From an uncultured Acidobacteriota bacterium (GTDB taxonomy: Bacteria; Acidobacteriota; Thermoanaerobaculia; Multivoradales; UBA5704): DNA of 64,000 bases. Position 1 is the stretch's first letter. The number at the start of each line of letters is the position of its first letter. Shown here one piece after another: positions 1 through 64,000 of this stretch. The position numbers and the translations under genes are program-made. The notes under the pieces were generated by a model. That model worked only from the letters and a program-made list of their open reading frames with translations, was not told the DNA's origin and did no database searches. Location: the NCBI GenBank assembly GCA_963770895.1, contig CAVYRF010000002.1, forward strand, positions 1,952,001-2,016,000, read 5' to 3'.

Positions 1-18942
<18,942 letters not shown>

Positions 18943-19183
18943 GAACTTGTGCGTTACTCCGATGTTCTCTGTTTGCCGCCGCAATTGTCGAATAAGCGAT
19001 GTCAGGCCTGCGGCCTGCCGCCCGCTTGCAGCGGCGTCTACTGCTGAAGGTCCCCCACTATAACCAAGGCTGCAGAAGAGGGAGGCGGCAACGACCCTGG
19101 AAGTGGCGTCATTTGACGGTATTCATGCGTCACCGCCGAATGGCGCGGGCAGCTGGCAGGCCGATGGGCCGAGGCGGTGGCGC

Positions 19184-19387
19184 CTACCACAACTCGGCGA
19201 GCCGCACCCGCCGGTGCCGGGCACCGGCGGCGGTGGAAGGCTGGGGGTCGGAAGGAAGAGTTTTCAGCAGATCACGATGGTGCAGGTGAAGGTGCCGCTC
19301 GCGTGCATAGACGCCCAGGCCGACGAGGCCGATGAGCAGGTTGTAACCGCCCGGCCAGGGACCGTCTGTCAGGGCATCCATCAGCAC
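19184..19387 (-). pseudogene. LanC-like (lanthionine cyclase) internal fragment
   Basis: LMDALTDGPWPGGYNLLIGLVGLGVYARER resembles the LanC-family 'PW..dYDLisGLvGfGVYalER' segment (recognised from memory); in-frame stop just upstream; resemblance lost after about 35 aa. Confidence 0.6.
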
Positions 19388-19509
19388 GAACGAGCTGCGC
19401 GGAGCTGCTCAAACGAGACCTGGAAGAGACCGCCTTGGTGCGAGAAGAGGCGGCGCCCAGCGCGCCGCCCAGATCGACATCCCAGAGCCGTGGCCTCAGG
19501 CTACGGCTA

Positions 19510-19689
19510 TCAGCAATACCCCTGGCCACAGAGCGTGGGGCAGGTACAGGTGACGCAGGAGACCGTACAGGCGCAGGTCCTTTCAAACCTGGCCGTGTTG
19601 GCCCCGCCGTTCGCCTGGACGAGATCCGGCGCGCCCAGACCGCGCACCGTATCGCGATTGAGCTGCAGCTTCTTGCGGGTCTTCTTCAC
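19510..19689 (-). CDS. RiPP/class I lanthipeptide-like precursor peptide P1 (59 aa)
   Basis: AGGGAGG RBS, GTG start; MKKTRKKLQLNRDTVRGLGAPDLVQANGG|ANTARFERTCACTVSCVTCTCPTLCGQGYC*; KLxLxRxT leader, double-Gly site, 7 Cys and 7 Ser/Thr in the core. Below the ORF-track size cut-off. Confidence 0.88.
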   Translation of the reverse strand: MKKTRKKLQLNRDTVRGLGAPDLVQANGGANTARFERTCACTVSCVTCTCPTLCGQGYC

Positions 19690-20064
19690 ATCGCCTCCCT
19701 TGCTAGACCTCGTTCGACGTCGTTGTCAAACGAGGCGCCGCCCGGCAGCGACGCCGCATCCGGCCTGAAGAGCTGCCGGGCCGGCGTCACCAGGGGCCAT
19801 GCCCTGCTCGCCCCCGCATTAACATGCGCACTTGAGCGACAAGAAGTGACATCATCTGCCCGACGGTCAAACCGGTCGCCTGCGCCTGAGGCAGCACCAG
19901 GCGGGAGCCCTGTTTCAAAACGGCGGCACCGGCCGCGATTGCCGGCGGGCTGTCGTCGCTGGGGGCCATCTGCCCCAGCGGGGCGCAGCGGGCTTGCACG
20001 CCCTCAGCAAGCCCGCCACCATGGCGGGCGAGCGCTCAGGGTCATCCTTCGCACGAACCCGCCG

Positions 20065-20772
20065 ATGACCCGAGCCGAGAAAGCGCGCCGCATCTTAGCG
20101 ATCCTCGACGCCCTCTACCCCGAGGTCGCGATCCCCTTACAGCATGCCGATCCCTTCACGCTGCTCGTCGCCGTCGTGCTCTCGGCGCAGACGACCGACA
20201 AGCTGGTCAACGAGGTGACGCCGGCGCTCTTCGCCCGCGCCGCGACACCGCAGGCGATGGCCGCTCTGCCGGTCGAGGAGATCGCGCGGCTCATCCGCCG
20301 CATCGGGCTCACGGCTATGAAGGCGAAGCACTTGAAGCGTCTCTCCGAGATCCTGGTCGCGGAGCATGGCGGCGAGGTGCCGCAGACGTTCGCCGCCCTC
20401 GAAGCGCTCCCCGGCGTCGGCCACAAGACCGCCTCCGTCGTCCTGAACCAGGCCTTCGGTCTCGCCACCTTCGCCGTCGACACCCACATCCATCGCCTCG
20501 CCGCGCGCTGGGGCCTGTCCTCGGGCAGGAACGTGGTGGAGACCGAGCGCGACCTGAAGCGCCTCTTCCCCGAGGACGCCTGGGGCCGCGCGCACCTCGA
20601 GATCATCTACTTCGGCCGCGAATACTGCCCCGCCCTCCGCCACGATCTCGACGCCTGCCCAATCTGCTCCTGGGCCGCGTCTAAAAAACGCAAGGAGGCG
20701 GAGCGGAAGAGGAACCGCGGTCTAGCCCGGCGGCCCGCCCCTAGTGCCCCGAGTCAGAAATTCACACCATAA
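20065..20772 (+). CDS. nth: Endonuclease III (HhH-GPD DNA glycosylase)
   Basis: LLVAVVLSAQTTD, HhH motif LPGVGHKTA, VDTH, C-terminal CPALRHDLDACPIC. Confidence 0.93.
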   Translation: MTRAEKARRILAILDALYPEVAIPLQHADPFTLLVAVVLSAQTTDKLVNEVTPALFARAATPQAMAALPVEEIARLIRRIGLTAMKAKHLKRLSEILVAEHGGEVPQTFAALEALPGVGHKTASVVLNQAFGLATFAVDTHIHRLAARWGLSSGRNVVETERDLKRLFPEDAWGRAHLEIIYFGREYCPALRHDLDACPICSWAASKKRKEAERKRNRGLARRPAPSAPSQKFTP

Positions 20773-20906
20773 TTCGGCGGCCCCCCACGCCCCTGGCGGC
20801 GTTGCGCCTCCTCGACATAGGTTCGACTATGCCTGCGGCGGCGCGCCTGGCCAGGAGCGCGGATGACTCGCCGACTTATGCCGCTAATTTCTGACTCGGG
20901 ACACTG
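20742..20906. mobile_element. MITE-like palindromic element (165 bp)
   Basis: TAGTGCCCCGAGTCAGAAATT (20742-20762) is the reverse complement of AATTTCTGACTCGGGACACTG (20886-20906) at 19/21 positions; pairing continues internally (CATAATTCGGCG / CGCCGACTTATG). Confidence 0.75.
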
Positions 20907-21078
20907 GCGATTTACGGCGGCTGTCGGCTGCTGGGCGAAATCGACCCTGCTGCTTACCCGAAGCTGAGGAGCGGGCCGGCGGGCAGGGCCAAGTTTTCGC
21001 CTTGAATTGGTGCACCCCCATCAGGCAGGGCGCGCCATACGGCGGGGAGCGCCGGGCGGATTGATATCATTGCCGCCC

Positions 21079-21609
21079 ATGGAGGGTGCTGCTCCGGAGA
21101 TCGAGTTCGACACCGCGGCCGCCTCCGATGCGCCAGCCCTCGCCGCCTTGCACGGGGCGATCGCCGACGACCTCACCGCCCGCTGTGGCAGGGGCCACTG
21201 GTCGTTGCGCGCGAGCGAGAGGGGGGTCCTCCTGGCGCTGCGCACCGCGCGGGTCCGCGTCGCCCGTCGCGGCGGTGCGATCTGCGCCACCTACGCGCTC
21301 GTCAGCAAGAAGCCGTGGGCGATCGACATCCGCTTCTTCACCGCGTGCGCCCGCGCCCTCTACCTCGTCAACATGGCGGTCGATCCTGCCCACCAGCGCC
21401 GGGGCCTCGGCCGTCTGTGCTTGGCCGATGCGAAAGCTGTGGCGGTGGACGTCGCGGCGTCGGCCAGGGGCCGGGTCGGCGCCATCCGGCTGGACACCTA
21501 CGACGGCGCCGCCGGCGCGGCAGGCTTCTACGCCAAGGCCGGCCTGCGCGAGGTCGGCCGGGTCGTCTACCGGCAGACGCCGCTGGTCTATTTCGAGCTG
21601 CTGCTCTGA
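21079..21609 (+). CDS. GNAT family N-acetyltransferase
   Basis: MAVDPAHQRRGLGR acetyl-CoA motif A; AAGFYAKAG motif B. Confidence 0.85.
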   Translation: MEGAAPEIEFDTAAASDAPALAALHGAIADDLTARCGRGHWSLRASERGVLLALRTARVRVARRGGAICATYALVSKKPWAIDIRFFTACARALYLVNMAVDPAHQRRGLGRLCLADAKAVAVDVAASARGRVGAIRLDTYDGAAGAAGFYAKAGLREVGRVVYRQTPLVYFELLL

Positions 21610-21765
21610 TCCAACTTGCGCGACGCCCGTTTATGGGCTCGCCAGCGGCCTTTTTCCTCAGCCGCGAGCCTGTGGGGCGATGAGGGAGCTTGCGTGAACC
21701 GGCTGCGCCCCCCGGCGGCGGGCCAGGATGGAACGACCGCTGCCTCGCAGTCGGGGCGACGCGAA

Positions 21766-22583
21766 CTACCCGAATTCAACATCCGTCGGATGATTTTGAC
21801 GCACGACCGTATTGCGATGCACCGACACGAGGGCGGCGCCACCCTCGACAAAGATGCCGCCGCCGCGCCCGCACGGACTGCCGTTGCCAACGATGACACT
21901 ACCACCGAGCTGGACGCCGATCGGTGCGTTGAAATAGATGCCAGCTCCTGCGCACCAAGCAGCGCGCAGGGTATTGTCCGTCACGCGGCTGCGCCACATT
22001 CGCAATTTGCTGCGCTCGCACCAGATCCCACCTCCACGGGCACCGGCCCCAGAATAAACTTCGTTGGCCTGGACGGTGCCGCCGGCAATTTCCACCTGGC
22101 AGTTCTGAAAGAAGAGACCGCCGCCGCCGCCGTGCCGCCGTTCACCACGTTTCCCACGATGGTGGTCTTCTGGATTCGAACGCTTGAATTTCGGCAATAC
22201 ATGCCGGCGCCGAAGAGTTCGTCAGCACCCTCGCCGATACGGTTACCAGCCACGATGGAGTCCTGAAGGCTGAGCGACGAGTTCATCACCCAAAGGCCCC
22301 GGTTGCATGCATTCGAACGGATTTCGACGCCGCTCAGATGAAGGCTCGACCGCTCCACGCAAAGTACCGCCAACCCACCGTCGCCACTGATGGTGACGCC
22401 CCGCCTGGTTAGCAAGGCGCTCTGAATTACAACGTCTTGCTTATCGCGGATGCTCAGGCTCTCTGCATACACCTCAGGCGCCACAACGATGGTGGTGCGA
22501 CCCCTCGCCGCATCGATCGCAGCCTGAATCGTCAGGAACTGCTGTGGGACAAGGAACACCTCGTGTGCAACGGTCGCCGCCAT
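21766..22583 (-). pseudogene. Right-handed beta-helix (pectin-lyase-like) protein, frameshifted near 22135
   Basis: TIQAAIDAA...YAESL N-terminus and GAGMYC/GGGIWC/GGGIFV repeats are split over two frames at a (GGC)n run. Confidence 0.7.
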
Positions 22584-22589
22584 CGGTCG

Positions 22590-23066
22590 CTAGATGCCAG
22601 GACGCTGAACCGCCCCATCGCCGGTGAGAATGCGACGCGCATAGTCGATCTGGCCGAGATGCCAGTTCAGGTGTCCGTAGAGGTGGACGAGAAATGCCTG
22701 CGTCGAAAGGGCCCTTTCGAGCACCACTTGCGGGTACTCGCTCTCCATCTCGGCCGAGGAAAGCCCTTCCAGAACACCAGGAATGAGGGTCGTCAGCTCC
22801 GCAATCCGCGCCCCCAGCTCCGCCCTGCCAATACCCGTTGAGCTGAACTCCATTTCGCGCTGCCGGCTGTACGGCACCTTGCCCAGCTGGCGGCCGATAT
22901 ACTCCCTCAGGTTCCCTTCCAGGTGAAGCACAAGGTTCCCCGGCGAATTGGCGATTCCGGGAAGCCTCTGCCACAGCACCTGGTCATCAGGGAAAGCCTT
23001 GACCTGCTCATAGAGCATGGCGAGGTCGCGCCGAAACAACACCGCAAGGTCTCGCGTGAAGCTCAT
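22590..23066 (-). CDS. DinB/DUF1572 family protein
   Basis: NSPGNLVLHLEGNL...R.REMEF...HLNWHLGQI, the DinB His-triad pattern. Confidence 0.85.
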   Translation of the reverse strand: MSFTRDLAVLFRRDLAMLYEQVKAFPDDQVLWQRLPGIANSPGNLVLHLEGNLREYIGRQLGKVPYSRQREMEFSSTGIGRAELGARIAELTTLIPGVLEGLSSAEMESEYPQVVLERALSTQAFLVHLYGHLNWHLGQIDYARRILTGDGAVQRPGI

Positions 23067-23283
23067 GGCAGTTTGAACCGGCCGATAACGCTGCCGTGCT
23101 TGAGGATAGCAGTGTAGGTTCTGGCGGGCATTCGTAGCCTCCGACTCGATCTTAGCACCGGGTGCCAGCGAGGTGCTGACCAGCCAGAAACGAGCCGAAA
23201 ACGCCGTCTCGCCCGGCCCGCACTCGTCACCGGCCGAGAGGGGCGTCTCAGCCGGTGACTCGATGGTTGGAGTAAAGCGGCGG

Positions 23284-23463
23284 TCAGCCGTTGGCGATGG
23301 AGCAGACGTCCTGAGACCAGGTGGTACAGCCGAAGACGCGCTCGGTGGTATAGCAGGCCCACGTTGCGAGCGGGGCGCCGGCGGCAGCGCGCGTGAGCTC
23401 TTGCGGGGTGAGGCGGCGCAGGGATTCACGATGCAGCGGAAGCTTCTGGAGCTGGGTTTTCAT
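23284..23463 (-). CDS. RiPP/lanthipeptide-like precursor peptide P2 (59 aa)
   Basis: MKTQLQKLPLHRESLRRLTPQELTRAAAG|APLATWACYTTERVFGCTTWSQDVCSIANG*; leader aligns without gaps to P1; core has 3 Cys and 7 Ser/Thr. Confidence 0.75.
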   Translation of the reverse strand: MKTQLQKLPLHRESLRRLTPQELTRAAAGAPLATWACYTTERVFGCTTWSQDVCSIANG

Positions 23464-23773
23464 GAGAGTGGTCTTTCTGGCCTCTGGCCGTTGGTGACGA
23501 GGAGCCGGAACCGCAAGGCGCGTACCATCCCCCGGCGCCTTTCGCCTCCGGGTATAAAACCTTTCGTTTCCAAGAGCTTGGCGTTGTAGAGCGGCCTCCA
23601 GGCATGGATCGGGGTTGAGGTGGAAATGCCAGAGATGAGGCGGCTTCGCCAGAGGCTTCGCTGAGCAGGCCCACGATCCGATACATTTGGACGTAAGTTC
23701 GGTGCCATCGCACGGGTGAAGTTGCGGCATGTGGCTTGCGGTTCAGGGGCGGTGCCGAAACGGATGGAGGAGC

Positions 23774-24170
23774 ATGCGTTCGCTTGTCGATCCGGTCGAG
23801 AGCGCGCGGATGGCGGGCTTGCGCCAGGTGGCCGACGACGGACCAGGGATTCGGCGTCGGCGCCAGGAAGCCGGGTTCAGCTACCGGGATGCGGCGGGAC
23901 GGGTGGTTCACCAACGAAAGGTCCTGCGGCGGATCGCCGGCCTGGCGATCCCTCCGGCCTGGAGGGACCTGCGGGAGTTCCGCGGACTCGACGCGCCCGC
24001 CCCAAGGCGGCGGCGCCGCAGGACGGCCTCTTGGTCGGAAATCCGGGAACGGCCGCACTGGCGATCGCCTACGCTGCGGGGAGTGTTTACGGTGGACTGG
24101 AACCAGCCGGCGCCCGATGGCTCTGGAAAGCCGCTCACCCGAACGAGGTGGTCGCCACCGTCGCCGCGGA
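23774..24170 (+). pseudogene. DNA topoisomerase IB N-terminal remnant
   Basis: VDPVESARMAGLRQVADDGPGIRRRR..GFSYRD...RIAGLAIPPAWRD matches the bacterial TopIB N-terminus; the rest is degenerate and the end is approximate. Confidence 0.75.
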
Positions 24171-24202
24171 ACCGGCCTCCGTGGTCAGGTCGCCCACCGC
24201 CC

Positions 24203-25064
24203 TCAGAAGCGCATGGCTGGTCTTGCCGTGGCTGACGCCACGTCTGTCGAAAGGCTCACGTCCCACCACTGCGCGCCCTCGGCCGCCCGCGTTTTCTCGG
24301 CTTCGGCGGCGAAGCGAACCGCGTCGCTACCGATCAAGAGGTGCGCCGGAAGACGGTCACTGGATGCCAGACGAAGCACAACCTGAGCTACCTTGGCGGG
24401 ATCACTGATCTCTTTCCCCCAATACGATTTCAAGGCCTTGGCAACGGCCCCGACGGAGGGTTCATAGTCCGGGAGCAGTTCCGGCGTGGCCTGATTGGCT
24501 CGGGCGCCCCAATTCGTCCGCATGCCACCGGGTTCGAGGGCGCACACCTTCACGCCGAACGGGGACAGCTCCTGGGCAAGAGATTCCGTGAAGCCTCCGA
24601 CAGCCCATTTCGCTGCATGGTACGGCGTGCTGCCGGGCCGAGTCAGGCGGCCGCCGACCGATGATATCTGGAGGATGCAGCCGCTCCTTTGCTCGCGCAT
24701 GAGCGGTACGGCCGCACGGGTGACGTTAACCACGCCATAGAAGTTGGTATCCATCACCGCCTTGAACCTCTCCGCGCTCAGCTGTTCGAACGGCGCGATA
24801 TCGCCGTACCCGGCGTTGTTCACGACGACGTCGAGACGTCCAAATGTGGCCATCGCCATCTGCACGGCGGCCTGAGCGGCGCTTTCATCTGTCACGTCAA
24901 GAGGAACCGCGCGAACGCGATCGCCGTATTTGTTTACCAAGTCATCGAGTCGCTTTGGGTCGCGTGCCGTGGCGACGAGGCGATCGCCGGATTCGAGCAC
25001 GGCTTCCGCGATGTCTCGGCCCAAACCGCTCGCACTGCCCAGTCACTAACCACACTTTATTCAT
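24203..25064 (-). pseudogene. SDR family oxidoreductase, +1 frameshift near 25039
   Basis: AGGAGG RBS, MNKVWLVTG then a frame change to SASGLGRD; NNAG and YHAAK catalytic motifs. Confidence 0.85.
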
Positions 25065-25089
25065 CACCTCCTACCTTTCTTCCGTGCGC

Positions 25090-26113
25090 CTATTGCCTGG
25101 GTTCAGATCGTGGGAGCACTGCCCTCAACTGAGAGGGTGTCGTCCCTTCCCACGTTCGGAAGGCTCGATAGAAAGAATTCGAATCCTCGTAGCCGAGCAG
25201 AAATGCCACTTCCGTGACATCCATCTCCGGCCGATTGAGATACTCGTGCGCCAGTTCCTGCCGCGCCTCAAGAAGCAACTGCCGGAAAGTTGCGCCGTCA
25301 TCGATGATTCGCCGCTGCAAAGTCCGATCGCTCAACCCGAGTTCGCGAGCCACGGCCAATATCTTCGGCCGGCTTCCCGCGAGCAGGCGCTTGAGAATCC
25401 ATTTCACCTGCTCACTGATCGAGCTCTGCGCGCGGCGCTCTTCAAGTGCGCGTTCGAGTTGCGGATTCAGCATGTCAAAGCAACTCGGCATTGTAGGTAA
25501 GGAATGGCCGATCGAGATCGGTCGCGTGCAGGACGAGCGCATTCCGTCGCGCTCCGAACGTGATTGGGCCTTTAAAATAGGCTTCGTGGAAGCCGGTCGC
25601 CTCCGCGCTGCGCTTCAGCTCGACCCTTTTCGCCGTCACAAAATGTCCTGTGCCGCGGCGACCAAGTTCAACGAACGAGACAAAGGCGGCGTCTGTCAAC
25701 AGAGTCGGGGTTTCTTCCTGCGCGTGCAGCCACACAGGCTCGATCACGCACTCGTCCTTGCTCACTTTGATTTGCAGTTCCTCGGGCGAGCACAGTTCCT
25801 TGAAGCGAGCAAGGCGGGTGAGGGCGTCTCGGTAGTCGCGGGCGTAATAGGCCGCCATAGTTGACGGTGGCCGATTGCCAACGTCGATCTGAGTGGCGAT
25901 TTTTAGGCCCGCGGCCGGATCGGCGGAGAGCTCGCCTACGGCACGCCAGAGTGCGAAGAACTGAGCCGTCGTGACCAGGTTCTTCTTGCCGTCGTAAACA
26001 GTCAGCGGCAACCGAGCTTGGCTCAGCACGGCTGTTGGCGTAAGTCCGATCTTAGCGAGCCCTATCCAAAAGGCGTTCGCGGCTTTGAAAAGGTCTGGCA
26101 CATGGACGGTCAT
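25090..26113 (-). pseudogene. AraC family transcriptional regulator, +1 frameshift near 25478
   Basis: N-terminal ligand-binding part ends YNAELL*; DMLNPQLE...LSDRTLQRR...EVAFLLGYEDSNSFYRAFRTWEG continues in another frame. Confidence 0.85.
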
Positions 26114-26170
26114 TTTTTTCTCGCCGGTATTTCATCTGGAAGCAATCGCGCTGTCAGGACATCCCTCAGG

Positions 26171-26326
26171 TTAGCCGATTATCGCTTTGGGTTCCAGGTA
26201 CTCCTGCAGCCCGAAAATCCCGCCTTCGCGATCGACGACCTGGGTTCCATGGAGAGTGACGAATTGACCGTTGATGTAGGCACGATCAAAAGCTTTTACT
26301 GGAGTCGGGGTTGCTTGTCCGTTCAT
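26171..26326 (-). pseudogene. Aldehyde dehydrogenase with near-total in-frame internal deletion
   Basis: AYINGQFVTLHGTQVVD (ALDH-type N-terminus) fused directly to REGGIFGLQEYLEPKAIIG* (ALDH-type C-terminus); AAGGTGAG RBS retained. Confidence 0.7.
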
Positions 26327-26619
26327 TTGTCTCACCTTTATGACGTTCAGCGTTAACAAGGTCGCCGTGTCCTTCAGGGGGCCCCAGCCACAATTCCATT
26401 CTGGCTGAATAAGGTCGGCGTGTAACTAGCAAAAGACGCCAGCTCTCTCGCAAAATATGCCAAACGATCTATTGCTCGCATGGTCCCTTGTAGTCCCCAA
26501 CTTGTTTGGCATCACCGGATGGCTTAGGGAGGTATAACCGAAAGTCGTGTTTGAGGGGGTACGCCGCCTTCGCCTCCGCCATCGCTTGACCCTTCTCCGG
26601 GTAGACATAGTTCGCGGTC

Positions 26620-26735
26620 TCGCCGGCCGGCGCGATCCACTGGACGGGGCCGTCCTCGCCGGACCGGAAGGTGGTGCGCAAGGCCTCGTGGCGCTCCAGC
26701 AGCGCGGCGAAGGCCGCCTCCAGGGCGGCGACGGA
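26620..26735 (-). pseudogene. Isolated NRPS condensation-domain fragment
   Basis: ALEAAFAALLERHEALRTTFRSGEDGPVQWIAP contains the C2 motif RHExLRTxF. Confidence 0.75.
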
Positions 26736-26749
26736 AAGCTTTCCCGCCA

Positions 26750-27002
26750 GGAGGTCGGAAGGCTCATCTACGACATGGCCGTCGAAACGACCAGCTTCCC
26801 CGACGAAGACTCGATCACCCGCGCCGAGCTGCGGGCCGCGGCTGCCGAGCTGCGCTTCGTCGAAGGCTTCCTGCGCTCCGTGCGCAAGTCCGCCCAGGAT
26901 TCGTGCCTGGAACCGGCCGACGACGACCTGGCCCACTTCGCCGGCAAGCTCGCCGGAAAGGTGGGCAACGTGGCCGGCGAGATCGAAGGAGAGCTGTCAT
27001 GA
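26750..27002 (+). pseudogene. 5'-truncated copy of the hypothetical gene at 44238-44597
   Basis: VGRLIYDMAVETT.FPD.DSITRAELRAAAAELRFVEGFL...IEGELS is nearly identical to the 44.2-44.6 kb gene but lacks its N-terminus. Confidence 0.8.
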
Positions 27003-27481
27003 ACGGCCAGCCCCTGGTGAGGGTAGGGAGAACCCGAGACGCCGACGAAGCGCAGCTCATTGGGCTAGCGATCTTGAAACTCCGCCGAGAATCCGGCATC
27101 ACCCTGCGGCAGCTTGCCGCGCAGGCTGGGTGTACCTCGACGGCCCTGACCCAATACGAGCAGGGCAGCCGCCAGCCAAGTGCGCCCACCCTCCAGCGCA
27201 TCGTGGCAGCGATGGGCTTCACCCTGACGGATCTTTACCGAGCCCAGCAAAGCACCGCTGGCCAGGGAGGCCCGCCGGAAGATGGCACCCTACCGCCGGA
27301 TACCCGGACGCCGCCGGCGAGATCCCACAAGGACACCCTGCGGCTGGCTCAGGAGTGCGGCAAAGCCGTGGCGCACTGCTGCCTGGCCTTCATGGAGCTA
27401 CAGTCCGGGACCTGGCGCGCCCGAGGTGCCGGCGCCACCACCGCTGCGTCCGCCGCCACGCCGGCACTGGAGGCCGAATGA
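26999..27481 (+). CDS. XRE-family helix-turn-helix regulator
   Basis: LKLRRESGITLRQLAAQAGCTSTALTQYEQGSRQPSAPTLQRI; ATGA overlap with the upstream gene. Confidence 0.85.
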   Translation: MNGQPLVRVGRTRDADEAQLIGLAILKLRRESGITLRQLAAQAGCTSTALTQYEQGSRQPSAPTLQRIVAAMGFTLTDLYRAQQSTAGQGGPPEDGTLPPDTRTPPARSHKDTLRLAQECGKAVAHCCLAFMELQSGTWRARGAGATTAASAATPALEAE

Positions 27482-27777
27482 CCATGGGCCAATTCGACAC
27501 GGTGAACGTGGACGTGCTCTCGGCGGCCTTCCAGACCCAGCAACTCGGCGAGGGCATGCTGACCTACCGCCTGCGCGCTGACGGCCGCCTGGTGGCCCCT
27601 TGCGGCGTCGTGGTCGCCTACCACGGACTGCTCCACCTGATGGGCGAGGACGGCGCCGAGTTCATGGCCATCTTCACGCACGGGAGCCTGGAATCGCTCG
27701 ACCCCCTGGTCGAAGAAGTCTCCGACGTGTACCGGTTGCTGGGCCGCGGTTTCCTGTGGGCGCGGCACTCCTGGTGA
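27478..27777 (+). CDS. Hypothetical protein (MGxFDT...FQT family, probably phage/MGE-associated)
   Basis: Translationally coupled to the XRE gene; its 5' end recurs truncated at about 43640-43717. Confidence 0.6.
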   Translation: MTMGQFDTVNVDVLSAAFQTQQLGEGMLTYRLRADGRLVAPCGVVVAYHGLLHLMGEDGAEFMAIFTHGSLESLDPLVEEVSDVYRLLGRGFLWARHSW

Positions 27778-27939
27778 CCTGATAATTCCCGGCCAGCCGG
27801 CGAGGCGATCGTTTCCCACGCCTCGCCGGCTGGCAGGCGCCGGAAGCGCCCCCGGCGAGTCATGCCTGCAAGTACGACCCGTCAGCCAGTCTGCACCCGG
27901 GGGGCGATGAACAGCCGGGTTCCAGCTGGTGGTGCGGAT

Positions 27940-28227
27940 CTAGGCAGCCGAGAGGCGCTTGACGCGCAGCGAGGCGCGCTTCTTCTCGGCCTGCCAGAGG
28001 TCGTATTGAAGCTGCTGGTCAAGCCAACTCTCGGCTGTGGTGTTGAACGCCAGCGAGAGCCGGACCGCCATCTCGGGGCTGATCCCCGACCGGCCGTTGA
28101 TGATCGCCGAAAGCGTCCTACGGCTCACTCCCAACCCATCCGCGGCGGCGGTGACAGTTAGGCCGAGCGGCTCCAGGCAGAAAGACTTGAGCACTTCTCC
28201 GGGATGCGGTGGGTGGTGCATCTTCAT
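27940..28227 (-). CDS. higA: HigA antitoxin
   Basis: HPPHPGEVL...[29 protein letters not shown]...WLDQQ. Confidence 0.92.
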
Positions 28228-28239
28228 TGGTGCCGCTCC

Positions 28240-28521
28240 TTAATGATAATCCTCGTAGTCCACCTGGTCCGCGTCGCTTCCGACGAATACGAACGTGACC
28301 CGCCAGTTGCCGCTCACGCGGACGGACCAAGTTCCCCGACGGTCTCCCTTTAGGGGATGCAGTTGAAGGCCCGGTAGGCCCATGTCTCTCGGCTCCCTGG
28401 CCACGTTGAGCCTGCCTAAGATGAGCCTCAGCCGGTCTGCATGTTCGGCTTGGACTTTGGAGGCTTTCCCCGCAGTAAAAAGGAGTTCGAGGCCTTTATG
28501 CCGGAAGCTGCGGATAGTCAC
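28240..28521 (-). CDS. higB: HigB (RelE-family) toxin
   Basis: IRSFRHKGL...LHPLKGDRRGTWSVRVSGNWRVTF...VDYEDYH, upstream of higA. Confidence 0.92.
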   Translation of the reverse strand: MTIRSFRHKGLELLFTAGKASKVQAEHADRLRLILGRLNVAREPRDMGLPGLQLHPLKGDRRGTWSVRVSGNWRVTFVFVGSDADQVDYEDYH

Positions 28522-28848
28522 TTCAGGAGTGTAACCCTTCCCTTCTCAGTCTGCAAGTCGTTGGCGACGCCACCCCCAAATTCGCATGCCGTTTTGTCGA
28601 AGCGGCAGAGGTAACCCGAGTAGCGGTTTCCCGGCGCATCCAGGCCCGCGATCTCACCTGCGACGTGCACCGCACTCTACGCGGCAGGACCGACCTGAGG
28701 CTGTTGTGCACGTGCTGGCGATCGTAGAAGCAGTTGACATGGCGCCGCCGACGCTATCGCGGCTGCCGCAACCGCCGCCGCCACAGGTTATATAATGGGC
28801 CGGCATAAGCAGGATACCGCATCCCAAGGACCGCGGTAGGAGGACGGA

Positions 28849-29412
28849 ATGGCTACAGTAGAGCACGCTACTCTGTTCCATGTGAGTCGGATTATTCGCC
28901 GTCCCGGCGAGGAGGTGGCGCCAATTGCTGACGTGTCACATTTCGTTAGGAACCAACTGACTACTCCGTTGGGGCGCCGAATTGAGGAAGTCCTCGAGCG
29001 CGAGCGACCCGCAGCATGTGTTTCGCGGCACAAGGCACACTATGCCTGTCTCGAACTTCCAGAATGCGCCGCGTTCATGAGTGGTGAGGACGGGCGCAAC
29101 TCTCGCTCTTCCTCGGCCGCTCCGCTTCATTTTTACCGGGTTTTGATGGAGCGCGCAAGTAAGTCGCCCATAGCTCTGGTTGACGGCGTAGGGAGACATC
29201 TTGAGGATGCCGAGGCCCTTTCAGCCATCATAAGTGAGTACTGGGCTCCGAGGCTTGATTGGGATTTCTATGAATACCTCGGGCTTGCTATGACTATTAT
29301 CCGAGAAGTAGAGTCCCCGGATATTGCAGATGAAAGCGCAGCGCGGTTCGCATATGGAAGAGACCGAGAAAAGTGCTTGAGGCAGTGGCCTGATCGCAAG
29401 GCTCTTGGGTGA
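28849..29412 (+). CDS. Hypothetical protein, possibly DUF2441/ADP-ribosyltransferase-like
   Basis: AGGAGG RBS; LFHVS...IEEVLERERP..VSR...Y pattern; visibly lower GC than the host genes. Family assignment is tentative. Confidence 0.55.
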   Translation: MATVEHATLFHVSRIIRRPGEEVAPIADVSHFVRNQLTTPLGRRIEEVLERERPAACVSRHKAHYACLELPECAAFMSGEDGRNSRSSSAAPLHFYRVLMERASKSPIALVDGVGRHLEDAEALSAIISEYWAPRLDWDFYEYLGLAMTIIREVESPDIADESAARFAYGRDREKCLRQWPDRKALG

Positions 29413-29903
29413 CGATGGCGCGCTGTTAGGTGCAAGGTTGTACGGAAATCGAATCCTCGCAACAGACGGTGGCGCTTCCTCATTAGGGTCCCCCCCTCAT
29501 CCTCTATGCCAGCACTTGCCCTGAACGTATTTGCGGCTTAGGGAATGCCGCTCGCGACGACTTGCGAGTCGCTGTCCTCCGAGCGATCAGGCCGAGGTCA
29601 ATCCCAACTGGTAGGAATGAGGGCTCTCTCATTGTCCTCGACCACCCACGCCGCGCACGCTGATCGGAGGTGCAGAGGCGTGGTTTTTCCTCACCCTGGC
29701 GGTCGGCCGGATGTGCTCGAGCCAGCTCTGCGATGTCTCGCCCCCTCCTCAAAGTGGCTGTCTGCCATGCTAGGCCTTGCCCTCCTCCACCTCGAAGAGT
29801 ACTGTTCCATTTACCGCAGATCGGTGTGCGGCACATCCCGGACTTGGCCAGTTTGTCGCTACAATGAGTACCACGGTGGCGGACGCCCCGCTGCGGACCT
29901 CAC

Positions 29904-30243
29904 ATGGCAAGGGAAATCGGCAGGCTTGCCGACAAAGACGGTAACGAGTTCGAACGCCTATGGCTGGTGTCATTGGCTTTGCGCGCGCTGGCCGGCGAAA
30001 TCACCTCGTTGCACTGGGAGCGCGCCGGCGAGATCGGATTCGGCATCGAGTGTGAGGTCACCTTCCCCGACGGGCGGCGCCAGGTTCACCAGTGCAAGAT
30101 CGAGAACGGCGCCCTGGGCCGCTGGTCGGCCGCTGACCTCGCGGCGGCGGGCGTTCTGGATGCCGCCCTTCGCCACCTTCAGAGACCAGGAGTCGCGGAG
30201 TTCGTCTTTGTCTCCCGCGACCCCGTCCTGGTGCTGCGCGACC
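29904..30243 (+). pseudogene. N-terminal PD-(D/E)xK-like nuclease domain of a large NTPase-type defence protein, truncated
   Basis: ADKDGNEFERLW...GIECEV...HQCK...GRWS...L...FVFVS; interrupted at 30244 by a copy of 34589-34699. Confidence 0.6.
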
Positions 30244-30354
30244 TGGGCGTGCCCCCCTTGGGGATCGCGTCGAGAAGGAAGAGGTACTGGCCCCAGAAGT
30301 CCCGCTGCTGTCGCGGTGTCCCGACCACCTTCTTGTTCCGCCGCAGCACCACGT
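30244..30354. repeat. 111-bp direct repeat of 34589-34699
   Basis: 110/111 identical by direct comparison. Confidence 0.95.
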
Positions 30355-30384
30355 GCCCCCCGCCCCGCCGCCCCCGCCCCCCAA

Positions 30385-30693
30385 CGCAAGCATGGGCTAT
30401 GGAAGGTGCCGCGCCTGATGGAAACCGCGGACCCAACAGGGGGCCGCCCGCGTCGCTGCGCTCCGCTGCCGCCCGCCCCCGCGGCCCCCGGTCCGCCGTT
30501 TCCACAGTCGCTTGCAAACCGGCTCCCGGCCCCCCACCACACCCGCCCTCTACCTACCGCCCTCGCCGGTTAGCACACCTCCCACAGCCCCGGCGGCGAC
30601 GGCTCATGTAGACTCTTCTTGAAGGACCAAACCCGCTGAGGGTGGGTCACTTTCCAGTCGTTGCCCTGGGTCACTTTCCGAGCGTTGCCAGCA
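30385..30693 (+). mobile_element. IS21-family-like end remnant with a structured 3' region
   Basis: Tandem TGGGTCACTTTCCnnnCGTTGCC units at 30643 and 30667 (24-bp period) ending ...AGCA, preceded by nested inverted repeats; no transposase. Confidence 0.6.
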
Positions 30694-31056
30694 GGAGGTG
30701 CGGCGAGCCAGACCGCGCCGGACCGCCCCGAGCGACGGCTCTGAAGCTGCCCCTCGGAGATCACCTCTTTAGTATGCCAGATATCGCACCTCATGAGTAT
30801 GCAAAAAGAGTAGCACGCATTTCCGGTCTCCGCCAAGCGCCGCCGCGCCTTACGTCGGCTCCTGCTAGAGGCCCACGGTAACGCGCTCGGCGTCCTCGTC
30901 AGAGGGTGCGCCGCCAGACTACCGGGACAACGGCCATTGCCATCATTGGCTGGCCCTGACGTGCATGCTTCTGAAGATGCGGAAGGTTTAGGCCGCCAGC
31001 TATGGGCCTATCCTCGCCAGGCTGAGTAGCGGGCGCCGGTCGTGGGGTTGGTGGAC

Positions 31057-31165
31057 CCGAGCAGCGCGGGTAGCTCGCTGGCGCGTTAGACGGGGCGCAG
31101 CTCGCCGGGGGGGCCACCTGGGCGTTGTTGCTTGCGTAGATGACGACGTTGCCAAGGACCCGCTT
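31057..31165. repeat. Degenerate copy of about 32808-32930
   Basis: AGCTCGCTGGCGCG.TAGACGGGGCGCAGCTCGCCGGGG...GATGACGAC.T.GCCAAGGAC shared; the copy carries stop/indel damage. Confidence 0.8.
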
Positions 31166-31405
31166 CGCACAACGACGACGAGGGGGGCGTAGCGACATTG
31201 TCCAGCTTTACGGCAAGCGCGCCCCGAGTGGCGAGAACCATTCCGCGAGACGGGCGGGAGCGATCAGATGCAGCTCCTGGCTCCAGGAGGTTTGGGTTCG
31301 TCAGAAAGACCCGCCGCTGACACCGCGGACGCCTCTGCGCTGTCGCTGTGTCCGGTGACCTGCTCCCCGCTGGAGCGCTATACTGAACGGGGGGGTGTAG
31401 ATGCG

Positions 31406-31642
31406 ATGGTGTACCACGGAACAGTAAAGGGTGGCGCAATTGTGCTTGATCCCGGTGTCAAGCTGCCAGACGGAGCGACAGTGCGCGTGGAGTTTGACCC
31501 GCCGGAGGGCTCGCCGAGCGGCGCCGGCGACGATCCGCTCCTGAAGATGGTCGAGCTGGCTGTCGAGACCGGCATCCCGGACCTCGCCACCAATGCCGAT
31601 CACTACCTCTACGGCCATCCCAAGGCGAGCGATGCCGGCTGA
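31406..31642 (+). CDS. Putative VapB-type antitoxin
   Basis: YHGTVKGGAIVL...LPDGATVRV...DLATNADHYLYG; overlaps the PIN gene. Confidence 0.75.
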   Translation: MVYHGTVKGGAIVLDPGVKLPDGATVRVEFDPPEGSPSGAGDDPLLKMVELAVETGIPDLATNADHYLYGHPKASDAG

Positions 31643-32063
31643 GGCCGTGTTTCTCGATACCAACGGCTGGCTGGCTCTGCTGAACTCCTCCGATCTACTC
31701 CATTCCGCTGCGCGCCAGGCTTGGGCAAGCCTGGTAGCCCGACAGCGCCGGGTCGTTCTTACCGATTGGATCGTCGCGGAAACCGGGAACGGCTTGGCTA
31801 AGAGCCGCGGACGGGAGCAGTTTGTGGCCGCTGTGGGTCTTCTTCGCGCCAGCCCAAGGGTGGAACTGCTCCAGGTCTCCCCGCCGCTTCTCGACCGCGC
31901 CCTTGCGCTCTACGCGCGGAGGGCCGACAAGTATTGGGGATTGGTGGATTGCGCGAGCTTCGTGGTCATGGAGGACATGGGGATATCGCAAGCCTTCACC
32001 AACGATCGCCACTTCGAGCAGGCCGGATTCACCAACCTTCTGCCAGGTCCAGGCGCCTCGTAG
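31632..32063 (+). CDS. vapC: PIN-domain VapC toxin
   Basis: VFLDTNGW...TDWIVAE...LVDCASFVVM...FTNDRHF. Confidence 0.9.
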   Translation: MPAEAVFLDTNGWLALLNSSDLLHSAARQAWASLVARQRRVVLTDWIVAETGNGLAKSRGREQFVAAVGLLRASPRVELLQVSPPLLDRALALYARRADKYWGLVDCASFVVMEDMGISQAFTNDRHFEQAGFTNLLPGPGAS

Positions 32064-32092
32064 AGGCGGTGCTTGCCGCCTGGGTAGGGCGC

Positions 32093-32188
32093 GGGGACTT
32101 TTTTGTTTCCAATTCGCGGCTGCACACGGCGCGCTGCGAGCCGGTCACCAGCACCCCACTGGTAGAGATTCGGCCCTCCCCTCCCCCA
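32093..32188 (-). other. Conserved non-coding cos/packaging-site-like motif, copy 1
   Basis: Minus strand GGGGGAGGGGAGGGCCGAATCTCTA...GTGACCGG...CCGCGAATTGGAAACAAAAAAGTCC, directly downstream of DUF2280; homologous to 41282-41377. The cos function is inferred. Confidence 0.5.
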
Positions 32189-32230
32189 GGGCTCCGCGCT
32201 TACTGCGATTCGGGCATTGTCTTCCCCTTG

Positions 32231-32668
32231 TCAGCGGCCATTTTCGGGAAGGTAGATGACAATGGATGGGGGCAGCGGTGCGCCTCCCTTCCCGGATAGT
32301 TCGCGCCGATTGGTGAGCAGGCCGCCGACTTCCTCGGCGGCCTGGCGCAGGTGGCGAGCGGCCAGAGCGTCGTTGCCTCGGCTCTTGGCGCGACGGTATA
32401 GGGCCTGAAGCTCAGCAAGGCGGAAGGCTTGATGCGCGATGCCTTGCTGGGCGGTCTCTTGGATGTATGCGTCCCTGGTTGCGTCGAAGAGGACGCGCCA
32501 CTTCTCGGCCAGGTCGGGGGAGTGATCAGGGTGGTAGCGCCATGCTTGCCGGCGGTCGATGGTGAGATTGAAGCGTTCCGCGACGGCTTCCACAACTTCC
32601 GATGGCTCGCGGAAGCAGGCAAGTTGCTGCACGATAAACAGTTGCACTTCTTGTCGTAGCTTGGCCAT
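32231..32668 (-). CDS. DUF2280 family protein (terminase small subunit-like)
   Basis: MAKL...FIVQQLACF..PS.V.EAV...LAEKWRVLFDATR...IAH.AFRL..L...QAAEEVGG..TNRRELSG..G.P. Confidence 0.85.
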   Translation of the reverse strand: MAKLRQEVQLFIVQQLACFREPSEVVEAVAERFNLTIDRRQAWRYHPDHSPDLAEKWRVLFDATRDAYIQETAQQGIAHQAFRLAELQALYRRAKSRGNDALAARHLRQAAEEVGGLLTNRRELSGKGGAPLPPSIVIYLPENGR

Positions 32669-32683
32669 GGTCTGGTTTCCGTC

Positions 32684-33187
32684 TCAGCTGGGTCGCGGTA
32701 AGGCGGGCGACCTTGGGTGAGTGCTATTGGGCGAGGAGTCGGTCATGGTGCCGCGGAAGGTCTTCTTGAAAGCGTGGACCTGGCGCAGGTCGTCGGGGTT
32801 GGTGAGGCCGAGCAGTGCGCGCAGCTCGCTGGCGCGATAGACGGGGCGCAGCTCGCCGGGGTCCACGTGGGCGTTGTCGCTGGCGAAGATGACGACCTCG
32901 CCAAGGACACTGCTTCGCATTTCGACGACCAGGGCGGCGGTGGCGAAAACGTCCAGGGTCATGGCGCAGACCTCGTTCACCCGGAGGGGTGGCGCTGCTT
33001 CCGTGACGCCGGCCAGGGCCAGGGTGGGAGGAGACAGGAGGCGGAGGAGATTGGGCTTGTGCTTGCGCAGCTCCTCCAGCAGGTCTGGTGGGACGGCTTC
33101 GATCGGTCGAAAGCGAAGGCGGTTGCCGGAGGCCGACAGCTCGATTCCCCGGCGATCCAGCTCGGCAAGGATGCTCTCGGGACTCAT
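32684..33187 (-). CDS. Hypothetical protein with TubC-N-like N-terminal domain
   Basis: ILAELDRRGIELSASGNRLRFRP...LLEELRKHKPNLLRLL; this type of gene often follows replication genes in phage-related elements (from memory). Confidence 0.65.
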   Translation of the reverse strand: MSPESILAELDRRGIELSASGNRLRFRPIEAVPPDLLEELRKHKPNLLRLLSPPTLALAGVTEAAPPLRVNEVCAMTLDVFATAALVVEMRSSVLGEVVIFASDNAHVDPGELRPVYRASELRALLGLTNPDDLRQVHAFKKTFRGTMTDSSPNSTHPRSPALPRPS

Positions 33188-33499
33188 GGGTGTCAGACCT
33201 CGCCCCAGGCTGCCCCGTCGGCAGCAGGAGCTACGGCGGCGGAAACGACTGCTCCGCTCAAAGCCTGATTTCCCAGGCTTTCGGCAGCATCCCATTTCTG
33301 CCGCGCCCATTCTGCTTGGGTGGCGGGAATCCGCTCTTCGCAGAATGCAGATCCAGCAGGCGTTTCATGGGTGTCGCCATTTCCGCCGCCGTCCGCCGGC
33401 GGCTGGTGGTTGGGGAGACGCATTGAGGGGCCTATGCGGTGCCAGGCCACCGGAAGCCAGTTGACATGCCCTGTCCCGATAGTCACAATTCTGGTCATC

Positions 33500-33823
33500 A
33501 TGGTGAGGCGGCGGCCCTATGCCCTGGTCTACGCTCCCGTGGTCAAGTCGCACCTGCGGGTGATCGAGCGACACCATTACTCGTTGATTCGCGCGAGCAT
33601 CGAGGAGCAACTGCGGTTCGAGCCAGGCATCGAAACCACGAACCGCAAGCCGTTGCAGCAGCCTGCCCTCATCGCGGCGCAATGGGAGCTGCGCTTCGGC
33701 CCCGACAATCGGTTCCGTGCCTTCTACGAGATCGACCACGAGAGCCGGAAAGTCTACATCCTGGCGCTCGGTGTCAAGGAGCGGAATCGTTTGCTCATCG
33801 GAGGAGAGGAGGTAGATCTTTGA
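33500..33823 (+). CDS. RelE/ParE-family toxin
   Basis: EEQLRFEP..ET.NRKPL...WELRFG..NRFRAFYEID...V.ILALGVK. Confidence 0.85.
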   Translation: MVRRRPYALVYAPVVKSHLRVIERHHYSLIRASIEEQLRFEPGIETTNRKPLQQPALIAAQWELRFGPDNRFRAFYEIDHESRKVYILALGVKERNRLLIGGEEVDL

Positions 33824-34143
33824 AGATTGCATCGGTTGCAGAGGTCAAGGCTCAGTTCAGCGCCTACCTGAAGCAGAGCGAGCAGGGAGCGGTGATCGTC
33901 ACCCGCAACGGCAGGCCGGTAGCTGCGTTGCTGGCCATCCGGGACGACGAGGAGCTCGAAAACCTGGTCCTGGCGCACTCGCCTCGCTTGCGGTCGATCC
34001 TGGGTGCGGCACGGCAGCAGATCCGCGCCGGCGAAGGAGTCGATCACGGAGATCTTTGGCGCGAGATGGAGGCGGCGCCGCCCAAGGCGCGCCGCAAGAG
34101 CAAAGCCAGAAGGGTGCCTTCCGGCAAGCAGGGTAGTGCGTAG
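33820..34143 (+). CDS. Phd/YefM-family antitoxin
   Basis: KIASVAEVKAQFSAYL...VIVTRNGRPVAAL; TTGA overlap with the toxin. Confidence 0.88.
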   Translation: MKIASVAEVKAQFSAYLKQSEQGAVIVTRNGRPVAALLAIRDDEELENLVLAHSPRLRSILGAARQQIRAGEGVDHGDLWREMEAAPPKARRKSKARRVPSGKQGSA

Positions 34144-34229
34144 CAGGTCAGTGAAACCTGGACGCTCACTCATCTTCATTCCTCGATGCGAGAGCGGGCT
34201 TGGCCATCTGCTAGCTGCTGCGGCCGCCC

Positions 34230-34320
34230 ACACCCGCCCGCCCGGTATGCGCACCTGCCTGACGATCCCCGGCGAGCCGTTGCCGAGCAGATCGCCGGCC
34301 ACCTCGCTTCCCTGAGCGCC
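34230..34320 (+). pseudogene. Tyrosine integrase C-terminal remnant
   Basis: ARYAHLPDDPRRAVAEQIAGHLAS resembles the catalytic-Tyr tail 'T.RYAHL.DDP.R.A...IA'. Confidence 0.55.
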
Positions 34321-34415
34321 AAACCGAAAGGGGGGCCAGCTGGCAAGCTCTGTGTGGCGAAGGGATGCTGGCAGGCGCCGACCTAAAACCGTGACAGGTG
34401 CCGGGAGGGTATCTT

Positions 34416-35162
34416 CTAGGCGAAGTCGTCGCTCTGCCGCCAGCGGGTGTCCTCGATCGTAGCGCCGTCATCGAGATCGCTGATGGCGAGGTAGCCGCCG
34501 CGGCCGTGAGGCTTCATGCAGGCACGGGCTGCCCTCAACCGATCGCGGATCTTCTTCTCGTCCCAGAGACCGGCGTCAGCCAGCACCTTGGGCGTGCCCC
34601 CCTTGGGGATCGCGTAGAGAAGGAAGAGGTACTGGCCCCAGAAGTCCCGCTGCTGTCGCGGTGTCCCGACCACCTTCTTGTTCCGCCGCAGCACCACGTC
34701 AATCTGATACCGCCGGAGCTTGGCGCGGGCGATGGTCCACTGTGCGCGGAGATCCTTGGTGACGTCGAAGCTCACCAGATAGGTGCTGTCGGTGACGTCC
34801 GGGGGGGCCGAGCCTTCCCGGATCTCGGCGGCGGTCGTAACGGTCCCGAAGGACCGTACGAAGCGCAGGTCGTCCGGCCACATCTCGTTCGGGTCGTGGT
34901 AGCCGGCCACCAGGCCCCAGCGCTCCAACGCTGTCGGATCGGGGATGGTCTCGGGCTTGGGGGGCGCCCGCAGGACGTTCGGGTCGGGCTCGGGCGGTGG
35001 CGGCCGGCGCTCCTGCCATTCGGCCCGATAGGCCGGATTCCTGCGGAGGAACTGCCAGGCCCAGGCTTGGAGGGTCAGCCAGGCGGGGATCTCCTCCGCC
35101 TTGAACCTCTCGAACTCGGCCACCCAATCGATGGCTGGAGGCGCTTCGCCGGTCGTCGCCAA
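34416..35162 (-). CDS. DUF6499-like (transcriptional-regulator-like domain) protein
   Basis: WAWQFLRRNPAYRAEW...ERWGL motif. Confidence 0.7.
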   Translation of the reverse strand: MATTGEAPPAIDWVAEFERFKAEEIPAWLTLQAWAWQFLRRNPAYRAEWQERRPPPPEPDPNVLRAPPKPETIPDPTALERWGLVAGYHDPNEMWPDDLRFVRSFGTVTTAAEIREGSAPPDVTDSTYLVSFDVTKDLRAQWTIARAKLRRYQIDVVLRRNKKVVGTPRQQRDFWGQYLFLLYAIPKGGTPKVLADAGLWDEKKIRDRLRAARACMKPHGRGGYLAISDLDDGATIEDTRWRQSDDFA

Positions 35163-35230
35163 CTGATGACTGCCTGATGCCTGTGGTTTTCCGGGGACGG
35201 AGTCGATTTGCTCTAAGTTGTTGATTTGAT

Positions 35231-35279
35231 TGGTGCACCCAGGAGGATTTGAACCACCAACCTACAGATCCGTAGTCTG
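35231..35279 (-). repeat. att site: duplicate of the tRNA-Arg 3' 49 bp
   Basis: TGGTGCACCCAGGAGGATTTGAACCaCCAACCTACAGATCCGTAGTCTG matches 44975-45023 with one mismatch. Confidence 0.95.
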
Positions 35280-35435
35280 CCACGAACTGCATTAGCGGCG
35301 CTACGCTCTGTTTTCACTTCAGTGGTAAGTGATTCACTTGGCACGCTTTAGTGGTACCATGAGGATGCATGGCGAGTCAAGGTACGGCCTGCTCTATTCG
35401 CCCCGGATTCGCCCCAGGGCAGAGGGAGATGCGAA

Positions 35436-36707
35436 ATGCCACGACGGGCGGCTGCGATCCTTACGGACATCGCCATTCGTAGGCTGCGGCCGACGGCGCA
35501 GCGCTATGAGATCCGGGACGCCTCCAGGCCGGGCTTCGGGGTCCGGGTGGAGGCGGACGGTCGCAAGGTGTTCTTCCAGCGTTATGGAACGCGCGGCGAA
35601 AGGCGCCTCACGCTGGGCGCCTACTCCGGGGCATTCGGACTGGCACAGGCGAGAGCCGCCGCGGACAAGGCGCGCGCCGATCTCGCGGCCGGCCTCGATC
35701 CCATCGAAATCAAGCGGCAGCGTCGCCAACTGGAGCACGATGAAAGGCAGGCGCAGAAGGCGGCGCGTGATGGCCGGCCGGCTCCGGGTACGTTTGCTGA
35801 GCTAGCGGAACGCTACCTGCGAGACGCAAAGCGCCGCCGCCGGGAGCGCAGCGTGCAGGAGGACGAACGCAAGCTGCGGGTGGAGGTGCTTCCAGGATGG
35901 GGCGCGAGGCGCGTCCGGGAGCTTCGGCGTGCCGATGTTCTGCGCCTGGTCGAGGACTCGCGAGAGCGCGGGGGCGTGTGCTCCAATCGGACCCTGGCGC
36001 TGGTCCGCGCGGTCTTTCAGTACGCGGTGGACCGCGAGGAACTGGATGCCAACCCCGCACTGCGCATCCCGCGGCGCTATCTTTTTGTAGAGAAACCCCG
36101 CGAGCGCGTCCTGAGCCGCGCCGAGCTGCGCTCTCTGCTTGCCGTTGTAGACGACCTTGGCCCCATCGTCGGCGGGGCCTTCCGCATGATTCTTGTGACC
36201 GCCCAACGTCCCGGCGAAGTACTCCGCATGCGATGGGAGGAGATAGGCCGAGACGAAGGCGGTCCCTTCTGGGAGCTTTCAGATGAAGTTGCAAAGGCGG
36301 GCCGCGGTCATCGCGTCCCGCTCTCTCGCCAGGCAATCGCCGTGCTCGAACCGCTCCGGCGAATCACAGACTCGACCCCATGGGTTTTCGCGTCACCCTC
36401 GCCGCGGACGGAAGGGCCGGTGCGCTGGCTTTCCCATGCGGCGAACCGGCTGAGGCAGAAATCCGGCGTCGATCACTTCACCCCTCACGATCTCCGGCGC
36501 ACGGCGGCCACCTGCATGGGCGAGCGAGGGGTGCGGCCTGACGTGATTGAGCGCGTCCTGAACCACGTGCAAGCCAAGATCGCGCGCACCTACAACCGAG
36601 CCACCTACGATGCAGAGAAGCGCCAAGCTCTTGCCATTCTCGGCGACCTCATCGATTCGCTTGCGTCGGGCGAAGAAACGCCGTCGAACGTGGTCTGGCT
36701 TGCATGA
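35436..36707 (+). CDS. int: Tyrosine integrase (P4-like, N-terminal arm-binding domain)
   Basis: TAQRPGEV (R), HDLRRT (HxxR), LNH, TYNRATY (Y); N-terminus LTDIAIRRL...IRD...GFGVRV..G.K.F. Confidence 0.95.
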   Translation: MPRRAAAILTDIAIRRLRPTAQRYEIRDASRPGFGVRVEADGRKVFFQRYGTRGERRLTLGAYSGAFGLAQARAAADKARADLAAGLDPIEIKRQRRQLEHDERQAQKAARDGRPAPGTFAELAERYLRDAKRRRRERSVQEDERKLRVEVLPGWGARRVRELRRADVLRLVEDSRERGGVCSNRTLALVRAVFQYAVDREELDANPALRIPRRYLFVEKPRERVLSRAELRSLLAVVDDLGPIVGGAFRMILVTAQRPGEVLRMRWEEIGRDEGGPFWELSDEVAKAGRGHRVPLSRQAIAVLEPLRRITDSTPWVFASPSPRTEGPVRWLSHAANRLRQKSGVDHFTPHDLRRTAATCMGERGVRPDVIERVLNHVQAKIARTYNRATYDAEKRQALAILGDLIDSLASGEETPSNVVWLA

Positions 36708-36763
36708 GCCATGCGCCAGGACCAGTTTCGGGGAGCTAATTCTGCTGGCGCCGGAGGGATAAA

Positions 36764-37441
36764 ATGGGCATCAACGAGATCAGGGCTAGCACAGAGAGAT
36801 CCTTCGACCGCTGGCTAGCGGCAATAAGCAAGTTCGACTACTTCTATATGACCGTTGCGGCCGGCCTCTTGGCGTTCATCGCCAAGGACTACCATCCCCG
36901 TAGACTTGACTCTTGGCTGGACTTCTTCGATCCGGTCTCGATGCTACTTCTCATCGCCGCTTTTACGGTAGGCGCGCTCCGCGTGCAATTGGCCACGCAC
37001 CTGCTGTACCTCGAAGTGGAACAAGGGAAATGTCTATTCAGGATTGAGAAGTACCGGCCGGGCCTCACTAGCCCGGTTCCTGGGGAGGACAATGCCACCG
37101 GCCAAGCAATTGGGAAGGTCGAAGCACAAGAGACAGTGGATGCGGAAAGGGCAAGGCTCAGGGCCATCACGGAGGCGACGGCGAAGGTGACTATGCGCGC
37201 CGCAAAATTTTACCAAGCCCGAGTCTGGCTGCTCGCGGCTGGAATAGGCTTGCTCTTGGTTGGCCGAATACTGACTCCCTACTTCCCTGCATTCGCGGGT
37301 ACCGTTTCCATTCAACAATCCCCAGCGGCGACGACTGGCCCTGCAGGCTCGGCCGTCGGCAGGTCCTCGCCTCAGCTCTTGCTGGAGCAGAAGCTGCCTG
37401 CGCCTGCGGCTGAACCTACACAGGTCCGCCACCCCAGGTGA
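36764..37441 (+). CDS. Hypothetical three-TM membrane protein
   Basis: GGAGG RBS; three hydrophobic segments (about aa 24-40, 58-72, 154-171); KFDYF motif. Confidence 0.7.
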   Translation: MGINEIRASTERSFDRWLAAISKFDYFYMTVAAGLLAFIAKDYHPRRLDSWLDFFDPVSMLLLIAAFTVGALRVQLATHLLYLEVEQGKCLFRIEKYRPGLTSPVPGEDNATGQAIGKVEAQETVDAERARLRAITEATAKVTMRAAKFYQARVWLLAAGIGLLLVGRILTPYFPAFAGTVSIQQSPAATTGPAGSAVGRSSPQLLLEQKLPAPAAEPTQVRHPR

Positions 37442-37626
37442 CAGAATTGATTCCCGCCGCCCGCCCCGACGGCTTGGTGGCGGGCAGTGCCGCGCTCTTC
37501 GCCAGCCGGCTGGGCGGCTCCCCGGCCGCTGGACGGCGATCGCGGCACCTGAAGCCGCCGCTCCTGAGCCAGCCGCGCTGCCACGGCTGGCTGCGGCACC
37601 CGGTCATTCGCGGTAGACTCCGCGAT

Positions 37627-38685
37627 ATGGAGCGGAGCATGACGGCGATCGATCTCTTCGCCGGCGCCGGGGGGGGCACGGAGGGTCTGAAGGCGGCCGG
37701 CTTTCGGGTAGTCGCTGCCGTCGAAAACGACCGGACTGCGTGCAGGACTTACCGGCTCAACCATCCTGGCGTCGTCCTGATTGAACGCGACGTTCGGCGA
37801 GTCACCGGATCGGATCTTCTGCGCGCGGCTGGGTTGCGGAAGGGTGAGACGTGCCTGCTCCAGGCCTGCCCGCCGTGTCAGACGTGGTCGTCGCTTGGCT
37901 CTGCATCCGCTGAGGACCCGCGGAACCAGCTCGTGTCCGTCGTGTCCGAGCTAGTTCGGAAGATCCGCCCCCGTGCCTTCGTGATCGAGAACGTTCCCGG
38001 TCTGCGATTCGATGCGCGGCTCGCTGCTCTCGTTGCGGAGGCTGGACGCCAGCGGTTCCGAGTGCGGGCCTATGTCGTCGACGCGCAGGACGTTGGGGTG
38101 CCGCAACGCCGGCGCCGCCTGATTGTCATCGGCATCCGCAGTCGGCGGCAGGTGGAACTGCCCGAGTCGCTTTTGGACCTGCTGCCAGCCGAATTCGACT
38201 GCACCGCTCGGACAGTCCGCGATGCCATCGGCCACCTGCCAACGCCTGGCGTTGGCGACGATCAACTGCACCGCGGCAGAACCTTGACCGACCTCGTTAC
38301 GCAGCGCGTGGCCGCTCTTCCGCTGGCCGGGCGAAGGACCGACCTTCCAGAGCACCTTCAGCTTGCTTGCCACCAGAAGCTTAAGGGCCGGGTCGCAACC
38401 GCGGCGTATGGACGTATGGCGGCAACCGAAGTTGCTCCCACCCTGACGACTAGGTGCACCACTCCGGCGTGCGGCTCGTACGTGCACCCCTCCGAGAACC
38501 GGGGCATCACCCTGCGCGAGGCCGCGTTGCTCCAGACTTTTCCCGCGAGTTACCTTTTCAGCGGTGGCTACGGTGCGATCGAGCGGCAGATTGGCAACGC
38601 CATTCCCGTCCGCCTCGCCGAGGCTGCGGCCATGGCTGTGCGGACGCTTCTCGCGCCAGCGGGCGAAAGGCGACTCGGGACGTGA
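37627..38685 (+). CDS. DNA (cytosine-5)-methyltransferase
   Basis: Motifs I DLFAGAGG, IV PPCQ, VI ENV, VIII PQRRRR, IX REAALLQTFP, X QIGNAIP; start position uncertain. Confidence 0.95.
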   Translation: MERSMTAIDLFAGAGGGTEGLKAAGFRVVAAVENDRTACRTYRLNHPGVVLIERDVRRVTGSDLLRAAGLRKGETCLLQACPPCQTWSSLGSASAEDPRNQLVSVVSELVRKIRPRAFVIENVPGLRFDARLAALVAEAGRQRFRVRAYVVDAQDVGVPQRRRRLIVIGIRSRRQVELPESLLDLLPAEFDCTARTVRDAIGHLPTPGVGDDQLHRGRTLTDLVTQRVAALPLAGRRTDLPEHLQLACHQKLKGRVATAAYGRMAATEVAPTLTTRCTTPACGSYVHPSENRGITLREAALLQTFPASYLFSGGYGAIERQIGNAIPVRLAEAAAMAVRTLLAPAGERRLGT

Positions 38686-40724
38686 CGCCTAACTCTACGA
38701 ACGGGCCGTCCGCCACCACGACGGTGCCCGAGGCGCCGCTCGTCCTCAAATTCGGCGGCTCCCTAGTCGAGCAGCTCGGGGCGCAGCTATACCCCAGCGT
38801 GACCGCCACAGTGGCAGAGCTCCTATCCAATGCCTGGGACGCGGAGGCCAAGAACGTCTGGATCACAATGCCGTTTGGCGTGTGGCATGCCGACGACCGC
38901 ATCGTGGTGACGGACGACGGACATGGCATGACGCGATACGAGGCGCAGCACTCGTACCTCGTCGTGGGCCACAAGCGGCGCGGGGAAGGCCGAGGCGCGC
39001 TGTCTGCGAGTGGTCTGCGCCGCGTTCACGGACGCAAGGGCATCGGCAAGCTGGCGGCATTCGGCACGGCTGGCATCCTCGAATGCTCGACGCTAAAGAA
39101 CGGCCAGCACGTCGCCTTCAGGTTGAACTACGACGAAATCCGCAAGCTCGATCCATCGGCAGACTACACGGTAGAAGACGCGGTGGATCTTTCGGCACCG
39201 ACGAATCCAGAGAGCGGTTGCCCGCTCGAGCACGGCACCCGCATCAGCCTCTCGCGGCTGCTGCAGAAGAGGGCGCTCGGCGAGGGCCAGTTTTTCCGGT
39301 CCATGGCTCGGCGGTTCGCGATCTCGGCCGACGAGATGGCCGTGCGCATCAACGGTACGCCGCTTCAGCGGTTCGACATGAGCGTCCAATTCAGGTTCCC
39401 GCCGGACAGCATCCCCGAAGGCGTGGCGATCGCCAACGGCTGGGCGGTCGAGTCTATCGCGCCCGGCCACGAGGTGCGCTGGTGGATCGGTTTCACCGAG
39501 AAGCCCTTGGAAGACGAGACGCTTCAGGGCATCTCCGTCCTCGCCAATCAGAAGATGGCCCAGCGGCCGTTTCTATTCGACCGCTCGCGCGGCACTGAGG
39601 GACAGCTCGGACAGGAGTACCTCGTCGGCGAGGTGCAGGCCGATTGGATCGACGCCGGCACTGACGTCGAGGACGACCTCATCCAATCCAACCGAGACCA
39701 GCTCCAGATCGAAGACGACCGCCTCACGGTTTTCGTCGAGTGGGGACGCAGGCGCTTGGCGTGGGCACTGAAGGAGCGCAACCGGTTGCGGCAGGACGCC
39801 GCCGTGCGGGGCTTCGAGGCAAGCCAAGAGCTGCTCCAGCTGTTCGACCCCTACACGAGAACAGAGCGGGCACAACTTCTGCGGCTCGCGGTCAACGCCT
39901 CAAAGCTGCCGGAGATGACCGGCGACTCCCTCCTAGAGCTCATGCAGTCGGTCGTAGACGCGAGATCGGACGCCGCTGTGCGCCAACTGATCGAAGAGAT
40001 CGAAGCATCCGACGAAGCGGTGCAGCCCCGCATGTGGGGACTGGTCCGCCAGTTCGGCCTGATCGATGCCCGGCGTACCTTCAGCATCATCCAGGCTCGG
40101 CTGAAGACGATCAGCAAGCTGAAGGAAGCCCTTGCCGCTGGCGCCAAGGAGGTGCCCGACCTACATGACATCGTCAAGAAGGATCCTTGGCTCCTCGACC
40201 CTCGCTGGCACCTCCTCGACGACGAGGTCGACCTGACGAAGTTGGGCATCGACTTCCAGCCGGCGACCGACGAGACCGGCCACCGGCTCGACTTCATGTT
40301 CGCGCTCATGCCCAAATCGCCCGCCCCACTCGACGAGATCATCGTTGTGGAGATCAAGCGCGGATCCGATCTGCAGGGGAAAAAGCGCGTCGCAACCGAG
40401 GAGGAGGTCAACAAGTTCCACTCGTACGTCCTTGCGGCCAGGGAGCACGAGCAACGCAACGGCTCGCAAGCAAAGGTGCGGGGCCTCATGATCACCCAGG
40501 GCTACACGGCAAACGGCAACCGCGTCAAGCAGAGCCTGGAGGAGAACCCGACGATTGAGCTTCGCTTCAGGACGTGGGACCGCGTCATCGCCGAAACCGA
40601 GCGCATGCACCTCGGATGGCTGGAGGTTTCCCGGGCAAGGAGCCGAGCCGAGGAGCCGGAGCCTGAGTTGGTCGACGAGGATGCCGTGGTGGAAGCACCG
40701 TCTCCTGACCATCCTCAGAGGTGA
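38682..40724 (+). CDS. GHKL (MORC/MutL-like) ATPase fused to a C-terminal PD-(D/E)xK nuclease
   Basis: ELLSNAWDA, DDGHGM, GRKGIGKLA, HGT boxes; C-terminal RLDF...IIVVEIKRG; GTGA overlap with the MTase. Confidence 0.88.
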   Translation: MTPNSTNGPSATTTVPEAPLVLKFGGSLVEQLGAQLYPSVTATVAELLSNAWDAEAKNVWITMPFGVWHADDRIVVTDDGHGMTRYEAQHSYLVVGHKRRGEGRGALSASGLRRVHGRKGIGKLAAFGTAGILECSTLKNGQHVAFRLNYDEIRKLDPSADYTVEDAVDLSAPTNPESGCPLEHGTRISLSRLLQKRALGEGQFFRSMARRFAISADEMAVRINGTPLQRFDMSVQFRFPPDSIPEGVAIANGWAVESIAPGHEVRWWIGFTEKPLEDETLQGISVLANQKMAQRPFLFDRSRGTEGQLGQEYLVGEVQADWIDAGTDVEDDLIQSNRDQLQIEDDRLTVFVEWGRRRLAWALKERNRLRQDAAVRGFEASQELLQLFDPYTRTERAQLLRLAVNASKLPEMTGDSLLELMQSVVDARSDAAVRQLIEEIEASDEAVQPRMWGLVRQFGLIDARRTFSIIQARLKTISKLKEALAAGAKEVPDLHDIVKKDPWLLDPRWHLLDDEVDLTKLGIDFQPATDETGHRLDFMFALMPKSPAPLDEIIVVEIKRGSDLQGKKRVATEEEVNKFHSYVLAAREHEQRNGSQAKVRGLMITQGYTANGNRVKQSLEENPTIELRFRTWDRVIAETERMHLGWLEVSRARSRAEEPEPELVDEDAVVEAPSPDHPQR

Positions 40725-41233
40725 CGATGCAAGAGCCGTGCGGCACACTCGCCCCAGATCCCGAGCTGTCCCACAAGACGCGGAAGGTGCGTCCCCCATC
40801 AGCCCGCGACCGAGCGCGGCTGGTTGCTCAGCGGCGGCACGAGACGGCGCCCGAGATGGCCGTTCGTCGTGAGATGCACCGGCTCGGGCTTCGCTATCGC
40901 ACGCACGTTGCCGTTCTCGATGGGACGCGCAGGACCGTCGATATCGCGTTTACCAGGGTGCGCGTGGCCGTGGACGTTCGCGGCTGCTGGTGGCACGGCT
41001 GCCCCGTCCACGGATCGTTGCCGCGAGCGAACACCGAGTGGTGGGCGGCTAAGTTCGCTGCCGTACGGAGGCGCGACGAGGACACCGAGGTACGGCTGAG
41101 GCAAGCCGGATGGCATCTCGTCGTCGTCTGGGAACACGAGGACCCCGCCATCGCCGCACTGCGCATCGACGCCGCCGTCCGGGGCGGGGGCCTCGCGCGC
41201 CTCCTCCCTACATCCAGTCTCGACCTAGTTTAG
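40721..41233 (+). CDS. vsr: Very-short-patch repair endonuclease
   Basis: TAPE..VRR.MHR.GLRYR...DIAF...GCWWHGCP.H...P..N..WW..K...RRD...GW..V.VWEHE; GTGA overlap. Confidence 0.92.
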   Translation: MTMQEPCGTLAPDPELSHKTRKVRPPSARDRARLVAQRRHETAPEMAVRREMHRLGLRYRTHVAVLDGTRRTVDIAFTRVRVAVDVRGCWWHGCPVHGSLPRANTEWWAAKFAAVRRRDEDTEVRLRQAGWHLVVVWEHEDPAIAALRIDAAVRGGGLARLLPTSSLDLV

Positions 41234-41281
41234 CCGTAGTGCGAGGATCTCCTGCGCGGAACCCCCGTGTGCAGCTCCCGA

Positions 41282-41377
41282 GGACTTTTTGTTTTCCAAT
41301 TCGCGGGCGCACCCACGCTGCCGCGGTCCGGTCACTGGCTTAGTGGTGCTAGAGATTCAGACCCCCCTACTCCCCCC
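41282..41377 (-). other. Conserved non-coding cos/packaging-site-like motif, copy 2
   Basis: Minus strand GGGGGGAGTAGGGGGGTCTGAATCTCTAG...GTGACCGG...CCCGCGAATTGGAAAACAAAAAGTCC. Confidence 0.5.
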
Positions 41378-41577
41378 GACAAGCGTCAGATGCTCGCCAC
41401 GCTCGCCTAGCGAAGGGTGGAAACGGCTCCCGGACCTACTAGCCGCTAGCCTGCCGTGGTGGTCGTCATGCAGGGATCGCAGATGGTGAGGCAAGACACC
41501 GAACAGGCCTCAGTTGGGCGAGCTCCTGGCGCTTCGCGCAGCACCTGGGCGGTGAGCGTGGCTAGCGTCTCGCGGTT

Positions 41578-42189
41578 TGTTGCCGGCTGAGCAGACCCGC
41601 TGCTATTCGGTGAAGAACGCGTGTCACCGCCGCTGCTTAAATACCGCTGCTGGAGGGCGCCCTCGGCGTCGGCTGGTATTGAACCAGCGGTGGAGGGGTC
41701 GAAAGCGTAGGAACTCTGTCCGAACTGTTCCGCAGACTGGGCAGACTGGCGGCCGCGGTTCGGTATCGGGCGAGAGGAGGCCGGCAGGCTGGGGCGTATT
41801 GCGACACTGCTCCGTCACGACCGGTCGGCGCTCCGATTGGCGGTACCGGGCTTGGCGCTCTGCATGAAGCAGCCGTCCGCGTGGCGTAGCCTGGTGGCGC
41901 CTGTTGGATGCTCGCTGCTTCTCCCTGCGTGCGGCTCGCGCACACACCTTGCCGCAGTAGATGTTGCCTCGGTCGCACCCCGAGCAGATCGCGACCAATG
42001 CGCGACACCTGAGACAGCAGTACAAACGCTGAGCCTTCATGGTAGAGCCAGTCTACCGCCAGCCGCCGGCCCGCCGGTCCCCCTTGTCCACCCCCCCGGC
42101 GGGGATGATGCTGAGGGAACTTCACCACCTCCGATGGCTGAGAACTGCGTTCTTCACCGGATAGCAGCGGGTCTGCGCAGCCGCCAACA
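41578..42189. mobile_element. 612-bp non-autonomous IS21-like mini-element
   Basis: 43-bp TIRs (40/43 identical, TGT...ACA); 5-bp TSD CGGTT at 41573-41577 and 42190-42194; no transposase. Confidence 0.92.
41624..42040 (-). CDS. Cys-rich, Arg-rich putative zinc-finger protein (only ORF of the mini-element)
   Basis: CLRC..V.ICSGCDRGNIYCG..CAR.ARR...HAERQARYR...CPVC; I recall this type upstream of IS21-family istAB. Confidence 0.75.
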   Translation of the reverse strand: MKAQRLYCCLRCRALVAICSGCDRGNIYCGKVCARAARREKQRASNRRHQATPRGRLLHAERQARYRQSERRPVVTEQCRNTPQPAGLLSPDTEPRPPVCPVCGTVRTEFLRFRPLHRWFNTSRRRGRPPAAVFKQRR

Positions 42190-43132
42190 CGGTTGAATGC
42201 CAGTTTGGGGGACCGCTTCTGCATTTGGTTTCTCCTTTCGCCGAAAAGCCCTGATCAGACGAGATGACCGCGCGGCTTGAGGCGCCAATCGGCCCCACCA
42301 CCGCGCGGCAGAATTCTCGCATGAAAGAGGAGACGTGGGCGTCAAGGGTTCCGCGCCTGTCGCTAAGACCTGCACAGGACCACCACCAAAGTTCACAGAA
42401 TCGATTCCCTGAGGTAGGCAATCCGCGACGCCATGCTCATTTATCTACAGTGATTTACGCCTTGTTAGGTGCGATGGCTTGGGTGCGAGGCTGTGGTGGT
42501 TGGTAGAGACTCCGACCACCACAGCCAGCAACGCCAAATCCCCCGATCAACCTGGGCACGACACTGCCGACGATAAGGTATGCCCCGGCGCGCCCAGGCA
42601 AGCCCCGGCGGAAGAGAAGGGAAGGATGGCGGCGGGGCGGTTGGACGAACGCTGGAATGGTTGGCCCGATTCGTCGGATTACGGGCGGGCGTGCTGGCAG
42701 GTGACTGTCGCGGCGGGCACACCCCCTCCCATGCCTGGGAGGTGAGGTGTTAGGCGGGCGGCTGGGAAACCGCAGGGAAGGGCCTTTCAGGGCAGCCCTC
42801 GCCTTTCCGGGTTAGTCTTGTTTGCCGGGTCTAGCCCGGCGCCCAGGCATTCGACCGGGACGTGGGGGTCGAGGTGCTTGCGCACTCTCGGACGAGATCA
42901 AATACTCGTCGCCGTTGCCCGGATTTCCCCGTGCCTACCACTTTGCCGGCAGCGATCATTGCCAGCCCTGTTGAGCCTTTTCGGTCTTTCACCTTGGACA
43001 AGGCTTTTCCTATCGTAACCATCGCAACGCGGCCCGGCCCACTCTCCACAGTCGGCCGGGCCTATAGTCTTCAGCGGACCTGAAATTTCCGTCCAACAAA
43101 GCGTCAGTCGTGCAGCGGGGCCTTGCCGGTCC

Positions 43133-43342
43133 TCAGCCTGCGGCGGTCGTTGGAATCGCTCGCGGGCCGCGGGGAAGACTGGCGAGGAACTTGTCCAGGT
43201 CTTCGCGGAACCAGCCGGATGCATGCTCGCCCAGAATGACTCGCGGAGGGAGCTGTCCCGCTCGTTCGAGGCGATATAGAGACGCCCTGCTGAGGCCGAT
43301 GTAGACCGCTGCGGCGGCAGGGCGCAAAACTCTCTGTAGCAT
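43133..43342 (-). CDS. alpA: AlpA-family regulator/excisionase
   Basis: AAGGAGA RBS; VLRP.....IGLSRASLYRLERAGQLPPRV.LG..ASGW...DLD.F. Confidence 0.88.
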   Translation of the reverse strand: MLQRVLRPAAAAVYIGLSRASLYRLERAGQLPPRVILGEHASGWFREDLDKFLASLPRGPRAIPTTAAG

Positions 43343-43639
43343 CAAGATTCTCCTTGCTTGGCAGGCAGTGCGCCATGCGCTGCCTGGGACGCTCGGGGTA
43401 TCAATCGCACGCGTAAATTGAAACATGTCGGCTTGCCCCTTTGCAAGTTTGCTCATAATTCAATCGATGTCCTTCACAACACGTGCATGCACGTGCAGGA
43501 ACGCAATGTGCCAGGGCGGCTCATGGAGGATTAGCGGGTCCGCCGCCGGCAGCTCGCTCGATCTCAAAGTGAAGCATGGGAGGCTCGCCTTGTGCCACAT
43601 CCAATTGCAGCCTGCCCTGTGCAAAACTGGTGTAAGCCG

Positions 43640-44489
43640 GCCTTCGCCAAGTTGCTGGGTCTGGAAGGCCGCGGAGAGCAAATCCACGTTCACCGTATCG
43701 AACTGGCCTTGGATCATTCGGCCTCCAGTGCCGGCGCGGCGGCGGATGCAGCGGCGGAAGCGCCGATCCACGGGGCGCGCCAGCTGCCGGTCTGTAGGTC
43801 CATGAAGGCCAGGCAGCAGTGAGCCACAGCCTTGCCGCACTCCTGAGCCAGCCGCAGGATGTCCTTGTGGGATCTCGCCGGCGGCGTCCGGATGTCCAGC
43901 GCCCGAGTGTCCAGCGGCAGGGTGTCCGGCTCCCTGGTGTCCGGCGGCAGGGTGCCGTCTTCCGGCGGCCCTTCCTGGCCGGCTGGCCTTTGCTGGGCTC
44001 GGTAGAGATCCGTCAGGGTCAAACCCATGGCGGCCACGATGCGCCCGAGGGTGCGCGCACAGGGCTGGCGGATGCCCTGCTCGTATCGGGCCAGGGCCGT
44101 CGAGGTGCACCCGACCTGCGCGGCAAGCTGCCGCAGGGTCATACCCGTATCTCGGCGAAGTCTCAGGATCGCCAGCCCAACGAGCTGTGCTTCGTCGGCG
44201 TTCCGCTTCCGATGCCTCCCCTTTGCGGGTTGGGCCTTCATGACAGCTCTCCTTCGATTGAACCGGCCAGGTCGCCTACCTTTGCGGCGAGCTTGCCGGC
44301 GAAGTGGGCCAGGTCGTCGTCGGCCGGTTCCAGGCAAGAATCCTGGGCGGACTTGCGCACGGAGCGCAGGAAGCCTTCGACGAAGCGCAGCTCGGCAGCC
44401 GCGGCCCGCAGCTCGGCGCGGGTGATCGAGTCTTTGTCGGGGAAGTCGGTCGTCTCGACGGCCATGTCGTAGATGAGCCTCCCGACCTG
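43640..44489. repeat. Inverted homolog of 26750-27555
   Basis: Same three-gene block (hypothetical, XRE, start of MGxFDT gene) in the opposite orientation, with long identical stretches. Confidence 0.9.
43714..44241 (-). CDS. XRE-family HTH regulator (paralog of 26999-27481)
   Basis: LRLRRDTGMTLRQLAAQVGCTSTALARYEQG; carries extra 15-bp tandem units (PDTRE/PDTLP/LDTRA/LDIRT). Confidence 0.85.
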   Translation of the reverse strand: MKAQPAKGRHRKRNADEAQLVGLAILRLRRDTGMTLRQLAAQVGCTSTALARYEQGIRQPCARTLGRIVAAMGLTLTDLYRAQQRPAGQEGPPEDGTLPPDTREPDTLPLDTRALDIRTPPARSHKDILRLAQECGKAVAHCCLAFMDLQTGSWRAPWIGASAAASAAAPALEAE

Positions 44490-44597
44490 ACGGAGGGCTT
44501 CGCGGGACACGGGGTCGTCAATGCAGATCAGCGTCGTTTCCCGGAACGAATCGGCGGGGTTCCAGGGGTGAGGGGTAGACTGCGGGTGGTCGGGCAT
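44238..44597 (-). CDS. Hypothetical protein
   Basis: GGAGG RBS, ATG, coupled to the XRE gene; second partial copy at 26750-27002. Confidence 0.75.
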   Translation of the reverse strand: MPDHPQSTPHPWNPADSFRETTLICIDDPVSREALRQVGRLIYDMAVETTDFPDKDSITRAELRAAAAELRFVEGFLRSVRKSAQDSCLEPADDDLAHFAGKLAAKVGDLAGSIEGELS

Positions 44598-44974
44598 GGG
44601 ATGCCTCCGTGCTCGGCAAGTCCCCGGCGGGAGCTCGTTACTTCCGCCGGGGGCGTCTGACTGAAACGGGGGCGGCGCGTGCCGCCCCTCTGTGCTCTGG
44701 GTTCAGGTGGGAACGTGGCCTGCCGCACCAACGGGCCGGATCGTCTTGCTGCCAGCGCTGGCACCGGTAGCGCGCCGCGCGGCTGGACCGGCTGGGCGAC
44801 CACAGAATGTATACCTGCCGGCGGCTTGGAGCGGGTGGGAATGACGGCGTGCCTAATGCCAGGGGCGGCCGTCAACCGTCGTTCGTTTTCGCCCCTCATT
44901 CGCCCCTGGCAGACACGGTTGCCCGAGCCTTCGGAGGCGCTCCAGCGCAAATCGCTTAGATCGTTGGGGTTAGG

Positions 44975-45051
44975 TGGTGCACCCAGGAGGATTTGAACCC
45001 CCAACCTACAGATCCGTAGTCTGTCGCTCTATCCAGTTGAGCTATGGGTGC
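44975..45051 (-). tRNA. tRNA-Arg(ACG)
   Basis: GCACCCA TAGCTCAACTGGATAGAGC G ACAGA CT-ACG-GA TCTGT AGGTT GGGGG TTCAAAT CCTCC TGGGTGC ACCA; 77-nt cloverleaf with CCA. Confidence 0.97.
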
Positions 45052-45253
45052 ACGAGTGCGGCTTCGTGCGGAGCGGGAATTGTAGAGGATGGGGTCGTTG
45101 GGCCGCAAGAGGTGGGGGGGCGTGATTGGCTGGCTGGTGCAGGTTGGAAGCGCTCTGCGCCGGGGATGGCGTCAGGTTGGGCTGGGGCGGGAGCTGCGAC
45201 TGGGTTGGGGCTGGGTGGCGGCGGATGGTTGGGCTTGAAGGGTGCTGGGTGGG

Positions 45254-47411
45254 TCAGGGTTGCTGGATGGCTTGCTTGGGGTCGATGCGGGTGGCGGTGA
45301 GGGCGGGGATGAGGATGGCGAAGGCGGCGGTGGCGGTGAGGATGGGGATGACGAGGGCGAAGGTGAGGGGGTCGGTGGGGGTGACGCCGTGGAGGGAGCC
45401 TTGGAGACCTCGGGTGGTGGCGAGGGCGACGGCGGTGCCGGCGAGGAGGCCGGCGGCGACGGGGGGGACTGCTTGGTGGGCGAGGAGGAGGAGGATGGTG
45501 GGGCGGGTGGCGCCGAGGGTCATGCGGATGCGATTTCGCGGGTGCGGAGGCCGGCGAAGTGGGCGATGTCGCCGTAGATGCCGACGGCGGCGAGGAAGAG
45601 GCCGAGGAGGCCTAGGGCTAGGAGGAGAAGGGTGTGGAAGCGCTCTTCGGCGGTGGCGCCGCGGAGGGAGTCGTCCATGGTGGTGAGGGTGAGGGGCAGG
45701 GTGGGGTCGACGGCGGCGACGGTGGCGCGGGTGGCGGTGGCGAGGGTGCGGGGATCGGGGCCGCGGGCGATCAGGGTCATGGTGCGCTGGGTCCAGGTCC
45801 AGGTGTCGGCGGGGGCCTGGTCGATGGGGAGATAGAACTCGGGAGCGAGGTCGTGCGCGGGGCCGCGGGTGTGGACGTCGCCGACGATGCCGATGATGGT
45901 CTTTGAGCGGGTGTCGGTGGGGGTGCTTTCGCAGCAGAGGATCTGTTTGCCCAGGAGGTTGGCTTGGCTCCAGGTGCGGCGGGCTTGGTGGGCGAGCTGC
46001 TGGCTGATGATCATGACCCGCTCTCGGCCGGCGAGGTCGTCGCGGGTGAAGGTGCGGTGCGTCGCAGGTGAAGGTCGCTGCGGATCAGGAGGCCGGCGCC
46101 CACCAGGAGGGTGAGCGCCAGACCGACTTCGGCGGCGACCAGGAGGCTGCGCAGGCGGTCGCGCGCGGGGCCGGTGCCGGCGGCGCCGGCACGCAGCAGG
46201 GTTTGCGGGTCCTGGCGTGCGGAGCGCAGGGCGGGCGCCATGCCGAAGAGGAGGCTGGCGGCAAGGGAAACCAGGAGGGTGAAGAGCAGGACGCTGGCGT
46301 CGATGCGGGTTTCGCCGAGGCGCGGAATGCCGGCGGGCGCCAGCGGGAGGAGCAGGCGCACGGCGGCTTCGGCGAACGCCAGGCCGAGGGCGCCGCCGGC
46401 CAGGGCGAGGACGGCGCTTTCGCCGAGGAGCTGGCGCACGATGCGGCTGGCGCCGGCGCCCACGGCGGCGCGGATGGCAAGCTCGTGGGCGCGCCCGGAG
46501 CCGCGGGCCAGCAGGAGGCTCGCCACGTTGGCGCAGGCGATGAGCAGGACGAGGCCGACGGCTCCCAGCAGGACTAGCAGGCGCCGGCGGTAGGAACCGA
46601 TCAGATATTCGGCCAGGGGCTGGATGCGCACGCCGGTCCTGCCGTAGTTGGCATCGGGGTAGCGTTGCGCAAGGTGGCGCATGGCGACGCTGAGCTCGGC
46701 TTGCGCCGCGGCGGGGCTTGCATGGGGTTGCAGCAGGCCCAGCACATCGAGGAAATGGTTGTCGTGCTGGCTGCGCTCGGCCGGGGTAAAGGCGATCGGC
46801 AGCCAGAGCTCTTCCTGGGAGAGCGTGGGATCGAAGCCCGCGGGCATCACTCCGATGACTTTGAAGGCGCGCCCCGACAGGTGCAGGGTGCGTTGCAGGA
46901 CGGCGGGGTCGGAGCCCAGGCGGTTGCGCCACAGAGCGTCGGAGATCACGACCACGGGTTCGGCCGCCGGCTGGTCTTCTTGCGCGGTGAAGGTGCGGCC
47001 GAGCCGCGGTGGCACACCAAAGACGGCGAAGAAGTCGTGGGTGACCGGTGCCGCCAGGACCCTTTCCGGGCGGTCTCCGTCGGCCAGGTTGAGGACGGTG
47101 AAGCGTTGCTGCCGCAGGGCGTAGCGCACGTCGTCGTGCAGCTCGCCGAGCAGGATGCGCCAGCGCCAGCGCCGTTCGGTGCCTTGGGCGATGCGGGCGC
47201 AGGCGCTGGCGACCTGGGTGCGGTCGTCGAAGCGCTGGGCCGCTTCGGCACGCGCCTGCGCCTGGGTCATGCCGGATTCTTCCAGCTCCCGCGCCAGCAT
47301 CGCGACGTGGAAATCGATCTCTTCGGCGACCTGGTCGTCGATCTTGGGGCCGAGCAGGCGGGCGCGCAGGCGACGCTCGAAGGTTTGCCAGGTGTGTTCT
47401 TTGCTTTTCAT
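45254..47411 (-). pseudogene. ADOP/MacB-like duplicated ABC permease, with internal deletions and frameshifts
   Basis: EEIDFH N-terminal prefix, DVRYALR, VLLIACANVASLLLAR...ELAIRAAVGA, RTREI and DPLTF pieces lie in three frames; shorter than an intact ADOP. Confidence 0.85.
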
Positions 47412-47468
47412 GGCCTTGCGTCGTGCGGGTCGAGTGGCCGGCGGTGAACGCAACGCGGCAGTTGGCGA

Positions 47469-47828
47469 TCAGACCGCTTCGGGGCTGGTCTCCGGGGCCG
47501 GCAGGAGGATGGGCGCGACGGCGGCCAGGAATTCCGCGAAGGTGCGGATCTCCACCTGGAGCTGCCGCTCGCCCTCAGGGGTCAGGCGGTAGAAGCGGGC
47601 GCGCCGCCCAAGCTCCGATTGGCCCCAATCGGCTTCGACCCAGCCGAGGCGTTCCAGGCGGTAGAGGGCCGGATAGAGCGTGCCTTCTTCGACCCGCAAC
47701 GCCTGGGCGCCCCGCGTGCGCAGCCAGCGCGAGATGCCGTAGCCGTGCAGGGGACCCGCGGCAGCCAGGGCCTTGAGGATCAGGGCGTCGAGGGTGCCGC
47801 GCAGCCGGTCGCTGGTGGTCTTCATCAT
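47469..47828 (-). CDS. PadR family transcriptional regulator (acidobacterial type)
   Basis: LRGTLDALILKAL...HGYGI...VEEGTLYPALYRLE..GW..A.WG.S...RRARFY; directly upstream of the permease. Confidence 0.92.
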   Translation of the reverse strand: MMKTTSDRLRGTLDALILKALAAAGPLHGYGISRWLRTRGAQALRVEEGTLYPALYRLERLGWVEADWGQSELGRRARFYRLTPEGERQLQVEIRTFAEFLAAVAPILLPAPETSPEAV

Positions 47829-48070
47829 GGATCTGCCTCCTGGCCTCCTGGGTACCTTGTGTGTGTGTGTGACCCATACCCAGAGGACAAGGTATAGTGT
47901 GATGGAGCGATACCCAGATGTCAAGGTATGAGGTCGCAAGGTGCGCTGCTGCCGCCATTTGGGGCGGTTGGGGTGGCGGCCGGATCTTTGCATTCTGGCG
48001 AGAGAGTCGAGCCATGCGGCAGGCGGCCAGCGCGGAGCTGGGCCGCGCCCGCATGCCAGAGGAGTCTGAG

Positions 48071-48568
48071 ATGCCCGAAAAGGAAACGATCGAACGGGCG
48101 AAGCGCGACAAGCGCGAGGGGAAGTCGCCCAGCACGCAGGCCGGCGAGTTCGTGCACGAGGAGATGGAGCACATCCGCGAAGGCAAGCACGGTGCGCGCT
48201 CGACCAAGCAGGCGATCGCCATCGGGCTGTCGAAGGCTCGCCGTGCGGGAGTCGAGCTGCCGCCGCCTGGCAAGCAGAGCGCTTCGGCGGCGACGCGTCG
48301 CAGCGCCGCGCGCGACTTGGAGAAGGGCAAGGAGGGTGCCGTCGAAAAGCCTTCGCCGAAACGCTCGCGTGCCACGAGCGCCGCGCTCAAGCGCGAGGGC
48401 AGCGCGGCGGCGTCTCCGGCCGCGCTTTCCAGGCAGGCGCGCGCCGCGGCCGCCAAGCGAACGGCCGGCGACCGGTCCGCCGCGGCGCGCAAGGCGGTGC
48501 GCACCAAGGGAGCGGCCGGGCGCTCGGCGGCGGCCAAAAAGGCGGCCCGCACGCGTTCCAAAGAGTAG
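48071..48568 (+). CDS. DUF6496-like basic Ala/Lys/Arg-rich protein
   Basis: GGAG RBS; MPEKETIERAKRDKREGKSPSTQAGEFV.EE..HIREGKHGARSTKQAIAIGLSKARRAGV. Confidence 0.8.
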   Translation: MPEKETIERAKRDKREGKSPSTQAGEFVHEEMEHIREGKHGARSTKQAIAIGLSKARRAGVELPPPGKQSASAATRRSAARDLEKGKEGAVEKPSPKRSRATSAALKREGSAAASPAALSRQARAAAAKRTAGDRSAAARKAVRTKGAAGRSAAAKKAARTRSKE

Positions 48569-49100
48569 TAGCCGGGAGGGTCGTCGCCGTCCGCAAGGCC
48601 GGTGGGGCGCTCCGCTCGCCTGGGCCGGCGTGGCGGCGCTGATCGACTACTGCTGCGTCGGGGTGCTGGCAGTGCTCTGGGCGCTGCTGGGCGCGGCGGT
48701 CGCCGCGTGGTTCCACGGTGTCTGGAACCTCGGGCCTTCCGGTGGCCTGGGCCAGGACGAACGACCAGGTGCTCTGGATCAAGGTATTCACGGTGAGGAG
48801 TTGGCGGCGGCGAAGCCGGCGAGCGCCGCCGCCTGGTCGGTATCCACAACGTTCCATGGACGCCGGAGAGCCGGCCTGCACAGGCTGGAGCGGGGACTTG
48901 TATCGGTATCTCTCGCGGTGTGTTAAAATGCTTGGAAAGCATAGCTCGAAGCTCCGCCAGGAGTGGGAAAGCAGTCTGGCGGGGCTGCCCAAAATGCGCT
49001 TTTGACATGGATGTGGGCGGAAACGGGGATACGGGACCGGGCATGGTCATGTGTCGCCGGATACTGCTTTCTGAGATCGTTTCCACGAGGAGAGGACCCC

Positions 49101-51194
49101 ATGACGAGGATGCCGAGATGCAGGCAGCGGCTGGCGCCGACGATGTGTGTTCTGGCCGTGCTGATGTCCTTTGCCGGGCTGCACGCCGGCGCCGCGCAGA
49201 CGCTCAAGCCGGTGGGTTCGCCGTTGACGCTGGCGGGGGCCGGCAACACCGCAACCGGCGGTACGGGGGGCATGGCCCTGGCGATCGCGGAGTCCGCGGT
49301 TGACGGATCGTTCGAGCTCGCGACCTTGCAAGCGGAGAACATCTTCTTGCAACTGGACTTCAACATCGAAACGATCCACTACGGCAGCAACGGTCAGGCG
49401 AGTGCCGGCGTGTCCCCCAACCTGATGCTGGGCTCCGGCGCCAGCGTGACCTTCCCTGCCGTCGCCGCGCTGGCGGGGGGAGGTTTTGTCACCGCATGGG
49501 TTAACTCGCCGCCGTTCTTCGAACTCCTGGGCGGCAAGCAGCCGGTCGAGCCGAGCGCGCAGCCCCGCACCGCCGGCGACCTGGAGACGGTGGCGGCACG
49601 CCTGCTCGACAGCACCGGCCAGCCGGTGGGCACCGAGATCCAGGTCAGCCCCGGCAGCGAGACGGCAGACCAGGTACAGGTTGCGGCACTCAGTTCCGGC
49701 GGCTTCGTGGCCACCTGGTTCTCGGGGTCCGACGTTCCGGTCGCCCTGTCGGCGGAGCTGTTCGACGCCGCCGGAGAGCCCATGACCGGGGAGATCCCCA
49801 TCGCCTCCATCGGGCGCATGATCGGCGTCACCGGACTGGGCGACGGCGGCTTCGTCGTCGCCTGGGGCGGCGTGGGCGGCGGCGGTCTGTTTTGGCAACG
49901 CTTCAATGCCGCCGGCACCGCGCTGGCGCCGCCCGTCCGGGTTACTTTCACCGATGCCGGCGGGCCGGCCTTCGTGGCGGCAAATCCGGCGGGCCAGGTG
50001 GCCCTGAGCTGGATGACCACCGATCCGAGCGTGCAACCGATCGGCTCTGTCCTGGTGGAGCTGTTCGGAACCGACGGCTCCGCGCTGGGGCCGCCGGTCA
50101 CGGTGGTTACGTCCAACCCGCTCGGCAGCCAGGCGAGCAACCCGGTGCTCGGCGGCCTGGCCGTCGATCTGCAGGGGCAGGCGCTGGTGGCGTGGAGCGT
50201 GAGCGCGAGCGGTGTCACCACCACCGGCAGGGCGCAGCTGGTCGATGCGACCGGAGCGATCGTGGGTGCACCGGTTCCGATCGGTACCAGTGGTTCCGAG
50301 GTGGTGCAGCAGGTGGTGGCGCAAAGCGACGGCAGCTGGAACGTCCTGTGGACGGACTACGTCAACGCCTACGTGCAGACGTTGAGCAGCGCCAGCTGTT
50401 CGCCGAGCGCGACCAGCCTCTGCCTGGACGACAACCGCTTCCGCTTCGACGTGCAGTTCATCAATCCGCTGAGCGGCGGCGGCACCGGCATCGGCAATCC
50501 GGTACCGCTGGCCGCGGACACCGGCGCGCTGTGGTTCTTCGATCCCGCGGTGCCCGAGCTGGTCGCCAAAGTGATCGACGGCACCGCGGTCAACGGCCAC
50601 TTCTGGGTGTTCTTCGCCTCCCTGACCAACGTCGAGTTCGACCTCACGGTGACCGACACCCAGACCGGTGCCGTGCGGGTGTACCACAATTCCGCGGGCA
50701 CCTTGGCGAGCGTGGCCGACACCGCGTTTCCCACCGCTCCCGCTGCGAACCCCGCCCTCCATGCCGCCGCCCAACCGGCCGCGGCCCGGCGTGCAATGCC
50801 CGCCGCTGCACCGGGCGCGGTCAGCTCGGCCGCGACGCCCGCGCTGATTGTCCCGTCGCCGGTCTGCAACAGCACCGGCCAGCAGCTCTGCCTGCTGGGG
50901 AGCCAATACGCCGTCACCGTGACCTTTGACGAGACCGCCGCCAGCCCGTCCACGGGCCAGGCAGTGCAGCTGTCGGCCGACGGCGGCTACTACTGGTTCT
51001 TCGGTCCGGACGACGCCGAGCTGGCGGTCAAGATGCTGGATGGAACCGCGGTCAACGGCCACATCTGGGTGTTCTACGCTTCGCTGACCAACGTCGAGTT
51101 CGACCTGACCATCACCAACACCTCCGGAGCTACCCGCAAGTACCACAACGCCGCGGGCACTCTGGCCAGCGTCGCCGACACCAGCGCGTTCTAG
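49101..51194 (+). CDS. Secreted repeat protein with two C-terminal Cys-containing repeats
   Basis: GAGGAGAGG RBS, signal-peptide-like N-terminus, VA.L..GGFV..W repeats, two copies of LCL...WFF.P...EL..K..DGTAVNGH.WVF.ASLTNVEFDLT.T. Confidence 0.85.
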   Translation: MTRMPRCRQRLAPTMCVLAVLMSFAGLHAGAAQTLKPVGSPLTLAGAGNTATGGTGGMALAIAESAVDGSFELATLQAENIFLQLDFNIETIHYGSNGQASAGVSPNLMLGSGASVTFPAVAALAGGGFVTAWVNSPPFFELLGGKQPVEPSAQPRTAGDLETVAARLLDSTGQPVGTEIQVSPGSETADQVQVAALSSGGFVATWFSGSDVPVALSAELFDAAGEPMTGEIPIASIGRMIGVTGLGDGGFVVAWGGVGGGGLFWQRFNAAGTALAPPVRVTFTDAGGPAFVAANPAGQVALSWMTTDPSVQPIGSVLVELFGTDGSALGPPVTVVTSNPLGSQASNPVLGGLAVDLQGQALVAWSVSASGVTTTGRAQLVDATGAIVGAPVPIGTSGSEVVQQVVAQSDGSWNVLWTDYVNAYVQTLSSASCSPSATSLCLDDNRFRFDVQFINPLSGGGTGIGNPVPLAADTGALWFFDPAVPELVAKVIDGTAVNGHFWVFFASLTNVEFDLTVTDTQTGAVRVYHNSAGTLASVADTAFPTAPAANPALHAAAQPAAARRAMPAAAPGAVSSAATPALIVPSPVCNSTGQQLCLLGSQYAVTVTFDETAASPSTGQAVQLSADGGYYWFFGPDDAELAVKMLDGTAVNGHIWVFYASLTNVEFDLTITNTSGATRKYHNAAGTLASVADTSAF

Positions 51195-51284
51195 TCAGCC
51201 GCCCCGCAGTCCCGCTACAACCCGACGGCCCGCGCCAGTTGCCAAGGCGCGGGCCGTTTGCCGCCACTGCCGGTCGCCAGGCGG

Positions 51285-52799
51285 CTAGCGCAGGTAGCCC
51301 AGGGAGCGCAGGTGCTCGCGGTCGTCGGAGGTCAGGTGGGCGGTGGCGTCGGGCTGGGCCAGCTGCAGGTTGTGGCGGGCTTGCAGGTCGCGGTTGCGGG
51401 CGGCCTGGTAGGCGGCGTAGAGGGATGCGCCCGCGGCGGGGTGGGCGGCCAGGATGTTGGTGGTTTCGCCGGGATCGTGCTGCAGGTCGAAGAGCTGGAC
51501 CGGGCCGCCGGCGGTGACGAACAGCGAGCGGTCGGGGGTGCGCAGCTTTTCCAGGGCGCCGGCGATGTAGACCCAGGGGCGGGGTTTGGCGTTGCGCTCG
51601 CCGGCGAGCAGCGGCACCAGGTTCTGGCCCATGGTGTCGCGATTGGGGGCGATGCCGACCGCGCCCAGGATGGTCGGCATGACTTCGAGGGTCGACACCA
51701 GGGCGGCGATGCGGCGGCCGCCGAAGCGGCCGTGCGGAAAGCGGATCAGCAGGGGGACGCGGGCGACCTCTTCGTGGTTCTGCTCGTGCAGGAAGAGGCC
51801 GTGCTCGGCAAACTCCTCGCCGTGATCGGCGGTCAACACGATCACGGTGCGGTCCCACAGGCCGCGGGCTTTGAGCTGGTCGAACAGGCGCCCCAGGGCC
51901 GCGTCGGTGTATGCGACGCCACCGTCGTATAGATCCTCGATGTAGGAGATCTCGGCGCGGCTGAATACGTTGCCGGCCGGCCGTTTGCCGGCTTCGACGT
52001 CGCGGTTGACGGCGGCGAGCAACCGGCTGGCGCAGAGGCCGTCGCGGCAGCCGTCGAAGCGCGTGCCGGCGGTGGCGGCAAAACGGCGGTTCCAGGCCGC
52101 GCCATGGTCGTAAGGCAGCTTGTTGAATCCCGAGTGGACGTCGTAGGTGTGCAGGAAGACAAAGAACCTGCCGTACGGCCGGGAGTCCAGCCAGTCGTAG
52201 AGCTTGGGCAGCTCGGTGCGCAAGCCGCCGCCGCTTTCGTCGAAGGCGTCGAAGCCGCGTGCCAGGCCGAAGCTGGCGCTCACGTACCCGCCGCCGGTCA
52301 GGGCGTGGGTCCGGTAGCCGGCGTCGCGAAGCTGCTCGGCCAGGGTGATGCGCCGGCTGTCGAGCGCCTTGCCGTTGTCCGCCCAGACTCCGTGGACCGT
52401 CGGCGGCAGGGAGGTGAACATGGAGGCGTGGATGGGGAGCGTCCCGCCGCCGGTGTTGATGCACGGATCGAAGACGACCGCTTGGCGCGCAAAGCGGTCG
52501 ATGTTGGGGCTGGTCGCACGATCGTAGCCGTAGACCTGGAGGTGGTCGGCGCGCAGCGTATCGACCGAGATCAGCAGCACGTTGCAGCCGGGGCAGGGGC
52601 TGGCGAGCAGCGCGGGGGCGCGGGCAGTGTGCGGCGCACCGTGGCAGGCGAAGCCGGCGCCCGCCAGGACAACCAGCCAGACCGCCGCGGCGACGGCGCG
52701 CCAGACCGGCCGGCGTGGCGCAACGCGACCGGGGGCCGCTTGGGTGGCGATGGCAGCCTCCCGCGGCGCCGGTTTTGAGCTGACCGCTTGTCGCAACAT
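51285..52799 (-). CDS. Sulfatase-like (alkaline phosphatase superfamily) exported enzyme
   Basis: NVLLISVDTLRADH, TLPIHASMFT (Thr at the usual Cys/Ser position), HTYDVH, TADHGEEF, LFDL..DP.E..N, LRSLGY. Confidence 0.88.
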   Translation of the reverse strand: MLRQAVSSKPAPREAAIATQAAPGRVAPRRPVWRAVAAAVWLVVLAGAGFACHGAPHTARAPALLASPCPGCNVLLISVDTLRADHLQVYGYDRATSPNIDRFARQAVVFDPCINTGGGTLPIHASMFTSLPPTVHGVWADNGKALDSRRITLAEQLRDAGYRTHALTGGGYVSASFGLARGFDAFDESGGGLRTELPKLYDWLDSRPYGRFFVFLHTYDVHSGFNKLPYDHGAAWNRRFAATAGTRFDGCRDGLCASRLLAAVNRDVEAGKRPAGNVFSRAEISYIEDLYDGGVAYTDAALGRLFDQLKARGLWDRTVIVLTADHGEEFAEHGLFLHEQNHEEVARVPLLIRFPHGRFGGRRIAALVSTLEVMPTILGAVGIAPNRDTMGQNLVPLLAGERNAKPRPWVYIAGALEKLRTPDRSLFVTAGGPVQLFDLQHDPGETTNILAAHPAAGASLYAAYQAARNRDLQARHNLQLAQPDATAHLTSDDREHLRSLGYLR

Positions 52800-52914
52800 G
52801 AAACCGGGATCTTACGCCAACGCCCGGCACCCAGTACCTGCCGTCGGCAAGCGGCGCAAGCGGTGGCGCCGCCGATCAGGGCGTGGCGTCCGGTGTGTAG
52901 CCGCGGCCGAAGGG

Positions 52915-55900
52915 CTACCGGCGAGGTTCGCTGGGCTGGGCCGCCGGTATGCCGGCCGCGGTGGCGGCGGTGTCGCGGCGCCGGCGCGCGGCAGCCTGCT
53001 CCGGCGCGGGCTTGGCGGCGAGCAGACGGCGCAGCTTGGCGGCCAGCGCCGCGACCGCTGGCTGCCGGACGATCGCGTAGTGATCGCCGGGGAGCACCTC
53101 GATCTCGGCGCCGGCGCGGCACAGCGCCGCCCAGGCGGCGGCATTGGCGGCTGCGCTGGCGCCCGCATCGGCGGCGGGGAGGGCGCCGTTGCCGTTCGGC
53201 GGCTGGTGCCGGGCGGCGAGCAGCAGGTTGAGGGGGCCGGGGGCGGGGGCCGGACGGTAGCGGTCCAGGGCGCCGCGGGTGGTGCGGAACAGCGCGAAGA
53301 GGCGCTCCAGGTCGTCCGCCGCCAGGTCCGCCGGGATCAGGCCGGCGGCTTGCGCGGCGGTGGCCAGGTCGGCCAGCGGCAGATCGGCGCTCAGCCGCTG
53401 GATCCCGGCGGCGGCGGCCAGCGCTGCCGTGGAGTGCGGTCCGGCCATGCTGGCCAGGTCGCGCAGGAACTCGCGGCGCAGGCGTGCCGGAGGGGTCGGC
53501 ACCGGCGGGATGCCGCGGCGCAGGGGGGCCGGGTCGATCAGCACCAGCGGTTCGACCCGCCGGCCGGCGGCGCGCAGCTGGCGCGCCATCTCGAAGGCGA
53601 TGGCGCCGCCCAGCGACCACCCTCCCAGCGCCAGGGGGCCGTCCGGGGCGCCGCTGCCCGGCATGGTAGCCATGGCGGCGACGTAGCACGCGGCGAGCGC
53701 TTCGATGGTGGGGTCGGATGGCAGCGACGCCGGGTCGGGCAGCTGCAAACCGTAGAACGGCTGGGCGTGGCCCAGGCAGCGCGCCAGGTCGGCGTAGCAC
53801 AGCACGTTGCCGCCGGCCGGGTGAACGCAGAAGAAGGGTCGCGCCGCAGCCTGACCGCGCCGCCGGCGTGGCGCCCGGCCAGGCCGCGCCGGTGCCACCG
53901 GTGATGCCGCCGTCGCCGCCGTCGGCCATGGTGCGGGGGGCTCCGGGGTCAGCTCGACCAGGGGCGAGCGGCCGCCGGCGGCGGCGCCGGTTTGCAGCAG
54001 CGCCGCCAGCTGCTCGACGGTGGCGGCGCGAAACAGCGTGGCGAGCGGCAGATCGCGGCCGAAGGTGTCGCGGATGCGCGCGACCAGGCGCACGGCCAGC
54101 AGCGAATGGCCGCCGAGCGCAAAGAAGCTGTCGCCGGCGCCGACCCGCTGGACGCCCAGCAGCTCGCCAAACAGCGCCGCCAGTGTCCGCTCGTGCGCAG
54201 TGCGGGGCGCGACGTGGGCCGCGTCGCCGGTCCCCGCACCCCAGACCGGCGCCGGCAGGGCGTTGCGGTCGAGCTTGCCGTTGGCGGTCAGCGGCAGCTG
54301 GTCCAGCCAGACGAAGTCGGCGGGCACCATGTAGTCGGGAAGCCTGGCGGCCAGGGTCTGCCGCAGCTCGGCGAGCAGCGCCGCGCGCCGGGCGGCGCCG
54401 CCGTCTTTGCCATCGCCGTCTGGATCGCGCGGTACCAGGTAGGCGACCAGGCGCAGGTCGGCGCCGGCCGCGGTGCCGGCGCGGCGCGCCGCCGCGGCGG
54501 CGGAGCGCACCTGCGGATGCGCGCTCAAGGCGGCCTCGATCTCGCCCAGCTCGATGCGGAAGCCGCGCACCTTGACCTGGCCGTCGATGCGGCCCAGGAA
54601 CTGCACGGCGCCGTCGACCCGGCGGTGCACCAGGTCGCCGGTGCGGTACAGGCGGGTGCCGGGCGGCGCGGCGGGCGCGAAGGGGTCGGGGACGAAGGCC
54701 GCCGCCGTCAGGTCCGGCCGTGCCAGGTAGCCGCGCGCCAGGCAGTGGCCGGCGACGCACAGCTCGCCGGCGACACCCGCCGGCACCGGCTGCTGGCGCC
54801 GGTCGAGCGCGTACAGGCGGGCGCCGGCGATCGGCCGCCCCAGCGGCACGGTCTGCGCGGCGGGTTGGCCGGGATCGCACGGCCATTCCGAGATGGAGAC
54901 GGTGGCCTCCGTGGGTCCGTAGCGCGCGATCAGCCGCGCCTCCGTCGCGCCCATGGCGGCGTGGAAGCGCGCCGGCAGGTCGCCGGGCACGCGGTCGCCG
55001 CCGGTGACGACGCGGCGCAGCGCCGCACCGGCGCGCCAGTCGGCCTCGGCGAGCAGCAGCGGCAGCAGCGCCGGCGGCACGTTGATATTGGTGACCTGCT
55101 GCTCGGCGACCAGCCGCGCCAGGGCAGCGGCCGACTGCCGCGGGGCCGGCGGCGCCAGCAGGACCGTCGCCCCGATCCACAGCGGCGCGAAGACCTCTAT
55201 CACCGAGACGTCGAATCCGAGGCGCGCGCGTTGCAGCACCCGCGCGTCGGGCGTCAGGTCGCTGGCGACCTGAAAGCGCATGCGGTTGGCGGCGGCGCGG
55301 TGGCTGATCACCACTCCCTTGGGCATCCCGGTGGAGCCGGAGGTATACAGCACGTACGCCGCGCTGTCAGGTTGCACCCGGCCGGCTGCAGCGTTCTGCC
55401 GGCGCCGTGGCCAGGCCGGCGCGGGCTGCTGCGCCGCGGCATCCGTCCATTCGTCCGGCGTGGCCGTGAGCGCCACGACGCGGGCCGGCGCGGCGAAGCG
55501 CCCGGCCAGGCCGTTGCCGGCCAGGACCACCGTCGCGCCCGACGCGGCGACGATCTGCGCCAGGCGCTCGTCCGGGTGGGCGGGGTCGAGCGCCAGGTAG
55601 GCGCCGCCGGCCTTCAGAATCGCGAGCAGGCCGGCCACCATCTCGAAGGAGGGCTCGGCGCAGATGCCGACGACGCGCTCGGGGCCGACCCCCAGGCGCC
55701 GCAGGCGGTGCGCCAGCTGCGTGGCCCAGGCGTCGAGGCTGGCATAGGAGAGACATCCAGCCCCAGGGGCGGAGCCGCCGTCCGGCGCGCAATCGACCAG
55801 CGCGATCGCCTGCGGGCGGCGCGCCGCCTGCAGCTCGAAGGGACCGTGCAGGGAGTGGTCGTCCGGAGCGCCGGCCGTCCAGGGCTCGTGGTTCCATTCC

Positions 55901-58900
55901 ACCAGCAGCTGGTGCCGCTCGACCGGCCCGAGCAGCGGCAGCTCGCGCAGGGTGCGCCCGTCGTCCGCGGCCAGCCCGTGCAGCAGGTTTTGCAGCTGGC
56001 CGGCGAAGCGTTCGACCGTCGCCGGGTCGAACAGGTCGGTGCGAAAGTCGATGCTGCCGGCCAACCCGGCGTCGTGCGGCTGGAGCACCAGCGTGAGGTC
56101 GAAGCGGGAGGTGCGCACCTCGGCCGGCAGCAGCTCCATCGTCAGGCCGGGCAGGAGCGGCGGCGCCATCGCGGCGCTCTGCAGCGACAGCATCGCCTGG
56201 AACAGCGGCGGCCGCGACAGGTCGCGCTCGGGTTGCAGGTCGCCGACGAGCTGCTCGAACGGCACCTCCTGGTGGGCGAAGGCGTCCAGGGTCGTCTCGC
56301 GCACCCGGCGCAGGATCTCGGCCACGCCGGGCTCGCCGCCCAGGTCCTGGCGCAGGGCGAGCGGGTTGACGAAGAAGCCGATCAACCCCTCGGTGGCGCT
56401 GTGGCTGCGTCCGGCGACCGGCGTGCCGATGGCGAAATCCTCCTGGTCGGCCAGGCGGCCCAGCAGCACGGCGAACCCGGCCACCAGCGCCATGAACAGG
56501 GTGATGCGCTGCTCGCGGCACAGCCGCTCCAGCGCCGCGGCGAGCGCCGGCGGCAGGACGAGCGGCCGCGCCGCGCCGCCGCTCGCCGCCGCCGCGGGGC
56601 GCGGCCGGTCGGTGGGCAGCTCGAGAGCGGGCAGCGCCGCCAGGCGCCGGCGCCAGAACGCCAGGTCGTCCGCCAGCATGGCGCCGGCCAGCCGTCGCCG
56701 CTGCCAGGCGGCGAAGTCGGCGTACTGGATGGAAAGCGGCGGCAACGGCGTGGTGCGGCCCTGCTGGAAGGCCGCGTACAGCGTGCCCAGCTCATGGAGA
56801 AGCAGGCCGAGCGACCAGCCGTCGCCGGCGATGTGATGGATGGCGAGCAGCAGGACGTGCTCGGCGTCCGCCAGCCGCAACAGCGCTGCACGTAGCATCC
56901 ACGGACGCCCCAGGTCGAAGGGCCGCCTGGCGTCGGCCGCGGCAAGACGCGCGGCTTCGGCGCGGGCGACCGCCGCCGGCCGCGCCAGCGCCAGGCCGCC
57001 AAGGTCCACCAGCGGCACCGGCACCGCCGCCGGCGGCGCGATCACTTGCAGCGGGCCGCCGTCCGCCGCGGCGCGGAAGCCGGTGCGCAGGGATTCGTGG
57101 CGGCGCACGACTTCGCTCACGGCCGCGGCCAGCAGCGGCGCGACCAACGGCCCGCGCAGCACGACCGCGAGCGGCAGGTTGTACAGCGGGCTGCCCGGCG
57201 ACAGCTGGTCCAGGAACCACAGCCGCTGCTGCGCAAACGACGCGGCGATCTCGCCGTCGCGGGCCACGCGCTCGATCGTCGCCGCCGTCCGGCCGCGCTC
57301 GACCAGCAGCAGCTTGATCGCCGCCGCCAGCCCGGCGGGCGTCGGCGCCTCGAACAGCGTGCGGATCGGCAGCTCCGCCGCCAGCTCGCTCGCCACCAGG
57401 CCCAGCAATCGAGTCCCCAGCAGCGAGTGGCCGCCCAGCTCGAAGAAGTCGTCGTGGATCCCCACCCCGGCAACGCCCAGCAGCCGCTCGAACAGCTCCG
57501 CCACCCGCCGTTCGATCTCGTCGCGCAGTCCGCCGTCGGTGACACCGGAAGCGGGCGCCGGTCGGCCTGAGGAAGCGTCGGTTCCCACGGTCGATGCCGC
57601 CCCTGGCACCCATCCCGCCGGCGCCGCCACCACCACCTGCGTCCCCCCGGCTGCGCCCAGCCCGTACCGCAGCGCCGCGACGGCGAGCGACGGCGGCAAT
57701 GCCTTTTCCGGCATCGAAACCACGACCCAGGGCGGCGCCGCCCCGGCAGCCGGGAGGGCCTGCGAGGCTACTTCCACGAAGCTCGCCGCTGCAGCTACCG
57801 CTGCCGTCGCCGTTGCCGCTGTCGTTGCCGCGGCGGCTTCGCCGCCGGCCTGGGTCGGTGCGTTCATCACCAGCAGGCATGCCCGGGGCCGGCAGCGCCG
57901 CACCTCGCGGCCCAGCGTCGCCCACTGGCGCGGCAAGTCGTCGAGCAATGCCTCGACGCGTTGCCAAGGGTTGCCGCCCGCCGCGGCGCTGTCAGTCGTG
58001 ACGAACGCGACTACGACGTCGGGCGAGAGCCCTGCCGCCGGTGCGCCGCGGAGGTTGCCCGTTACGCCCGCCCGGTTCGCCTTGCTTCCGGATGCCCCCT
58101 TGCGCAGCTCCTCCGCCTGCACTCGCTCCAGACCGGCGGCGGCCAGTACCTCGGCAAGCGCGCCGTCCAGGCGGCCCGGTTCGCCCAGCACCAGGCAGGA
58201 GCCGCCAGCCGAAGGGGCCGACGTGCTGGCCGTAGCAGGCAGTTCCGGCAGCGGCGCCAGCGTGCGCACGAAGCGCTGGCCGAACGGGTGATAGGCGACG
58301 ACCGCCTGGCCCGAGCCGTGCCAAACCTCGTACAGCAACCACTCCGCCAGCCGGTCCCTGGCCGGTTGCGAGCGCGGCACCGGCACGTCGACGCTGCGGC
58401 AGGACAGCGCCGCGCTCAGCGGTGGGATTGCCTGGCAGGCGGCCAGCAGCGGCGTCCGCGCGGAGAGGGCGCGGCCTCCCGACAAGTCGTGCAGCCGCGA
58501 CGACACGGCGACGATCTCGCACGACGCGCCGTTCCCTGCGGTCGCGGCGGCTTCTGCAAGGGCCGCCGCCAACGCCATCAGATTGGCGGCCCCGTCGGTC
58601 CGGCTGTCGAGGCTCCGTAGTTGGATGACGCGTCCCGGCAGCAGGCCGTGCCTGGCGAGGTCCGCGACCAGGCGGCCATAGTCGTCGGGAGCGGCAGGCG
58701 CGATCCGCATGCCTTGGGCGGGACCGCCGGCAACGTTGCCGGTCGCGGTGACGCGGATCACGCGCTGTCCGGCAGCCTCCAGGCGGTGTGCCAAGCGCTC
58801 CCCAACGCCCGCGCTATCGAGCAGCAGCAGCCAGGGCAATGTGGTCTGTCCGCCGGAATCGCCGGGAGTGGCGCCGCCGCCGGCAGGCGGGTGGTGGGGC

Positions 58901-61900
58901 AGCGGCGCGGGGCGCCAGGTGTGGGTATGGAGCCATCCGGTGCCGCCCGCGCCAGTGCCCGGCAGGGTTTCTCTCCAGGATGGCGACGATTGCGCCGACG
59001 GCAGGGCCAGGCCGCCGGCGCCGGGTTCGATCCACAGGCGCCGCCGCTGGAAGGGGTAGGTCGGCAGGGTCAGGCGCCGGCGAGCGGCGCCGCCGTGGAA
59101 TCCGGGCCAGTCGATGACGCCGCCGGCCAGCCACAGCCTGGCCGCGGCGCCCAGCAGGACGGGCAGGTCGTCGTCGCCGTCCTGCGGGTGGCGCATCGAG
59201 GCGATGGCGGTGGGGCCGGCCGCGGCAGCTGCGGACGGATTGCCGGTGCGCCGCCGCCTGGTCAGGCTGCTCAGGGCGCGTCCCGGTCCCACCTCCAGGA
59301 AGATGGGTTGATCGCCTTCGTCCAGCAGCCGGTCGACGCCGGTGTCGAACTGCACGGTGTGGCGCAGGTGGCGGGCCCAATATGACGGGTCGGTCGCCTC
59401 GCCGGCGGTGATCCAGGTGCCGGTCAAGTTGGAGATGTATGGAATGGCGGGCGGCGACAGCCGCATGCCGGCGAGCAGCGCGGCGAGCGGCGCCATGGCC
59501 GGCTCCATCGCCGCGGTGTGAAAGGCGTGCGAGGTGCGCAGCGGCTTGCATTGGACGCCGCGGGCGCGCAGCAGCTGGGCCAGCTCGGCCAGCGCCGCGT
59601 GCGGCCCGGCGACGATCGCGAGGTGCGGAGCGTTGACGGCCGCCAGCTCGATCGGCGGCGCCAGGTGGGGCGCCAGCTCGGCGGCGGACAGCTCGACGCT
59701 GAGCATGGCGCCGGCCGGCTGGGCCTGCATCAGGGCGCCGCGCGCCGCGACCAGCGCCAGGGCGTCGGCCAGGCTGAGCACTCCGGCTAGGCACGCGGCC
59801 ACGATCTCGCCGACGCTGTGGCCCAGCATCGCCCAGGGCTGGACGCCCCAGGACATCCACAGGCGCGCCAACGCGTACTCGACGGCAAAGAGCGCCGGTT
59901 GCGCCAGGCGCGTGGCATCCAGGTCGTGCGTGCCGGCATCGCCGCCCTGGCCGCCATCTCCGTACAGCGCCCGGCGCAGGTCCAGGCCGAGGTGCGGCAG
60001 CAGCAGCTCGGCGCAGGCGTCCAGCTCGCGGCGGAAGACCGGCTCGTCCTGGTAGAGCCCTTGGGCCATCCGCGCATGCTGGGCGCCCTGGCCGGGGAAG
60101 AGGAATACCACCGGCCGGCGCGCCGCCGTCTGGTGGGCGCTCCACACCCGCCGCGACTCCTGGCTGGCTAGCGCTGCGGCGCCTTCCGCACCGGTGCGGC
60201 AGACCAGTGCCCGGCGGTGCGGCAGCTGCCGTCTGCCGGCCTGCAACGTGAAGCTGGCGTCCGCCAGCGACTCGTCGCCGGCAGCGTCCAGCCAGCCCGC
60301 CAGGTTGCGCGTCGCCGCCTCGAGCGCCGCCTCGCTCCGGGCCGAGAGCACCATCAGTTGCCAGGCCCGCGGCGCGGCGGTCGCAACTGGCGCCTGCCGG
60401 TCGGCGGCAGTGGCGGCGATGGCGACGGGGGGCGGCGCCTCTTCCAGGATGGCGTGGGCGTTGGTGCCGCCCAGGCCGAAGGAGCTGACGGCGGCGCGTC
60501 GCGGCGCGTCCGCGGGCGCCTGCCAGGGCGTCAGGGCGGTGTTGACGAAGAAGGGGCTGGCGGCAAAATCGATGCGCGGATTGGGATTGGCAAAATGCAG
60601 GCTGGGCGGGATCTGGCGCTGGGCCAGCGCCAGCGCCGCCTTGATCAGGCCGGTGACGCCGGCGGCGGCGCCCAGGTGGCCGACGTTGGTCTTGATCGAG
60701 CCCAGGGCGCAGGAGCCGCGCCGCGGCGCCGGGCCGAAGGCGCGGGCAAGGGCCGCCACTTCGATCGGATCGCCGAGCGGCGTGCCGGTGCCGTGGCACT
60801 CGACGTAGCCGATGGTTTCGGGGGCGCAGCCGGCGCGCGCCTGCGCCGCGGCGATGACCGCGGCCTGGCCGGCGACGCTGGGGGCGGTGAAGCCCACCTT
60901 GCCCGAGCCGTCGTTGTTGATCGCGGTGCCGAGGATGACCGCGTGCACGGTGTCGCCGTCGGCCTGGGCGTCGGCGAGCCGGCGCAGCACCACCACGCCG
61001 GCGCCGCTGCCCCAGACGGTGCCGTCGGCGGCGGCGTCGAAGGCGCGGCAGACGCCGGTGGCGGACTCGATGCCGCCCTCTTCGTGCAGATAGCCCAGGC
61101 GCTGCGGCGTGCGCACCTCGGCGCCGCCGGCCAGCGCCATGTCGCAATCGCCGGCGGCGAGCGCCTGGCAGGCCAGGTGGATGGCGACCAGCGAGGTGGA
61201 GCAGGCGGTCTGCACGTCGACGCTGGGGCCGCGCAGGTTGAGCTTGTAGGAGACGCGCGTGGTCAGGTAGTCGAAGCTGTTGCCCAGGCTCACCTCGCGC
61301 TCGCCGACCGTCGCCAGCAGCTCCGGGTTGGACGCCAGGTTGCGCAGGAAGTAGCCCGACAGCCCGACGCCGGCGTAGACGCCGATCGCTCCGGGGAAGC
61401 GCTCGGGGTCGTGGCCGGCGCGCTCCAGCGCTTCGTGGGCGCATTCCAGGAACAGGCGCTGCTGCGGGTCCACCAGCTCGGCTTCGCGCGGCGCGTAGTC
61501 GAAGTACGCGGCGTCGAACAGGTCTTCGTCGGCGATCACGCCGCCGGCCTTGACGTAGCGCGGGTTGGCGATCACCCGCGCATCGGCGCCGGCGGCCAGC
61601 AGCTCCTGGTCGCCGAAGCGCGTGATGCAGTCGGCGCCGGCGGCCAGCTTCTGCCACAGCTCCTCGACGCTGCGGCAGCCGGGAAAGCGGCCGGCCATGG
61701 CGACGATCGCGACCTTCACCGGCTGGCCGGCCACACCGGCCGCAACCGCGACCGCTGCGGGTTCGCCGCCGCCCGCGGCGTGGACCGCCTGTTGCTCCAG
61801 CCGCCGCAGGTGCTCGGCCTGCGTGCGCACGGTGGGGTGCTGGAACAGGTCCAGCAGGGGGAACTCGCGGCCCAGCTGCTGCTCCAGGCGGGCGTGCACC

Positions 61901-64000
61901 CGCGCCAGCAGCAGCGAGTGGCCGCCCAGGTCGAAGAAGTTGTCGTCCACTCCCACCTGTTCGACGCCCAGTACGCCGGCCCACAGCTGCGCGATGCGCG
62001 CCTCGCCGGCCGTCGTCGGCGCCACCCCGCGCTGCGCCGGCGCGGCGGCCGCGGCAACGGCCGCGCCCCGGCCCCAATCGGGCGCCGGCAGCCGGCGGCG
62101 ATCCACCTTGCCGCTGGGGGAGAGCGGGAACTCTTCCAGCAACACGAACGCCGCCGGCAGCATGTAGTCGGGCAGCCGCCGCCGCAGGTGCTGCCGCAGC
62201 TCCGCGGCGTCGACCGCGGCGGCCGCCCGCACGTAGGCGACCAGCTGCTGGTCGCCGCCCACCCTGCCATCGACCCCGTCGTTGCCCTCGGCGCGCGCCA
62301 CCACCACCGCCTGCCTTACCGCCGGATGCCGCAGCAGCTCGGCTTCGATCTCGCCGAGCTCGATCCGGAAGCCGCGCACCTTCACCTGGTGGTCGATGCG
62401 CCCCAGGTATTCGAGCTTGCCGTCGGCGCGGAAACGCACCAGGTCCCCCGTGCGGTACGCCCGCTCGCCGGCGCCGCCGCTCCACGGGTCGGGCAGGAAC
62501 CTTTCGGCCGTCAGGTCGGGCCGGCCCCAGTAGCCGCGCGCCAGGCCGGCGCCGCCGATCCACAGCTCGCCGGCGACGCCCGCTGGCACCCGCTCCAGGT
62601 TGCGGTCCACGATGTGGAAGCGGGTGTTGGCGTACGGCCGGCCCAAGGTCACGCCGGCGCCGCAGGCGAGATCCGGCGCCACCTCGGCCATCGCCGAATG
62701 GATCGTCGTTTCGGTCGGGCCGTAGCCGTTCCAAAGCCGGAAACCGCGCGCCACCAGCCGCGCCGCCAGGTCGGGCGGCAGCGCCTCGCCACCGGACAGC
62801 GCCGTCAGCGGGCTGCCGTGGACGCCGCGCTCGCCGGCCCAGGCGGTGTCCAGCAGCAGCCGCCAGGTCGCCGGCGTCGCCTGCATCATCGTCGCCCCCG
62901 ACGCCGCCAGGCGCGACGCCAGCAGGCGGCCGGAACCGGCCTCTGCGCGGGTGATCACCGCCACCCGCGCGCCGGTCGCGAGCGGCAGGAACAGCTCCAG
63001 GACGGAGAGATCGAAGGTGAGGGTGGTCGCCGCCGCCACGGTGTCGGCGGCGGTCAGGCCCGGCCGTCGCGCCGCGGCACGCAGCAGGTTGACCACCGAC
63101 CGGTGCGCCACGCCGACGCCCTTGGGTCGCCCGGTCGATCCCGAGGTGTAGAGCAGATAGGCCAGGTTTTGCGGCAGCGCACCGCTGGCAATGGCCGCAT
63201 CGTCTTCGGCTTCGATCTGCAGGCGGTCGCGGTCCAGCAGGACGACGGTGCCGAAAAGCGCCGGGGCGGGCGCGTCGTCGTCGGCGTTGGCCGGGCCGAA
63301 CGCCGGCAGGCAGCTCTGCTCGCCGACCAGCAGGGCGCAGGCGCTGTCGCCGGCGATCAGCGCCAGCCGCTCCGCCGGGTGCGACGCATCGAGCGGCACG
63401 TAGGTGCCGCCTGCCTTGAGGACGCCGAGCAGCGCCACCAGCATGCGCGGCGTGCGCTCGACGCAGACGGCGACGCGCGTCTCGGGCCCGACCCCCAGCC
63501 GCCGCAGGTGGCGGGCCAGACGGTTGGCGCTCGCCTCGAGCTCGCCGTAGGTCAGCTCCACTCCCTGGCCGGCGACCGCCGGCGCCGCAGGGCGGCGCCG
63601 CGCCTGGTGCGCGAACAGCTCGTGCACCAGCTCACCGGCGGGGAGATCGCAATCGGCCGTGGCCGCGGCCGCGGTGGCGGCCGTATCGTTCCATTCCAGC
63701 AGCTGGTGCCGCTCGCTCGGGCCGAGCAGCGGCAGGGCGGTGACGTCGCAGCCGCTGTCGCCGAGCCGCGGCACGATGGCGGCGAGCAGGGCTCGGTACT
63801 GCTGCGCCAGGCGCTTGATCGTGGCGCCGTCGAACAGGTCGCGGCGGAATTCGAAATCCACCGTCAGCCCTTCCGCCCGTTCGCAGGCATCGACCAGCAG
63901 ATCGAACTTGGCGGTGGTAGCCGCCAGGTCGTACCCCGCCATCGTCAGCCGCGGCAGGATATTGCGCGCGTCGAAGGGCACGCTTTGCCAGGCGTTCTGC
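52915..64000 (-). CDS. Hybrid NRPS-PKS, 5'-truncated by the window edge: C'-A(Gly-like)-T-KS-AT(malonyl)-degenerate KR-ACP-C-A(unknown)-T-TE
   Basis: A motifs YTSGSTGRPKG and NGYGPTE; KS DVQTACSTS, HGTGT, NVGH; AT GHSVG and HAFH; GGHS carriers; C HHIAGDGWS; TE GWSLGG...GDH. Confidence 0.96.
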   Translation of the reverse strand, partial: QNAWQSVPFDARNILPRLTMAGYDLAATTAKFDLLVDACERAEGLTVDFEFRRDLFDGATIKRLAQQYRALLAAIVPRLGDSGCDVTALPLLGPSERHQLLEWNDTAATAAAATADCDLPAGELVHELFAHQARRRPAAPAVAGQGVELTYGELEASANRLARHLRRLGVGPETRVAVCVERTPRMLVALLGVLKAGGTYVPLDASHPAERLALIAGDSACALLVGEQSCLPAFGPANADDDAPAPALFGTVVLLDRDRLQIEAEDDAAIASGALPQNLAYLLYTSGSTGRPKGVGVAHRSVVNLLRAAARRPGLTAADTVAAATTLTFDLSVLELFLPLATGARVAVITRAEAGSGRLLASRLAASGATMMQATPATWRLLLDTAWAGERGVHGSPLTALSGGEALPPDLAARLVARGFRLWNGYGPTETTIHSAMAEVAPDLACGAGVTLGRPYANTRFHIVDRNLERVPAGVAGELWIGGAGLARGYWGRPDLTAERFLPDPWSGGAGERAYRTGDLVRFRADGKLEYLGRIDHQVKVRGFRIELGEIEAELLRHPAVRQAVVVARAEGNDGVDGRVGGDQQLVAYVRAAAAVDAAELRQHLRRRLPDYMLPAAFVLLEEFPLSPSGKVDRRRLPAPDWGRGAAVAAAAAPAQRGVAPTTAGEARIAQLWAGVLGVEQVGVDDNFFDLGGHSLLLARVHARLEQQLGREFPLLDLFQHPTVRTQAEHLRRLEQQAVHAAGGGEPAAVAVAAGVAGQPVKVAIVAMAGRFPGCRSVEELWQKLAAGADCITRFGDQELLAAGADARVIANPRYVKAGGVIADEDLFDAAYFDYAPREAELVDPQQRLFLECAHEALERAGHDPERFPGAIGVYAGVGLSGYFLRNLASNPELLATVGEREVSLGNSFDYLTTRVSYKLNLRGPSVDVQTACSTSLVAIHLACQALAAGDCDMALAGGAEVRTPQRLGYLHEEGGIESATGVCRAFDAAADGTVWGSGAGVVVLRRLADAQADGDTVHAVILGTAINNDGSGKVGFTAPSVAGQAAVIAAAQARAGCAPETIGYVECHGTGTPLGDPIEVAALARAFGPAPRRGSCALGSIKTNVGHLGAAAGVTGLIKAALALAQRQIPPSLHFANPNPRIDFAASPFFVNTALTPWQAPADAPRRAAVSSFGLGGTNAHAILEEAPPPVAIAATAADRQAPVATAAPRAWQLMVLSARSEAALEAATRNLAGWLDAAGDESLADASFTLQAGRRQLPHRRALVCRTGAEGAAALASQESRRVWSAHQTAARRPVVFLFPGQGAQHARMAQGLYQDEPVFRRELDACAELLLPHLGLDLRRALYGDGGQGGDAGTHDLDATRLAQPALFAVEYALARLWMSWGVQPWAMLGHSVGEIVAACLAGVLSLADALALVAARGALMQAQPAGAMLSVELSAAELAPHLAPPIELAAVNAPHLAIVAGPHAALAELAQLLRARGVQCKPLRTSHAFHTAAMEPAMAPLAALLAGMRLSPPAIPYISNLTGTWITAGEATDPSYWARHLRHTVQFDTGVDRLLDEGDQPIFLEVGPGRALSSLTRRRRTGNPSAAAAAGPTAIASMRHPQDGDDDLPVLLGAAARLWLAGGVIDWPGFHGGAARRRLTLPTYPFQRRRLWIEPGAGGLALPSAQSSPSWRETLPGTGAGGTGWLHTHTWRPAPLPHHPPAGGGATPGDSGGQTTLPWLLLLDSAGVGERLAHRLEAAGQRVIRVTATGNVAGGPAQGMRIAPAAPDDYGRLVADLARHGLLPGRVIQLRSLDSRTDGAANLMALAAALAEAAATAGNGASCEIVAVSSRLHDLSGGRALSARTPLLAACQAIPPLSAALSCRSVDVPVPRSQPARDRLAEWLLYEVWHGSGQAVVAYHPFGQRFVRTLAPLPELPATASTSAPSAGGSCLVLGEPGRLDGALAEVLAAAGLERVQAEELRKGASGSKANRAGVTGNLRGAPAAGLSPDVVVAFVTTDSAAAGGNPWQRVEALLDDLPRQWATLGREVRRCRPRACLLVMNAPTQAGGEAAAATTAATATAAVAAAASFVEVASQALPAAGAAPPWVVVSMPEKALPPSLAVAALRYGLGAAGGTQVVVAAPAGWVPGAASTVGTDASSGRPAPASGVTDGGLRDEIERRVAELFERLLGVAGVGIHDDFFELGGHSLLGTRLLGLVASELAAELPIRTLFEAPTPAGLAAAIKLLLVERGRTAATIERVARDGEIAASFAQQRLWFLDQLSPGSPLYNLPLAVVLRGPLVAPLLAAAVSEVVRRHESLRTGFRAAADGGPLQVIAPPAAVPVPLVDLGGLALARPAAVARAEAARLAAADARRPFDLGRPWMLRAALLRLADAEHVLLLAIHHIAGDGWSLGLLLHELGTLYAAFQQGRTTPLPPLSIQYADFAAWQRRRLAGAMLADDLAFWRRRLAALPALELPTDRPRPAAAASGGAARPLVLPPALAAALERLCREQRITLFMALVAGFAVLLGRLADQEDFAIGTPVAGRSHSATEGLIGFFVNPLALRQDLGGEPGVAEILRRVRETTLDAFAHQEVPFEQLVGDLQPERDLSRPPLFQAMLSLQSAAMAPPLLPGLTMELLPAEVRTSRFDLTLVLQPHDAGLAGSIDFRTDLFDPATVERFAGQLQNLLHGLAADDGRTLRELPLLGPVERHQLLVEWNHEPWTAGAPDDHSLHGPFELQAARRPQAIALVDCAPDGGSAPGAGCLSYASLDAWATQLAHRLRRLGVGPERVVGICAEPSFEMVAGLLAILKAGGAYLALDPAHPDERLAQIVAASGATVVLAGNGLAGRFAAPARVVALTATPDEWTDAAAQQPAPAWPRRRQNAAAGRVQPDSAAYVLYTSGSTGMPKGVVISHRAAANRMRFQVASDLTPDARVLQRARLGFDVSVIEVFAPLWIGATVLLAPPAPRQSAAALARLVAEQQVTNINVPPALLPLLLAEADWRAGAALRRVVTGGDRVPGDLPARFHAAMGATEARLIARYGPTEATVSISEWPCDPGQPAAQTVPLGRPIAGARLYALDRRQQPVPAGVAGELCVAGHCLARGYLARPDLTAAAFVPDPFAPAAPPGTRLYRTGDLVHRRVDGAVQFLGRIDGQVKVRGFRIELGEIEAALSAHPQVRSAAAAARRAGTAAGADLRLVAYLVPRDPDGDGKDGGAARRAALLAELRQTLAARLPDYMVPADFVWLDQLPLTANGKLDRNALPAPVWGAGTGDAAHVAPRTAHERTLAALFGELLGVQRVGAGDSFFALGGHSLLAVRLVARIRDTFGRDLPLATLFRAATVEQLAALLQTGAAAGGRSPLVELTPEPPAPWPTAATAASPVAPARPGRAPRRRRGQAAARPFFCVHPAGGNVLCYADLARCLGHAQPFYGLQLPDPASLPSDPTIEALAACYVAAMATMPGSGAPDGPLALGGWSLGGAIAFEMARQLRAAGRRVEPLVLIDPAPLRRGIPPVPTPPARLRREFLRDLASMAGPHSTAALAAAAGIQRLSADLPLADLATAAQAAGLIPADLAADDLERLFALFRTTRGALDRYRPAPAPGPLNLLLAARHQPPNGNGALPAADAGASAAANAAAWAALCRAGAEIEVLPGDHYAIVRQPAVAALAAKLRRLLAAKPAPEQAAARRRRDTAATAAGIPAAQPSEPRR

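Follow-up and report, generated by a model that had tools for sequence, protein, structure and literature searches.

A dispersed family of about 98 precursor genes with a class I lanthipeptide-type leader in a soil Thermoanaerobaculia bacterium

Introduction

In a 64,000-nucleotide stretch of DNA (C2:1952001-2016000, hereafter the window, in which positions are counted from the first letter) from an uncultured soil Thermoanaerobaculia (Acidobacteriota) bacterium, three short minus-strand genes, P1, P2 and P3, were noticed in a preliminary description to share a leader while differing in their cores. The locus raises the question of what these genes encode, how many of their kind the genome holds, and which enzymes would mature peptides that have no maturation genes beside them in the window.

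Results

Three genes with one leader

The genes are laid out as follows.

19510..19689, minus strand: P1, intact precursor gene of 59 aa with a GTG start (open reading frame and family profile)
23284..23463, minus strand: P2, intact precursor gene of 59 aa with an ATG start, MKTQLQKL (open reading frame and family profile)
42190..42224, minus strand: P3, 5' part, with the start codon and first 12 codons, including one copy of a 5-bp target duplication
41446..41577, minus strand: P3, 3' part, with the remaining leader residues (ETL onwards), Cys/Thr core and stop codon

The leader, of about 30 residues, follows the consensus MKKxxxKLxLxRETLxxLxxxxLxxAAGG. All the conserved positions listed in the preliminary description (K7, L8, L/F10, N/H11, R12, D/E13, T/S14, L18, L23 and A26) are present in P1, P2 and P3 alike. 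The motif of P1, L8-x-L10-x-R12-x5-L18, has its equivalent in P2 and P3 (with F10 in P3), and in each peptide the L-x-L-x-(K/R)-x5-L motif is combined with a Gly-Gly-type leader end (GG at residues 28-29 in P1, AG in P2, and GA at 28-29 in P3). The available text of Walker et al. 2020 (PMC7268733) describes an LxLxKx5L...GG leader in class I LanAs that go with C39 proteases. Beyond residue 30, P1 has 7 Cys, all in the core, and 7 Ser/Thr, and the P2 core has 3 Cys and 7 Ser/Thr, so that both combine Cys with Ser/Thr for possible thioether rings; the P3 core has 4 Cys. The longer frame around P2 extends to 23730, and P1 is preceded on its 5' side by the Shine-Dalgarno sequence AAGGGAGG. Full-length identity to P1 is 51% for P0111 and 54% for P0056, both proteins from other public assemblies, in which the C-terminus of the P1 core is conserved. 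A DinB/MST-like ORF (weak Pfam match) lies 3' of P2 on the same strand, from 22590 to about 23090.

The sole relevant NCBIfam match of the three peptides at E ≤ 10 was NF038153, the class I leader model named 'class I lanthipeptide'; no Nif11-type family was among these matches. Scores were 16.9 bits for P1, over the full model length, and 11.6 bits for P2, and the 3' fragment of P3 gave no match, which leaves all three peptides below the curated cut-off of 22 bits. Of 34 matches to NF038153 in the genome at E ≤ 1, only 3 exceeded the cut-off (C2:2396579, C2:5020250 and C1:2212736); P1-P3 are tied to these three members because the family's own profile takes in both. The class I assignment in the preliminary description is supported, the leader being of the LxLxKx5L/GG type of NF038153 and of the available text of Walker et al. 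2020.

A genome-wide family

P1, P2 and P3 are members of a real family of about 98 genes, whereas the preliminary description counted three: the shared-leader family it proposed exists, and its size had been understated about 30-fold. In the six-frame motif and profile search that had been suggested, an iterated leader profile matched 86 genome segments at E < 1e-3, rising to 98 at E < 0.1, compared with 0 matches at E < 0.1 among reversed segments. A start codon and the full motif were present in 96 of the 98 segments, which gives, for the 8.16 Mb genome, 96 intact members plus P3 and a copy that lacks a start codon, dispersed over 86 loci and all three contigs. An independent HMMER run returned 93 matches at E ≤ 0.01. 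We also scored P1, P2 and P3 against a profile of the 94 other members, from which all three were excluded, with E-values that take all 119,748 six-frame genome segments as the search space; these were 3.9e-12 for P2, 4.1e-10 for P1 and 1.6e-6 for the read-through P3 peptide. Because of these values and the empty reversed control, the shared leader is beyond chance.

One of GGAG, GAGG or AGGA was found 4-18 nt 5' of the start in 85 of the 96 intact members, compared with 10% of 2,000 random 15-nt genome stretches; no common promoter motif was found across family members. Cores consist of 15.5% Cys, 14.4% Thr and 8.0% Ser (Cys in leaders: 0.6%), and 92 of 96 contain at least 2 Cys. Ser and Thr together equal or outnumber Cys in 94 of 96; with Thr and Ser (22%) as abundant as Cys, core composition fits thioether chemistry. 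Mean pairwise identity was 39% among leaders, 24% among cores and 22% among shuffled cores; the description of the cores as unrelated and rich in Cys, Ser and Thr holds family-wide. Public protein data contain 140 homologues at E ≤ 0.001, and among the 120 listed, 3 carry the NCBI name 'class I lanthipeptide [Thermoanaerobaculia bacterium]'.

P3 and the tRNA-Arg island

P3 lies in a mobile context made up of the following features.

35231..45051: integrative island in tRNA-Arg, about 9.8 kb, carrying P3 (att repeats, tRNA and Pfam)
35231-35279 and 44975-45023: direct att repeats of 49 nt, 98% identical
35436-36704, plus strand: tyrosine integrase of the island (Pfam)
37438-38682: C5 methylase of the island (Pfam)
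38454-40721: HATPase protein of the island (Pfam)
40721-41230: Vsr of the island (Pfam)
41578..42189: mobile element of 612 bp splitting P3 (boundaries, and second copy by blastn)
41624-42040, minus strand: Cys-rich ORF of 138 aa inside the element
43133-43453, minus strand: AlpA of the island (Pfam)
44975-45051: tRNA-Arg at the island end

The P3 frame, read from 42224 on the minus strand, enters foreign sequence past codon 12, and the stop codon of the 3' part is at 41446. As had been proposed, an insertion interrupts the gene: reading through over the 612-bp element restores an uninterrupted P3 peptide of 53 aa, with the same leader as previously reported. The element has terminal inverted repeats of about 42 bp and a 5-bp direct target-site duplication at 41573-41577 and 42190-42194, which reads CGGTT on the plus strand. 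By blastn there is one other full copy (C2:5252179-5252784, 99.67% over 606 nt), flanked by a different 5-bp duplication, and there are two fragments. In four public runs the contigs depart from this sequence exactly at 41578, the element boundary. The 138-aa ORF had no Pfam or NCBIfam match. P3 is cargo of a tRNA-Arg integrative island and was itself struck by a small transposable element, and it has been inactivated recently. The suggestion that mobile DNA moved family members around is supported in part: by this island and element, and by a tyrosine integrase within 4 kb of 7 of the 96 intact members (1.4 expected). Most members, however, are located in ordinary-GC DNA.

Maturation enzymes elsewhere in the genome

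Whole-genome searches gave no LanB, LanC, LanM or C39 match inside the window, in agreement with the preliminary description, and the distal enzymes it called for were found:

C2:5180050-5183580: canonical LanB of 1176 aa, no internal stop (PF04738 550 bits, PF14028 236 bits)
C2:5178405-5183580: the LanB together with an adjacent, convergent LanC of 536 aa (PF05147 112 bits)
C1:1782768-1784978: C39 peptidase-ABC exporter 1
C2:2970254-2973838: C39 peptidase-ABC exporter 2, beside HlyD and a lone LanC

The LanB, the sole canonical one of the genome, carries the two Pfam domains in full and matches MibB (5ehk) at 5.3e-47, and the LanC can be aligned to NisC across the AHG, WCYG and CHG motifs. 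Like the LanB, the LanC and the exporters are intact. The pair lies 3.2 Mb from the window and 18.8 kb from the nearest family member, and the 1.5 kb upstream of LanB contain no precursor; none in the studied genome is clustered with a LanB/LanC of its own. Because no precursor adjoins the pair here, we infer its pairing with the family.

The genome encodes further candidate leader-binders: one protein of 925 aa with Lant_dehydr_N only, one with Lant_dehydr_C only, two LanMs (DUF4135-LanC proteins) and two kinase-LanC proteins, as well as about nine LanC-like proteins from lone genes; its LanC-domain matches number 14. Both LanMs adjoin a TIGR03898-type precursor of their own (47.4 and 71.2 bits; cut-off 23.5), and a motif scan found only these two such precursors in the genome. 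Neither P1 nor P2 matched TIGR03898, and we rejected an assignment of the family to the mersacidin/lichenicidin-type class II precursors, which only the two LanM-adjacent peptides fit.

A predicted complex of LanB (residues 1-800) with the P1 leader scored 0.50 (partner pLDDT at least 49, run agreement at least 56%), compared with 0.00 for the best of 3 controls. In calibration, 58 of the 80 solved complexes reached the mark, as did 2 of the 110 mismatched pairs, but only 7 of these 80 did so at 0.60 or under. The prediction weakly suggests binding, and the score may reflect recall of likeness, because a NisB-leader complex has already been solved.

Leaders and LanB across relatives

Comparison across genomes links the leader to LanB by position and by phylogenetic distribution. 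Of the 80 LanB loci of relatives examined, which come from Acidobacteriota, Myxococcota and other phyla, 29 have a peptide with the same leader within 6 kb of LanB. Among 41 related genomes, which are kin, so that their counts are not independent, 25 contain leaders and all 25 of these have a PF04738 match, whereas none of the 10 genomes without a PF04738 match has leaders. These two observations support the link between leader and LanB, one of the grounds on which the interpretation in the preliminary description is supported. DUF4135 was not matched in 7 of the 25 genomes with leaders, among them G018, which is 100% complete and has 36 leaders, and G022, which has 35. Expansion is not an automatic companion of LanB, because G029 has a strong LanB match and no leader match, and G002, G017 and G030 have a LanB with one leader each. 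In most sampled relatives of the same GTDB family 18-67 leaders were scored; the expansion is a lineage trait, not limited to the studied genome.

Discussion

P1-P3 are probably LanA-type precursors of a class I lanthipeptide family of about 98 genes, served in trans by one LanB/LanC pair. In the system that we propose, the single canonical LanB dehydratase would bind the shared leader, glutamylate Ser and Thr via Glu-tRNA, and then eliminate glutamate to leave dehydro residues; the adjacent LanC, a Zn-dependent cyclase, would add Cys thiols to these, forming (methyl)lanthionine rings; and a C39 peptidase-ABC exporter would cleave after GG, AG or GA and export the product. One pair would thereby serve, in trans, about a hundred natural substrates. 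We infer binding, dehydration, cyclisation and cleavage, as well as expression and a biological role.

A less likely reading keeps the peptides as RiPP precursors but assigns their maturation, in whole or in part, to enzymes besides LanB/LanC, with the enzyme perhaps differing between sub-families; we consider it unlikely. The candidates would be the LanMs, the kinase-LanC proteins (class III/IV-like), the lone LanC-like proteins in partnership with some further dehydratase, and the Lant_dehydr_N-only protein. The number of LanC-domain proteins in the genome speaks for such a reading, as does member C2:4304002, which has a LanM and that enzyme's ABC transporter 3.2 kb away. A lone LanC-like gene lies within 4 kb of 4 of the 96 intact members (0.6 expected; 3 of 500 shuffles reach this number), and these four have an ETLLPL leader variant and Cys-poor, His-rich cores. 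Furthermore, in a Thermoanaerobaculia class II cluster, according to the available text of PMC13083261, a Cys-rich core is modified by a LanM and a GMC oxidase. However, LanM is not needed, because 7 of 25 leader-bearing genomes, two of them with 35-36 leaders, lack DUF4135, and because both LanMs have precursors of their own with different leaders; moreover, it is LanB that the leader adjoins at 29 of the 80 foreign loci, and PF04738 that occurs in every leader-bearing genome.

Somewhat less likely still, the genes might encode exported double-glycine peptides (bacteriocin-like or signalling) with disulfides and without lanthionines, or a sizeable part of the family might consist of decaying, unexpressed copies. 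The GG/AG/GA leader end and the two C39-ABC exporters would suit such peptides, the LanB/LanC pair has no neighbouring precursor, P3 is disrupted, one member has no start codon, no RNA run was found to contain the stretch and, of the DNA-level matches in the genus's nine other species, none of the 150 listed (206 further) falls on P1 or P2. Nevertheless, the abundance of Thr and Ser in the cores fits thioether chemistry, 96 of 98 copies are intact with the Shine-Dalgarno core kept in 85 of 96, no leader was found in any of the 10 related genomes without a LanB-type match, and the C-terminus of the P1 core is conserved across assemblies. Although spurious ORFs abound in this high-GC DNA and many overlap P1-P3, the notion that P1-P3 are chance open frames with coincidentally similar leaders is refuted by the leave-out profile (E from 4e-12 to 2e-6), the reversed control (0 compared with 98), the ribosome-binding sites and the public homologues.

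The proposed maturation by one LanB/LanC pair in trans invites comparison with known systems. Pinensins are antifungal and come from Chitinophaga. The pinensin-type leader (NF038153 lant_leader_L1a, family I 17 in the available text of Walker et al. 2020) resembles the present one in its L-x-L-x-(K/R)-x5-L motif and Gly-Gly-type end, and the systems are further alike in a core with Cys and Ser/Thr and in the presence of LanB, LanC and a C39 protease-transporter in the genome. Walker et al. (PMC7268733), in the text available, describe that leader from Bacteroidetes, with precursors inside the gene cluster, whereas here it occurs in an acidobacterium, with R for K (RETL) and in about 98 copies outside any cluster.

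Prochlorosins and SyncA peptides (ProcM and SyncM, marine picocyanobacteria) combine dispersed precursor genes, a conserved leader and hypervariable cores with one synthetase. Prochlorosin precursors are in many cases remote from their LanM (PMC7268733), and SyncM, with 79 precursors, is the most substrate-flexible case reported according to a 2025 review (PMC12328550), both as given in the available texts. The present family matches a prochlorosin-like library in its dispersed genes (96 intact members, 86 loci), conserved leader and unrelated cores. It differs in that the prochlorosin and SyncA systems are class II, with a single ProcM-type LanM and a Nif11-type leader, whereas here about 98 precursors with a class I type leader occur with separate LanB and LanC in soil Acidobacteriota. 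The one canonical LanB may be the single dehydratase for all members of the present family, although the genome also encodes other LanC-domain and LanB-like proteins.

A literature search found no description of such a dispersed class I precursor library, and in the literature examined no class I enzyme was reported to handle about 100 unrelated cores. We lean towards the view that a family-level lineage of soil Thermoanaerobaculia holds the largest natural lanthipeptide substrate library yet seen, and the first of class I, with a single LanB/LanC pair acting in trans. If this is true, the pair would be far more substrate-tolerant than any described class I enzyme, and fast turnover of cores, together in part with carriage on integrative islands, would renew the library.

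The tha/the clusters (Nature 2026, PMC13083261), in whose available text a dispersed class I family goes unmentioned, belong to the same class, Thermoanaerobaculia, and also pair a leader with a Cys-rich core. In that account, modification of the precursor was demonstrated experimentally. Unlike the present family, they are clustered class II systems (ThaM) in which each cluster has a single precursor and an additional oxidase, with thiazole formation by the GMC oxidase.

Three short genes and a dispersed family

The preliminary description had placed three short precursor genes with a common leader (P1, P2 and P3) in the window. All three were found there, every leader position described as conserved being present in each, and they are organized as follows.

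19510-19689, minus strand: P1, a 59-aa ORF with a GTG start
23284-23463, minus strand: P2, starting at the ATG that gives MKTQLQKL
Start at 42224, minus strand: 5' part of P3, 12 codons, followed by unrelated sequence
41446-41577, minus strand: 3' part of P3, the remaining leader and a Cys/Thr-rich core
41578-42189: 612-bp element splitting P3, with terminal inverted repeats of ~42 bp, flanked by a 5-bp direct duplication
41624-42040, minus strand: 138-aa Cys-rich ORF within the element

A longer open frame of P2 extends up to 23730, and it is the short form that agrees with the family alignment. Read across the element, P3 is an open 53-aa peptide with the leader originally described.

The shared leader thus stood, whereas the count of three did not: the genome (8.16 Mb, 70.7% GC, three contigs) holds about 98 such genes, distributed over all three contigs, in agreement with the proposal of a genome-wide precursor library. 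In the six-frame translation, a loose form of the leader motif gave 36 matches, 35 of them short frames with Cys/Thr-rich tails. With one iteration, a profile derived from these matches picked up 86, 93 and 98 segments at E-value thresholds of 1e-3, 0.01 and 0.1, respectively; on the reversed segments, the same profile had no match below 0.1 and two below 1. The six-frame search for further motif-bearing ORFs, suggested as a check in the preliminary description, yielded 96 intact genes after filtering for the motif and a start codon; P3 and a single copy lacking a start codon are additional to these. An independent HMMER search with a 42-leader alignment gave 93 genome matches at E <= 0.01. 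When P1, P2 and the read-through P3 were compared to a profile of the 94 other members, with E-values scaled to all 119,748 segments, they scored 4.1e-10, 3.9e-12 and 1.6e-6, respectively.

The peptides are 42-75 aa long (median 54), and the leader consensus is MKKxxxKLxLxRETLxxLxxxxLxxAAGG. GGAG, GAGG or AGGA is present 4-18 nt before the start in 85 of the 96 genes, vs. 10% of 2,000 random 15-nt genome stretches, and upstream positions -13 to -7 are AAGGAGA-like. The cores consist of 15.5% Cys, 14.4% Thr and 8.0% Ser (Cys in leaders, 0.6%); 92 of 96 cores contain at least two Cys, and Ser plus Thr equal or exceed Cys in 94 of 96. Mean pairwise identity was 39% for leaders and 24% for cores, the latter no different from shuffled cores (22%), with only one core pair more than 60% identical. 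The genes form 86 loci, namely 78 single genes, 6 pairs and 2 triplets, at 11-13 per Mb on each of the three contigs.

Leader type and public homologues

The only relevant curated match to the leader was NCBIfam NF038153 (lant_leader_L1a, 'class I lanthipeptide'), with 34 matches in the genome at E <= 1, three of them over the cut-off. The cut-off of 22 bits was reached neither by P1 (16.9) nor by P2 (11.6), both aligned over the full 32-position model. Walker et al. 2020 describe class I LanA peptides in which LxLxKx5L replaces FxLD, often with a Gly-Gly end and a C39 protease in the cluster, and group these with pinensin (PMC7268733). The family leader shows the same pattern with R for K, which, together with NF038153, supports the class I, pinensin-type assignment made at the outset. 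No Pfam family matched at E <= 1 among the 42 members scanned; PF28317 is precomputed on three public homologues, and Pfam scans of the present family never returned it.

When 5.8 billion public proteins were compared to the 42-member alignment, 140 homologues passed E <= 0.001. Within the 120 of these that were listed, the name 'class I lanthipeptide [Thermoanaerobaculia bacterium]' is given to three by NCBI, and 'natural product precursor' to another three by JGI; the others are unnamed, 'hypothetical' or bear an unrelated name. The precursor type is known; NCBI names it in related genomes. The C-terminal half of the P1 core, along with the leader, also occurs in two of the public homologues, P0111 and P0056 (51% and 54% identical to P1 over the full length, the last 16 residues being near-identical in P0111), and therefore conservation between organisms extends to the core in P1 at least.

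A sub-family of four members (C2:2709152, C2:5020345, C1:652984 and C1:1580058, where C1 and C2 are contigs of the source genome) has ETLLPL for ETLRxL and Cys-poor (0-1 Cys), His-rich cores. The four adjoin lone LanC-like genes, C2:2709152 and C1:1580058 among them, and C2:5020345 is one of the three over the NF038153 cut-off, with C2:2709152 slightly under it. These four members may follow another route.

Modification enzymes and exporters

As the preliminary description had it, the window lacks LanB and LanC (class I dehydratase and cyclase), LanM (class II enzyme) and C39 (leader peptidase domain of ABC exporters); all of these were found elsewhere in the genome. The search for LanB, LanC and C39 proposed there returned one canonical LanB, a LanC convergent to it and two C39-ABC exporters, listed here with the two class II clusters.

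C2:5178405-5183580: LanB (1176 aa) and, convergent to it, LanC (536 aa)
C1:1782768-1784978: C39-ABC exporter, TIGR03796 over cut-off, adjoining a second ABC protein and an outer-membrane factor
C2:2970254-2973838: C39-ABC exporter, adjoining an HlyD-type protein, a lone LanC, a DinB_2 protein and a methyltransferase
C2:4300000-4313999: class II cluster L023, LanM with an adjacent TIGR03898 (mersacidin/lichenicidin-type) precursor and an ABC transporter
C2:267000-278999: class II cluster L029, LanM with an adjacent TIGR03898 precursor

The single canonical LanB matches PF04738 (550 bits), PF14028 (236 bits) and MibB (5ehk; 5.3e-47) and has no internal stops. The alignment of LanC with NisC spans the AHG, WCYG and CHG motifs, which we take to hold the catalytic His and zinc ligands of NisC. 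No precursor is present in the 1.5 kb upstream of LanB, which encodes a Gly/Asn-rich secreted protein, and the family member closest to the pair is 18.8 kb off. The genome further encodes two LanMs, two kinase-LanC proteins, about nine lone LanC-like genes, one Lant_dehydr_N-only protein and one Lant_dehydr_C-only protein. A dispersed-family member lies 3.2 kb from the LanM of L023, on the opposite strand.

The second exporter belongs to a one-strand cluster (L028, C2:2961000-2978999) of an HlyD/GAF protein, the C39-ABC exporter, a lone LanC-like protein, a 318-aa unknown, a PMT_2/TPR protein, the DinB_2 protein and the methyltransferase, with neither a precursor nor LanB nearby. This cluster is a candidate trans-acting hub for processing and export of the dispersed peptides.

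Linking the leader to LanB

Four lines of evidence, all indirect, suggest that the leader is served by LanB: gene position, co-occurrence, dispensability of LanM and a complex prediction. The public LanB loci compared numbered 80 and came from Thermoanaerobaculia, Holophagales, Archangium, Cystobacter and others, with LanB identities of 40-73%; in 29 of them, one or more peptides with the family leader are encoded within 6 kb of LanB (E < 0.01). Across 41 genomes (the source genome and 40 relatives), leader matches were found in 25 and a PF04738 match in 31; all 25 leader-bearing genomes have PF04738, vs. leaders in 0 of the 10 genomes without it. Because these genomes are kin, the co-occurrence is a pattern and not a statistic. 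Six genomes have PF04738 and no leaders, and among these, a strong canonical-type match is present in G029 alone.

DUF4135 had no match in 7 of the 25 leader-bearing genomes, among them G018 (36 leaders, 100% complete), G022 (35 leaders) and G008 (27 leaders); indirectly, and at the level of gene content, LanM would appear to be dispensable for leader-bearing genomes. In the source genome, each LanM adjoins its own precursor with a different leader (TIGR03898, 47.4 and 71.2 bits vs. a cut-off of 23.5), and a scan of this genome for TIGR03898-type motifs returned only these two precursors. For the P1 leader and residues 1-800 of LanB, the complex prediction gave a score of 0.50, vs. 0.00 for the best of three controls, and was graded 'weak support'. 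The mark is reached by 58 of 80 solved complexes, but at 0.60 or under by only 7 of them, and by 2 of 110 mismatches; partner pLDDT was at least 49, and agreement between runs was 56% of contacts or higher. This score may reflect likeness only, because the structure of a NisB-leader complex is already available. As far as sequence analysis reaches, the interpretation in the preliminary description is supported.

Distribution in the lineage

The closest relatives of LanB come from metagenome-assembled genomes of Thermoanaerobaculia (Acidobacteriota). Leader matches were found in 9 of 9 other genomes of the genus (1 to 67 per genome). Of 24 further genomes from the GTDB family, 20 had them (up to 56), and the source genome had the highest count, 93. 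No more than 150 candidates were scored for any one genome, and completeness is 81-89% in several. Over the 41 genomes, the family adds up to roughly 900 members. When 200 other Acidobacteriota genomes with a completeness of 90% or more were sampled evenly, 7 had any match at E <= 1e-4, many leaders being found only in G025, from the same order (at least 37 of 39 scored; 51 in the 41-genome search); another of the 7, the unpublished genome G182, had a single match. Most leader-rich genomes have one canonical LanB-type match. Judging from these matches, the leader expansion is common to the lineage.

In two genomes, the canonical LanB-type match is in pieces in different frames, two in G020 (56 leaders) and five in G024 (26 leaders), which suggests either that the gene is broken or that the assembly is faulty. 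In the former case, the precursor families of these two genomes would be orphaned.

Comparison with known lanthipeptide libraries

Lanthipeptide libraries in which one enzyme serves many substrates so far rest on the class II LanM of marine cyanobacteria, as in the prochlorosin and SyncM-type systems, whereas the family described here has a class I-type leader and belongs to soil Acidobacteriota. A 2025 review gives SyncM, with 79 precursors, as the most substrate-flexible case reported (PMC12328550), and Walker et al. note that distant prochlorosin precursors were missed by their distance-limited search (PMC7268733). A characterised cluster of class II type with a GMC oxidase is described from Thermoanaerobaculia in a Nature 2026 paper (PMC13083261). 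In open full-text literature, neither a dispersed class I precursor library nor the present expansion in Acidobacteria was found; the supplementary precursor tables of Walker et al. might list acidobacterial members.

What is new is the scale (~98 genes), the full separation from a single LanB/LanC pair and the occurrence as a trait of a whole soil acidobacterial lineage, and the system would therefore be a class I analogue of the prochlorosin system. If this is true, a soil phylum that is abundant but uncultured would have evolved the strategy independently, on the basis of two enzymes and tRNA dependence; this one genome would contribute about a hundred new core scaffolds, and the lineage many hundreds, and the LanB/LanC pair would be of unusual promiscuity and usable for peptide engineering. 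Because no precursor adjoins the enzymes, cluster-based mining near LanB/LanC alone would miss all these precursors.

Upstream regions and gene neighbourhood

Among the 96 members, no conserved upstream position was found beyond the Shine-Dalgarno region, and the enriched upstream 8-mers were GC-rich words and AAAGGAG only. A shared sigma-54 promoter found no support: a -24/-12 element with at most one mismatch was present in 1 of 96 members (P2, at -64), which is the chance level given 0.64% per random 250-nt window. A sigma-70 and terminator scan of 18900-24000 was uninformative (0 promoters; 3 terminator-like sites vs. 2.8 in shuffles). Among public RNA runs, no match to 15000-24900 was listed. 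Near members, neither ABC transporters (7 observed vs. 6.1 expected) nor sigma-54 activators (5 vs. 2.2 expected, reached in 34 of 500 shuffles) were enriched, and ADOP/MacB-type permeases within 4 kb showed a mild excess (14 vs. 7.3 expected, reached in 10 of 500 placements). Duplicated permeases of the MacB/FtsX type occur at ~61 loci genome-wide, often with a PadR regulator, e.g., at 46011-47990 (minus strand) in the window.

Mobile DNA

The features of the island that holds P3, and those on either side of it, are as follows.

35231-35279: 49-nt repeat of the 3' part of tRNA-Arg, adjoining a tyrosine integrase
44975-45051: tRNA-Arg, which with the 49-nt repeat bounds a 9.8-kb integrative island
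25090-26110, minus strand: split AraC regulator
1-18984, minus strand: giant NRPS ORF, at least 6328 aa, continuing past the window start
52915-63981, minus strand: NRPS-PKS hybrid with thioesterase, 3688 aa

The island also carries a C5 methylase, an HATPase protein, Vsr and AlpA. A second copy of the 612-bp element (C2:5252179-5252784) is 99.7% identical and has another 5-bp duplication, which fixes the element's ends, and fragments are present at C2:5085161 and C1:1486895. In four public DNA runs compared to 40800-42800, coverage was confined to the terminal repeat (41578-41614), which contigs bear in other contexts, diverging exactly at 41578, and no contig bridges P3. The order of events is P3 in the island, with the 612-bp element inserted afterwards. 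The 138-aa ORF of the element has no Pfam or NCBIfam match, and the element is too small for the usual transposase.

Genome-wide, 13 integrase loci were considered, and 7 of the 96 members (tandem members counted twice) are no more than 4 kb from one of them, vs. 1.4 +/- 1.1 expected, a number that none of 500 random placements attained. Mean GC of the members' 6-kb neighbourhood is 69.3% vs. 70.7%, and 10% of members are in the lowest GC decile, i.e., without concentration in low-GC DNA. The earlier suggestion that mobile DNA had moved family members around therefore applies to some of them, as the island and the integrases indicate; given the lack of low-GC concentration, mobile DNA may not be the main route.

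P1 and P2 are outside the tRNA-Arg island, within a 26-kb lower-GC stretch (58-68% vs. 72-77% in the flanks). Compared at the DNA level to the nine other species of the genus, 17600-25100 gave scattered pieces only (NRPS domains, nth, a beta-helix gene, an SDR and a short repeat), with no match over P1 or P2 among the 150 matches listed (206 further). Fragments and small modules abound in 19000-45000 (58-68% GC), including, in addition to the split AraC regulator, Top1B_N and beta-helix fragments, PIN and Phd toxin-antitoxin parts, DUF2280 and a 111-nt repeat at 30244 and 34589 (99% identical); this stretch may be a decayed second island beside the tRNA-Arg island. A DinB/MST-like ORF comes after P2. 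Directly after the nth gene lies a MITE-like repeat of ~168 nt with terminal inverted repeats (20741-20909), for which blastn gave 57 matches in the source genome, 10 of them at least 140 nt long, with identities reaching 96%. Other species of the genus also contain many copies, at 84-90%.

The giant NRPS gene, on the same strand as P1, starts 526 bp downstream of it; among the 4,995 of its residues that were scanned, condensation and carrier stretches each occur 5 times and adenylation stretches 4 times. The low-GC stretch between the two NRPS genes contains isolated pieces of Condensation and TubC_N docking domains, a layout that looks as if insertions had broken up an NRPS/PKS cluster.

Follow-up and report, generated by a model that had tools for sequence, protein, structure and literature searches.

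A transposon-split precursor gene in a tRNA-Arg integrative island, a member of a dispersed, probably class I lanthipeptide-type family in Acidobacteriota

The window analysed here is a 64,000-nucleotide stretch from the genome of an uncultured Acidobacteriota bacterium. It contains a 9.8-kb island flanked by a 49-nt tRNA-Arg repeat (98% identity) that, as is characteristic of tRNA-targeting islands, copies the tRNA 3′ end as a direct repeat and encloses a tyrosine integrase; the att-bounded element described in an earlier, sequence-only reading of this DNA is thus borne out by the repeat pair (Table 1). The GC content is 62-67% inside the island and 70-72% outside it. Like P4-type integrase/AlpA islands (CP4-57-like) and P4-like satellites, the island is integrated at the 3′ end of a tRNA gene, which is repeated directly, and it carries an AlpA-family gene and an integrase of the P4 family that has an arm-binding domain. 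An intact paralogue of the island HTH gene (368 aa) lies at 26671-27777, and at the Rfam gathering threshold the tRNA was the sole match. When island DNA was compared with 40 related genomes, matches were limited to the integrase, the 225-aa ORF, the HTH family, the tRNA and the ends of a 612-bp element, and the DNA around the precursor gene P3 had no match in any of the 40. Related islands, in the genomes G003 and G004, match this layout from end to end, with tRNA, HTH gene, cargo and integrase in that order.

Table 1. Features of the tRNA-Arg island and of the split P3 gene (positions in the window)
Feature	Position	Strand	Remarks
Distal att	35231..35279		49 nt, 98% identical to tRNA-Arg 3′ end
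P4-type tyrosine integrase	35436..36707	+	Arm-DNA-bind_3, Phage_int_M, Phage_integrase
225-aa ORF	36764..37441	+	DNA copy in related genome G009, 83% identical
C5 cytosine DNA methyltransferase (type II)	37438..38685	+	domain and PADLOC scans
GHKL-ATPase restriction enzyme candidate	38454..40724	+	BbrUII/HgiDII-like; PADLOC REase_II E 3e-33
Vsr-type nicking endonuclease	40721..41233	+	domain and PADLOC scans
Stretch earlier called cos-like	41263..41376		~100-nt repeat; sole other genomic copy at 32076-32190
P3 3′ piece	41446..41577	-	leader remainder, Cys/Ser/Thr core, TAG; 43 codons plus stop
Transposable element splitting P3	41578..42189		612 bp; CGGTT duplication outside
138-aa Cys-rich ORF in the element	41624..42040	-	8 Cys invariant across 4 relatives
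P3 5′ piece	42190..42224	-	ATG 42224-42222; 11 codons plus 2 nt
Shine-Dalgarno of P3, AAAGGAGA	42231..42238	-	6 nt ahead of ATG
AlpA-family regulator/excisionase candidate	43133..43456	-	domain scans
HTH_31/HTH_3 regulator fragment	43714..44337	-	belongs to a multi-copy gene; this copy is frameshifted
tRNA-Arg(ACG)	44975..45051	-	3′ 49 nt (44975-45023) is the proximal att

P3 is present as two pieces on either side of the 612-bp element, and its 5′ piece closes with one of the two 5-nt copies of the target duplication (42194-42190). Removal by coordinates of the element and one duplicate joins the pieces into a 162-nt open frame of 53 codons plus stop with no internal stop codons, as expected from the earlier proposal that the gene was whole before the insertion and that excision restores an exact frame. 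The ribosome binding site and the core with four Cys and eight Ser/Thr, all within the C-terminal 24 residues, were likewise verified in the sequence. So was the placement of P3, which converges on the restriction-modification operon and stops about 70 bp from the conserved ~100-nt stretch.

Over the restored junction the P3 leader reads L-x-F-x-R-x5-L, in which F and R are conservative departures from L-x-L-x-K-x5-L, and the expected cleavage point is P-G-A, a position at which G-G or A-G predominates among the paralogues. On a leader profile made without P3, the joined product scores 31.4 bits (E 7e-7 among 108,811 ORFs; rank 57 of 92) and the 3′ piece by itself scores 19.7 bits, which argues that P3 is no chance ORF. 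P3 can be aligned in register with 27 paralogues. No orthologue was found in nine same-genus genomes, where the best identity was 43%; a word-index search with the 3′ piece as query gave no candidates, and a scan of that piece alone matched no NCBIfam or Pfam model, NF038153 included. A 195-aa ORF at 41637-42224 was rejected as a gene, being the P3 start reading on into the element. Scans of 41200-42700 returned no promoter-like site and one terminator-like site, with 0.9 expected.

The element that splits P3 has inverted ends of 54 nt each at 41578-41631 and 42136-42189 (85% complementary), copies of the CGGTT target at 41573-41577 and 42190-42194, and a second genomic copy at C2:5252172-5252783, with two differences and a 5-bp target duplication of its own, CTTCT. 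The inverted ends, the duplications and the near-identical second copy indicate that the boundaries are exact and that the insertion is a real transposition; since it landed in codon 12, the P3 gene is now dead. Terminal inverted repeats, a 5-bp duplication, near-identical copies and more insertion sites in metagenomes are shared with small insertion sequences and MITEs; unlike these, the element has a conserved Cys-rich ORF of 138 aa and no recognisable transposase. This ORF matched no family in Pfam, NCBIfam, PHROGs or PADLOC, and its structure model (mean pLDDT 67) matched no PDB fold at E<=0.001. It has two homologues, both without a name, and in one genome (G034) a homologue is encoded by each of six elements of ~600 bp. 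In soil metagenome contigs, further insertion flanks of the element are visible as loose ends. We looked for an uninterrupted P3 site in contigs of four soil metagenome runs from two studies, possibly including the source sample; over the region 40500-43300 none was seen to join the two flanks across the element, which in contigs cannot show absence. The occupied left junction was bridged in X1 and X3, and the right junction was covered with just 30 letters on one side.

Beside P3 lies a type II restriction-modification cassette that, like BbrUII/HgiDII-type systems, combines a C5 methyltransferase, a GHKL-ATPase restriction enzyme and Vsr in one operon. Its restriction enzyme candidate is a relative of BbrUII/HgiDII and not an equivalog, with 248.7 bits on that model, below the cut-off of 550. 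The nearest relatives of the cassette are in Chloroflexota (66% amino acid identity) and Actinomadura (59%), and by sequence similarity the cassette is horizontally acquired and apparently of foreign origin. Among 26 related restriction loci, a methyltransferase is linked in 25 and Vsr in 12, and none has a precursor gene beside the cassette.

The sequence-only reading had taken the island for a phage satellite. Of the satellite hallmarks just the integrase and the AlpA-like gene were found, the pair by which an integrase plus AlpA/regulator module is recognised. Scans of the island ORFs with Pfam, PHROGs and PADLOC detected no primase or replicase, no Sid/Psu/Delta-like or Cpm gene, and no capsid, small-terminase or packaging gene, and a related island (G003) encodes an AAA_25 protein that the P3 island lacks. 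The absence of a primase-helicase, Psu, Sid, Delta or cos from these findings places the island outside the P4-like satellite definition. The label of a cos-like site is unsupported, as the ~100-nt motif recurs at one other place in the genome, matches nothing in Rfam and in neither copy folds stably on either strand (z-scores 0.03 to 1.58). The element is an integrative island and not a demonstrable satellite.

These results bear on the proposal that the island is a phage satellite carrying a lone precursor as a weapon, for anti-phage defence, helper interference or competition, which RiPP enzymes of the host would mature. Its P4-type integrase and AlpA-family gene, and the defence cassette that shares the island with P3, are in keeping with such a role, and reliance on host enzymes is plausible. 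Anti-phage class I lanthipeptides are reported in a preprint (bioRxiv 10.1101/2024.06.26.600839), and co-localisation of class II lanthipeptide clusters with restriction-modification systems in another study (PMC12715929). We nevertheless regard the proposal as very unlikely, given that no scan found a replication, capsid-redirecting or packaging gene, that the motif is without cos character as described above, that the related islands in G003 and G004, both read through, contain no precursor gene, that P3 is broken, and that its ~90 paralogues sit in ordinary chromosomal surroundings.

P3 is in fact one of many. A leader-profile search of the genome identified 86 ORFs at E<=0.01, rising to 92 at E<=0.1, and a separate alignment-based search gave 91 family members. 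These ~90 genes are spread over the chromosome as single genes or pairs, and almost none adjoins an enzyme. Three members, P1, P2 and P3, are in the window itself, so the idea of a lone, unique precursor does not hold. In related genomes the family runs to tens of genes per genome, with low-copy relatives among them, and a peptide profile searched against public data matched cluster representatives to the number of 10,222. The family pattern is a LxLx[K/R]x5L...G[G/A] leader followed by a variable Cys/Ser/Thr core. More fully, the leader begins M-K-K..., continues with L-x-L-x-[K/R]-E-T-L-x-x-L (aligned consensus KLxLxRETLRxL) and ends with G-G, A-G or G-A. The cores are short and hypervariable with two to eight Cys, predominantly spaced CxxC/CxxxC, and every core has Ser/Thr. 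A strong ribosome-binding site is a further shared trait, with an SD-like 4-mer at -16 to -5 preceding 77 of 83 members, and shared upstream 7-mers in these 83 gave nothing beyond the GC-rich background. Around 86 members, the sole standout neighbours were ADOP-type permeases, a weak signal of 12 members near such a gene where ~6 would be expected (an estimate from 51 loci). Separately, a permease in the window matches the ADOP family, whose range points to Acidobacteriota, and the window also yields a TubC_N match.

Six of 17 integrase loci have a family member within 6 kb; the mean in shuffled data was 1.9, and 16 of 2000 shuffles reached six. Two other att-bounded islands could be delimited, at tRNA-Thr (C1:1428709-1439213) and tRNA-Ser (C2:1338801-1350347). 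Neither has a family member inside, the two members near the tRNA-Ser island being just outside its borders, and the idea that islands repeatedly carry precursors was rejected. The check proposed with the earlier reading, whether homologous elements repeatedly carry such precursors, leans against that reading, from G003 and G004 as well as from the 26 cassettes. With 91 copies in 8.16 Mb, the chance that a given 9.8-kb stretch contains a family copy is ~10%, and the location of P3 in the island may therefore be meaningless.

The same ~10% chance allows that P3 is a resident chromosomal copy lying between two tandem tRNA-Arg integrations, its nearness to the restriction cassette being accidental. 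The region to the left of the island (19-35 kb) resembles an older, decayed island, with 59-69% GC and PIN/Phd toxin-antitoxin genes, and it is there that P1, P2, the intact HTH paralogue and the sole other copy of the ~100-nt motif are situated. A single att pair bounds 35231-45023, however, with no further copy between, and the islands in G003 and G004 share the layout of tRNA, HTH gene, cargo and integrase. These two observations argue that everything between the att ends is one element, and we consider a resident copy highly improbable.

What enzymes might act on the family is indicated by related genomes. Class I LanAs with a C39 protease and a GG-ended leader of the LxLxKx5L type are described by Walker et al. 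2020 (PMC7268733). In three genomes, representing three other families of the order, family members adjoin class I enzymes: in G030 the sole family member is directly upstream of LanC, followed by LanB; G027 has HlyD, C39-ABC, precursor, LanC and LanB one after another; and G025 has LanB, then two precursors, then two LanC. The LanB-adjacent precursor of G030 passes the NCBIfam model NF038153 "class I lanthipeptide" with 23.0 bits (cut-off 22). P1, the window paralogue, reaches 16.9 bits on that model, under the cut-off, and three other family members scanned gave no match. The host genome encodes one strong and one divergent LanB and 14 LanC-domain matches, includes a LanC + C39-ABC + HlyD cluster, and has nine C39-domain matches, one of them an NHLP-type exporter. 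The strong LanB (C2:5181313-5183361) has a full-length identity of 47-49% to the LanBs of G030, G027 and G025, and its nearest Atlas clusters are LanBs of Bacteroidota. Of the 25 genomes with the family, 21 encode a LanB above 470 bits, against 1 of the 16 that lack the family, a count that overstates the support since kin genomes are not independent; in the remaining four family-bearing genomes the LanB matches are partial, split or lower-scoring. The link of the family to these enzymes is supported by gene neighbourhood and co-occurrence, both read from genome sequence.

A different possibility is that the family is not lanthipeptide at all, and that its products are double-glycine-leader peptides that are exported and disulfide-bonded, or modified by another class of enzyme, for example by radical-SAM thioether formation, the association with LanB being a coincidence of lineage. 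The CxxC/CxxxC spacing of the cores would suit this, as would the exporter complement with its nine C39-domain matches and one NHLP-type member, the failure of most members at the NF038153 cut-off, and a weak match of one family member (18.8 bits, cut-off 50) to the model TIGR04117 for a Cys-Xaa-Xaa-Xaa radical-SAM target; shared descent can also give co-occurrence among related genomes. The same ambiguity of Cys-rich cores, between lanthipeptide and radical-SAM or disulfide products, is noted in PMC11118758. Adjacency of precursor, LanC and LanB in G030, G027 and G025, which belong to three other families of the order, the G030 precursor that passes a curated class I leader model, the Ser/Thr in every core and the 21 of 25 against 1 of 16 distribution of LanB all argue otherwise, and we judge a non-lanthipeptide identity unlikely. 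The lanthipeptide-like nature first proposed for P3 gains support from the family leader and from the LanC/LanB neighbourhood in relatives, and P3 is probably a lately inactivated, trans-dependent member of a lineage-specific family of class I LanA-type precursors.

The island has no modifying enzyme, so any P3 product would be reliant on host enzymes encoded elsewhere; the nearest LanC-domain gene is ~714 kb distant, which is compatible with the earlier notion of borrowed host RiPP machinery. Maturation in trans is here an assumption, because no precursor adjoins LanB in the host genome. The leader would recruit the single conserved LanB, which would dehydrate Ser/Thr; a stand-alone LanC cyclase would then add Cys to form thioether rings, and a C39-peptidase ABC exporter would cut after G-G/G-A and export the peptide. 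On this reading P3 itself is cargo of the tRNA-Arg island. The family is lineage-confined and the relatives of the restriction cassette are in other phyla, from which it appears that the island most likely picked up P3 in a host of the same lineage. The 612-bp element later inserted in codon 12 and inactivated the gene.

Among characterised systems, the pinensin-family class I precursors of Bacteroidetes, as described in PMC7268733, share with the present family the leader pattern, the GG/GA end and the Cys/Ser/Thr-rich core, and also C39-peptidase ABC exporters in the same clusters, as seen in relatives of the host. The present family differs in having mostly R in place of K in the leader and in its host phylum (Acidobacteriota rather than Bacteroidetes); moreover, the precursors of this host are dispersed and not clustered with enzymes, and P3 is broken.

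To our knowledge, the best-known natural lanthipeptide systems in which one enzyme serves many substrates belong to class II only (ProcM, SyncM). In these prochlorosin/ProcM and SyncA/SyncM systems of marine cyanobacteria, up to 79 substrates per enzyme are given in PMC9872173. What the present family shares with prochlorosins and SyncA is dozens of scattered precursors, many more than there are enzymes (86-92 precursors in this host), in which a hypervariable core follows a conserved leader. ProcM and SyncM are each one bifunctional LanM acting on Nif11-type leaders, whereas here there are a separate LanB, several LanC and another leader family, with putative maturation in trans. A literature search, covering mainly the main texts of articles outside subscription journals, turned up no report of class I precursors dispersed in this way, nor of an integrative element or satellite with a precursor gene alone; such peptides may be listed in the supplements of PMC7268733 and PMC11118758. 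We tentatively propose, as a possibility short of an even chance, a class I counterpart of the prochlorosins in this soil lineage, in which one conserved LanB and several LanC mature up to ~90 precursors per genome and islands occasionally move precursors between strains. P3 would then be a precursor caught while island-borne and later silenced by a transposable element.

Taken alone, P3, a defunct gene from a recognisable precursor family, is of modest interest, and its context carries more weight. For annotation, the case advises caution, as a precursor found "lone" on mobile DNA is not necessarily special cargo. Across this bacterial family, tens to ~90 scattered precursors per genome seem to rely on a class I enzyme set. 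If the enzyme link is true, this would amount to a natural class I scaffold library with a substrate-tolerant LanB/LanC set, and the spread by islands of enzyme-less precursors that depend on resident machinery would become testable. If the class I counterpart of the prochlorosins is also real, the resident machinery could gain a new peptide by way of a mobile element that brings no enzyme.

P3, the minus-strand precursor gene of the att-bounded island at tRNA-Arg, is split by a 612-bp transposable element. AAAGGAGA lies 6 nt ahead of its ATG, and after the 5′ piece the frame passes into foreign DNA; the 3′ piece resumes in the same frame and encodes the rest of the leader and a Cys/Ser/Thr-rich tail. 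Joined by coordinates, with the element and one duplicate left out, P3 comprises 162 nt (53 codons plus stop) with no internal stops, and the sequence-only reading of an interrupted open frame was correct at the gene level. A 195-aa ORF at 41637-42224 was rejected as a gene, being merely the P3 start read through into the element. With a leader profile built on 41 seeds, P3 not among them, the 3′ piece alone scored 19.7 bits, and the joined P3 sequence reached 31.4 bits (E 7e-7), placing it 57th of 92. The 5′ piece thus supplies what the family N-terminus should, which also supports the reconstruction. The nearest P3 paralogue shares 50% identity over 38 residues, and no orthologue was found in a word-indexed protein collection or in nine same-genus genomes.

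The element has 54-nt inverted ends (85% complementary) and is flanked on both sides by CGGTT. Since a near-identical second copy in the host genome, differing at two positions, has its own 5-bp duplication (CTTCT), the element is real and recently active, and its ends are exactly defined. Soil metagenome contigs match the P3 region at ≥99% identity, and the occupied left junction is spanned by contigs from two runs, both belonging to the same study. The suggested search for an empty site revealed no uninterrupted form of P3, none of the soil metagenome contigs being joined across the element; loose contig ends at the element termini represent other insertion sites. Both copies belong to a family of ~600-bp inverted-repeat elements that also includes loci L079 and L080 in a compared genome, G034, which has six copies. 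Each element encodes a conserved ~140-aa protein with eight invariant Cys, and no transposase was recognisable in them. The L080 copy lies amid repeated GGTTCATCCCCGCTCGCGCGGGGAAC units resembling a CRISPR array. A paralogous P4-type integrase gene lies ~100 bp from the second 612-bp copy and is duplicated 15 kb away, beside two family precursors.

Features of the island, its surroundings and related copies (window positions unless a host-genome contig, C1 or C2, is named)
Feature	Position	Strand	Remarks
Giant open frame	1-18984	-	6328 aa; leaves window
Tract left of island	19100-35230		GC 59-69%; PIN and Phd genes, TubC_N fragment
P1	19510-19689	-	leader family
P2	23284-23463	-	leader family
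tRNA-like repeat remnants	25175, 28241, 29445
Paralogue of island HTH gene	26671-27777		intact
111-nt direct repeat	30244-30354 / 34589-34699		99% identical; 4.3 kb apart
Conserved stretch, other copy	32076-32190		downstream of PIN gene; 72% identical
Island direct repeat, 49 nt	35231-35279 / 44975-45023		98%; second copy = 3′ end of tRNA-Arg(ACG)
Island gene 1			P4-type integrase
Island gene 2			225-aa ORF, no assigned family
Island gene 3			C5 methyltransferase
Island gene 4			GHKL-ATPase restriction enzyme candidate; PADLOC REase_II E 3e-33; NCBIfam BbrUII/HgiDII 248.7 bits, below cut-off 550
Island gene 5			Vsr
Conserved stretch	~41263-41376		ends ~70 bp from P3 stop
Island gene 6, P3 3′ piece	41577-41446	-	43 codons, TAG; strand opposite to Vsr
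Transposable element	41578-42189		612 bp; inverted ends and target duplication
Island gene 6, P3 5′ piece	42224-42190	-	ATG at 42224; 11 codons
Island gene 7			AlpA-family gene
Island gene 8			HTH gene, frameshifted
Giant open frame	52915-63999	-	3694 aa; leaves window
Nearest P3 paralogue	C1:925357-925476
LanC, C39-ABC and HlyD cluster	C2:2.966-2.975 Mb
Element, second copy	C2:5252172-5252783
Paralogous integrase gene	C2:5252877-5253371
Duplicate of that gene	C2:5267806

P3 had been described as a lone precursor, and it proved to be one of ~86-92 family members genome-wide. A motif scan followed by the leader profile over the host genome gave 92 ORFs at E≤0.1, of which 86 remained at E≤0.01, and an independent search with a 28-sequence alignment gave 91; P1 and P2 are further members in the window. 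The common leader starts M-K-K, contains L-x-L-x-[K/R]-E-T-L-x-x-L and reaches G-G, A-G or G-A ~12-18 residues on, followed by a hypervariable core of 15-45 residues with 2-8 Cys and many Ser/Thr. An SD-like site is present at -16 to -5 in 77 of 83 members. Matches occur in 20 of the 24 other genomes in the host's taxonomic family, usually 17-62 per genome, and the host's 91 is the highest count; in a phylum-wide sample, with the best 32 candidates per genome scored, at least 6 of 201 genomes have matches at E≤1e-6, including the unpublished G182. When 1.84 billion cluster representatives were searched with the profile, 10,222 matched at E≤0.001, and one of ten checked bears the source name "natural product precursor". 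ADOP-type duplicated permease genes, a family typical of Acidobacteriota, lie within 4 kb of 12 of the 86 members vs ~6 expected by our own estimate from 51 loci; a link to export or immunity is possible, as is chance. The permease in the window matches the ADOP family (TIGR03434).

Passages of Walker et al. (2020, PMC7268733) describe class I LanAs in which the leader motif LxLxKx5L replaces FxLD, the leader often ending in GG with a C39 protease in the cluster. The present family shows this pattern, mostly with R instead of K. Gene neighbourhoods in relatives make this link concrete: in G030, the only member immediately precedes LanC, LanB, and a methyltransferase; G027 has HlyD, a C39-ABC exporter, the precursor, LanC and LanB in that order; and in G025, two precursors and two LanC come after LanB. 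On NCBIfam NF038153 ("class I lanthipeptide"; cut-off 22), the precursor of G030 passed with 23.0 bits and P1 scored 16.9 bits, whereas the P3 3′ piece and three further members gave no match. The host LanB has 1177 aa, with matches to Lant_dehydr_N (550 bits) and Lant_dehydr_C, and shows 47-49% full-length identity to its counterparts in G030 and G027; the Atlas clusters nearest to it are LanBs of Bacteroidota. Among 41 genomes (the host and 40 relatives), the family is present in 25, and 21 of these have a LanB above 470 bits; in the remaining four, LanB matches are partial, split or lower-scoring, at least one being at a contig end. Such a LanB occurs in one of the 16 genomes without the family (G029). 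Because related genomes are not independent, this co-occurrence is support, not proof. The leader profile and the relatives' neighbourhoods place P3 in a class I LanA-type family, in agreement with its earlier description as lanthipeptide-like. By family, P3 is a class I lanthipeptide-type precursor, now a pseudogene, for which dependence on host enzymes is plausible.

Between the island repeats, GC content is 62-67%, vs 70-72% past the tRNA. The scanned island ORFs have no match to replication, capsid, terminase or satellite-specific families (Pfam, PHROGs, PADLOC), leaving the proposed phage satellite unsupported. The same is true of the cos-like site: that conserved ~100-nt stretch has a single other copy in the 8.16-Mb genome and no Rfam match, and its folding, whichever the strand, does not exceed that of shuffled sequences. 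At the DNA level, it was not found in 40 related genomes. Each copy directly follows a cassette with an addiction or defence function: the PIN toxin-antitoxin genes in one case and the restriction-modification operon in the other. The nearest relatives of the restriction enzyme are from Chloroflexota (66% amino acid identity), Actinomadura (59%), and Dehalococcoidia, and in 26 related loci it is linked to the methyltransferase in 25 and to Vsr in 12. Loci L050-L075 pair a GHKL restriction enzyme with a C5 methyltransferase in Chloroflexota, Actinomycetota, Rhodothermales, and one archaeon (31-66% identity). The cassette is a widely transferred travelling unit with its origin outside the host lineage. 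The intact HTH paralogue lies within the tract at 19100-35230, which appears to be a series of older, now decayed islands at this same site. The giant flanking frames are taken, from their size, for putative NRPS/PKS genes.

The elements compared speak against the expectation that homologous elements carry precursors. Integrases ~79% identical at the protein level to that of the island occur in G003, G004, and G001. The G004 island, at tRNA-Arg, contains DUF5681 and DUF433 genes; that of G003, adjoining tRNA-Thr, contains an HTH gene as well as one for an AAA_25 protein. At E≤0.1, no family member was found in either; the 26 related restriction cassettes are likewise free of precursors, and the host's two other att-delimited islands have no member inside. 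A looser link has some support: members occur within 6 kb of six of the 17 host integrase loci, vs 1.9 expected; the homolog of the 225-aa ORF in G009 has a member 1.5 kb away; and P1 and P2 sit in the decayed island-like DNA to the left of the att site. At 91 copies per 8.16-Mb genome, the chance of one in a given 9.8-kb stretch is ~10%. We read P3 as a precursor gene specific to the lineage that the island acquired, with a location that could be incidental; these comparisons do not establish a recurrent partnership between islands and precursors.

The genes for the host LanB and one LanC are convergent neighbours among those for chorismate synthase, RNase II, and a secretion ATPase; no precursor is near the pair. 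Of the 14 LanC-domain matches in the host, two are in frames of LanM size and two in frames of LanKC/LanL size. The host also has another LanB, which is divergent (124.5 bits), a cluster of LanC, C39-ABC and HlyD, and an NHLP-type C39 exporter. Only three listed family members are within ~1 kb of a LanC. With few precursors near LanC and none near LanB, the layout resembles the prochlorosin arrangement, but the host enzymes are class I. We found no paper on a class I set with ~90 dispersed precursors in searches of mostly open-access main texts. Apparently, the class I enzyme set serves up to ~90 dispersed precursors, and it is this combination of precursor family and class I enzymes, not a lone position of P3, that is unusual.
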